Source of the DNA: Thalia democratica
Taxonomy: Eukaryota
Assembly (NCBI GenBank): GCA_965202585.1
Contig: OZ241832.1
Span: 6,262,001-6,326,000 of the forward strand
Direction: 5' to 3'
DNA: 64,000 nucleotides
Below are positions 1 through 64,000 of this stretch, in pieces. A model generated the notes under the pieces. It saw nothing but the letters and a program-made list of their open reading frames with translations, was not told the DNA's origin and did no database searches. Made by a program: the position numbers and the translations under genes. The number at the start of each line of letters is the position of its first letter. Position 1 is the first letter of the stretch.

Positions 1-54
1 GACTCTGTTTGTGATGAGCAACCACCAAACTGTATTTACGAAGAATGTGACTGA
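1..54 (+). pseudogene. 3' end of Tyr-motif tail exon (DSVCDEQPPNCIYEECD*), truncated by the window edge
   Basis: Open frame from position 1 to TGA at 52-54; AATAAA at 75-80; same sequence at the other two junctions. Confidence 0.55.
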
Positions 55-1089
55 TTTGTTAAAGAAACTTCTTAAATAAAGCTGATGAAATTTTTTTGTT
101 AAATGTTTTAAGCGTTGTTGTCAGATTTTAATCAGAATAAAGCCAAATGTATTTAAAACACGTTTCAACTTTTTGTAATCTAGCAACTTTACTTAACACT
201 ACTTGTTATTTTTCTAACTGATGTTTTTGTCAAATTGCTGTATATGGTTTGTAGCACAGTTGTCAGGCTGGATATCAAGGTTTTTTACAGATGATGGAAA
301 ACTTAAGTTTTTGAATTTAAACTTTTACTAGTGATGCTAATACTATCAATAAAATTATCAGTGTTTTAATTATTACGTCACTATACTTAAAACTTCGATG
401 TTTTCAAAATTTTGTAGAGTAAAAGTGGACTGGACAGAAAAACTTTGATTTTTGTATTTATTTAAAAAATTGCATGAAAAATGGGTGAATTTTACATTTA
501 GAATGATAAATCAAAATAACTGTTTTATAAGCACTGAAGTTAAAGTTTCGAGCAAGTTTTAAAAATTAGTATGTAATCGAAAATTTAGATAAAAAGTTAT
601 GGGCGAAACAAATACAAAACATTGTAAAAAATATATCAAGTATATGCAATATGAACTGTAAGTACTAATCAAAAACTAATAGAATGTGTTTGAAAGATGT
701 GAAAAAGTGACAGTTTACATAAATTCAACAGTTAAACTAAATTTTAAAGTTACTCAGCTGATGCAAGTAATTTAATTCAGCTTTGAAACAAAAACAAAGT
801 AAATCTAAGGGCTAGAAAAGTCTTAAAATGGTATGTTTGAACTTGCTTTAAACAAGAAACTAATTCTAGGGGTTTTAAAAACACAAAGTAAAAACTTACA
901 GTATTTTAGACATGGAATTTGAACAGGCGACGATACAGCGAACAACCAAGATTAATTCAAGGAAACATAAAACAACAACGTCACTCTGAATTAGTTCCAT
1001 ATAATTGTTGAGCTTGATTTAGAGCATGATAGCCGGATTATTTACTACAAATATGTATAACTTGTAGTCAACATCCAGCAAATAATACT

Positions 1090-1440
1090 AAAAACCACGG
1101 TACAAAAAAACGAAACGTTTTTTGAAAATTTCTTCCAGGTTTTTTAAGAACTTTTGCTCTTTTTTAGTACAAAAAAAATAAGCTGAAAAGTTGTTTTAAT
1201 TAGTAAAACAACGTACTATTACGAAAATTAAAATATATTTTTTGAATGATATACAATTTTTTCTATATGAATCGTATTTAATAGAATTTTGAATACTTAA
1301 CATAAAAAAAATCTTATTTCTTTTTAAAATTTCAGATTTTTACAGGTTTTTAATGATTTTAGTTCAAAATTCTAGGTTTTTTGAGAGTTTTTTAACCCAA
1401 ATTGTCTAGTTCCAAGTTTTCAAGTCTTTTTGCAACCCTG
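1090..1440. mobile_element. Non-autonomous TIR element relic (CAGGGTTGCCA-type right end)
   Basis: Ends ...CAAGTCTTTTTGCAACCCTG with CCAGGTTTTT-type subterminal motifs shared with other copies. The left TIR is not recognisable, so the left boundary is approximate. Confidence 0.55.
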
Positions 1441-4400
1441 TTTATATACTACTTTGGTACTTTATAAAGATTTTTGCTTATTATACAACTGTGGTAATTA
1501 CCTGTACTAGTAACTAACGAAGTTACTTTACAGAAATTAAACTACTAAAAAACTTTAGAAAGAAAATAAATGAATCGATGGTTTATCACAGAGAAGCTGG
1601 ACTGAATAAGTCATAAAGACTTTAAATAGGAAGTTTATTTGAACTGTGTTAGTTACTTGAAGGTAAAATAAGTATTGTTTGAGACTTAAAGTTGAACTAA
1701 TCATACAAACCAACACAACAAGATGATGATTGACAATAAAATACTAATAAAGAATGTAGTGGGCTAGAAGTAGAACTAACTTACGAAACAACAAAATAGA
1801 AATTTAATATCGTTTTAGACTTATAAACAAAGGCTATTAAGTTTAGAGAAACAATGGAGAATATTTTTTAAACAAACTGTTAATCAATTTTACAGTAATA
1901 CAAACAAAATAATGAGCTTCAAACTAAAATACAAAATCGGATCTACTTTCAATACTGTTGGAATAAAGTATGTTTGAATACGAACATGACATAATTCACA
2001 ACTAATTTTTCCACAGTTTTGTTCTACTCTAAACCAATACCTTTAAAAAATAAGTTATTTGAAATATTAAAGTTATTGTTAAAAAATAACTAACGTTAAC
2101 AACCTCAAAATAAGAATTAGTTGGCGTAACGGTATTTGATACAATTAATCGAAAGTACAGAGCTTTGAATCGTTGAAACATTGTTTTTATTGTCAAATAA
2201 ATTGACCATGTGGTTGCTTATAAATTTTAAGTAAAACAAATAACACGTTGTATGTCTAATTGTAAATAAACTAAAATAGTGACATGAACAACTTTTAACT
2301 GACTTATAAAAACAAACCGTCTACAAGATATTTGGCATTTATTAGACAGTATTAAACACCATAAAATACTTTAACTATTTTAATTACAATAGATATTGAA
2401 AAACTAAACTACAATGCAAAACTGTTGTGTTACTTATAGAACAATACCAAGGTTGTCTACTATAAAACTTAACCGTTCATATTAAAACACCAAGGATATG
2501 TACTATAAAACATTAAGCTTTACTTTTAGTTTAAACTTGTCTGTTAAAACAAATAATAAAACTATGTTTAGTATTTAGTTTGCTATGGGCTGTTAGTAGA
2601 TTAAGTACGAAACAGCATTAACTCTCAATAACAAACACTATTGGTTCAGGTTGAACAAAAGTTTAAATATTGTCAGTCATAAGAAATCATAAAAATATCT
2701 AAAAACATGAAAAGTGATACAATTTAATGTCGATAAGAGTGAAACATATTTTAGTTAACCCTAGAGTTTTATTCACTTATAAATAAATAATTATCCTACC
2801 TTTAACGACCCTATAAGAATTTCTAAGCATACAAAATACATTTTAAATATAAGTATGTATAATTATATTCAGTCTTTACTTAACCTTGGGCAAGATTTAG
2901 AACTAAATTACGAAACAAAAAGCATAACATAACAACAAACAAGACTTATACACAAACAATATCAATTAAAGAGAAACCGTAGATTCATTTAAAATAAACC
3001 TTGAAATAATTTTACTGAAACAACAACAATTTTTAATTAAAAATATAAAACTGGATCTTGAAAAGGTAAAATAAATCATGAGTAAAACATACTTTTCAAT
3101 GCGGGAACAACTTTTAAACCAAAATTTATCGAAGTATATTTAATTTAGTAAGGAATTTAAAGTATAATTAGACTTACAAATAATCATTAGAATAAGTTCA
3201 TAAGAAACCATAGAAACATTTTTTTGCCACAAACTTGAAAAAATTCTACAGTAATATCAGTGAAACATTAACTAAAATATGATCTAATTTTTTGATTGGA
3301 AATAAATAAATTATTTGTAAAAGACATTTTTGAACTAGTTCCAGGTTTTGTTAAGCTCCATTGAGTTTTATACTGGTGATAAAGAGAAGAAGTATGAATG
3401 TTAAGATAGTAGTTTAAGAAAAGATGGGAAACAAAACATAACATTTAGTTAACTGTTTTAGTTATGGAAACATATATGAAGCTTTGAGTCATTGTTAAAC
3501 CAAACAGTTTAGATTTTATAAGAATCAAAATGTAATACTTATTCTTAATGTTTTTCAACATTATTGACATATTTGCCAAAAGTACAACTTAGACAAGACC
3601 ATTACGTAAGATAGCCAAAAAAAAACTAGGCTTTAAATGGAGTTATCAAAATTTCTACAAACAATAACTAAACCAGACTTAAAATGATTTTTGAACTGGG
3701 CTAAAATAGTTTGATTGTAACAAAAGCATAAGTTAAGCTAGCTTTTGTTAATTTTTTTAGTTTAGAGGCACATTTAATGTTTGGTTGTAGAAGACCTAAT
3801 AAACTTTAAATGACGTGAAACTAAGACTAAAAATATCACATAGCTTTTATATCGGAAGTATATTCGAACTGTAATTATTATCTTTAAGTTTAAGATAGAT
3901 AAATGTTGTTTAAAGAATAAAATTGAAAATAATTAAATAAACCAGCGCAACAAGATGACAATTAGTAATAAAATACTTAGAACTTATTTTTTCCAATCAG
4001 TATACTTTGAAAATGATAGGAGAATATAAGGTTTAAGAGAAACCATAGTTTAAAGAAATTTTTAATTAATGTTACAGTAATACGAACAAAAAATTGAACT
4101 ACCAACTAAAAATACGAAATTAGATATAATTTTAATCTCGTTGAGAATAAGTATGTTTAATCACGAATAACACATAATTCTTAAAGCTCTATTCTAAACC
4201 AATATTTTCTTTAAAATAAATTGCACCATTTGAAATGATAGAACAACGTATTGACAAATTAGGGCAAATTTACGAACCAGAGTTGTCATAATACTATTGT
4301 TTCTATGCCAGTTGAACGCTGAACACTTATTAAACCTTGGTTTATTTAAAACTAAAACCTCTAGTAAATAATTTGTAAGGCAAGCAATTGGTTTAAACAA

Positions 4401-6195
4401 GTATGTTGCAAACAATTAAAAGCCAGATGCAGGGAACTCAATTGAATTTTATATTGGAAATAAACTAATTTTTTAGTAAAATTAGATGTAGAGTAAATAG
4501 TCTAAGTAGATTTGGCAATTTAAAGTAGGATTATTTCTAAAATGAGTTACGTTAAGAAGTAAAATTAAAGAAAAAAAAATCGTAAACATCTGCTTCACTT
4601 AAATTAAATATAAACACATGCATAGATTTCTAGAGATCTAACGTTTAGATGTAAATAAAATTACCCTTTTCACCTTATTTATCTTATTGAGAAATGCATC
4701 CAAAATCAAACCAACTAAATAGTTCTAGCTCATTAATAAAAAACATAAGTTAGTGTAATAAATTACGAACAACAATGCAAAAATTAAGAAAAAGCTAGAA
4801 GCTCCTTATCCATACATCTGGACACTTTAAACGATATGTTACTAAAATTTTGAGAAAGTTAGCGTACTAAAAGAGACTACAAGATGACGTAACATTAGTG
4901 GGTACTAAGACTAAGTAAAGTTCAACTAAAATACCTAAATTTAATGGACAAAAAAAATATGTTTCGTTACTATAACAATGCATACAACTTTATGTGGACA
5001 AACTAAGACGTTTGTTATGAGAAATTTGAACTTAGTTGGTAGTAAAGTGGAAATTATTTGCGCATAAAAGAACGTGCTTAATTACATGTACTTAAAATAA
5101 CTAAACTTCTTTCAAACATTATTAACTAAAAAGAACCCGTGGAAACTTGTTTTAGTAAGCCTTAAAATTATTTTACAGTAACAACAGCAAAACAATGAAG
5201 TGTCTAACTTAATTAAAATTATTAATAATATTAAAGTATAATAACGAACTTGACTTATAAACAAACTTTAGAATAAATTAAACCGTAAATAAATTCAAAT
5301 AGATAAAACCATAAAAATTTGGCTTAAATGGCACAACATAAATTACAGCTGAAAAAAAAACTCTAAACATAATCTTTAAATAAGCCTGTAAGTGGGATGT
5401 ATATTTAAACTGTAATTATTACTTGAAAGAAACAATTTAATCTTTTAGATTTATAGATAATTATATGTTGTTTATGACATAAAACTAGAAATAATCATAT
5501 AAACCAGCACAAAATGGTAATAATTAATGATTAATTAATTAGAATTTATTGTAATTTTGACATTAGTTTAATTTAAACGCAGGAATAAAGTATAAAAAGA
5601 GTTAATTGCCATATACATATGTATTATTTATTTGCACCTTATCAAATATTTATTATGATGTTATGATTACATTACCTTATCTATATTCCTTACGTACTTA
5701 AGACAGAATACACTAACTACCTTAAAAAAAATCCACCAAAGATTACCTTTTAAAACGACTTAAAAGTTTAATAAAAAGTGAGAATAATAGTAGTAAACTA
5801 ATTAGAGAAGTAGTACTAAAAAGTAAATTTACAGTTTTGAGACATGTTTACCCTTGTGTTTACATAGATTAAATCAGTAGGAAAATATAAAATATTTAAA
5901 TTAAATGTACACGCATTACAAACATACGAATTTGAGGATACTAAATGCTTATAAGCAAAAATATCATTTAGACAAGTATGTATGATAAAGTAATGCTCAT
6001 TCTCGTATACAAAAAACTTTGCTTAATCGTACTACAAAAACTATTTAAAAAAATAATAAACAAGACCTCGAAAATAAAACAGTTACTTAATTGGCGTAAC
6101 TGTGTTCGGTTAAAAAAAAATTAAAGCTGGTAACCAGTTTATCAATTCGCCATTTTTTAGTTTAGCTAAAGACAGTTTTATAGTGTTAATATATA

Positions 6196-6532
6196 CAAGG
6201 TTGCACATATCTAGTAGAAAAAATTTACGGATTTTTGAATTTAATTCAAAAATACATATATTCAAAAAATGGCAACTTTACTTTAAATAGACAATTTATC
6301 TCATTGAATTTCGAGTGAAATAAATATTTTTTTAAAGCAATACTTTAAAATACAATTAAAGCTACTTTAAATGTGTTTAAAATAAAAAAACAATGATGAC
6401 AAATAATATATATATACACATTTGATAGATTATTCGCGTCCAATCAAGATTTTACTACTTAACATGTAAAAGTTGCTTAAAATTCAAGGTTATTTCAAAG
6501 TTTCACAAGCTCCAGGTTTTTTGGCAACCCTG
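6196..6532. mobile_element. Rearranged MITE-like element (right TIR TGGCAACCCTG at 6522-6532; degenerate left TIR CAAGGTTGCA)
   Basis: The right ~175 bp matches the intact element at 57372-57653. Confidence 0.6.
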
Positions 6533-7939
6533 AATGATATAAATATTACAATAAACATAAAAAGTAGTCATTAGTATCAATAAAGTATTGTGTACTTTTT
6601 ATTTAATTGATCACAATAAAAGTTTTTGACTAAATAATAAGGAGAATAATCAGTTTAATATTTCAATTTAAATTTTATTACTAAAACAATTTTTACTCGT
6701 TTCAACTAAATCAAACGAGACCAGGCAATAAAATATTACTAGTTGGTTACCATATATGCTTAAATAGAAGAATTTTATTAAAAAAACATGTTATTCATTA
6801 TTTATTATGCATATGTTAGTAATGCCTGCATTATATGATACGTATATACTTCGCTAATAAAGTACAAAACATTTTAAAACTAAACAATATCTGATATTTA
6901 CTATGTGTCCATAACTTGTGGTAATATAAAATTCTAATTTATAATAAATGAGACCTCCCAAAATGATGACGTAATAATCATGAATAAATATAAATACCGA
7001 AATTTATGAAAAAGACATTAGATTAGTTTGTTAGATTTTAAAAAATGGCCACGTTTTCTGAGTACAAATTAAGGTGTAAATATAGAATTTTATGAAGGGG
7101 AGCAAAATAACTATATGGAAAAGTTTAGCTCACTGTCTATTCAAGTAACAATTAAAATTGTCCAACGATGCATTATGCTTGATAAAAATAACGACTACAG
7201 TGAACAACTTAAATATTTTGTGGCTAAGATACCGGTTGCAAAAATCTAGAAAAAAAAAGAGTAACTTGTACGGGTTTTATCTCTTTTAAACAACGTCAGA
7301 GTGAAATTAGTCCATTAAATCAACAGTCTTTACTTAACTTTGTTCTACATATAACAACAAAACTAAAATATAGTTACGAACTAGACCTATATGTAATCAA
7401 TAGAATTACTTTATAAGAAACCATAGAATTTTTTAAACAGCCATTAGAAAAAAAAACAATAAAACATTATTTAATTTATGACAATGAATCCAATTTCAAC
7501 TTTGTTGAACTTTTGTAAAACAAATCATTAGTTAACAATATGTTTTAATTTATCCCAGAGCTTTGTTAATTTTTAAACCAATGCTTATCTAACGAAAAAC
7601 GTCCACATAAAGTTTCTAATTATAGTAAATTATCTTGCCATGAATGCTGACGTTTTATTACTTTTAACGGAACATTTACTTAATTCTATTTCATATTAGT
7701 GATAAGCAGAAGACTTATCAATAGTCTAGAAGCTAATAAACGGTTGACGATAAAAACATATTTAGTTAATATTATAAAATTTTTGAGGCACTGTTTGAGT
7801 AATGAACTTATATTTTTACTAAAAATATAATGCATAACATTTAGTTGAATAAATATATAGTTTTCAGTTAGTAAGATTTAACATATATATTAACGGATAG
7901 ATGTAATAAAATTAAAATATCATTAGGCAGAATTACATA

Positions 7940-8830
7940 AGGCCTAGAAGTGTACCTTACTTAAAATGCGTACTTTACAGTTACATAGATAAATAAAAAT
8001 GTCTTCATTATTTTTAAATATAAAGATGCCAAACAAGCACAACAATCACAATTTTTTTATTAATAAACTTTTAAATATAAAACAACCAATTCATCATCAA
8101 AAATAAAACTAAGAATACTTATACAAACCGTGAAACTAGACTGAAAAACTCTCAAAGCTTTATACAATGCTGGAAGTATACTCGAACTGTAATGTAAAAG
8201 TTTAATAAAAAATAATTGAAATATTAAGAAATAAGGTTGAAAATAGTTATACAAACCAGCGCAACAATGATGAAATGCTAAAAGCTGATTGTAGTTTGAA
8301 AATTATTTTTTTTTTGAAAATACTAAGAAAATCTACACACATCAAAGTTTTTATTTAAGAAATACTTTATATTCAAACTGAAGCAGTCTCAAAAAAAATA
8401 AACAAAGTTTATGTAGAAAAACAAAAAGATTGAAAAGTGAACTTGAGAATCAATTGATCAATTTGATAGCTAAACTAAACTTTTGACCGTACTGAAATAC
8501 ATAAAGCCCAGAGACGTACCTTACTTTAAATGCGTAACTTACATTTTTAGATACCCTAACATTTTTACACAGATAATTAAAATGTCTTTATTATTTTAAA
8601 ATATAAAAATTCCAAACAAGCACGAAACTTATATCTTGTTTTTAAAAATTAAAAAAAGTTAATTAAACAAGACGCTCATTGAAATCATACAAAACTGAGA
8701 AGACTTATACGAATCGTGAAACTAGAATGAACTTTAAACAAGTACTGTTTGAGACATAAGGTGTAAATGTTCATAAAAACAACCACAACAACATGATAGT
8801 AAATAACAAAACACTAATGACTTACTGTAG
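7940..8830 (+). repeat. Old ~570-bp tandem duplication (7940-8290 / 8505-8830)
   Basis: Shared GTACCTTACTT..AATGCGTA, AAAATGTCTT.ATTATTTT..AATATAAA..T.CCAAACAAGCAC and GTGAAACTAGA motifs. Confidence 0.7.
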
Positions 8831-9192
8831 ATCGAAGATTAGTATATTTTGAAAATATCAAGAGAATATTGTCTTTTGAATCTTTTATTGATGAGAAACA
8901 AAATATTAAGAGCTTAGCAGTAAGAAATGCTATGAAGAGTAGAACATTTATTGTGGAAACACTAAGTGTTGTTTGTAAATTTCTTTTAGGTTTTAAAAAA
9001 CACGTTTTTTGGTCCATTTTTAGTTGGTCATTTAATTTAAGTAAAAAAATTGTCTTTAATGGCATAACAACATTGTAAATATACTGTAAAGGTACTCCTA
9101 GTGTGTTATACAATGAAATTATATATTGGTGATACAAAAAAATTCGTTACTTTACATAAAATAAAAAATAATGTTTTTATTAACTTTGGTTC

Positions 9193-9244
9193 GAACTGTT
9201 CTGGGTTTTTCCAGGGTTTTAGGTTTCAAAAAGTCGACAACATA
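9193..9244. mobile_element. Degenerate right end of the same TIR family
   Basis: CTGGGTTTTTCCAGGGTTTTAGG...AAGTCGACAACA resembles 19524-19567. Confidence 0.35.
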
Positions 9245-10569
9245 GCTCTTTACAGGGGCTACAATCAATAATAAAAGTGATGAACCGAAAAAGTAAATGT
9301 GTAATCAACAGTAAGGAGTTTTTTGTTACTTGTGCCAAGTGGACATTTAAAAAAAAAATTTGTGAAACCTCGGAACTAAGAGCTTAATAAAAACTTAATC
9401 ATGAAATTATAATCGCAGCTATTTTAACATACTTAAACTAATCAAAGCATATAAGAGTCCACCCTATTAGATTTAAAATCGAAAAAGCGAGTTTAATCTG
9501 AAATATAAATTTGTTAATTGAATTAGTTAAGAAAGTAGTTTGACTGAATGGGTCATGACTTTGAATGAATAACGTATACGAAGCATTAACTTTGCTTTTG
9601 TCTAACAAATAACAAAGATAATGCAGTATCCCGACATGAAATATGACATGTTTAATTCAACCGAGAACTAAAAAAGTAAAAAATGAGAGTACTAACTATA
9701 AAAACCAAGTAAGTTCACAAACAAGTTTAAATATATCAAAAATAAAAGAACATTAGTCATTACTTTCCACATAAAAAATTGTTAAACAAAATATGTTTGT
9801 TTAAAGACTCAATAATTAAGAAAGGACCCACTGATTGTATATATTAAAAACAATTCACGTAGCTATAGAAAACGTAAACATAAACTGTATTTGTTTAACA
9901 ATAGTAAAATTTTTATTACGAAATGAACGGTTTAGTTAACAAATTAAAAAAAACTTAAGTATGACTAAAACCTGAAGTATTTATTGGTAACACGTTAACG
10001 TCTATAGTTAATATGTAAAGTTACTCTGATTAACTTAAATTTATAGAAAAAATACTTAAAATAGAAAACTAAATGAAATTAACTAACTGCTGGACAAAGC
10101 AATCGTAAAACAGTTAAAAATCATATATGTACTTGAAAAAAACAACTACTTTGTTTGATTTTAATATGCAAAGTTGCAACTTTAGAGAGTTAAACATTTC
10201 AGTTGGAACATTTGTTAACCTTTTATGACAAAATAGTTTGGCACAGATTTAGTCTGTTTATTAGTTTACTAAAAAAGTTTTTATGTACTTTGCATATCAA
10301 ATTATAAGGTTCTGTCTAGATTAAGTATATTGTTTATAAAAATACGCAGTAACAAGTATAGTACATACACACATATAATTGAGCTGTTACTTGTTAAAAC
10401 TAAATAATTTTTATATAGAAAGTTTTGTGTTTAAGTTTACCATTGCTATCTAAGCATTTTTAACTACTTGCAAAAGACAGTTTTTAAATATAACTTGCAT
10501 ATATCTATATGATAAATATTACTACTACTAGAATAATTATTAAAAAACTTATAATCAATGAGAATACCG

Positions 10570-11330
10570 GATTATGACGCAAGAACGTAGTAATATAAAA
10601 TAATTAATAAGTTCAAGGATTTGACGTGGAAAAAAGCAGAAAACGAAAATACAATTGATGCAAATGATTTGTAAATTTACCTAATTTTATGTGGACAAGT
10701 TAAGACGTAAATTTTTAGTAGAAGTATTTAAAACAAGTGGCTCATGAGTAATATATATCTGTTATCTTTCATACAACTAAAGAGTGAAATTAGTCTGTTC
10801 TATCTAATAACTTCTAGTGAAAATAAAGTTTGAAGTACTAGCACATTAACTCGGACGTAACTCATTAAAAAACTGGTAAATCTTAGTATAATAGATGTTT
10901 TATCTTCAATTATTAGAAAGTTATTTGCTTAAAAAGATAGTTTATAAACATAACTTAAGTTTATTTTACATAAGTAGCAATAACCTAAAAAATTATATAA
11001 AAAAAGAGACTGCCTCATTATGACGCAACAATATGGTAAAACAAAATAAAAAAAAATTAAGGATTTAATGTTGAAAAATAGCAGAAAAAGAAAAGTTCGT
11101 ACAATTGAGGCAAATGATTTTTTAAATTTCCTAACTTTAAGTGGACAAATTAAGAAGAAAATGTTTAATGTATAAGTAGCATAAATTTAAAACAAGTGGC
11201 TCATGAGTAATTTATATCTGTTATCTTTCATACAACTTGATAGTTTAATAAGTCTGTCATATGTTTTCGTTAAGTGAAAATTAAATTCAGTCATGTATTA
11301 GTCATGACTTAAAAGTACTAGCACATTTTC
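10570..11330 (+). repeat. Old ~446-bp tandem duplication (10570-10860 / 11016-11330)
   Basis: Shared ATTATGACGCAA, ACAATTGA.GCAAATGATTT, AAAACAAGTGGCTCATGAGTAAT.TATATCTGTTATCTTTCATACAACT and AAGTACTAGCACATT. Confidence 0.85.
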
Positions 11331-11336
11331 TCGTAC

Positions 11337-11891
11337 ATCCAAGTCATAACTCAAAAAGGTGCCGACCAGCAGAGTAACCGGGCCTAAAGGACAAGAATTA
11401 AAAAAAAACTAAGGGCAGGCCGGGAGATGACAGGTGCGAAGCACCGTGTCATCGACCGGCCGTAGCCCTTTGTTTTTTTTTAATTCTTGTCCGCTACCTA
11501 AAACTTACCAATCAAACTCATCAATGTAAAACCACTCAGTTATTAATTGAAAAACTAAAACTGATATTACCGTCAGGCCTTTAATGGTTAAACACTAATA
11601 AGTTAGATCATATAAGCTCAAGGTTGTTTAAAAGATAACAGATAAAGACCGTACAAATATAACGCAAAAACGTACATTTGTTTGGCAGTTACGCTACTCA
11701 CGGTCCATTTGACAGAAAAAGGTGGCCTCCAAGAAAAAAGGCCGCGAAGAAAAAGAGAGAAGGAAAAAGTGAAAATTTTTTCGCCGGCGGAGCCGGCGAA
11801 ATGCCTTAAAAATTATTTTAAATAATCTACACCAAAAATTTCCCACCCATTTTCACATTAGGGGAATCCCCAATTTGAAAAAAATGGGTGA
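11337..11891. mobile_element. GC-rich non-coding insertion with three hairpins (probable non-autonomous element)
   Basis: 104-bp inverted repeat 11389-11492 with loop GCGAAGC; 10-bp stem 11779-11801 with loop GCGGAGC; imperfect palindrome 11844-11890. Boundaries approximate. Confidence 0.65.
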
Positions 11892-12038
11892 CAGGGCTTT
11901 AAAAATTAGTGCGTACCTTACGCGGATGCGTACTTCTTAAAAATTACCTTTATTTGTAACAGGAAATGTGTAATTAAAAATTTAGTGCGTACTTTATGCG
12001 GGTGCGTACCTTATGCGCTTAAAATGGTTTAGAGCCTA
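11892..12038. mobile_element. Small TIR element with internal GTGCGTAC subrepeats (~75 bp)
   Basis: Ends CAGGGCTTTAAA / TTTAGAGCCTA (imperfect TIR); two AGTGCGTAC..TA.GCGG.TGCGTAC subrepeat heads. Confidence 0.6.
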
Positions 12039-15000
12039 AATTAAATGAAATTAGTTCAGCCATCAACCTCGTTAGTCACCTATTGTTTTACATATACATA
12101 GAAAACAGTTCATAGATCTAACTGATGTACTTCTTAATGACAGAAAATGAACCAAATAAAATGATTACTATCAAATACAGGTTCTTTAAATGTTTACATG
12201 GACAAATCTATTTATATGATTGAACTGTGTTCTAAATACATTCAAACAATAGCCGCTTAACTTGCTTGTGTAAATTAACTTTACTTGGTAATCTTTTCAA
12301 AACAGTATAAAATTTAATTAATCAAAAATAAGTATGCACTTGAGATTTAGATATTCTTGTCAAAAATTGTATTTAAATTGTCACACACTCTTTATAGCTT
12401 TATTTAAATTCAATTTTATACTGTTCCTACTACAAGATATCATACTATTGTATTTTTCATAATAACTTGACTATTTAACAAACAGTTATCTCTTTACCTA
12501 TTAAAAACATATGCTTTTTATGCACTGTTACTAGAACTACTCACTGGTGTATTTTATTAACTTTATATTTTTACTAATAGACTTGAAATTAGACTGTCTA
12601 GTGCATTAATCATTGAACTCAGACAGCTTATTAAGTTTACATATAAACTAAAGGTGTTTACTATTTTGAATTCATCAATACATTGTTACAAACTAAAACA
12701 ATCAAACCATACTACTTTATGTGACTGATTTTCCTGTTGTTCATTTCAAAATTTGTTTCAAAACTACCTGCATCTTAAATACTCTGCAGATAACATCATT
12801 TAAAACTTTTATACTATTCCCAAAATTTAGTCTTAACACAAGTACATTGAGTTTTTAACCATATTTAATGTTGTTTCATTAGCATTAAACCTTTTAATTT
12901 TCTAACAAATGATCTATCTTTGACACATACATAGAAAACAGTACAGCAAGTTTTTGATTAAAGCTTGTTAGTGCACTTATATGAACAAAAGAAATTTTTG
13001 ATAGATAAAAGACTAGAAAGAAGTTAGTGATAGAAGAACAGAAAAATTTTAAACAAAAGTAAACTTCATACACATATGAGTAACAACCTTTAAATTTTGC
13101 TTGCTGTGAACTGCTTTGTAAGTATATATGAATGCAAACTTAAAATTTGGAACATTTTTCCATTTTCCTTTACTAAAAAACCTATTCCTGATATGGTTTA
13201 ATTGGTTTCTTTTGTAAACAATTCAATAAAACAGTTAGCTTTTGAAACTTATAGAGAAGTACTACAATTTTGTTTTAAAATCGCTATTGCTACTTATCTT
13301 ACATGCACATTTTAAAATGTACTTCTTATTGCAATTGATTAATCTAAAAATTTGTAAACTACATTAATACAATCTGAATTTAAATTCTATGCTGTAAATA
13401 AACTTCTACACTTAGCTTGCTGTCTATATGGGCTTCATTTATGAATATAATACATCTTTAAACAATCTTATAAAATTAAACACAAGTGTTGCTACTTATT
13501 AATGATCTTATTCACATTTGAGTCTAATTTAAGTTTACTGTTAAGGTAGCCTATTAATTTTAGGAGTACAATGATATGTTTATGATATTTAACATTTGGT
13601 CATTATAAACCAAGGTTACCAATCTTTGAATAGAAAATGCTTGTCTGAATTATTTGTGTAAAATTTAAAAAAAAAGTGTTAACATATAAAAGCTTAACAA
13701 GTTTGAAGTTATTCAGGCCAGAGTACTCAAAGACTTACAATGCTAACAAAAGGTCTCAATTAACATACAAAAATTTAATGACAACAAAGGGTTTAAAATT
13801 TACTTATTTTTACTACTGAACACCTAACTAGTCTGATTGGTAACCTTGGCGAAAACAATTAGTTAATTCTAGGAGTAATTTTATCTAATACATCAAACTA
13901 ACCTCAACAACTGCTACTGTAGTAGGTACTCCCCATCCAATTGGATCCATGTTCAAAATAGTGTAATCCATTTATAAAACTTAACATGAAGGAAAAAGTC
14001 ACAGTTACAACTTATAAAGACACAACCTTTGAAACAAACTGAGAAGTTTTAAGACTTTGCAAAGGCTTAGAAAAATTTTATTTTTGCTCAGCTTACTTTA
14101 CAATGATGTTTCAATCTTAACTTTTGGCAAAATTATACAGATTGCAAGAGATGCTAGTTTTTAAAGCCTCTTGGTTTCATTCTAGCATCATGTAAGTGCA
14201 TTCAGACTAATTGACTTTTCTGAACATGACATGCTAGTTTGTAGTAAAAATTTTCACAAATTTTAGACTAAAGATTGTTTTTGTGACTAAGATTGTTTCA
14301 TTCGTATGCTTAATGAAAAATAAGAATATAAAATTAAGAGCTTTGTCAAAGGTTTTGCAAAAGATAAATAAAATTTATTATCAACAAACACTTCAAAGAC
14401 TGTTGATTCTTAACTAGATCAACACACTTCTTAAAATTAATCAGTAAGTATAAAGAAATTAATGTTTTAGAAGATAAAATGAAAAACAACCATCAATTAT
14501 AAGATTTGTATTAAACAATATTGACAGTTAATAGATGAAGTACTTTGTTTAGTGTACTCAAACTGCACAATGAAAGAAAGAAAGAAAAGTTAAGTCCAGA
14601 GCCTAGAGCTCCTTCTTCTACAACTACTTTTATCAAATGAGTTTGCCCAGGCAAAAATTTTTTCTACAAAATGCTATCTTGTTGTGATGTCACATTAAAA
14701 TGTAAGATTTTCTAGAATTCTTAAAAAACTACAAATCGAAACACTATCTGAGCATAGCAGAGCGATTTTTGACATTTTCGAACACAAAGTATTATTTATT
14801 TGACGTAGTGCTAAACATTACAAATTTTTTCCTTTGTAAAAGCTAAAATTACTTGTTTAAATTGTTTAAACCTTATTTTAATTTGACGATTCTTTTATTT
14901 ATTCTTTTCATAGATTTTTTTCTTAAGTTTTAGTTTTTTTACCGTATAAGTGATACTTGGTTAAACATATTAGTTAGAATTGAAGTTAAAAAAATCATTA

Positions 15001-17100
15001 TGCTCATATAAACTACAATCGACAACATTTAAATAGTATATAAAACAAGTGCTTAACTCTAAATTCTACAAAACTGCTTTTAACTTATTTTAAAATTGTT
15101 TATCACTTAATAATTTGTTCAAGATGAATTATGTGTATTTTAGAAACCTTTATACATCAGCTTATAGCACTACATATAAAGCTTTGTAAACTCATTTTAG
15201 TTAAATTTTAGTTTAAAAAGTTTTGCCATGTTTGCCAAAAACTACAGAGTTTTCGTAGTCATTGATAAAACAACTTGTTCAACTTTAAATTTGAAGCAAA
15301 TAGATAAAAAACCATATTGTGCATAGTGATTGAAAGCTTAACAAAGACACTGTAATAATAACATTTATGAATGACTGAAAAAAACTTTGCTTGTATTGAT
15401 TATAGCAAAAAAATCCATATGTCACATCAAGAAAAAAAAAACAGTTTAATAATCTATGATTCCCTCTCACAAAATTGTTAGCATGTTCACTGTTTTGAAC
15501 CTTACATGTTAAATAAAAGCTGATCATGCCATTTCAATGTTTTTTTTACTATGAAATATAAAGAAATCCTTACTTAAATAATACCTTCATTCTATTAAGA
15601 TGTTTTAATTATTTTCAAATAAACAAGCAATAGGTAAGATGTCAAGTGTATTCACTGACTTGATTTCTTTTTTGTCTTAAGTACTAATTTATTACACTAG
15701 CATTAAATGTAATACTGTTTTTTTTTAATTTACTAAATAAATAATGTCACATAAATAAATGATAAGTTCCTGAAACAACTCAAACTAATGATCTCAACAT
15801 ACAACTTTGTTTTTTTACATTTGAAAACAGTATAGTCTTAAGTTAAAAATATGTTGTTACAATGAAAATATGGTCAACTGTTGTTATAATTGAACAATGA
15901 GTTTCAAGCAGCTTTAAGCCACAAGGAAGATGGTAGCAAAACTGATCAGTTTAAATTTTCCTCAAGTTAGTTAAATGTTTTATTTAACTAACAGATTAAT
16001 AATTACTAAACAAGTTTTTCAATAGACTGCTGTAAAATATTCTCATGTAGCTAGAACAAGTTATATCTTAAAGCTGTTCTATATTTGGAAAGTTTTAATT
16101 GTGTTCTTTTTTATAACTTCCAACAATAGACTAAAGTAGTAGTTGAAAAATTTGCAAAATTTAATTTTTCAAATGTTTTTATATCAAATAATTTGTTCTA
16201 AAACAGGTGTACAGTCTTGCAGATTTAACAAGCAAAAGAAAAACTAAACTTACCAAACCAAGCTATGAAAAAGAACAGCTGATCAACATCATTTAGTTTC
16301 AATGAAAACCTTATCCCAAAATAACCTTTGCAATGGTTAGTTTCAAGTATAAACCTAATAAGTTTGAAAGCTCTAAACAAAAAAGATTTAATAAAAATTT
16401 ATTCCAATGTCTTAATAGTATAACTTGAAAGTTTACTTTAAAGTTATTTCACAGAACATTACATTAACTTAAAACTACTTAAAGTTCCTTTGAAAATGTC
16501 TGTATCTCACAAACTAGTAAATGTAAATTTTTTAAATAATTTTGATTTGGTGTAAAACACATCACTGCAAAGAAAATTTTATCTTTAGACAGTACTCTTA
16601 GAAATTTTTTTAATTCAAATAAGTTTAAACTTTATACAAAGGTTATATTAGTTTCTATAAAATTCAGTATACAACTATAACCTAATCTAGTTCAACAAAA
16701 AAAAATTGCCTCAATTTTTTCTATATTTGTTGGTTATAATTAAAGTTAATTGAGTTTAGATAGTGAAACTGATTCTTTTACAAAATAACAGCTTTAAATA
16801 AACTTTTTCAAAACTAGACTAGTTTTGTGATTTATGTTAGATTTTTTTGCTAGTTCCTAAATGCATTTAACTATTTAATATTTTGTCTGTTAATTTACAT
16901 TGCATTAGACTTGGTTTTTATGCAAACCTCTTTTGCACAGTATTCAAGAAACTAAACTCAGATTTAGACTAGCTTGTAACATACATGATTTCTACAACTA
17001 TGAAATGATCAAAAAAAAAATAAATACGTTGTAAGTATATTCAAATAGGTATTTTGTACAATATCAAATGTTTAATAAAAATAAATTATAATTTGTCTTA
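12039..17100 (+). pseudogene. Heavily decayed LRR-coding region, block 2
   Basis: NQIK*LLSNT (12150-79), NHTTLCD* (12705-28, LRRCT-like), YKSLTSLKLF (13685-714), LV*L..NLGENN (13828-59), TLQRLLILN*I (14388-420), LKNLQNL (16143-63), NLISLKALN (16352-78). Confidence 0.6.
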
Positions 17101-17430
17101 AGTAGTGTGGGTAATTTCTGTTGTTTGTACTATATATTAAAAAACATTTCAATCCTACTTTTAGATGCTACTCTTGTAGAAAATAAAAGTCTGGCCATCT
17201 GATAAAAATATGTGCTAAAAAATATTTACAATCAAAACACAACAACATTTTCTGAAAGAATTCTGCAATTATTCTAAAGTTAGTTTTTGAAATACACACT
17301 TAAAGATTGTTGTTTAAAGTAAATACAAAAATACTTACTACTTTAGGAGCTTTTATAACTTCATATGTATTTTTCTTAACTTTCTTATAAATAAAAACAA
17401 AATAAAAGTCTTAATCTAGCAAATTTTCAG

Positions 17431-17582
17431 GCAACACAAATCAAGTGTGAAAGTGAATTTGAGTGGGCATGGGGAAATGCAGTCCAAGATGTTCTGTGAA
17501 CGACCATGCACTTGATTGCAGTGATGGAGTAGTGACCTACGTATCAATTCGAAAGACCAAAGCCATCTTGGAAGATTGGAAG
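17431..17582 (+). pseudogene. Orphan exon-like segment with a single 1-bp frameshift
   Basis: Acceptor ttttcag|17431 and donor AAG|gtgaac at 17582. Reads ATQIKCESEFEWAWGNAVQDVL(fs)NDHALDCSDGVVTYVSIRKTKAILEDWK; GC above background. Confidence 0.45.
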
Positions 17583-17989
17583 GTGAACTGAAGGACAAAT
17601 TATTAAATGATCAACTCAATAAATAGAGTTTGCATAATATGAACAGAACTTTTTTCATTTATTTATAAGCAGTAGGCTAGTATTTATTTTTCATCTCAGT
17701 AGGTATTTGTATGTTTTTGAGTGTTTTAATTGGATCAGTCTAGTTTATAGAAATTTTTAATATGTTTTTTTTCTCTGTTTACAGTTTGTTAGTGTATCAG
17801 TAAACAATTTCATTCAATAGTCTACATTTCATCTGTGTAAATAAAATTATAAATTTCTATATAAATTTTTGCTAGAGAAAAAGAAAGATAAATATATAAA
17901 TCATAAGCTGAAACTACTGATAAAATTTCAAACTAGTAATAGGTAGACTTATTTTATGATTACTATTGTTTTTTATTTTTTTAATTTAA

Positions 17990-18620
17990 TTTTTATTTAT
18001 TAACCATTACAAGTGTTTCTTTGTGATTGTTTATTTTGTTATTTAGTTTTAGTTAAACTCCTATTTTTAGATATTTACACAAATTTGAAAAAATAAACTG
18101 ATAGTTTTAATTGAAAGGATATATTTATTTTATACTTTTTGTTTAGTTTAGTGAAACTCTTTTGTTTTTTTTGGATACAGCTTTGTTTTGCTTTTTTATT
18201 TAATTTTTAAATATTGCAGCTTGATTTTTTTTTTAATGTTATAGCGCTCTATTTTATTGTTACTTATTTTAACAAGTTGAAATAAGTTAATAGTTGAATC
18301 CAAATTGTTAAACGAACTTTTTAAAACTTCCACTTTTTTTTTGTTCAAGCCATATAAAAGGTTATACTGTTTGCTAAAGTTATTGATAAATTTTAAAGTT
18401 AGAAACATTTCAGATTGTAACTTTACCTTCTAACGTAGAATTCAATATATACATTATGAGTGTATAATGGTAGATACGATTATATGAAACTTATTATTGA
18501 TTTGGATATTTTGTTTACAAAAATATTTAATGTTGCAAAGTTTCATAGATGTTTTCGTTTTAGAGTTTAAACTTTGACTGTAAAGTTTTTTCTTTCAGTT
18601 TTTATCTAATTATAATTTTG
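17990..18620 (-). pseudogene. Inverted decayed LRR fragment
   Basis: Minus ORF 18196-18408 contains LYGLNKKKVEVLKSSFNNL, LVKISNNKIER and KLQYLKI. Downstream, ~18000-18040 reads NKI.. and RNTCNGL. Confidence 0.5.
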
Positions 18621-19203
18621 ATTAAAGTTGGGTATGGAACTCGATGACCGAGAGGTCTTTTTTGTGTATCCAGGTCCTTTAACCAAAAAATTATAAACAG
18701 TTTTTCGTTTTGTATTTTTTTTTGTATTGAATTTTGTACCATTTATTTTTATTTTAAAATCAAACTTTACTAGGGTTTTTTGCTAACTGTAGTATGAAAT
18801 AATTTACACTTAACTACTACTTAACAACTAACTAAAACTTAAAAAAATATTTTTAATAAGTTTTAAATTATAACCAGTAAGCAGGAAAGACTTTGAAATA
18901 AAAGTTAGTATAAAAAAACATACAAATAACTTTTTTTAAATAGTTTTCATTAGAAAGTTTAAGAGCATGTTTCACACTTGTCATATTTATTTTAAATAGG
19001 TAAAAGTATCATTATAAAAATTAGTTATAGTTAGAAAAAAAAATGTTCAGTTAAGTTACAACTTAACTTAAAACACTTTATATTTTTCTACACATTTAAC
19101 CATAATTAAGTTTATGTTTATTATAAGTTTGACTAGTGTAATTATGTTACTATTACAACTTATTATTTAATTTATATTATTTTTAAGTATCTAGTTTTTA
19201 AAA

Positions 19204-19567
19204 CAAGTTGCAATATAAAACGGCAGGTCTGCTCGTAAGTACAGACTAGCCACTAGATTTTATGAATTTTTCAAAAATTTTGAAAGTACACATTTATTGG
19301 TCTATTTTAAATTCAAAATTAAGTTTAAGTTCAAATACTGTGTTTAATGCTATTTTAAATGAGTTTTTAAATGTGAAAAACTTTGAGACAAAAAATATTA
19401 TAGATTTTTTATGTCAAGTCAAAATTTTACTACTTAACATGTAATAATGTTTAAAATTCATGGTTTTTTAGTAATTTTTGTTCAAATTTTCTCAGGTTCA
19501 AGATTTTTTTTACCTAAATTAACAGAATCCAGGTTTTTCCAGGATTCAAAGTTAAGTCGCCACCTTG
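19204..19567. mobile_element. Degenerate CAGGGTTGCCA-family MITE
   Basis: Ends CAAGTTGCA / TCGCCACCTTG. Internal ACACATTTATTGGTCTATTTTAAATTCAAAATTAAGTTTAAG and TACTTAACATGTAA match 57372-57653. Confidence 0.55.
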
Positions 19568-20107
19568 TATGTATTATATTTAGTCAGGGCTTAACTAGTG
19601 TATTTGGAAGTGGTATTCATTGTTGATCATTTAACTTTATGTTAATCGAGATTTTCTCACACAACTTATTAATCAATGCTTTGCTCTGATTAACTTTCGT
19701 TCATGTTTTTATTAAGTTTACTCCAAGATAGCTTTATTCAATATATTAGTTCAAAGTTCTAACTTTTTCAAATTGCAAATTTATTTTAATTAAAAACTAC
19801 TTCAATAATGTTTAATGCGTCAGTGAAAAGTATAAGAATAATACAAGGTTCACATATACTCATTTTCATAAACTCCCCCTCGGCAACAAGTTTAAAAATG
19901 TTAAGTCTTTTACTAGTTATTTACTTTTTTAATATTCATTCAATCACCATTTAGTGTTGCCTGATGATTAAAATAAACCAAGAGGGTTATATAATGTGTT
20001 TCAGGAAACTTTGAAAAAGCTAGCGAGCTCAACGAACATTTTCATATATAAACTTTATTGTCTTATTTAACTAAACTTTGTTTTCTCTTTAACATTTAAA
20101 TCTACAG

Positions 20108-20355
20108 AAAGTGCTACCATAGACAAGGACATACTTTTGCCAAATTTAAATTTTAACGCGATTTTCTAAATAGCGTTAAGGATTTAAATATGCAAAGTTA
20201 TAATGTAATCATTGATATCAAAATCAATTTAGCAATATATCATTCGTTGAAAATCTTCAAGCTATAATATTTAACTAAAGTTTCTATGAATTTAATTGAG
20301 CGATGTTTTCCAACGATTGCTTATTTTAACAAATTTCACAGTTCATAGTTGTAAT
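20108..20355 (+). pseudogene. 'Ghost' degenerate copy of the BACK N-terminal exon start, upstream of Kelch gene A
   Basis: Acceptor-like tctacag|; AAAGTTTCTATGAATTTAATTGAGCGATGTTTTCCAACG (KVSMNLIERCFPT) matches the BACK start of genes A-C. Confidence 0.6.
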
Positions 20356-20691
20356 TTTTCCGAACCCAGAGACAGTTTTTTTATTAAGAATTTTGCTAAA
20401 CAACCAAGGTGTTCATTGCATTATAAAATATGTTTATTTGTAAGCTTTATTAAACATATTTTTGTCATCTGCCGCTAGGCAAAAGTCAAAAAATAATTGC
20501 TCCGTTATCAGACATAGCCTTTTTTAGAGAAAACTACTTATTTAATTTCCTCTTTGCTAGACAGTTATCCTGATAACAAAAACTGACGCAAAAGGGTCGT
20601 TGCCTGATAAAGCTAGAGAAATTTTTATAAGTTTGTATGTCTAGATAACATAATACTGTATTTTGAAATGTTTACATTTTAATCTTTACAG

Positions 20692-22101
20692 GAAACTTCA
20701 ATATGGACGAGAACGAACTTGAGTCGTCAATAAAACTAAACAAAATTTTGCTTAACGAAATTGAAGATAATAAAATAAAAGCATAAACTATGATGTCCAA
20801 AACCGATGTGACAAATTTTTTAGTAACATATTCCTCTTCTACTATTTTCAAGCTGTTAAATTCATCTAAAGCTTCCATGAGCCTTATAAAACGCTGTTTC
20901 CAATGATTAGTGATTCAGACAATTTTTTGGAGTTAGATTTTATCTCTATTACAATTATACTTTCACGCAGTGCTTTAAACATTGATTCAGAACTGCAAGT
21001 ATTTAATGCACTTCATAGCTGGATATGTCATGACATAACTGAACGTAGGAAGTATGCGAAACAACTTTTATCTAAGGTTCGGCTTCCGCTTCTGTCTATT
21101 CCTGCATTAAAGCAAATTTTAGACAGAGTATCATCAAATTATTATGAATGTAGTAACTTAATCGAAGCTGTATTAAACAGAAAAAAGCTGTTAAACTCAA
21201 ACATATGTAATATCACAAGCAGGTACTTCAACCAAACTAATTTTAACATATTACTGTGTGGGGGCAAAAATGTTAACCTAAATAAAGTTTCTAATGATGT
21301 TAAGTTATTTAATGCAAACAACTTTAGGGAGGTCAATTATTTGCCACACATGAAAGAAGCCAGATGCAATTTCGGAGCAGTTTGTATAAAAAGTGAAATT
21401 TATGTGTTCGGTGGCATTGATTCTTCTTTAGAACAAAAAATGTCAGTTGAAAAATACTCAATGTTACAAATACTTGAGAACAAATAATTAACATGGTAGA
21501 TGATCGCATCTTGTTTTCTGCTTGTTCTTTTATGGATAATGTTTATATCCTTGGCGGCCGTATAAATAGTGCTATAGGAATCTACAAAACAGCAACTTGT
21601 TTTCAGTTTAATGTAACTAGTCTGAAATGGAAAGACGTATTAAGAATGAACAACGCAAGAATTCTTTCAGCTTGCTCGTTATTTGAAGAAAGAATAATTG
21701 TATCTGGTGGAATGTAAAGTGATGATAGTTTAAACACTGTTGAAGCTTATGACCCTATTGGAGGTACTTGGAAAAACATGCCAAATATGATTATTGAAAG
21801 AGATGGTCACAAATCAGTTGCAGTGAAAAACAAACTTTTTGTAATTGGCGGATCTTTTGCAAACAATTGTGAAGTTTTTGATTCAACTATTAATAAGTTT
21901 ACTCTGTTAAAACAGCCTACGCTAGCTTCTGGATTTAATTTATATGACCCTTCTGGAGTGATTACAATTGGCAGTAAGATTGTTGTTTTTCAGTTTAACA
22001 GTGATGTCAAAACCTACGATACTATTAACAATGAATGGTCAAAAAAAAAATTTGAATCAACAGAAAGTATAGAATATTTTTCTTTGGTGAAATGTTTCTG
22101 A
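20692..22101 (+). pseudogene. BACK-Kelch (KLHL-like) pseudogene A
   Basis: Acceptor tttacag|20692 and likely ATG at 20703 (MDENELESSIKLNKILLNE). BACK motifs (DNFLELDF, SELQVFNALHSWI, LLSKVRLPLLS) and Kelch blades (YVFGG, YILGG, LFVIGG). Lesions: TAA 20784, -1 frameshift ~20898, -1 frameshift plus TGA ~21460-21477, TAA 21715. Confidence 0.9.
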
Positions 22102-23026
22102 AACCTTAAAGAGAACTTTTTAATAAAACTCAGTAAAAAAAAAAACGAGTACAGTTTTTTCAATCATTGATTTAATTTTGTTGATATCTACTGTTTAAAC
22201 GTGATGTAGATACTGGGTAGAATTAAAAGAAAAACAAGAAACTATTAACGTTATTTTGAAATCTTTCAAGATTTAAACTTAAATAATGTTTAAGTTATGC
22301 GAAATTTTTAGTATTTTTAAACAAATCTTCCTTAAATATTTTCTTATACAAACATTTTCTTATTTAGATAATTTATTAAATTTTAAGGTGCACTATATTA
22401 AACGATTTTTATTAAAACATAACAATTTATTCTCTACTTCAAATACGTTTTTTAAACGTAAATAATTAATTTGTTTTAGATTTTTTAGACCAACTAAGTT
22501 TTTTACAGTCAACGATTTATAAACTTTATTGGTTTTTACTAGTCATACTAGAAAAAATTTTGAAAAACACGATAAAAATACTTTTAAAAAATACTTTGCT
22601 CTAGTATTAACCTTTAACTGTAATAAGTATGTTGAATATTTATACCGACACTAAGGTTTGCTTAAATTTACAGATTATATCAAGACATATCAATCAACTA
22701 ATAACCAAAGTAAAAAATCTTTATTGAACTGTTAGTGAACTAATAACATTAATATATACTTTTAAAAAATGCAGTTTTCATCTATAAACAAGACCAGCTG
22801 CAGTCATCAAAATTTATGCAAATTCGTATGCAACAAAATCGAATGATAATGACAAGTATATATATTTTTTTGATTTTTTTTCTAAACTTACAAACACTTA
22901 AAACTAAACACATCCATCGTTTCTGGGCAGCAAATTTGACCAAGCATAACACCAAAAATAACGGTGTATAAGGAAATAATCTGACAAACGAGTTTTCAGT
23001 AGCATACTCAAACTAGTATTAAGAAA

Positions 23027-23827
23027 ATCGATATAAAAATTTGTTTAGTAACACATTTAATCATCAAATATTTTCAATCTATCAAACTCATCAAAGTTTC
23101 CATTTGAGCGCTGTTTTCCAACGGCTTCTGATTCTGAAAATTTTTTAGAGTTAGACTTTAACTCTGTTAGAAGAACACTTATAAGCAATGAATTAAACGT
23201 TGATACAGAGCTGCAAGTATTTAATGCAGCAGATAGATGGTTGTGTCATGCCTTAACTGAACGTAGAAAATACGCAAAAACTCTTTTGTCTAAAGTTCGA
23301 CTTCACCTTCTTTCAGTTCCTGCATTAGAACAAGTTTTTGAAAGAGTATCATCAAAATATCATGAATATGCTCACGTTATTAAAGCAGTTTTAGACAATA
23401 AACAACAACTAAACTCAATCAGCTGCAATATTACAATTAGGTATTGCAACCAAACTAGTTTTAACATATTAGTTTGTGGAGGAGCAAATTATTTCCTAGA
23501 TAAAGTTTTTAATGATGTTAAGTTTTTTAGTGCAAACAATTTTAGTGAATTCAGTAATTTGCCACAAATGAGAGAATGTTGAAAATCTTTTGGAGCAGTT
23601 TATATTAAAGGTGAAGTTTATGTGTTTGGTGGCGATGATGGTAAACAAGTTGAAAAGTATTCCCATTTAACCAACACTTGGGAACATGTATCTGACATGA
23701 TAGATGATCGTATGTTTTTTTTCTGTTTGTTCTTTTATAGATAGTGTATATATTATGAGCGGTCTTATGGGTGAGGCTACAGGAGGGAACGATACAGCAA
23801 CTTGTTTTGAGTTAAATACAAAAAGTC
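23027..23827 (+). pseudogene. BACK-Kelch pseudogene B (5' and 3' truncated)
   Basis: Open frame 23061-23579 (ERCFPTASDSENFLELDF...VRLHLLS...); CGA>TGA at 23580-82; +1 T in the run 23715-22; homology stops at ~23827. Confidence 0.88.
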
Positions 23828-23882
23828 CCATTTTTATGGTTTTATAAACTTATAGATTTTATAGTCATTTTAAACCTTAAAA

Positions 23883-24170
23883 ATGTCAAAAAATCTCAAA
23901 AGATTAACGCAAAACGAAGCAAAAGATGAAAAAAGTTGCTTGGAAGAGCCAAGTAGAAAGACAACAAGACTCGAACATATCACACAAAATATATTCGAGT
24001 CGCTAACAAATCCTGTCAACCAAAACAGTCCTGAATTTGTTATGTTGAACAAGAAAGCAACTTTTGAAAAGCTGAACGGCAAAGTGTTTGATAAAGTTAA
24101 AGCCTTCGAGAAGCAAGGTTTTCTATTTTTATGTTTAAACATACTTTATCTAAAATATTGTAAATTATAG
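23883..24170 (+). CDS. Orphan 95-codon ORF, possibly a first exon of unknown origin
   Basis: AAAAATG start context; charged, protein-like composition up to KVKAFEKQG; possible donor CAAG|gttttc near 24117; no recognisable domain. Confidence 0.35.
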   Translation: MSKNLKRLTQNEAKDEKSCLEEPSRKTTRLEHITQNIFESLTNPVNQNSPEFVMLNKKATFEKLNGKVFDKVKAFEKQGFLFLCLNILYLKYCKL

Positions 24171-24571
24171 AGTAATTTTAATCTAGTTGAAAATTTAATA
24201 TAATTTTTCAAATTTAATAAATTTTTACAGCAGTTAATTGAATATAACAAGTAACTGTTTTTGTTAGTTAAAAGCGACTTCAATAATGTTTAATGGGTTA
24301 GTGAAAAATATAAGATTAATTCTGGGTTTTAACTCATTTTCATAAATGCTCCCTCGGCAACAAGTTCAAAAATATTAGCTCTTTTACTAGTTATATACCT
24401 TATTAATTTTCGTTTATCTACCAGTTAGTGTTGCCTAACATTATCTTAATCTAAAAGGGTGATATCGTCTATTTTACAACACTCTAAAAAGCTCGAAAGT
24501 TTAATAAACGTTTTTATATTTAAAAAATATGCTTAACTTTCATTTTCTTATTTAAAGTATAAATTCTACAG

Positions 24572-24833
24572 AAAACCCTATTATTGACAAAAACATACTT
24601 TTGCCAAATGTAACTTTTAATGCTATTTTCTAAACGATGTTAACAATTTAAATATGCAAAATTTCAAATAAATAAAAAAATAGTTAAAATTAGAAATGAA
24701 AAACAGTTTAGCAACATAATATTCGTCGAAAATTTTAAAGATATTAATTATAGCTAAAGTTTCTATGAACTTAATTCAGAGATGTTTGCAAACGATTACT
24801 TATACTAACAAATGGTACAGTTCATGATTGTAA
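24572..24833 (+). pseudogene. 'Ghost' degenerate copy of the BACK N-terminal exon start, upstream of Kelch gene C
   Basis: ttctacag|; AAAGTTTCTATGAACTTAATTCAGAGATGTTTGCAAACG; paralogous to 20108-20355. Confidence 0.6.
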
Positions 24834-25184
24834 CTTTTTAAAACCCAGAAACACTTTTAATTTATATAGAACGTTGCTAAATAAAAAATTAAGATGTTCA
24901 TTGCAGTATAAAAAGTATTATACTAAACAAATGTTACGAATCAAGTTTCATTTATTTCTCGCTAGGCAAAAGTCTATAAATAATCACCCGTTTTATCACA
25001 TATAGCTCTTTTGATGTTAAACTTTAAAAAAAACAAATCACAGGCATTTGCTAATTGGTTGCCCTAATTGTAAAAATCGAGGAAAAGTCGACATTGTTTA
25101 ATAAGGCTAGAAACCTTGATATAAATTTATATAGTTTGAATAGTAAAGTATTATATTTAGTATTCTTAATTGTTATTTTTACAG

Positions 25185-26103
25185 AAAAGAGGTCGAGCTT
25201 GTGATGTCAATGAAACTTAACAAAGTTTTACTTAACGAAGTTGAAGATAATGAAATAAACGAAGTTATGATGTCCAAAACTGATATAAAAAATTGTTTAG
25301 TAACACATTGCTCATCAAATATTTTAAAGCTTTCGAATTCATCTAAAAATTTTATGAACCTTATTGAGCGCTGTTTTCCAATGGCTTCTGATTCTGATAA
25401 TTTTCTAGAGTTAGACTCTAACTCTGTTAAAAGAACACTTTTAAGCAATGAATTAAACGTTGATACAGAGCTGCAAGTATTTAATGCAACAGATAGCTGG
25501 TTGTGTCATGCCTTAACTGAACGTAGAAAATACGCAAAAACTCTTTTGTCTAAAGTTCGACTTCCCCTTCTGTCAGTTCCTGCATTAAAACAAATTTTTG
25601 AAAGGGTATCATCAAAATATCATGAATGTGCTTACGTTATTAAAGCAGTTTTAGACAATAAACAACAACTAAACTCAATAAGTTGCAATATTACAATTAG
25701 GTATTGCAACCAATGTAATTTTAACATATTAGTTTGTGGAGGATCAAATTATTGCCTAGATAAAGTTTTTAATGATGTTAAGTTTTTTAGTGCAAACAAT
25801 TTTAGTGAATTCAGTAATTTGCCACAAATGAGAGAATGTCGAAAATCTTTTGGAGCAGTTTATATTAAAGGTGAAGTGTATGTCCTTGGTGGCGATGATG
25901 GTAAACAAGTTGAAAAGTATTCCCATTTAACCAACACTTGGGAACATGTATCTGACATGATAGATGATCGTATGTTTTTTTCTGTTTGTTGTTTTCCTGC
26001 ATTAAAACAAATTTTTAATGGTGACATTATTGAGGCTGTTCAACAAACAACAGCTAAACTCAACTACTTGCGATATCACAACCAGGTACTGCAACCAAAG
26101 TAA
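25185..26103 (+). CDS. BACK-Kelch gene C: intact frame through BACK and about 1.5 Kelch blades, then a chimeric 3' end
   Basis: Acceptor tttacag|25185; stop-free to TAA 26101-03 (track ORF starts at GTG 25201, first ATG 25204). After ~25995 the sequence jumps to another paralog's BACK end. Confidence 0.7.
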
Positions 26104-26149
26104 TTTCAACATATTAGCTTGTAGAGGTGAAAACTGTTACCTAGAGAAA
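25996..26149 (+). pseudogene. Fragment D of a fourth BACK-Kelch paralog
   Basis: PALKQIF..IIEAV(fs)NKQQLNSTTCDITTRYCNQSNFNILACRGENCYLEK aligns to gene C NKQQLNSISCNITIRYCNQCNFNILVCGGSNYCLDK. Confidence 0.8.
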
Positions 26150-26418
26150 CATCGGAGTCTTACAAAGCACTGAACAAGCTCGAATAAGGACAAACTATAT
26201 TGAAAATGCCGTGTATTTCCAAACTGTTCAACAGGAGTCACCACACCTGACACCCAAAAGTTACATGAGCTGCCTTATTTGACGCAAAAAAGTTACGAGC
26301 AACAAGCGCCGGTTTAAACCCGATAAACTCCAATCAAAATCCGTATTTACAACCGAATGACTACGACTCTGTTTGTGATGAGCAACCACCAAACTGTATT
26401 TACGAAGAATGTGACTGA
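26150..26418 (+). pseudogene. Terminal exon relic encoding a tyrosine-rich tail (frameshifted copy)
   Basis: Frame A, 26151-26279: IGVLQSTEQARIRTNYIENAVYFQTVQQESPHLTPK... Frame B ends NPINSNQNPYLQPNDYDSVCDEQPPNCIYEECD* (TGA 26416-18). AATAAA at 26439-44; GC above background. Confidence 0.6.
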
Positions 26419-27465
26419 TTTGTTATAGAAACTTCTTAAATAAAGCTGTTGAAAATTTTTTGTTGAATGTTTTAAGCGTTGTTGTCAGATTTTAACCAGA
26501 ATAAAGCCAAATGTATTTAAAACACGTGCAAATCCATTTTTTTACAATCTAGCAACTTTACTGAACACTACTTGTTATTTTTCTAACTGATGTTTTGGTC
26601 AAATTGCTGTATATGGTTTGTAGCACAGTTGTCAGGCTGGATATCAAGGTTTTTTACAGATGATGGAAAACTTTAAGTTTTTTAATTTAAACTTTTACTA
26701 GTGATGCTAATACTATCAATAAAATTATCAGTGTATTAATTATTACGTCACTTTACTTAAAACTTCGATGTTTTCAAAATTTCGTAGAGTAAAAGTGGAC
26801 AGAAAAACTTTGATTTTTGTATTTATTTAAAAAATTGCATGAAAAATGAGTGAATTTTACATTTAGAATGATAAATCAAAATAACTGTTTTATAAGCACT
26901 GAAGTTAAAGTTTCGAGCAAGTTTTAAAAAATTAGTATGTAATCGAAAATTTAGATGAAAAGTTATGGTCGAAACAAATACGAAACATTGTAAAAAATAT
27001 GTCAAGTGTATGCAATATGAGCTGTAAGTAGTAATCAAAAACTAATAGAGATACTACATGTGTTTGAAAGATGTGAAAAAGTGAAAGTTTACATATGTTC
27101 AACGGTCAAACTAAATTTTTAAGGTACTCAGCTGATGCAAGTAATTTAATTCAGCTTTGAAACAAAAACAAAGTAAAATCTAAGGGCTAGAAAAGTCTTA
27201 AAATGGTATGTTTGAACTTGCTTTAAACAAGAAACTAATTCTAAGTGTTTTTAATAACACAAAGTAAAAACTTACAGCATTTAAGACATGGAATTTGAAC
27301 AGGCGACGATACAGCGAACAACCAAGATTAATTCAAGGAAACATAGAACAACAACGTCACACTGAATTAGTTCCGTATAATTGTTGAACTTGATTTAGAG
27401 CATGATAGCCGGATTATTTACTACAAATATGTATAACTTGTAGTCAACATCCAGCAAATAATACT

Positions 27466-27818
27466 AAAAACCACGGTACAAAAATACGAAACTTTTTTTA
27501 AAAATTTCTTCCAGGTTTTTTAAGAACTTTTGCTCTTTTTTAGCACAAAATAAAATTTAAGCTGAAAATTTGTTTTAATTAGTAAAACAACGTACTATTA
27601 CGAAAATTAAAAAATATTTTTTGAATGATATACAATTTTTTCTATATGAATCGTATTTGTAGAATTTTGAATACTTAACATAAAAAAAAAAATTTTCTTT
27701 TTAAAAACTCAGTTTTTTACAGGTTTTTTAATAATTTTAGTTCAAAATTCTAGGTTTTTTGAGAGTTTTTTAACCCAAATTGTCTAATTCCAAGTTTTCA
27801 AGTCTTTTCGCAACCCTG
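27466..27818. mobile_element. Unit 2 copy of the TIR element relic
   Basis: Ends CGCAACCCTG; colinear with 1090-1440. Confidence 0.55.
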
Positions 27819-27973
27819 TTTATATACTACTTTGGTACTTTAAAAGATTTTTGCTTATTATATAACTGTGGTAATTAACTGTACTAGTAACTTACGAAGT
27901 TACTTTACAGAAATTAAACTACTAAAAAACTTTAGAAAGAAAATAAATGAATCGATGGTTTATCACAGAGAAG

Positions 27974-30900
27974 CTGGACTGAATAAGTCATAAAGACTTT
28001 AAATAGGAAGTTTATTTGAACTGTGTTAGTTACTTGAAGGTAAAATAAGTATTGTTTGAGACTTAAAGTTGAACTAATCATACAAACCAACACAACAAGA
28101 TGATGATTGACAATAAAATATTAATAAAGAATGTAGTGGGCCAGAAGTAGAACTAACTTACGAAACAACAAAATAGAAATTTAATATCGTTTTAGACTTA
28201 TAAACAAAGGCTATTAAGTTTAGAGAAACAATGGAGAATATTTTTTAAACAAACTGTTAATCAATTTTACAGTAATACAAACAAAATAATGAGCTTCAAA
28301 CTAAAATACAAAATCGGATCTACTTTCAATACTGTTGGAATAAAGTATGTTTGAATACGAACATGACATAATTCACAACTAATTTTTCCACAGTTTTGTT
28401 CTACTCTAAACCAATACCTTTAAAAAATAAGTTATTTGAAATATTAAAGTTATTGTTAAAAAATAACTAACGTTAACAACCTCAAAATAAGAATTAGTTG
28501 GCGTAACGGTATTTGATACAATTAATCGAAAGTACAGAGCTTTGAATCGTTGAAACATTGTTTTTATTGTCAAATAAATTGACCATGTGGTTGCTTATAA
28601 ATTTTAAGTAAAACAAATAACACGTTGTATGTCTAATTGTAAATAAACTAAAATAGTGACATGAACAACTTTTAACTGACTTATAAAAACAAACCGTCTA
28701 CAAGATATTTGGCATTTATTAGACAGTATTAAACACCATAAAATACTTTAACTATTTTAATTACAATAGATATTGAAAAACTAAACTACAATGCAAAACT
28801 GTTGTGTTACTTATAGAACAATACCAAGGTTGTCTACTATAAAACTTAACCGTTCATATTAAAACACCAAGGATATGTACTATAAAACATTAAGCTTTAC
28901 TTTTAGTTTAAACTTGTCTGTTAAAACAAATAATAAAACTATGTTTAGTATTTAGTTTGCTATGGGCTGTTAGTAGATTAAGTACGAAACAGCATTAACT
29001 CTCAATAACAAACACTATTGGTTCAGGTTGAACAAAAGTTTAAATATTGTCAGTCATAAGAAATCATAAAAATATCTAAAAACATGAAAAGTGATACAAT
29101 TTAATGTCGATAAGAGTGAAACATATTTTAGTTAACCCTAGAGTTTTATTCACTTATAAATAAATAATTATCCTACCTTTAACGACCCTATAAGAATTTC
29201 TAAGCATACAAAATACATTTTAAATATAAGTATGTATAATTATATTCAGTCTTTACTTAACCTTGGGCAAGATTTAGAACTAAATTACGAAACAAAAAGC
29301 ATAACATAACAACAAACAAGACTTATACACAAACAATATCAATTAAAGAGAAACCGTAGATTCATTTAAAATAAACCTTGAAATAATTTTACTGAAACAA
29401 CAACAATTTTTAATTAAAAATATAAAACTGGATCTTGAAAAGGTAAAATAAATCATGAGTAAAACATACTTTTCAATGCGGGAACAACTTTTAAACCAAA
29501 ATTTATCGAAGTATATTTAATTTAGTAAGGAATTTAAAGTATAATTAGACTTACAAATAATCATTAGAATAAGTTCATAAGAAACCATAGAAACATTTTT
29601 TTGCCACAAACTTGAAAAAATTCTACAGTAATATCAGTGAAACATTAACTAAAATATGATCTAATTTTTTGATTGGAAATAAATAAATTATTTGTAAAAG
29701 ACATTTTTGAACTAGTTCCAGGTTTTGTTAAGCTCCATTGAGTTTTATACTGGTGATAAAGAGAAGAAGTATGAATGTTAAGATAGTAGTTTAAGAAAAG
29801 ATGGGAAACAAAACATAACATTTAGTTAACTGTTTTAGTTATGGAAACATATATGAAGCTTTGAGTCATTGTTAAACCAAACAGTTTAGATTTTATAAGA
29901 ATCAAAATGTAATACTTATTCTTAATGTTTTTCAACATTATTGACATATTTGCCAAAAGTACAACTTAGACAAGACCATTACGTAAGATAGCCAAAAAAA
30001 AACTAGGCTTTAAATGGAGTTATCAAAATTTCTACAAACAATAACTAAACCAGACTTAAAATGATTTTTGAACTGGGCTAAAATAGTTTGATTGTAACAA
30101 AAGCATAAGTTAAGCTAGCTTTTGTTAATTTTTTTAGTTTAGAGGCACATTTAATGTTTGGTTGTAGAAGACCTAATAAACTTTAAATGACGTGAAACTA
30201 AGACTAAAAATATCACATAGCTTTTATATCGGAAGTATATTCGAACTGTAATTATTATCTTTAAGTTTAAGATAGATAAATGTTGTTTAAAGAATAAAAT
30301 TGAAAATAATTAAATAAACCAGCGCAACAAGATGACAATTAGTAATAAAATACTTAGAACTTATTTTTTCCAATCAGTATACTTTGAAAATGATAGGAGA
30401 ATATAAGGTTTAAGAGAAACCATAGTTTAAAGAAATTTTTAATTAATGTTACAGTAATACGAACAAAAAATTGAACTACCAACTAAAAATACGAAATTAG
30501 ATATAATTTTAATCTCGTTGAGAATAAGTATGTTTAATCACGAATAACACATAATTCTTAAAGCTCTATTCTAAACCAATATTTTCTTTAAAATAAATTG
30601 CACCATTTGAAATGATAGAACAACGTATTGACAAATTAGGGCAAATTTACGAACCAGAGTTGTCATAATACTATTGTTTCTATGCCAGTTGAACGCTGAA
30701 CACTTATTAAACCTTGGTTTATTTAAAACTAAAACCTCTAGTAAATAATTTGTAAGGCAAGCAATTGGTTTAAACAAGTATGTTGCAAACAATTAAAAGC
30801 CAGATGCAGGGAACTCAATTGAATTTTATATTGGAAATAAACTAATTTTTTAGTAAAATTAGATGTAGAGTAAATAGTCTAAGTAGATTTGGCAATTTAA

Positions 30901-33900
30901 AGTAGGATTATTTCTAAAATGAGTTACGTTAAGAAGTAAAATTAAAGAAAAAAAAATCGTAAACATCTGCTTCACTTAAATTAAATATAAACACATGCAT
31001 AGATTTCTAGAGATCTAACGTTTAGATGTAAATAAAATTACCCTTTTCACCTTATTTATCTTATTGAGAAATGCATCCAAAATCAAACCAACTAAATAGT
31101 TCTAGCTCATTAATAAAAAACATAAGTTAGTGTAATAAATTACGAACAACAATGCAAAAATTAAGAAAAAGCTAGAAGCTCCTTATCCATACATCTGGAC
31201 ACTTTAAACGATATGTTACTAAAATTTTGAGAAAGTTAGCGTACTAAAAGAGACTACAAGATGACGTAACATTAGTGGGTACTAAGACTAAGTAAAGTTC
31301 AACTAAAATACCTAAATTTAATGGACAAAAAAAATATGTTTCGTTACTATAACAATGCATACAACTTTATGTGGACAAACTAAGACGTTTGTTATGAGAA
31401 ATTTGAACTTAGTTGGTAGTAAAGTGGAAATTATTTGCGCATAAAAGAACGTGCTTAATTACATGTACTTAAAATAACTAAACTTCTTTCAAACATTATT
31501 AACTAAAAAGAACCCGTGGAAACTTGTTTTAGTAAGCCTTAAAATTATTTTACAGTAACAACAGCAAAACAATGAAGTGTCTAACTTAATTAAAATTATT
31601 AATAATATTAAAGTATAATAACGAACTTGACTTATAAACAAACTTTAGAATAAATTAAACCGTAAATAAATTCAAATAGATAAAACCATAAAAATTTGGC
31701 TTAAATGGCACAACATAAATTACAGCTGAAAAAAAAACTCTAAACATAATCTTTAAATAAGCCTGTAAGTGGGATGTATATTTAAACTGTAATTATTACT
31801 TGAAAGAAACAATTTAATCTTTTAGATTTATAGATAATTATATGTTGTTTATGACATAAAACTAGAAATAATCATATAAACCAGCACAAAATGGTAATAA
31901 TTAATGATTAATTAATTAGAATTTATTGTAATTTTGACATTAGTTTAATTTAAACGCAGGAATAAAGTATAAAAAGAGTTAATTGCCATATACATATGTA
32001 TTATTTATTTGCACCTTATCAAATATTTATTATGATGTTATGATTACATTACCTTATCTATATTCCTTACGTACTTAAGACAGAATACACTAACTACCTT
32101 AAAAAAAATCCACCAAAGATTACCTTTTAAAACGACTTAAAAGTTTAATAAAAAGTGAGAATAATAGTAGTAAACTAATTAGAGAAGTAGTACTAAAAAG
32201 TAAATTTACAGTTTTGAGACATGTTTACCCTTGTGTTTACATAGATTAAATCAGTAGGAAAATATAAAATATTTAAATTAAATGTACACGCATTACAAAC
32301 ATACGAATTTGAGGATACTAAATGCTTATAAGCAAAAATATCATTTAGACAAGTATGTATGATAAAGTAATGCTCATTCTCGTATACAAAAAACTTTGCT
32401 TAATCGTACTACAAAAACTATTTAAAAAAATAATAAACAAGACCTCGAAAATAAAACAGTTACTTAATTGGCGTAACTGTGTTCGGTTAAAAAAAAATTA
32501 AAGCTGGTAACCAGTTTATCAATTCGCCATTTTTTAGTTTAGCTAAAGACAGTTTTATAGTGTTAATATATACAAGGTTGCACATATCTAGTAGAAAAAA
32601 TTTACGGATTTTTGAATTTAATTCAAAAATACATATATTCAAAAAATGGCAACTTTACTTTAAATAGACAATTTATCTCATTGAATTTCGAGTGAAATAA
32701 ATATTTTTTTAAAGCAATACTTTAAAATACAATTAAAGCTACTTTAAATGTGTTTAAAATAAAAAAACAATGATGACAAATAATATATATATACACATTT
32801 GATAGATTATTCGCGTCCAATCAAGATTTTACTACTTAACATGTAAAAGTTGCTTAAAATTCAAGGTTATTTCAAAGTTTCACAAGCTCCAGGTTTTTTG
32901 GCAACCCTGAATGATATAAATATTACAATAAACATAAAAAGTAGTCATTAGTATCAATAAAGTATTGTGTACTTTTTATTTAATTGATCACAATAAAAGT
33001 TTTTGACTAAATAATAAGGAGAATAATCAGTTTAATATTTCAATTTAAATTTTATTACTAAAACAATTTTTACTCGTTTCAACTAAATCAAACGAGACCA
33101 GGCAATAAAATATTACTAGTTGGTTACCATATATGCTTAAATAGAAGAATTTTATTAAAAAAACATGTTATTCATTATTTATTATGCATATGTTAGTAAT
33201 GCCTGCATTATATGATACGTATATACTTCGCTAATAAAGTACAAAACATTTTAAAACTAAACAATATCTGATATTTACTATGTGTCCATAACTTGTGGTA
33301 ATATAAAATTCTAATTTATAATAAATGAGACCTCCCAAAATGATGACGTAATAATCATGAATAAATATAAATACCGAAATTTATGAAAAAGACATTAGAT
33401 TAGTTTGTTAGATTTTAAAAAATGGCCACGTTTTCTGAGTACAAATTAAGGTGTAAATATAGAATTTTATGAAGGGGAGCAAAATAACTATATGGAAAAG
33501 TTTAGCTCACTGTCTATTCAAGTAACAATTAAAATTGTCCAACGATGCATTATGCTTGATAAAAATAACGACTACAGTGAACAACTTAAATATTTTGTGG
33601 CTAAGATACCGGTTGCAAAAATCTAGAAAAAAAAAGAGTAACTTGTACGGGTTTTATCTCTTTTAAACAACGTCAGAGTGAAATTAGTCCATTAAATCAA
33701 CAGTCTTTACTTAACTTTGTTCTACATATAACAACAAAACTAAAATATAGTTACGAACTAGACCTATATGTAATCAATAGAATTACTTTATAAGAAACCA
33801 TAGAATTTTTTAAACAGCCATTAGAAAAAAAAACAATAAAACATTATTTAATTTATGACAATGAATCCAATTTCAACTTTGTTGAACTTTTGTAAAACAA

Positions 33901-36900
33901 ATCATTAGTTAACAATATGTTTTAATTTATCCCAGAGCTTTGTTAATTTTTAAACCAATGCTTATCTAACGAAAAACGTCCACATAAAGTTTCTAATTAT
34001 AGTAAATTATCTTGCCATGAATGCTGACGTTTTATTACTTTTAACGGAACATTTACTTAATTCTATTTCATATTAGTGATAAGCAGAAGACTTATCAATA
34101 GTCTAGAAGCTAATAAACGGTTGACGATAAAAACATATTTAGTTAATATTATAAAATTTTTGAGGCACTGTTTGAGTAATGAACTTATATTTTTACTAAA
34201 AATATAATGCATAACATTTAGTTGAATAAATATATAGTTTTCAGTTAGTAAGATTTAACATATATATTAACGGATAGATGTAATAAAATTAAAATATCAT
34301 TAGGCAGAATTACATAAGGCCTAGAAGTGTACCTTACTTAAAATGCGTACTTTACAGTTACATAGATAAATAAAAATGTCTTCATTATTTTTAAATATAA
34401 AGATGCCAAACAAGCACAACAATCACAATTTTTTTATTAATAAACTTTTAAATATAAAACAACCAATTCATCATCAAAAATAAAACTAAGAATACTTATA
34501 CAAACCGTGAAACTAGACTGAAAAACTCTCAAAGCTTTATACAATGCTGGAAGTATACTCGAACTGTAATGTAAAAGTTTAATAAAAAATAATTGAAATA
34601 TTAAGAAATAAGGTTGAAAATAGTTATACAAACCAGCGCAACAATGATGAAATGCTAAAAGCTGATTGTAGTTTGAAAATTATTTTTTTTTTGAAAATAC
34701 TAAGAAAATCTACACACATCAAAGTTTTTATTTAAGAAATACTTTATATTCAAACTGAAGCAGTCTCAAAAAAAATAAACAAAGTTTATGTAGAAAAACA
34801 AAAAGATTGAAAAGTGAACTTGAGAATCAATTGATCAATTTGATAGCTAAACTAAACTTTTGACCGTACTGAAATACATAAAGCCCAGAGACGTACCTTA
34901 CTTTAAATGCGTAACTTACATTTTTAGATACCCTAACATTTTTACACAGATAATTAAAATGTCTTTATTATTTTAAAATATAAAAATTCCAAACAAGCAC
35001 GAAACTTATATCTTGTTTTTAAAAATTAAAAAAAGTTAATTAAACAAGACGCTCATTGAAATCATACAAAACTGAGAAGACTTATACGAATCGTGAAACT
35101 AGAATGAACTTTAAACAAGTACTGTTTGAGACATAAGGTGTAAATGTTCATAAAAACAACCACAACAACATGATAGTAAATAACAAAACACTAATGACTT
35201 ACTGTAGATCGAAGATTAGTATATTTTGAAAATATCAAGAGAATATTGTCTTTTGAATCTTTTATTGATGAGAAACAAAATATTAAGAGCTTAGCAGTAA
35301 GAAATGCTATGAAGAGTAGAACATTTATTGTGGAAACACTAAGTGTTGTTTGTAAATTTCTTTTAGGTTTTAAAAAACACGTTTTTTGGTCCATTTTTAG
35401 TTGGTCATTTAATTTAAGTAAAAAAATTGTCTTTAATGGCATAACAACATTGTAAATATACTGTAAAGGTACTCCTAGTGTGTTATACAATGAAATTATA
35501 TATTGGTGATACAAAAAAATTCGTTACTTTACATAAAATAAAAAATAATGTTTTTATTAACTTTGGTTCGAACTGTTCTGGGTTTTTCCAGGGTTTTAGG
35601 TTTCAAAAAGTCGACAACATAGCTCTTTACAGGGGCTACAATCAATAATAAAAGTGATGAACCGAAAAAGTAAATGTGTAATCAACAGTAAGGAGTTTTT
35701 TGTTACTTGTGCCAAGTGGACATTTAAAAAAAAAATTTGTGAAACCTCGGAACTAAGAGCTTAATAAAAACTTAATCATGAAATTATAATCGCAGCTATT
35801 TTAACATACTTAAACTAATCAAAGCATATAAGAGTCCACCCTATTAGATTTAAAATCGAAAAAGCGAGTTTAATCTGAAATATAAATTTGTTAATTGAAT
35901 TAGTTAAGAAAGTAGTTTGACTGAATGGGTCATGACTTTGAATGAATAACGTATACGAAGCATTAACTTTGCTTTTGTCTAACAAATAACAAAGATAATG
36001 CAGTATCCCGACATGAAATATGACATGTTTAATTCAACCGAGAACTAAAAAAGTAAAAAATGAGAGTACTAACTATAAAAACCAAGTAAGTTCACAAACA
36101 AGTTTAAATATATCAAAAATAAAAGAACATTAGTCATTACTTTCCACATAAAAAATTGTTAAACAAAATATGTTTGTTTAAAGACTCAATAATTAAGAAA
36201 GGACCCACTGATTGTATATATTAAAAACAATTCACGTAGCTATAGAAAACGTAAACATAAACTGTATTTGTTTAACAATAGTAAAATTTTTATTACGAAA
36301 TGAACGGTTTAGTTAACAAATTAAAAAAAACTTAAGTATGACTAAAACCTGAAGTATTTATTGGTAACACGTTAACGTCTATAGTTAATATGTAAAGTTA
36401 CTCTGATTAACTTAAATTTATAGAAAAAATACTTAAAATAGAAAACTAAATGAAATTAACTAACTGCTGGACAAAGCAATCGTAAAACAGTTAAAAATCA
36501 TATATGTACTTGAAAAAAACAACTACTTTGTTTGATTTTAATATGCAAAGTTGCAACTTTAGAGAGTTAAACATTTCAGTTGGAACATTTGTTAACCTTT
36601 TATGACAAAATAGTTTGGCACAGATTTAGTCTGTTTATTAGTTTACTAAAAAAGTTTTTATGTACTTTGCATATCAAATTATAAGGTTCTGTCTAGATTA
36701 AGTATATTGTTTATAAAAATACGCAGTAACAAGTATAGTACATACACACATATAATTGAGCTGTTACTTGTTAAAACTAAATAATTTTTATATAGAAAGT
36801 TTTGTGTTTAAGTTTACCATTGCTATCTAAGCATTTTTAACTACTTGCAAAAGACAGTTTTTAAATATAACTTGCATATATCTATATGATAAATATTACT

Positions 36901-37713
36901 ACTACTAGAATAATTATTAAAAAACTTATAATCAATGAGAATACCGGATTATGACGCAAGAACGTAGTAATATAAAATAATTAATAAGTTCAAGGATTTG
37001 ACGTGGAAAAAAGCAGAAAACGAAAATACAATTGATGCAAATGATTTGTAAATTTACCTAATTTTATGTGGACAAGTTAAGACGTAAATTTTTAGTAGAA
37101 GTATTTAAAACAAGTGGCTCATGAGTAATATATATCTGTTATCTTTCATACAACTAAAGAGTGAAATTAGTCTGTTCTATCTAATAACTTCTAGTGAAAA
37201 TAAAGTTTGAAGTACTAGCACATTAACTCGGACGTAACTCATTAAAAAACTGGTAAATCTTAGTATAATAGATGTTTTATCTTCAATTATTAGAAAGTTA
37301 TTTGCTTAAAAAGATAGTTTATAAACATAACTTAAGTTTATTTTACATAAGTAGCAATAACCTAAAAAATTATATAAAAAAAGAGACTGCCTCATTATGA
37401 CGCAACAATATGGTAAAACAAAATAAAAAAAAATTAAGGATTTAATGTTGAAAAATAGCAGAAAAAGAAAAGTTCGTACAATTGAGGCAAATGATTTTTT
37501 AAATTTCCTAACTTTAAGTGGACAAATTAAGAAGAAAATGTTTAATGTATAAGTAGCATAAATTTAAAACAAGTGGCTCATGAGTAATTTATATCTGTTA
37601 TCTTTCATACAACTTGATAGTTTAATAAGTCTGTCATATGTTTTCGTTAAGTGAAAATTAAATTCAGTCATGTATTAGTCATGACTTAAAAGTACTAGCA
37701 CATTTTCTCGTAC
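27974..37713 (+). pseudogene. Unit 2 copy of decayed LRR block 1
   Basis: Same sequence as 1597-11336 at +26377. Confidence 0.6.
32573..32909. mobile_element. Unit 2 copy of the rearranged MITE-like element
   Basis: Same sequence as 6196-6532 at +26377. Confidence 0.6.
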
Positions 37714-38268
37714 ATCCAAGTCATAACTCAAAAAGGTGCCGACCAGCAGAGTAACCGGGCCTAAAGGACAAGAATTAAAAAAAAACTAAGGGCAGGCCGG
37801 GAGATGACAGGTGCGAAGCACCGTGTCATCGACCGGCCGTAGCCCTTTGTTTTTTTTTAATTCTTGTCCGCTACCTAAAACTTACCAATCAAACTCATCA
37901 ATGTAAAACCACTCAGTTATTAATTGAAAAACTAAAACTGATATTACCGTCAGGCCTTTAATGGTTAAACACTAATAAGTTAGATCATATAAGCTCAAGG
38001 TTGTTTAAAAGATAACAGATAAAGACCGTACAAATATAACGCAAAAACGTACATTTGTTTGGCAGTTACGCTACTCACGGTCCATTTGACAGAAAAAGGT
38101 GGCCTCCAAGAAAAAAGGCCGCGAAGAAAAAGAGAGAAGGAAAAAGTGAAAATTTTTTCGCCGGCGGAGCCGGCGAAATGCCTTAAAAATTATTTTAAAT
38201 AATCTACACCAAAAATTTCCCACCCATTTTCACATTAGGGGAATCCCCAATTTGAAAAAAATGGGTGA
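37714..38268. mobile_element. Unit 2 copy of the hairpin island
   Basis: Same sequence as 11337-11891 at +26377. Confidence 0.65.
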
Positions 38269-38415
38269 CAGGGCTTTAAAAATTAGTGCGTACCTTACGC
38301 GGATGCGTACTTCTTAAAAATTACCTTTATTTGTAACAGGAAATGTGTAATTAAAAATTTAGTGCGTACTTTATGCGGGTGCGTACCTTATGCGCTTAAA
38401 ATGGTTTAGAGCCTA
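38269..38415. mobile_element. Unit 2 copy of the GTGCGTAC-subrepeat element
   Basis: Same sequence as 11892-12038 at +26377. Confidence 0.6.
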
Positions 38416-41400
38416 AATTAAATGAAATTAGTTCAGCCATCAACCTCGTTAGTCACCTATTGTTTTACATATACATAGAAAACAGTTCATAGATCTAACT
38501 GATGTACTTCTTAATGACAGAAAATGAACCAAATAAAATGATTACTATCAAATACAGGTTCTTTAAATGTTTACATGGACAAATCTATTTATATGATTGA
38601 ACTGTGTTCTAAATACATTCAAACAATAGCCGCTTAACTTGCTTGTGTAAATTAACTTTACTTGGTAATCTTTTCAAAACAGTATAAAATTTAATTAATC
38701 AAAAATAAGTATGCACTTGAGATTTAGATATTCTTGTCAAAAATTGTATTTAAATTGTCACACACTCTTTATAGCTTTATTTAAATTCAATTTTATACTG
38801 TTCCTACTACAAGATATCATACTATTGTATTTTTCATAATAACTTGACTATTTAACAAACAGTTATCTCTTTACCTATTAAAAACATATGCTTTTTATGC
38901 ACTGTTACTAGAACTACTCACTGGTGTATTTTATTAACTTTATATTTTTACTAATAGACTTGAAATTAGACTGTCTAGTGCATTAATCATTGAACTCAGA
39001 CAGCTTATTAAGTTTACATATAAACTAAAGGTGTTTACTATTTTGAATTCATCAATACATTGTTACAAACTAAAACAATCAAACCATACTACTTTATGTG
39101 ACTGATTTTCCTGTTGTTCATTTCAAAATTTGTTTCAAAACTACCTGCATCTTAAATACTCTGCAGATAACATCATTTAAAACTTTTATACTATTCCCAA
39201 AATTTAGTCTTAACACAAGTACATTGAGTTTTTAACCATATTTAATGTTGTTTCATTAGCATTAAACCTTTTAATTTTCTAACAAATGATCTATCTTTGA
39301 CACATACATAGAAAACAGTACAGCAAGTTTTTGATTAAAGCTTGTTAGTGCACTTATATGAACAAAAGAAATTTTTGATAGATAAAAGACTAGAAAGAAG
39401 TTAGTGATAGAAGAACAGAAAAATTTTAAACAAAAGTAAACTTCATACACATATGAGTAACAACCTTTAAATTTTGCTTGCTGTGAACTGCTTTGTAAGT
39501 ATATATGAATGCAAACTTAAAATTTGGAACATTTTTCCATTTTCCTTTACTAAAAAACCTATTCCTGATATGGTTTAATTGGTTTCTTTTGTAAACAATT
39601 CAATAAAACAGTTAGCTTTTGAAACTTATAGAGAAGTACTACAATTTTGTTTTAAAATCGCTATTGCTACTTATCTTACATGCACATTTTAAAATGTACT
39701 TCTTATTGCAATTGATTAATCTAAAAATTTGTAAACTACATTAATACAATCTGAATTTAAATTCTATGCTGTAAATAAACTTCTACACTTAGCTTGCTGT
39801 CTATATGGGCTTCATTTATGAATATAATACATCTTTAAACAATCTTATAAAATTAAACACAAGTGTTGCTACTTATTAATGATCTTATTCACATTTGAGT
39901 CTAATTTAAGTTTACTGTTAAGGTAGCCTATTAATTTTAGGAGTACAATGATATGTTTATGATATTTAACATTTGGTCATTATAAACCAAGGTTACCAAT
40001 CTTTGAATAGAAAATGCTTGTCTGAATTATTTGTGTAAAATTTAAAAAAAAAGTGTTAACATATAAAAGCTTAACAAGTTTGAAGTTATTCAGGCCAGAG
40101 TACTCAAAGACTTACAATGCTAACAAAAGGTCTCAATTAACATACAAAAATTTAATGACAACAAAGGGTTTAAAATTTACTTATTTTTACTACTGAACAC
40201 CTAACTAGTCTGATTGGTAACCTTGGCGAAAACAATTAGTTAATTCTAGGAGTAATTTTATCTAATACATCAAACTAACCTCAACAACTGCTACTGTAGT
40301 AGGTACTCCCCATCCAATTGGATCCATGTTCAAAATAGTGTAATCCATTTATAAAACTTAACATGAAGGAAAAAGTCACAGTTACAACTTATAAAGACAC
40401 AACCTTTGAAACAAACTGAGAAGTTTTAAGACTTTGCAAAGGCTTAGAAAAATTTTATTTTTGCTCAGCTTACTTTACAATGATGTTTCAATCTTAACTT
40501 TTGGCAAAATTATACAGATTGCAAGAGATGCTAGTTTTTAAAGCCTCTTGGTTTCATTCTAGCATCATGTAAGTGCATTCAGACTAATTGACTTTTCTGA
40601 ACATGACATGCTAGTTTGTAGTAAAAATTTTCACAAATTTTAGACTAAAGATTGTTTTTGTGACTAAGATTGTTTCATTCGTATGCTTAATGAAAAATAA
40701 GAATATAAAATTAAGAGCTTTGTCAAAGGTTTTGCAAAAGATAAATAAAATTTATTATCAACAAACACTTCAAAGACTGTTGATTCTTAACTAGATCAAC
40801 ACACTTCTTAAAATTAATCAGTAAGTATAAAGAAATTAATGTTTTAGAAGATAAAATGAAAAACAACCATCAATTATAAGATTTGTATTAAACAATATTG
40901 ACAGTTAATAGATGAAGTACTTTGTTTAGTGTACTCAAACTGCACAATGAAAGAAAGAAAGAAAAGTTAAGTCCAGAGCCTAGAGCTCCTTCTTCTACAA
41001 CTACTTTTATCAAATGAGTTTGCCCAGGCAAAAATTTTTTCTACAAAATGCTATCTTGTTGTGATGTCACATTAAAATGTAAGATTTTCTAGAATTCTTA
41101 AAAAACTACAAATCGAAACACTATCTGAGCATAGCAGAGCGATTTTTGACATTTTCGAACACAAAGTATTATTTATTTGACGTAGTGCTAAACATTACAA
41201 ATTTTTTCCTTTGTAAAAGCTAAAATTACTTGTTTAAATTGTTTAAACCTTATTTTAATTTGACGATTCTTTTATTTATTCTTTTCATAGATTTTTTTCT
41301 TAAGTTTTAGTTTTTTTACCGTATAAGTGATACTTGGTTAAACATATTAGTTAGAATTGAAGTTAAAAAAATCATTATGCTCATATAAACTACAATCGAC

Positions 41401-43477
41401 AACATTTAAATAGTATATAAAACAAGTGCTTAACTCTAAATTCTACAAAACTGCTTTTAACTTATTTTAAAATTGTTTATCACTTAATAATTTGTTCAAG
41501 ATGAATTATGTGTATTTTAGAAACCTTTATACATCAGCTTATAGCACTACATATAAAGCTTTGTAAACTCATTTTAGTTAAATTTTAGTTTAAAAAGTTT
41601 TGCCATGTTTGCCAAAAACTACAGAGTTTTCGTAGTCATTGATAAAACAACTTGTTCAACTTTAAATTTGAAGCAAATAGATAAAAAACCATATTGTGCA
41701 TAGTGATTGAAAGCTTAACAAAGACACTGTAATAATAACATTTATGAATGACTGAAAAAAACTTTGCTTGTATTGATTATAGCAAAAAAATCCATATGTC
41801 ACATCAAGAAAAAAAAAACAGTTTAATAATCTATGATTCCCTCTCACAAAATTGTTAGCATGTTCACTGTTTTGAACCTTACATGTTAAATAAAAGCTGA
41901 TCATGCCATTTCAATGTTTTTTTTACTATGAAATATAAAGAAATCCTTACTTAAATAATACCTTCATTCTATTAAGATGTTTTAATTATTTTCAAATAAA
42001 CAAGCAATAGGTAAGATGTCAAGTGTATTCACTGACTTGATTTCTTTTTTGTCTTAAGTACTAATTTATTACACTAGCATTAAATGTAATACTGTTTTTT
42101 TTTAATTTACTAAATAAATAATGTCACATAAATAAATGATAAGTTCCTGAAACAACTCAAACTAATGATCTCAACATACAACTTTGTTTTTTTACATTTG
42201 AAAACAGTATAGTCTTAAGTTAAAAATATGTTGTTACAATGAAAATATGGTCAACTGTTGTTATAATTGAACAATGAGTTTCAAGCAGCTTTAAGCCACA
42301 AGGAAGATGGTAGCAAAACTGATCAGTTTAAATTTTCCTCAAGTTAGTTAAATGTTTTATTTAACTAACAGATTAATAATTACTAAACAAGTTTTTCAAT
42401 AGACTGCTGTAAAATATTCTCATGTAGCTAGAACAAGTTATATCTTAAAGCTGTTCTATATTTGGAAAGTTTTAATTGTGTTCTTTTTTATAACTTCCAA
42501 CAATAGACTAAAGTAGTAGTTGAAAAATTTGCAAAATTTAATTTTTCAAATGTTTTTATATCAAATAATTTGTTCTAAAACAGGTGTACAGTCTTGCAGA
42601 TTTAACAAGCAAAAGAAAAACTAAACTTACCAAACCAAGCTATGAAAAAGAACAGCTGATCAACATCATTTAGTTTCAATGAAAACCTTATCCCAAAATA
42701 ACCTTTGCAATGGTTAGTTTCAAGTATAAACCTAATAAGTTTGAAAGCTCTAAACAAAAAAGATTTAATAAAAATTTATTCCAATGTCTTAATAGTATAA
42801 CTTGAAAGTTTACTTTAAAGTTATTTCACAGAACATTACATTAACTTAAAACTACTTAAAGTTCCTTTGAAAATGTCTGTATCTCACAAACTAGTAAATG
42901 TAAATTTTTTAAATAATTTTGATTTGGTGTAAAACACATCACTGCAAAGAAAATTTTATCTTTAGACAGTACTCTTAGAAATTTTTTTAATTCAAATAAG
43001 TTTAAACTTTATACAAAGGTTATATTAGTTTCTATAAAATTCAGTATACAACTATAACCTAATCTAGTTCAACAAAAAAAAATTGCCTCAATTTTTTCTA
43101 TATTTGTTGGTTATAATTAAAGTTAATTGAGTTTAGATAGTGAAACTGATTCTTTTACAAAATAACAGCTTTAAATAAACTTTTTCAAAACTAGACTAGT
43201 TTTGTGATTTATGTTAGATTTTTTTGCTAGTTCCTAAATGCATTTAACTATTTAATATTTTGTCTGTTAATTTACATTGCATTAGACTTGGTTTTTATGC
43301 AAACCTCTTTTGCACAGTATTCAAGAAACTAAACTCAGATTTAGACTAGCTTGTAACATACATGATTTCTACAACTATGAAATGATCAAAAAAAAAATAA
43401 ATACGTTGTAAGTATATTCAAATAGGTATTTTGTACAATATCAAATGTTTAATAAAAATAAATTATAATTTGTCTTA
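38416..43477 (+). pseudogene. Unit 2 copy of decayed LRR block 2
   Basis: Same sequence as 12039-17100 at +26377. Confidence 0.6.
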
Positions 43478-43807
43478 AGTAGTGTGGGTAATTTCTGTTG
43501 TTTGTACTATATATTAAAAAACATTTCAATCCTACTTTTAGATGCTACTCTTGTAGAAAATAAAAGTCTGGCCATCTGATAAAAATATGTGCTAAAAAAT
43601 ATTTACAATCAAAACACAACAACATTTTCTGAAAGAATTCTGCAATTATTCTAAAGTTAGTTTTTGAAATACACACTTAAAGATTGTTGTTTAAAGTAAA
43701 TACAAAAATACTTACTACTTTAGGAGCTTTTATAACTTCATATGTATTTTTCTTAACTTTCTTATAAATAAAAACAAAATAAAAGTCTTAATCTAGCAAA
43801 TTTTCAG

Positions 43808-43959
43808 GCAACACAAATCAAGTGTGAAAGTGAATTTGAGTGGGCATGGGGAAATGCAGTCCAAGATGTTCTGTGAACGACCATGCACTTGATTGCAGTG
43901 ATGGAGTAGTGACCTACGTATCAATTCGAAAGACCAAAGCCATCTTGGAAGATTGGAAG
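43808..43959 (+). pseudogene. Unit 2 copy of the orphan exon-like segment
   Basis: Same sequence at +26377. Confidence 0.45.
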
Positions 43960-44366
43960 GTGAACTGAAGGACAAATTATTAAATGATCAACTCAATAAA
44001 TAGAGTTTGCATAATATGAACAGAACTTTTTTCATTTATTTATAAGCAGTAGGCTAGTATTTATTTTTCATCTCAGTAGGTATTTGTATGTTTTTGAGTG
44101 TTTTAATTGGATCAGTCTAGTTTATAGAAATTTTTAATATGTTTTTTTTCTCTGTTTACAGTTTGTTAGTGTATCAGTAAACAATTTCATTCAATAGTCT
44201 ACATTTCATCTGTGTAAATAAAATTATAAATTTCTATATAAATTTTTGCTAGAGAAAAAGAAAGATAAATATATAAATCATAAGCTGAAACTACTGATAA
44301 AATTTCAAACTAGTAATAGGTAGACTTATTTTATGATTACTATTGTTTTTTATTTTTTTAATTTAA

Positions 44367-44997
44367 TTTTTATTTATTAACCATTACAAGTGTTTCTTTG
44401 TGATTGTTTATTTTGTTATTTAGTTTTAGTTAAACTCCTATTTTTAGATATTTACACAAATTTGAAAAAATAAACTGATAGTTTTAATTGAAAGGATATA
44501 TTTATTTTATACTTTTTGTTTAGTTTAGTGAAACTCTTTTGTTTTTTTTGGATACAGCTTTGTTTTGCTTTTTTATTTAATTTTTAAATATTGCAGCTTG
44601 ATTTTTTTTTTAATGTTATAGCGCTCTATTTTATTGTTACTTATTTTAACAAGTTGAAATAAGTTAATAGTTGAATCCAAATTGTTAAACGAACTTTTTA
44701 AAACTTCCACTTTTTTTTTGTTCAAGCCATATAAAAGGTTATACTGTTTGCTAAAGTTATTGATAAATTTTAAAGTTAGAAACATTTCAGATTGTAACTT
44801 TACCTTCTAACGTAGAATTCAATATATACATTATGAGTGTATAATGGTAGATACGATTATATGAAACTTATTATTGATTTGGATATTTTGTTTACAAAAA
44901 TATTTAATGTTGCAAAGTTTCATAGATGTTTTCGTTTTAGAGTTTAAACTTTGACTGTAAAGTTTTTTCTTTCAGTTTTTATCTAATTATAATTTTG
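44367..44997 (-). pseudogene. Unit 2 copy of the inverted LRR fragment
   Basis: ORF 44573-44785 is identical to 18196-18408. Confidence 0.5.
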
Positions 44998-45580
44998 ATT
45001 AAAGTTGGGTATGGAACTCGATGACCGAGAGGTCTTTTTTGTGTATCCAGGTCCTTTAACCAAAAAATTATAAACAGTTTTTCGTTTTGTATTTTTTTTT
45101 GTATTGAATTTTGTACCATTTATTTTTATTTTAAAATCAAACTTTACTAGGGTTTTTTGCTAACTGTAGTATGAAATAATTTACACTTAACTACTACTTA
45201 ACAACTAACTAAAACTTAAAAAAATATTTTTAATAAGTTTTAAATTATAACCAGTAAGCAGGAAAGACTTTGAAATAAAAGTTAGTATAAAAAAACATAC
45301 AAATAACTTTTTTTAAATAGTTTTCATTAGAAAGTTTAAGAGCATGTTTCACACTTGTCATATTTATTTTAAATAGGTAAAAGTATCATTATAAAAATTA
45401 GTTATAGTTAGAAAAAAAAATGTTCAGTTAAGTTACAACTTAACTTAAAACACTTTATATTTTTCTACACATTTAACCATAATTAAGTTTATGTTTATTA
45501 TAAGTTTGACTAGTGTAATTATGTTACTATTACAACTTATTATTTAATTTATATTATTTTTAAGTATCTAGTTTTTAAAA

Positions 45581-45944
45581 CAAGTTGCAATATAAAACGG
45601 CAGGTCTGCTCGTAAGTACAGACTAGCCACTAGATTTTATGAATTTTTCAAAAATTTTGAAAGTACACATTTATTGGTCTATTTTAAATTCAAAATTAAG
45701 TTTAAGTTCAAATACTGTGTTTAATGCTATTTTAAATGAGTTTTTAAATGTGAAAAACTTTGAGACAAAAAATATTATAGATTTTTTATGTCAAGTCAAA
45801 ATTTTACTACTTAACATGTAATAATGTTTAAAATTCATGGTTTTTTAGTAATTTTTGTTCAAATTTTCTCAGGTTCAAGATTTTTTTTACCTAAATTAAC
45901 AGAATCCAGGTTTTTCCAGGATTCAAAGTTAAGTCGCCACCTTG
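45581..45944. mobile_element. Unit 2 copy of the degenerate MITE
   Basis: Same sequence at +26377. Confidence 0.55.
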
Positions 45945-47068
45945 TATGTATTATATTTAGTCAGGGCTTAACTAGTGTATTTGGAAGTGGTATTCATTGT
46001 TGATCATTTAACTTTATGTTAATCGAGATTTTCTCACACAACTTATTAATCAATGCTTTGCTCTGATTAACTTTCGTTCATGTTTTTATTAAGTTTACTC
46101 CAAGATAGCTTTATTCAATATATTAGTTCAAAGTTCTAACTTTTTCAAATTGCAAATTTATTTTAATTAAAAACTACTTCAATAATGTTTAATGCGTCAG
46201 TGAAAAGTATAAGAATAATACAAGGTTCACATATACTCATTTTCATAAACTCCCCCTCGGCAACAAGTTTAAAAATGTTAAGTCTTTTACTAGTTATTTA
46301 CTTTTTTAATATTCATTCAATCACCATTTAGTGTTGCCTGATGATTAAAATAAACCAAGAGGGTTATATAATGTGTTTCAGGAAACTTTGAAAAAGCTAG
46401 CGAGCTCAACGAACATTTTCATATATAAACTTTATTGTCTTATTTAACTAAACTTTGTTTTCTCTTTAACATTTAAATCTACAGAAAGTGCTACCATAGA
46501 CAAGGACATACTTTTGCCAAATTTAAATTTTAACGCGATTTTCTAAATAGCGTTAAGGATTTAAATATGCAAAGTTATAATGTAATCATTGATATCAAAA
46601 TCAATTTAGCAATATATCATTCGTTGAAAATCTTCAAGCTATAATATTTAACTAAAGTTTCTATGAATTTAATTGAGCGATGTTTTCCAACGATTGCTTA
46701 TTTTAACAAATTTCACAGTTCATAGTTGTAATTTTTCCGAACCCAGAGACAGTTTTTTTATTAAGAATTTTGCTAAACAACCAAGGTGTTCATTGCATTA
46801 TAAAATATGTTTATTTGTAAGCTTTATTAAACATATTTTTGTCATCTGCCGCTAGGCAAAAGTCAAAAAATAATTGCTCCGTTATCAGACATAGCCTTTT
46901 TTAGAGAAAACTACTTATTTAATTTCCTCTTTGCTAGACAGTTATCCTGATAACAAAAACTGACGCAAAAGGGTCGTTGCCTGATAAAGCTAGAGAAATT
47001 TTTATAAGTTTGTATGTCTAGATAACATAATACTGTATTTTGAAATGTTTACATTTTAATCTTTACAG

Positions 47069-48478
47069 GAAACTTCAATATGGACGAGAACGAACTTGAG
47101 TCGTCAATAAAACTAAACAAAATTTTGCTTAACGAAATTGAAGATAATAAAATAAAAGCATAAACTATGATGTCCAAAACCGATGTGACAAATTTTTTAG
47201 TAACATATTCCTCTTCTACTATTTTCAAGCTGTTAAATTCATCTAAAGCTTCCATGAGCCTTATAAAACGCTGTTTCCAATGATTAGTGATTCAGACAAT
47301 TTTTTGGAGTTAGATTTTATCTCTATTACAATTATACTTTCACGCAGTGCTTTAAACATTGATTCAGAACTGCAAGTATTTAATGCACTTCATAGCTGGA
47401 TATGTCATGACATAACTGAACGTAGGAAGTATGCGAAACAACTTTTATCTAAGGTTCGGCTTCCGCTTCTGTCTATTCCTGCATTAAAGCAAATTTTAGA
47501 CAGAGTATCATCAAATTATTATGAATGTAGTAACTTAATCGAAGCTGTATTAAACAGAAAAAAGCTGTTAAACTCAAACATATGTAATATCACAAGCAGG
47601 TACTTCAACCAAACTAATTTTAACATATTACTGTGTGGGGGCAAAAATGTTAACCTAAATAAAGTTTCTAATGATGTTAAGTTATTTAATGCAAACAACT
47701 TTAGGGAGGTCAATTATTTGCCACACATGAAAGAAGCCAGATGCAATTTCGGAGCAGTTTGTATAAAAAGTGAAATTTATGTGTTCGGTGGCATTGATTC
47801 TTCTTTAGAACAAAAAATGTCAGTTGAAAAATACTCAATGTTACCAATACTTGAGAACAAATAATTAACATGGTAGATGATCGCATCTTGTTTTCTGCTT
47901 GTTCTTTTATGGATAATGTTTATATCCTTGGCGGCCGTATAAATAGTGCTATAGGAATCTACAAAACAGCAACTTGTTTTCAGTTTAATGTAACTAGTCT
48001 GAAATGGAAAGACGTATTAAGAATGAACAACGCAAGAATTCTTTCAGCTTGCTCGTTATTTGAAGAAAGAATAATTGTATCTGGTGGAATGTAAAGTGAT
48101 GATAGTTTAAACACTGTTGAAGCTTATGACCCTATTGGAGGTACTTGGAAAAACATGCCAAATATGATTATTGAAAGAGATGGTCACAAATCAGTTGCAG
48201 TGAAAAACAAACTTTTTGTAATTGGCGGATCTTTTGCAAACAATTGTGAAGTTTTTGATTCAACTATTAATAAGTTTACTCTGTTAAAACAGCCTACGCT
48301 AGCTTCTGGATTTAATTTATATGACCCTTCTGGAGTGATTACAATTGGCAGTAAGATTGTTGTTTTTCAGTTTAACAGTGATGTCAAAACCTACGATACT
48401 ATTAACAATGAATGGTCAAAAAAAAAATTTGAATCAACAGAAAGTATAGAATATTTTTCTTTGGTGAAATGTTTCTGA
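47069..48478 (+). pseudogene. Unit 2 copy of BACK-Kelch pseudogene A
   Basis: Same lesions; one SNP at 47845. Confidence 0.9.
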
Positions 48479-49403
48479 AACCTTAAAGAGAACTTTTTAA
48501 TAAAACTCAGTAAAAAAAAAAACGAGTACAGTTTTTTCAATCATTGATTTAATTTTGTTGATATCTACTGTTTAAACGTGATGTAGATACTGGGTAGAAT
48601 TAAAAGAAAAACAAGAAACTATTAACGTTATTTTGAAATCTTTCAAGATTTAAACTTAAATAATGTTTAAGTTATGCGAAATTTTTAGTATTTTTAAACA
48701 AATCTTCCTTAAATATTTTCTTATACAAACATTTTCTTATTTAGATAATTTATTAAATTTTAAGGTGCACTATATTAAACGATTTTTATTAAAACATAAC
48801 AATTTATTCTCTACTTCAAATACGTTTTTTAAACGTAAATAATTAATTTGTTTTAGATTTTTTAGACCAACTAAGTTTTTTACAGTCAACGATTTATAAA
48901 CTTTATTGGTTTTTACTAGTCATACTAGAAAAAATTTTGAAAAACACGATAAAAATACTTTTAAAAAATACTTTGCTCTAGTATTAACCTTTAACTGTAA
49001 TAAGTATGTTGAATATTTATACCGACACTAAGGTTTGCTTAAATTTACAGATTATATCAAGACATATCAATCAACTAATAACCAAAGTAAAAAATCTTTA
49101 TTGAACTGTTAGTGAACTAATAACATTAATATATACTTTTAAAAAATGCAGTTTTCATCTATAAACAAGACCAGCTGCAGTCATCAAAATTTATGCAAAT
49201 TCGTATGCAACAAAATCGAATGATAATGACAAGTATATATATTTTTTTGATTTTTTTTCTAAACTTACAAACACTTAAAACTAAACACATCCATCGTTTC
49301 TGGGCAGCAAATTTGACCAAGCATAACACCAAAAATAACGGTGTATAAGGAAATAATCTGACAAACGAGTTTTCAGTAGCATACTCAAACTAGTATTAAG
49401 AAA

Positions 49404-50204
49404 ATCGATATAAAAATTTGTTTAGTAACACATTTAATCATCAAATATTTTCAATCTATCAAACTCATCAAAGTTTCCATTTGAGCGCTGTTTTCCAACG
49501 GCTTCTGATTCTGAAAATTTTTTAGAGTTAGACTTTAACTCTGTTAGAAGAACACTTATAAGCAATGAATTAAACGTTGATACAGAGCTGCAAGTATTTA
49601 ATGCAGCAGATAGATGGTTGTGTCATGCCTTAACTGAACGTAGAAAATACGCAAAAACTCTTTTGTCTAAAGTTCGACTTCACCTTCTTTCAGTTCCTGC
49701 ATTAGAACAAGTTTTTGAAAGAGTATCATCAAAATATCATGAATATGCTCACGTTATTAAAGCAGTTTTAGACAATAAACAACAACTAAACTCAATCAGC
49801 TGCAATATTACAATTAGGTATTGCAACCAAACTAGTTTTAACATATTAGTTTGTGGAGGAGCAAATTATTTCCTAGATAAAGTTTTTAATGATGTTAAGT
49901 TTTTTAGTGCAAACAATTTTAGTGAATTCAGTAATTTGCCACAAATGAGAGAATGTTGAAAATCTTTTGGAGCAGTTTATATTAAAGGTGAAGTTTATGT
50001 GTTTGGTGGCGATGATGGTAAACAAGTTGAAAAGTATTCCCATTTAACCAACACTTGGGAACATGTATCTGACATGATAGATGATCGTATGTTTTTTTTC
50101 TGTTTGTTCTTTTATAGATAGTGTATATATTATGAGCGGTCTTATGGGTGAGGCTACAGGAGGGAACGATACAGCAACTTGTTTTGAGTTAAATACAAAA
50201 AGTC
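49404..50204 (+). pseudogene. Unit 2 copy of BACK-Kelch pseudogene B
   Basis: ORF 49618-49959 is identical to 23241-23582. Confidence 0.88.
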
Positions 50205-50259
50205 CCATTTTTATGGTTTTATAAACTTATAGATTTTATAGTCATTTTAAACCTTAAAA

Positions 50260-50547
50260 ATGTCAAAAAATCTCAAAAGATTAACGCAAAACGAAGCAAA
50301 AGATGAAAAAAGTTGCTTGGAAGAGCCAAGTAGAAAGACAACAAGACTCGAACATATCACACAAAATATATTCGAGTCGCTAACAAATCCTGTCAACCAA
50401 AACAGTCCTGAATTTGTTATGTTGAACAAGAAAGCAACTTTTGAAAAGCTGAACGGCAAAGTGTTTGATAAAGTTAAAGACTTCGAGAAGCAAGGTTTTC
50501 TATTTTTATGTTTAAACATACTTTATCTAAAATATTGTAAATTATAG
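50260..50547 (+). CDS. Unit 2 copy of the orphan ORF (A>D variant)
   Basis: One SNP at 50480. Confidence 0.35.
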   Translation: MSKNLKRLTQNEAKDEKSCLEEPSRKTTRLEHITQNIFESLTNPVNQNSPEFVMLNKKATFEKLNGKVFDKVKDFEKQGFLFLCLNILYLKYCKL

Positions 50548-51561
50548 AGTAATTTTAATCTAGTTGAAAATTTAATATAATTTTTCAAATTTAATAAATT
50601 TTTACAGCAGTTAATTGAATATAACAAGTAACTGTTTTTGTTAGTTAAAAGCGACTTCAATAATGTTTAATGGGTTAGTGAAAAATATAAGATTAATTCT
50701 GGGTTTTAACTCATTTTCATAAATGCTCCCTCGGCAACAAGTTCAAAAATATTAGCTCTTTTACTAGTTATATACCTTATTAATTTTCGTTTATCTACCA
50801 GTTAGTGTTGCCTAACATTATCTTAATCTAAAAGGGTGATATCGTCTATTTTACAACACTCTAAAAAGCTCGAAAGTTTAATAAACGTTTTTATATTTAA
50901 AAAATATGCTTAACTTTCATTTTCTTATTTAAAGTATAAATTCTACAGAAAACCCTATTATTGACAAAAACATACTTTTGCCAAATGTAACTTTTAATGC
51001 TATTTTCTAAACGATGTTAACAATTTAAATATGCAAAATTTCAAATAAATAAAAAAATAGTTAAAATTAGAAATGAAAAACAGTTTAGCAACATAATATT
51101 CGTCGAAAATTTTAAAGATATTAATTATAGCTAAAGTTTCTATGAACTTAATTCAGAGATGTTTGCAAACGATTACTTATACTAACAAATGGTACAGTTC
51201 ATGATTGTAACTTTTTAAAACCCAGAAACACTTTTAATTTATATAGAACGTTGCTAAATAAAAAATTAAGATGTTCATTGCAGTATAAAAAGTATTATAC
51301 TAAACAAATGTTACGAATCAAGTTTCATTTATTTCTCGCTAGGCAAAAGTCTATAAATAATCACCCGTTTTATCACATATAGCTCTTTTGATGTTAAACT
51401 TTAAAAAAAACAAATCACAGGCATTTGCTAATTGGTTGCCCTAATTGTAAAAATCGAGGAAAAGTCGACATTGTTTAATAAGGCTAGAAACCTTGATATA
51501 AATTTATATAGTTTGAATAGTAAAGTATTATATTTAGTATTCTTAATTGTTATTTTTACAG

Positions 51562-52480
51562 AAAAGAGGTCGAGCTTGTGATGTCAATGAAACTTAACAA
51601 AGTTTTACTTAACGAAGTTGAAGATAATGAAATAAACGAAGTTATGATGTCCAAAACTGATATAAAAAATTGTTTAGTAACACATTGCTCATCAAATATT
51701 TTAAAGCTTTCGAATTCATCTAAAAATTTTATGAACCTTATTGAGCGCTGTTTTCCAATGGCTTCTGATTCTGATAATTTTCTAGAGTTAGACTCTAACT
51801 CTGTTAAAAGAACACTTTTAAGCAATGAATTAAACGTTGATACAGAGCTGCAAGTATTTAATGCAACAGATAGCTGGTTGTGTCATGCCTTAACTGAACG
51901 TAGAAAATACGCAAAAACTCTTTTGTCTAAAGTTCGACTTCCCCTTCTGTCAGTTCCTGCATTAAAACAAATTTTTGAAAGGGTATCATCAAAATATCAT
52001 GAATGTGCTTACGTTATTAAAGCAGTTTTAGACAATAAACAACAACTAAACTCAATAAGTTGCAATATTACAATTAGGTATTGCAACCAATGTAATTTTA
52101 ACATATTAGTTTGTGGAGGATCAAATTATTGCCTAGATAAAGTTTTTAATGATGTTAAGTTTTTTAGTGCAAACAATTTTAGTGAATTCAGTAATTTGCC
52201 ACAAATGAGAGAATGTCGAAAATCTTTTGGAGCAGTTTATATTAAAGGTGAAGTGTATGTCCTTGGTGGCGATGATGGTAAACAAGTTGAAAAGTATTCC
52301 CATTTAACCAACACTTGGGAACATGTATCTGACATGATAGATGATCGTATGTTTTTTTCTGTTTGTTGTTTTCCTGCATTAAAACAAATTTTTAATGGTG
52401 ACATTATTGAGGCTGTTCAACAAACAACAGCTAAACTCAACTACTTGCGATATCACAACCAGGTACTGCAACCAAAGTAA
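51562..52480 (+). CDS. Unit 2 copy of chimeric BACK-Kelch gene C
   Basis: Identical ORF 51578-52480. Confidence 0.7.
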
Positions 52481-52526
52481 TTTCAACATATTAGCTTGTA
52501 GAGGTGAAAACTGTTACCTAGAGAAA
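52373..52526 (+). pseudogene. Unit 2 copy of fragment D
   Basis: Same sequence at +26377. Confidence 0.8.
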
Positions 52527-52793
52527 CATCGGAGTCTTACAAAGCACTGAACAAGCTCGAATAAGGACAAACTATATTGAAAATGCCGTGTATTTCCAAA
52601 CTGTTCAACAGGAGTCACCACACCTGACACCCAAAAGTTACATGAGCTGCCTTATTTGACGCAAAAAAGTTACGAGCAACAAGCGCCGGCATACCCGATA
52701 AACTCCAACCAAAATCCGTATTTACAACCGAATGACTACGACTCTGTTTGTGATGAGCAACCACCAAACTGTATTTACGAAGACTGCGACTGA
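52527..52793 (+). pseudogene. Terminal exon relic encoding a tyrosine-rich tail (most intact copy)
   Basis: Stop-free frame 52581-52790 (70 codons): KCRVFPNCSTGVTTPDTQKLHELPYLTQKSYEQQAPAYPINSNQNPYLQPNDYDSVCDEQPPNCIYEDCD*. AATAAA at 52814-19. Confidence 0.65.
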
Positions 52794-53833
52794 TTTGTTA
52801 TAGAAACTTCTTAAATAAAGCTGTTGAAAATTTTTTGTTGAATGTTTTAAGCGTTGTTGTCAGATTTTAACCAGAATAAAGCCAAATGTATTTAAAACAC
52901 GTTTCAATTTTTTGTAATCTAGCAACTTTACTTAAAACTACTTGTTATTTTTCTAACTGATGTTTTGATCAAATTGCTGTATATGGTTTGTAGCACAGTT
53001 GTCAGGCTGGATTTTTTTACAGATGATGGAAAACTTTAAGTTTTTGAATTTAAACTTTTACTAGTGATGCTAATACTATCAATAAAATTATCAGCGTTTT
53101 AATTATTACGTCACTATACATAAAACTTTATTGCTTTCACAATTTTGTAGAGTAAAAGTGGACTGGACAGAAAAACTTTGATTTTTGTATTTATTTAAAA
53201 AATTGCATAAAAAATGGGTGAATTTTACATTTAGAATGATAAGTCAAAATAACTGTTTTATAAGCACTGAAGTTAAAGTTTCGAGCAAGTTTTAAAAAAT
53301 TAGTACATAATCAAAAATTTAGATAAAAAGTTATGGTCGAAACAAATACAAAACATTGTAAAAAATATGTCAAGTGTATGCGATATGAACTGTAAGTAGT
53401 AATCAAAAACTAATAGAGATATTACATGTGTTTGAAAGATGTGAAAAAGTAACAGTTTACATATATTCAACGGTTAAACTAAATTTTAAAGTTACTCAGC
53501 TGATGCAAGTAATTTAATTCAGCTTTGAAACAAAAACAAAGTAAAATCTAAGGGCTAGAAAAATCTTTAAATGGTATGTTTGAACTTGCTTTAAACAAGA
53601 AACTAATTCTAAGTTTTTTTAATATCACAAAGTAAAGGTTTACAGTATTTTAGACATGGAATTTGAACAGGCGACGATACAGCGAACAACCAAGATTAAT
53701 TCAAGGAAACATAAAACAACAACGTCACACTGAATTAGTTCCGTATAATTGTTGAACTTGATTTAGAGCATGATAGCCGGATTATTTACTACAAATATGT
53801 ATAACTTGTAGTCAATATCCAGAAAATAATACT

Positions 53834-54212
53834 AAAAACCACGGTACAAAAATACGAAACTTTTTTTGAAAATTTCTTCAAGGTTTTTTAAGAACTTTTG
53901 CTCTTTTTTAGTACAAAATAAAATTAAAGCTGAAAATTTGTTTTAATTAGTATATTAATTTATATAATATATAATACTATATATATATAATATATATATA
54001 TAGTATTAAATATATTTTTTGAATAATAATAACTCTATATAAATCGTATTTAATAGAATTTTCAATACTTAACATAAAAAAATCTTATTTCTTTTTTAAA
54101 TTTCAGATTTTTACAGGTTTTTTAATGTTTTTAGTTCAAAATTCTAGGTTTTTTTAGAGTATTTCAACCCAAATTGTCAAATACCAGGTTTTCAAGTCTT
54201 TTTGCAACCCTG
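53834..54212. mobile_element. Unit 3 copy of the TIR element relic, with an internal (TA)n palindromic insertion
   Basis: Ends TGCAACCCTG at 54203-54212; colinear with 1090-1440. Confidence 0.55.
53951..54008. repeat. (TA)n-rich insertion containing a 37-bp palindrome, unit 3 only
   Basis: TAATACTA (53972-79) [TA run] TAGTATTA (54001-08) replaces AAAACAACGTACTATTACGAAAA of units 1 and 2. Confidence 0.75.
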
Positions 54213-55739
54213 TTTATATACTACTTTGGTACTTTAAAAGATTTTCGCTTATTATACAACTGTGGTAATTAAGTGTAGTAGTAACTAACGAAGTTACTTT
54301 ACAGAAATTAAACTACTAAAAAATTTTAGAAAGAAAATAAATGAACCGATGGTTTATCACAGAGATTACTTTAATATTTAAACAGAAACTAGATTTAAAA
54401 ACCAAAAAAGCTTAGATATTGTTTAAATTAATCTTGAAAGAAATATATACAATAAGTAGAAAATAAAGAACATAAAACAATGGACTGGTACAGAAAAGAT
54501 TAAAAAATGGTTTTAACAGCTGAAAAAAACAAAAAGTATTCAAGCTTGATGTGCAATATATCTACACAACCAACAAGATATAACTAACAAAAGAATGTTT
54601 CACATTTATATATCAAAGTAAAGATATAAGATAAAAATGTCGGACAAATTGATGTTATTCAATAAGGCTTGAGTATTTATTAAAACAAAAAAAAAGTTAA
54701 TCTAGCTGTTTTTAGATTTGATACACACTTAGCGTGAAAAAAGTCACGTGTAACGGTCAAATATCAAATAAAAATTATATATACCATGAAAATGGACTGA
54801 ATAAGTCATAAAGACTTTAAATAGGAATTATATTTGAACTGTGTTAGTTACTTGAAGGTAAAATAAGTATCGTTTGAGACTTAAAGTTGAACTAATCATA
54901 CAAACCAACACAACAAGATGACGATTAACAATGAAATACTAAAAAAGAATGTAGTGGGCTAGAAGTAGAACTAACTTACGAAACAACAAAATAGAAATTT
55001 AATATCGTTGTCGACTTATAAACAAAGGCTATTGAATTTAGAAAACAATAGAGAATATTTTTTAAACAAACTTTTAATTAATTTTACACTAACACAAACA
55101 AAATAATGAGCTTCAAACTAAAATACAAAACTGGATCTACTTTCAATATTGTTGGAATAAGGTATGTTTGAATACGAATATGACATAATTCACAACTATT
55201 TTTCCCACAGTTTTGTTCTACTCTAAACCAATACCTTTTAAAAAATAAGTTATTTGAAATATTAAAGTTATTGTTAAAAAATAATAAAGTTAACAACCTC
55301 AAAGTAAGAATTAGTTGGCGTAACGGTATTTGATACAATTAATCGAAAGTACAGAGATTTGAACCGTTGAAACATTATTTTTATTATCAAATAAATCCAT
55401 GCGGTTGCTTATAAATTTTAAGTAAAGCAAATAACACGTAGTATGTCTAATTGTAAATAAACTAAAATAGTGACATGAACAACTTTTAACTGACTTTTAT
55501 AAACAAACCGTCTACAAGATATTTGGTAATTATGATACTTAGTTTTTAATACCATAAAATACTTTAACTATTTAAATTACAATAGAGGTTTATAAACTTA
55601 ACTACAATGCAAAACTTTTGTGTTACTTATAGAATAATACCAAGGTTGTCCACTATAAAACTTAACCATTCATATTGAAACACCAAGGATATATACTATA
55701 AAACGTTAAGCTTTACTTTTGGTTTAAACCTTTTAACGT

Positions 55740-55793
55740 TTTTTGGTTATTTTTTACCTAAACTGTCGAGTTCAAGGCAAAGTGGCAACCCTG
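55740..55793. mobile_element. Solo right end of a CAGGGTTGCCA-type element (unit 3 specific)
   Basis: TGGCAACCCTG at 55783-55793. Confidence 0.5.
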
Positions 55794-56959
55794 TGTGTAA
55801 AATTTATATAGACCATGAAGCTGGACTGAATAAATCATAAAGATTTCAAATAGGAAGTATGTTTGAACTTTGTTCATTACTTGAACGTTATAAAAGTACT
55901 GTTTGAGACATAAAGTTGAACTAATCATACAAACCATCACAGCAAGATGATGATTGATAATAAAATACTAATGATGACTGTAGTGAACTAGAACTGAGTT
56001 ACGAAACAACAAAATAGAAGTGTAATAAGGTATTAGACTTATAAACAAACGCTATAAATTTTTTTATCAAACAAACTTTTAATCAACTCTACGTCTGCAG
56101 TAATACGAACAAAATGATGAACTACCAACTAAAGAACAAAACCTTACTTCAATACTGTTTTAGAATAAGGAATGTTTAATCACGAAAATGACATAATTGA
56201 CAACTAATCATACAGTTTTGTTCTACTCTAAACCAATACCTTTTACAAAATAAATTACTTGAAACCTTAAAGTTGTTGTTAAAAAATAACTAAAGATAAA
56301 AACTTCAAAATAAGATTTAGTATTTTGACTACTAACTTATATCTTAGCAAAGAACAGTCAAAACAGGCAAGAAAATAAAGATTGAGACAGCAGTTCTAGT
56401 AATTGATAAGTTGCCAGAACAAAGTAAAGCATGAGTAACAATTTAGACACATAGGATTTTTTGAGGTGTATTCGATCAGTTTTGGGTTGCTCACACTGTA
56501 CGAAGCAGAAAATGTCTAATCTACTTATGTAAGCCACTTAAACAATTGTATTAGATAAAAAGCAGTGTCCGAGGTCTGTCAAAACTTGAACTGTATTTAG
56601 TTGTTTAACAGCAGATGAAAAACTGAGAATGCAAATACTCCAACAAAGACAAATGTAGTCAAACTTAAAGCTTTATCGTCAGAAAAGCTGGATATTGGAT
56701 AAGCTGAGACATAAATAAGAATGTATAACATTTTATTTAGTCTTTAATTAACTTTAGGCTAGCGATAGAGTTACTTTACAATAAAGCTTTAAGTATAATA
56801 TAATGACGTTTAAGACTTATAAATTCACGCTATTAATCAAAGAGAAATCATAGAAAAGAATTTTAAACAAGGTTCTAATAAAATTTACAAGCATTTTTTT
56901 TGAAAGTAACATTCTCAAAATGCAGTTTATAGTTATGATAAGCTTTCATATTAAGATCA

Positions 56960-57019
56960 TATCAAATCTCATGACATTTTCGAAAACCCCTAATTTTTCC
57001 TGGTTTTGTGGCAACCATG
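56960..57019. mobile_element. Solo right end of a CAGGGTTGCCA-type element (unit 3 specific)
   Basis: ...TTTTTCCTGGTTTTGTGGCAACCATG, with TGGCAACCATG at 57009-19. Confidence 0.45.
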
Positions 57020-57371
57020 TATATAACGGTTAAGTGTATCCGTGAAACTGTATACTTTAAAACAGGATGGTAACTTTACTATAAAAAGACATTTTATTTT
57101 ATTAAATTTCGAGTGAAATAAATATTTTTTAATGCAATAAATGATAATAGTATAATTTAGCGCAACAAGATGATAATTAATGATGAAATCATAAGAGTTG
57201 GTTGTAGTTTAAATATTTGTTCAATTTAAGTTTAGTAAGGGAGTGTACAAAACTACATGAATAAAACTGTTTAATTAAGAAACAGTGCTCTATCAAATTA
57301 AAATAGTAGGAAAACAAACAACAATGATTGTTTAATATCGAAATTAATTTTATAAAATCAAGACTTATGAT

Positions 57372-57653
57372 CAGGGTTGCCACAGGATTTCTTCTAGATT
57401 TTTTTAATTACACGTTTGTTGGTCTATTTTTAATTTAAAATTAAGTTTAAGGTAAACTGCGTTAAACAGTATAACAACATAACTGTATAGCTACTTTAAA
57501 TGTGTTTAAAATAAAAAAATAATGATGACAAATGATATTTATACATTTAATAGATTATTCGCGTCGAATCAAGGATTACTTAACATGTAAAAGTTGCTTA
57601 AAATTCAAGGTTTTTTCAAAGTTTCACAAGTTCCAGGTTTTTTGGCAACCCTG
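57372..57653. mobile_element. Intact 282-bp MITE with perfect 11-bp TIRs CAGGGTTGCCA/TGGCAACCCTG
   Basis: TIRs at 57372-82 and 57643-53; no coding capacity; flanks tatgat/aatgat are only an imperfect TSD; superfamily not assigned. Confidence 0.8.
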
Positions 57654-60600
57654 AATGATGAAAATTTTACAATAAACATAAAAAGTAGTCATTAGTATCA
57701 ATAAAGTATTGTGCACTTTTTATTTAACAGATCACATAATAATAATGACTAAATAATAAGGAGAATAATCAGTTTAATATTTTAAATTTTATTAACAAAA
57801 CAATCTTTACTCGTTTCAACTGAATCAAACGAGACCAGGCAATAAAATATTACTAGTTGATTACCATATATGCTTAAATAGAAGAATTTTATTAAAAAAA
57901 CATGTTATTCATTATTTATTATGCATATGTTAGTAATGCCTGCATTATATGACACGTATATACTTTGCTAATAAAGTACAAAACATTTTAAAACTAAACA
58001 ATATCTGATATTTACTATGTGTCCATAATTTGTGGTAATATAAAATTCTAATTTATAATAAATGAGACCTCCCAAATTAAATGATGACGTAATAATCATG
58101 AATAAATAAAAATACCGAAATTTTGTGAAAAAGACAGTAATTTGTTTGTTAGATTTTTAAAAATGGCCACGTTTTCTGAGTACAAATTAAGGTGTAAATA
58201 TACACTTTTATGAAGAAGAGCAAAATAGCTATATGGAAAAGTAACAACAATTAAAGTTTCCAACGATGCATTATGTTTGATAATAATAACGACTACAGTG
58301 AACAACTTAAATATTTTGTGGCTCATACACCGGTTGCAAAAAACTAGAAAAAAAAGAGTAACTTGTACGGGCTTTATCTCTTTTAAACAACGTCAGAGTG
58401 AAATAAGTCCATTAAGCCAACGTTCTTTACTTAACTTTGTTCTACATATAACAACAAAACTAAAATATAGTTACGAACTAGACCTATATGTAAACAATAG
58501 AATTACTTTATAAGAAACCATAGCATTTTTTAAACAGCCATTAGAAAAAAACAATAAAAAATAATTTAAATTATGACAATGAATCCAATTTTAACTTTGT
58601 TGAACTTTTGCAAAACAAATCATTAGTTAACACTATGTTTTAATTTATCCCAGAGCTTTGTTAATTTTTAAACCAATACTTATCTAACGAAAAACGTCCA
58701 CATAAAGTTTCTAATTATTGTAAATTATAGTAAAGCTTACCATGAATGCTGACGTTTTATTACTTTTAACGGAACATTTACATTCTATTGTATTTCATAT
58801 TAGTGATAAGCAGAAGACTTATCAATAGTGGAGAAGCTAATAAAAGGTTGACGATAAAAACGTACTTAGTTAATATTATAAAATTTTTGAGGCATTGTTT
58901 GAGTAATGAACTTGTATTTATACTAAAAATATAATGCATAACATTTAGTTGAATAAATATATATTTTTTCATTTAAACTCAGTTTCAGTTAGTAAGATTT
59001 AACATATATATTAACGGATAGATGTAATAAAATTAAAATATCATTAGGCAGAATTACATAAGGCCTAGAAGTGTACCTTACTTAAAGTGCGTACTTTACA
59101 GTTACATAGATAAATAAAAATGTCTTCATTATTTTTAAATATAAAGATGCCAAACAAGCACAACAATTAGAATTTTTTTATTAATAAACTTTTAAATATA
59201 AAACAACCAATTCATCATCAAAAAAATAAAAACTAAGAATACTTATACAAACCGTGAAACTAGACTGAAAAACTCTCAAAGCTTTATACAATGCTGGAAG
59301 TATACTCGAACTGTAATGTAAAAGTTTAATAAAAAATAATTAAAATATTAAGAAATAAGGTTGAAAATAATTATACAAACCAGCGCAACAATGACAAAAT
59401 ACTAAAAGCTGATTGTAATTTGAAAATTATTTTTTTTTGAAAATACTAAGAAAATCTACACACATCAAAGTTTTTATTTAAGAAATACTTTATATTCAAA
59501 CTGAAACAGTCTCAAAAAAATAACCAAAGTTTATGTAGAAAAACAAAAAGATTGAAGAGTGAACTTGTGAATCAATTGATCAATTTGATAGGTAAACTAA
59601 ACTTGTGATCGTACTGAAATACATAAAGCCCAGAGACGTACCTTACTTTAAATGCGTAACTTACATTTTTTAGATACCCTAACATTCTAACTGTCTTTAT
59701 TATTTTAAAATATAAAAATTCCAAACAAGCACGAAACTTATATCTTGTTTTTAAAAATTAAAAAAAGTTAATTAAACAAGACGCTCATTGAAATCATATA
59801 AAACTGAGAAGACTTATACGAATCGTGAAACTAGAATGAACTTTAAACAAGTACTGTTTGAGACATAAGGTGTAAATGTTCATAAAAACAACCACAACAA
59901 CATAATAGTAAATAACAAAACACTAATGACTTACTGTAGATCGAAGATTAGTATATTTTGAAAATATCAAGAGAATATTGTCTTTTGAATCTTTTATTGA
60001 TGGGAAACAAAATATTAAGAGCTTAGCAGTAAGAAATGCTATGAAGAGTAGAACATTTATTGTGGAAACACTAAGTGTTGTTTGTAAATTTCTTTTAGGT
60101 TTTAAAAAACACGTTTTTTGGTCCATTTTTAGTTGGTCATTTAATTTAAGTAAAAAAATTGTCTTTAATGAAATAACAACATTGTAAATATACTGTAAAG
60201 GTACTCCTAGTGTGTTATACAATGAAATTATATACTGGTGATACAAAAAAATTCGTTACTTTACATAAAATAAAAAATAATGTTTTTATTAACTTTGGTT
60301 CGAACTGTTCTGGGGTTTTCCAGGGTTTTAGGTTTCAAAAAGTCGACAACATAGCTCTTTACAGGGGCTACAATCAATAATAAAAGTGATGAACCGAAAA
60401 AGTAAATGTGTAATCAACAGTAAGGAGTTTTTTGTTACTTGTGCCAAGTGGACATTTAAAAAAAAAAATTGTGAAACCTCGGAACTAAGAGCTTAATAAA
60501 AACTTAATCATAAAATTATAATCGCAGCTATTTTGACATACTTAAACTAATCAAAGCATATAAGAGTCCACCCTATTTGATTTAATATCGAAAAACGAGT

Positions 60601-62455
60601 TTAATCTGGAATATTTAAACTGGATTTATTGAATTAGTTAAGAAAGTAGTTTGACTGAATGGGTCATGACTTTGAATGAATAACGTATACGAAGCATTAA
60701 CTTTGTTTTTGTCTAACAAATAACAAACATAACAAAGATAATGCAGTATCCCGACATGAAATATGACATGTTTAATTCAACCGAGAACTAAAAAAGTAAA
60801 AAATGAGAGTGCTAACTATTAAAACCAAGTAAGTTCACAAACAAGTTTAAATATATCAAAAATAAAAGAACATTATTCATTACTTTCCACATAAAAAATT
60901 GTTAAACAAAATATGTTTGTTTAAAGACTCAATAATTAAGAAAGGACCCACTGATTGTATATATTAAAAACAATTCACGTAGCTATAGAAAACGTAAACA
61001 TAAACTGTATTTGTTTAACAATAGTAAAATTTTTATTACGAAATGAACGGTTTAGTTAACAAATTAAAAAAAACTTAAGTATGACTAAAACCTGAAGTAT
61101 TTATTGGTAACACGTTAACGTCTATAGTTAATATGTAAAGTTACTCTGATTAACTTAAATTTATAGAAAAAATACTTAAAATAGAAAATTAAATGAAATT
61201 AACTAACTGCTGGACAAAGCAATCGTAAAACAGTTAAAAATCATATATGTACTTGAAAAAAACAACTACTTTGTTTGATTTTAATATGCAAAGTTGCAAC
61301 TTTAGAGAGTTAAACATTTCAGTTGGAACATTTGTTAACCTTTTATGACAAAATAATTTGGCACAGATTTAGTCTGTTTATTAGTTTACTAAAAAAGTTT
61401 TTATGTACTTTGCATATCAAATTATAAGGTTCTGTCTAGATTAAGTATATTGTTTATAAAAATACGCAGTAACAAGTATAGTACATACACACATATAATT
61501 GAGCTGTTACTTGTTAAAACTAAATAATTTTTATATAGAAAGTTTTGTGTTTAAGTTTACCATTGCTATCTAAGCATTTTTAACTACTTGCAAAAGACAG
61601 TTTTTAAATATAACTTGCATATATCTATATGATAAATATTACTACTACTAGAATAATTATTAAAAAACTTATAACCAATGAGAATACCGGATTATGACGC
61701 AAGAACGTAGTAAAATAAAATAATTAATAAGTTCAAGGATTTGACGTGGAAAAAAGCAGAAAACGAAAATACAATTGATGCAAATGATTTGTAAATTTAC
61801 CTAATTTTATGTGGACAAGTTAAGACGTAAATTTATAGTAGAAGTATTTAAAACAAGTGGCTCATGAGTAATATATATCTGTTATCTTTCATACAACTAA
61901 AGAGTGAAATTAGTCTGTTCTATCTAATAACTTCTAGTGAAAATAAAGTTTGAAGTACTAGCACATTAACTCGGACGTAACTCATTAAAAAACTGGTAAA
62001 TCTTAATATAATAGATGTTTTATCTTCAATTATTAGAAAGTTATTTGCTTAAAAAGATAGTTTATAAACATAACTTAAGTTTATTTTACATAAGTAGCAA
62101 TAACCTAAAAAATTATATAAAAAAGAGACTGCCTCATTATGACGCAACAATATGGTAAAACAAAATAAAAAAAAATTAAGGATTTAATGTTGAAAAATAG
62201 CAGAAAAAGAAAAGTTCGTATAATTGATGCAAATGATTTTTTAAATTTCCTAACTTTAAGTGGACAAATTAAGAAGAAAATGTTTAATGTATAAGTAGCA
62301 TAAATTTGAAACAAGTGGCTCATTAGTAATTTATATCTGTTATCTTTCATACAACTTGATAGTTTAATAAGTCTGTCATATGTTTTCGTTAAGTGAAAAT
62401 TAAATTCAGTCATGTATTAGTCATGACTTAAAAGTACTAGCACATTTTCTCGTAC

Positions 62456-63011
62456 ATCCAAGTCATAACTCAAAAAGGTGCCGACCAGCAGAGTAACCGG
62501 GCCTAAAGGACAAGAATTAAAAAAAAACAAAGGGCAGGCCGGGAGATGACAGGTGCGAAGCACCGTGTCATCGACCGGCCGTAGCCCTTTGTTTTTTTTT
62601 AATTCTTGTCCGCTACCTAAAACTTACTTTTCAAACTCATCAATATAAAACCACTCAGTCAATAACTAAAAAACTATCAACCGATATTACCGTCAGGCCT
62701 TTAATGGTCATACATCAATAAGTTAGATAACATAAGCTCAAGGTTGTTTAAAAGATAACAGATAAAGACCGTACAAATATAACGCAAAAACGTACATTTG
62801 TTTGGCAGTTACGCTACTCACGGTCCATTTGACAGAAAAAGGTGGCCTTCAAGAAAAAAGGCCGCGAAGAAAAAGAGAGAAGGAAAAAGTGAAAATTTTT
62901 TCGCCGGCGGAGCCGGCGAAATGCCTTAAAAAATTATTTTAAATAATATACATCAAAAAATTCCCACCCATTTTCACATTAGGGGAATCCCCAATTTGAA
63001 AAAATGGGTGA
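62456..63011. mobile_element. Unit 3 copy of the hairpin island
   Basis: Main hairpin at 62508-62611; the left arm (ACAAAGGG) pairs better than in units 1 and 2. Confidence 0.65.
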
Positions 63012-63233
63012 CAGGGCTTTGAAATTTAGTGCGCACCTTACGCGGATGCGTACTTCTTAAAAATTACCTCTACTGTAACAGGGAATGAGTAATAAAAAAT
63101 TTAGTGCGTACCTTACGCAAATGCGTACTTCTTAAAAACAACCTTTACTTGTAACAGGGAATGTATATTAAAAAAATTAGTGCGTACTTTATGCGGGTGC
63201 GTACCTTATGCGCTTAATATGGTTTAGAGCCTA
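63012..63233. mobile_element. Unit 3 copy of the GTGCGTAC-subrepeat element, with one extra subrepeat
   Basis: 222 bp versus 147 bp; three subrepeat heads. Confidence 0.6.
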
Positions 63234-64000
63234 AATTAAATGAAATTGGTTCAGCCATCAACCTCGTTGGTCACCTATTGTTTTACATATACACAGAAAA
63301 CATTTCATAGATCTAACTGATGTACTTCTTAATGACAGAAAATGAACCAAATAAAAAGATTACTATCAAAAACAAGTTCTTTAAATGTTTACATGGACAA
63401 ATCTGTTTATATGATTGAACTGTGTTCTATGTACATTGAAACAATAGGCGCTTAACTTGCTTGTGTAAATTAACTTTACTTGGTAATCTTTTCAAAACAT
63501 TATAAACTTTATTTAATCAAAAATAAGTATGCACTTGAGATTTTGATTTAGATATTCTTGTCAAAAACTATATTTAAATTGTCACACACTGTTTATAGCT
63601 TTATTTAAATTCAATTTTAAACTGTTCCTACTACAAGATATCATACTACTGTATTTTACATAATAACTTGACTAATTAACAAACAATTATCTCTTTATCT
63701 ACTAAAACATATGCTTTTTATGCACTGTTACTAGAACTACTCACTGGTGTATTTTATTAACTTTATATTTTTACTAATAGACTTAAAATTAGACTGTCTA
63801 GTGCATTAATCATTGAATTTAGACAGCTTATTAAGTTTACATATAAACTAAAGGTGTTTACTATTTTGAATTCATCAATACATTGTTACAAACTAAAACA
63901 ATTAAACCATACTACTCTATGTGACTGATTTTCCTGTTATTCATTTCAAAATTTGTTTTAAAACTACCTGCATCATTTAAAACCTTTATGTCTGTATTAA
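63234..64000 (+). pseudogene. Unit 3 start of decayed LRR block 2 (truncated by the window end)
   Basis: Colinear with 12039-12800, with scattered SNPs and indels. Confidence 0.55.

Follow-up and report, generated by a model that had tools for sequence, protein, structure and literature searches.

The KLHL proteins, among them IVNS1ABP, KEAP1, KLHL12, and KLHL3, carry a six-blade Kelch propeller C-terminal to a BACK domain, and in KLHL-type adaptors the BTB domain is the part that contacts Cul3 and mediates dimerization. Families that turn over by birth and death, such as the nematode MATH-BTB and F-box genes, the vertebrate olfactory receptors, and the MHC-linked genes, form tandem mixtures of intact genes, pseudogenes, and chimeras, with lineages of different age and recent duplications of whole units. 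Higher-order segmental-duplication arrays and macrosatellites repeat large units head to tail, with length variants and patchy homogenization. The locus described here, from the planktonic tunicate Thalia democratica, shares features with each of these. The window, that is, the whole stretch of 64,000 nucleotides analyzed (contig OZ241832.1, positions 6,262,001 to 6,326,000, forward strand), is very probably a piece of decayed sequence amid a large tandem cluster of BACK-Kelch genes that lack BTB, and its repeating unit a nonfunctional by-product of birth-and-death turnover. No complete protein is encoded in it. An initial annotation had read the unit as a cassette of LRR relics, a Tyr tail, and BACK-Kelch genes, amplified together and possibly immune in function. 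Since it contains no LRR relics, only broken Kelch copies and a stray tail fragment, the unit is an ordinary graveyard of one gene family and not an immune cassette in three parts. The features of the window are listed in Table 1.

Table 1. Features of the window, in window coordinates, with the corresponding position in unit 2 where there is one.
Feature	Position	Unit 2 twin	Strand	Basis
End of the Tyr-rich tail of the preceding unit	1-51
Tandem unit 1 (26.4-kb type)	1..26364		+	self-BLAST offset; alignment to unit 2
0.57-kb local duplication, two copies, noncoding	7930..8731		.	Pfam none at E<=10
0.45-kb local duplication, two copies, noncoding	10541..11287		.	Pfam none at E<=10
104-nt palindrome within spacer	11389..11492		.	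also in units 2 and 3
Small Kelch fragment, older relic (aa 68-108)	20214..20336	46591-46713	+	tblastn E=1.7e-4
Kelch copy A	20676..22092	47053-48469	+	tblastn three frames, translation, Pfam
Kelch copy B	23061..23829	49438-50206	+	tblastn, translation
Lys-rich exon 1 of two-exon Kelch gene	23883..24116	50260-50493	+	alignments to intact relatives
Kelch copy C, exon 2	25185..26040	51562-52417	+	acceptor AG 25183-25184; tblastn, Pfam
Old Kelch fragment (aa ~181-228, 66% aa identity)	26019..26149	52396-52526	+	tblastn
Tyr-rich tail relic	26150..26418		+	tblastn E=4.6e-30 in 3 frames; blastn 80% over 292 nt
Tandem unit 2, near-identical to unit 1 except first 2 kb	26365..52739		+	alignment
Tail relic, unit 2/3 junction; one frameshift, 70-aa open frame	52527..52793		+	homology to parent exon
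Unit 3 start, diverged variant	52740..64000		+	self-BLAST

The 26.4-kb tandem unit of the initial annotation was borne out by self-BLAST (offset 26,364 to 26,377 bp, 99.2% identity over 28 kb) and by a full alignment of units 1 and 2, which differed at 98 alignment columns. Unit 3 is 92 to 97% identical to unit 1, with indels; it lacks ~3.8 kb of unit 1 (2.5 to 6.36 kb), carries a 1,029-bp tandem duplication of its own (54769 to 56321), and is followed by another unit. The three belong to a larger array of ~17 units, each 20.8 to 26.4 kb long, at about 6.01 to 6.40 Mb on contig 8 (C8). Unit landmarks were found at C8:6013268, 6035790, 6079666, 6099076, 6122811, 6147784, 6168570, 6195016, 6218109, 6241202, 6262001, 6288365, 6314740, and 6339625 (the start of the unit following unit 3), and again near 6.383 to 6.397 Mb. 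Three other array units (L032, L033, and the short loci L009/L010) were examined at sequence level, with 8 kb and 4.6 kb of neighboring units covered, and the others through their BLAST coordinates. The array, ~17 head-to-tail units of 21 to 26 kb that vary in length and are unevenly homogenized, resembles those of the macrosatellite type. However, its units derive from a protein-family gene and its spacer and not from nongenic satellite.

The 98 differences between units 1 and 2 are unevenly placed: 91 fall within the initial 2 kb and another 5 within the final 50 bp, so that the central 24 kb has only 2, both substitutions, compared to 3 to 11% divergence for all other unit pairs. This near identity could be an assembly artifact, a haplotype or read-overlap duplication, in which case the array would be real but one unit shorter. 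Further copies of the unit occur on many unplaced contigs (C667, C525, C800, C1257, C1346, C910, and C233), which means that the region is hard to assemble. However, over their initial 2 kb units 1 and 2 diverge by ~4 to 5%, with indels, which is unlike a simple duplicated contig end. In addition, copy C is 95% identical in the next unit (C8:6338459), showing that 26-kb-type units do recur. We regard an artifact as unlikely.

Pfam confirmed a BACK domain (E=7e-18) and Kelch_6 (E=3e-11) in the window. The BACK matches (PF07707) were of similar strength in copy C (E=7e-18), in copy A (3e-17), and in an intact relative, K4 (2e-17). The description of the BACK-Kelch genes as mostly disabled also held: units 1 and 2 each contain three disabled copies plus a small older fragment, and every copy in the window is broken. 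The Kelch bodies recur every 2,218 and 2,260 bp (20886, 23104, and 25364), and amino acid identities of the copies range from 54% to 97%. First, copy A is near full length (aa 26 to 493 of K4) and has at least two frameshifts and two in-frame stops; an older unit of the array holds the matching gene as an intact 475-aa frame with 79.8% nucleotide identity. Second, copy B, which is 91 to 97% identical to K4 in amino acids, is truncated at both ends (aa 78 to 336) and contains one stop and one frameshift. Third, copy C is preceded by an exon 1 that is intact in the window, with an ATG, 78 codons, and then a phase-1 GT donor. This exon matched no Pfam family; it is 96.8% identical to a segment 1.05 kb upstream of the intact K4 and can be aligned to the older unit with the intact gene as well. 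In copy C, 13 nt are deleted immediately downstream of the acceptor, which throws exon 1 out of frame, with a stop after six codons, and the body covers aa 1 to 320, ending after two blades; a 300-aa open reading frame (25201 to 26103) lies at this copy. By Pfam and tblastn, a complete six-blade propeller is present in the intact relatives and in no copy in the window. At its end, copy C meets the old Kelch fragment. Homologous recombination was rejected as the origin of this junction because the residues joined, aa 320 and aa ~181, are not equivalent positions.

The window sits within a 1.5-Mb Kelch cluster, and 2,640 BACK-domain candidates were found genome-wide. At least 45 apparently intact frames (at least 460 aa) lie in C8:5.54-7.00 Mb, and no frame of that length occurs between about 6.08 and 6.42 Mb of C8, leaving a block of ~340 kb of same-strand pseudogenes within a live cluster. 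An older unit of the array retains one apparently intact gene. Intact and decayed genes and truncated chimeras thus stand side by side in a very large family, as the initial annotation had proposed in calling the Kelch genes a birth-and-death cluster. The mixture, its lineages of different age, and the recent unit duplication are those of the birth-and-death families mentioned above; the difference is that here an entire sub-array of ~340 kb consists of dead copies only. Full-text searching of the literature brought up no paper on tunicates in which Kelch is mentioned, and none tying a Kelch expansion to tunicates.

The intact relatives have, by Pfam, a BACK domain and Kelch repeats (Kelch_1) forming a six-blade propeller, without BTB. 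The propeller of K4 matches those of IVNS1ABP (E=2e-31), KEAP1 (E=2e-26), and KLHL12 (E=5e-26). Unlike the KLHL proteins, however, the family has a 78-aa Lys-rich first exon of no known family in place of BTB, and all the window copies are broken. BTB (PF00651) was absent at E<=0.01 from K4, from L033, and from exon 1, and it was absent from the window copies as well. Without this domain in the intact relatives, the premise that these proteins are Cul3 adaptors of the KLHL type is unsupported. A bolder reading is that the BTB-less megafamily is a diversified recognition system and the 340-kb dead array a turnover hot spot, perhaps a transcribed reservoir that donates sequence to its paralogues or regulates them; we consider this improbable.

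The Tyr-rich tail does exist, and its homologue elsewhere in the genome is a true terminal exon, although the tail is not multiply duplicated, as had been claimed, but present in a single copy per unit. Its parent gene, which encodes a type-I membrane protein, lies at C8:35.74 Mb, 29 Mb away, and its last exon is a 129-aa open reading frame (130 aa as an open frame). The relic in unit 1 corresponds to aa 35 to 129 of that exon, split over three reading frames, and directly adjoins the old Kelch fragment. Read from the sequence, it contains several Tyr motifs of the signaling type (NPY, YDSV, and IYEE). The window holds 95 residues' worth of tail and neither an ectodomain nor a transmembrane exon; tblastn and blastn detected no other exons of the parent in the window. 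The junction, with Kelch up to aa 228 and tail from aa 35, is common to L007, L009, L010, L016, and L032 and to the dispersed L008, a comparison that took in four distinct array units and one dispersed copy. Because all units examined have this junction, the tail must have been captured once and then hitchhiked with the unit. It is a frameshifted exon fragment of an unrelated gene and not a module of a cassette.

The parent itself probably has a C-type-lectin-like ectodomain and not an LRR one, judging from its sequence. Like receptors that combine C-type lectin domains (CTLDs) with Tyr-motif tails, it carries the motif ..s(Y/W)..A...C......LAS.. in its first exon, a hydrophobic segment of 19 residues and then a basic one at the end of its second exon, and a last exon rich in Tyr motifs. 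With the exons searched separately, the first gave weak matches to several DEC-205 CTLDs (E=0.055) and to Pfam Xlink (E=0.12), and the second, searched alone, gave no match. The parent thus differs from the described CTLD receptors in that its exon-by-exon CTLD matches are not significant.

The order of events can be reconstructed as follows. The ancestral unit would have contained one two-exon Kelch gene and a long AT-rich spacer. A truncated Kelch fragment was joined once, nonhomologously, to a last-exon fragment of the membrane protein gene, and this tail fragment then traveled along as a passenger through each amplification of the unit. Because the units stand head to tail, vary in length (20.8 to 26.4 kb), and show a mosaic pattern of identity, amplification probably occurred by either unequal crossing-over or replication slippage between units. 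Copy A, the resident gene, has decayed through frameshifts and stops, and a 2.26-kb internal duplication added the partial copies B and C, which represent a younger sub-lineage. Copy C lost its frame at the exon 1/exon 2 junction, along with its last four blades. The latest step was another duplication of the whole 26.4-kb unit, unless that is an assembly duplication. The array is a clean record of the death of a tandem family: its residents are frameshifted, parts of it were duplicated internally, a fragment of a foreign exon was captured, and the dead unit was then reamplified.

A mobile element that captures gene fragments, Helitron-like or of the Pack type, might also have joined two unrelated gene fragments at a nonhomologous junction and spread the unit, or its Kelch-tail core, before amplification. 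Partial copies do occur elsewhere, at C4:74.83 Mb (with the junction included), C8:3.09-3.12 Mb, C1:13.11 Mb, and C4:84.2-84.8 Mb. However, the units stand head to tail and vary in length, no transposase, Rep-helicase, or reverse-transcriptase domain was detected among 150 open frames, and a nonexhaustive search found no defined termini. An element of this kind is quite improbable, and tandem amplification of a decaying gene unit accounts better for the array.

Selection was examined through whole-gene Ka/Ks, which was 0.94 for copy C versus the intact K4 and 0.44 for one intact pair. Both the ratio close to 1 and the build-up of indels are consistent with neutral decay. This also bears on the possibility that the pseudogene array is retained as a source of noncoding or small RNA regulating the live Kelch paralogues. 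A same-strand block of 340 kb inside a live cluster, with an intact exon 1 and donor site, would suit such a role; set against neutral decay, we judge it very unlikely. Under the graveyard reading, the units should be masked as pseudogenes in annotation. What the analysis establishes is the make-up of a single decayed sub-array within a very large and apparently unpublished tunicate Kelch expansion, which can serve later studies of turnover rates in the Kelch family; the biology itself is ordinary.

No LRR signal was present anywhere in positions 1 to 20,650 on either strand. Pfam found no LRR family at E<=0.1, nor any other credible coding content, among 150 open frames of at least 36 aa from this region, and in the 0.45- and 0.57-kb repeats it gave no match even at E<=10 for the 10 frames that were the best candidates. 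The best E value in a phmmer search with 10 LRR proteins from the T. democratica genome was 0.04. A single-repeat HMM built from the genome's own LRRs, which scores true repeats at ~20 bits and was checked with reversed and shuffled controls, reached at most 8.6 bits, compared to 6.9 to 12.3 bits in 20 dinucleotide shuffles. Each unit contains six occurrences of a strict LRR motif, dispersed on the two strands. The motif scan, Pfam, phmmer, and the control-checked HMM together rule out the LRR relics. LRR/Kelch co-clustering fared no better: 0 of 144 LRR_8 matches, from the best 150 of 648 candidates, lay in C8:5.5-7.0 Mb, the closest of these matches on C8 being at 17.43 Mb. A functional, lineage-specific immune arsenal of LRR, Tyr-tail, and Kelch modules for recognition and degradation, for which the huge, clustered Kelch family and the signaling-type motifs of the tail could be cited, is hardly credible and can be set aside as a false lead, given that the unit gives no LRR signal, none of the LRR_8 matches scored lies in the Kelch cluster, the family lacks BTB, the tail is frameshifted and without its parent's transmembrane and ectodomain exons, and a unit whose Kelch copies are all disabled encodes no working arsenal.

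No RNA family reached the Rfam gathering score, and unit 1 contained no short tandem repeat with a TRF score of at least 100; a regulatory or small-RNA function of the spacer may nevertheless exist. Of the nested duplications initially reported at about 0.45, 0.57, 4.5, and 26.4 kb, the 4.5-kb figure proved to measure how far the flank of copy C is displaced from that of copy A, whereas the other three are real. The two small ones are both old and have no coding signal. In the 0.45-kb duplication, positions 10541 to 10830 match 10986 to 11287 (offset 445 bp, 77% identity), and in the 0.57-kb duplication, positions 7930 to 8145 match 8494 to 8731 (offset 564 bp, 70.5% identity).

The rapid-turnover cassette proposed in the initial annotation was retained only in part: the data fit a tandem Kelch family, made up of gene plus spacer, in birth-and-death turnover, whereas the leucine-rich repeat (LRR) relics and the Cul3-adaptor analogy had to be dropped. 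Amplification in tandem of a 26.4-kb unit was borne out by self-BLAST, in which 1-27971 matched 26365-54365 at 99.16% identity, and by global alignment, in which units 1 (1-26364) and 2 (26365-52739) differed at 98 columns. The first 2 kb accounted for 91 of these and the last 50 bp for 5, and the central 24 kb contained only 2 substitutions; such close agreement could partly reflect duplication in the assembly. In unit 3 (from 52740), a variant at 92-97%, ∼3.8 kb of unit 1 is missing; this unit has, in addition, a 1,029-bp tandem duplication (54769-56321, 79% identity) of a segment that is single copy in unit 1 (1593-2536). The array extends well beyond the window (C8:6262001-6326000, in a genome of 802 Mb and 1,833 contigs), with landmarks each ∼21-26 kb from C8:6.013 to ∼6.397 Mb, or roughly 17 units. 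The unplaced contigs C667, C525, C800, C1257, C1346, C910, and C233 are filled with the same units, and partial copies were found at C8:3.09-3.12 Mb, C4:74.83 Mb, C1:13.11 Mb, and C4:84.2-84.8 Mb. The unit directly upstream of the window was only partly matched by the window unit and contained 6.3 kb of unrelated sequence; therefore, different unit variants form a mosaic in the array. The way the units are arranged, together with the mosaic pattern of identity, suggests amplification by unequal crossing-over.

The smaller nested duplications were real at 0.45 kb (10541-10830 versus 10986-11287, 77% identity) and 0.57 kb (7930-8145 versus 8494-8731, 70.5% identity). Both are old, exist in two copies apiece, and have open frames of <35 aa, which gave no Pfam match even at an E value of ≤10. 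The 4.5-kb period, on the other hand, proved to be the distance from the upstream flank of Kelch copy A to that of copy C, the Kelch bodies themselves recurring at 2,218 and 2,260 bp. The spacer also contains a GC-richer palindrome of 104 nt (11389-11492, 37766-37869, and 62508-62611) whose arms are 82 to 85% identical and which is kept in all array units. The spacer segment 12800-16000 has relatives at 66 to 86% identity on C4:84.21-84.84 Mb, C297, C993, and C1:13.11 Mb and may be an older repeat or mobile element common to several clusters.

Only four open reading frames of ≥120 aa occur in the 64 kb, each inside the Kelch region, and no Rfam family scored above threshold in the window. Each unit carries three Kelch copies and two smaller Kelch fragments; these were measured against K4, the closest intact relative (C8:5.774 Mb, 497-aa frame), and all were disabled (see the table). 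Copy C shows the two-exon structure of the family. Its first exon (23883-24116) is intact, with 78 Lys-rich codons and a GT donor in phase 1, and is 96.8% identical to a segment 1.05 kb upstream of K4; an intron of 1.07 kb leads to an acceptor at 25183-25184. Directly after this acceptor, a 13-nt deletion shifts the frame; therefore, a spliced copy C message would stop after six codons. The body, moreover, stops after two blades, and thus the 300-aa open reading frame at 25201-26103 is a leftover and not a gene. The Ka/Ks ratio was 0.94 for K4 versus copy C and 0.44 for two intact paralogues, K4 versus L006.

Kelch-derived copies of unit 1 and the parent gene of the Tyr-rich tail
Feature	Position	K4 residues matched	Amino acid identity	State or exons
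Relic fragment	20214-20336	68-108	49%	fragment only
Copy A	20676-22092	26-493	53-64%	three frames, two in-frame stops
Copy B	23061-23829	78-336	91-97%	1 stop, 1 frameshift, both ends truncated
Copy C	25185-26040	37-320	88%	5′ frameshift, truncated at aa 320
Old fragment	26019-26149	∼181-228	66%	fragment only
Tail parent gene	L019:7386-9992 = C8:35737386-35739992			CTLD-like exon, stalk plus transmembrane exon, 129-aa terminal exon

All Kelch matches at C8 ∼6.08-6.42 Mb, the dead array, were broken or truncated. In L033, an older unit of this array (C8:6.009-6.0136 Mb), a 475-aa gene remained intact; it is the counterpart of copy A at 79.8% nucleotide identity, and after it come a short remnant of the tail and the unit start at 96%. 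Therefore, the ancestral unit consisted of one Kelch gene and spacer. The window sub-array fits a set of dead units in which duplication is still ongoing. Around it, C8:5.54-7.00 Mb contains 45 or more open frames of ≥460 aa. The cluster is divergent: its part at 5.54-5.85 Mb is on the minus strand, and that at 6.0-7.0 Mb is on the plus strand. Genome-wide, there were 2,640 BACK-domain candidates; all 150 that were scored passed the Pfam cutoff, most of them in open frames of 465 to 515 aa. The intact relatives combine BACK with Kelch repeats, and their propeller is of the KLHL type, with IVNS1ABP, KEAP1, and KLHL12 as the best solved matches. Unlike these KLHL proteins, however, the intact relatives have no BTB domain, the domain that defines a Cul3 adaptor. 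A full-text literature search found no tunicate paper mentioning Kelch, and an immune role is speculation.

No LRR relics were found by any of four approaches. First, the strict LxxLxLxxNxL motif occurred six times per unit, on both strands, scattered and without periodicity. Second, Pfam detected no LRR family at an E value of ≤0.1 in the 150 open frames of ≥36 aa from 1-20,650; its 11 matches were all unrelated and single-member, with DUF276 scoring best (E = 3.7e-4 for 150 queries). Third, when 10 LRR-bearing open frames from the genome's own LRR_8 loci were compared by phmmer with all six-frame pieces of the window, the best E value was 0.04, which is at chance level because 10 queries were used. 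Finally, a single-repeat LRR HMM built from 53 repeats of the genome's own LRR proteins scored no higher than 8.6 bits on the unit, compared to 6.9 to 12.3 bits in 20 dinucleotide shuffles and ∼20 bits for genuine repeats. Nor did LRR and Kelch genes cluster together: with the best 150 of 648 LRR_8 candidates scored, none of the 144 significant matches genome-wide lay inside the Kelch cluster. The GC content is 22 to 30% across the entire window, and DNA at 26% GC inherently yields translations with much Leu, Ile, Asn, and Phe; this is likely the source of the LRR impression. A small cluster of LRR_8 open frames (298 to 397 aa) was seen at C8:36094487-36113759, 29 Mb from the Kelch array and ∼350 kb from the parent gene of the Tyr-rich tail.

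This tail, regarded in the initial annotation as a module of the cassette, was not amplified independently. It starts at the exact end of the old Kelch fragment, and the same Kelch/tail junction was found in every examined unit and in a dispersed copy on C4; therefore, the tail was captured once and then hitchhiked. A genome search with its 49-aa frame (26269-26415), which has the C-terminal end NPYLQPNDYDSVCDEQPPNCIYEECD, gave 46 matches; outside the array, the best was an open frame of 130 aa at C8:35.74 Mb in which repeated PYLxPKSYEQ motifs precede the same ending. Two more exons lie upstream of this terminal frame. The terminal exon has ∼8 Tyr in 65 residues, with NPY, YDSV, and IYEDC in addition to the PYLxPKSYEQ repeats. 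The first exon has a CTLD-like motif with weak matches only (several DEC-205 CTLDs at E = 0.055 and Pfam Xlink at E = 0.12); CTLD membership was not significant with the exons searched singly. The second closes with a hydrophobic stretch of 19 residues and a basic stretch after it, which fits a type I membrane protein. Of the parent gene, the window contains only residues 35-129 of the last exon and none of the other exons. In units 1 and 2 these residues are distributed across three frames, and at the unit 2/3 junction across two. Related tail exons, in open frames of 70 to 83 aa, occur at C7:59.78 Mb, C4:23.91 Mb, and C6:67.70 Mb and on contigs C233, C1025, C1183, and C1184. Just upstream of the CTLD-like exons, on the same strand, open frames at L019:3545-5252 (C8:35733545-35735252) resemble, by eye, CAP/SCP (CRISP-type) domain exons.
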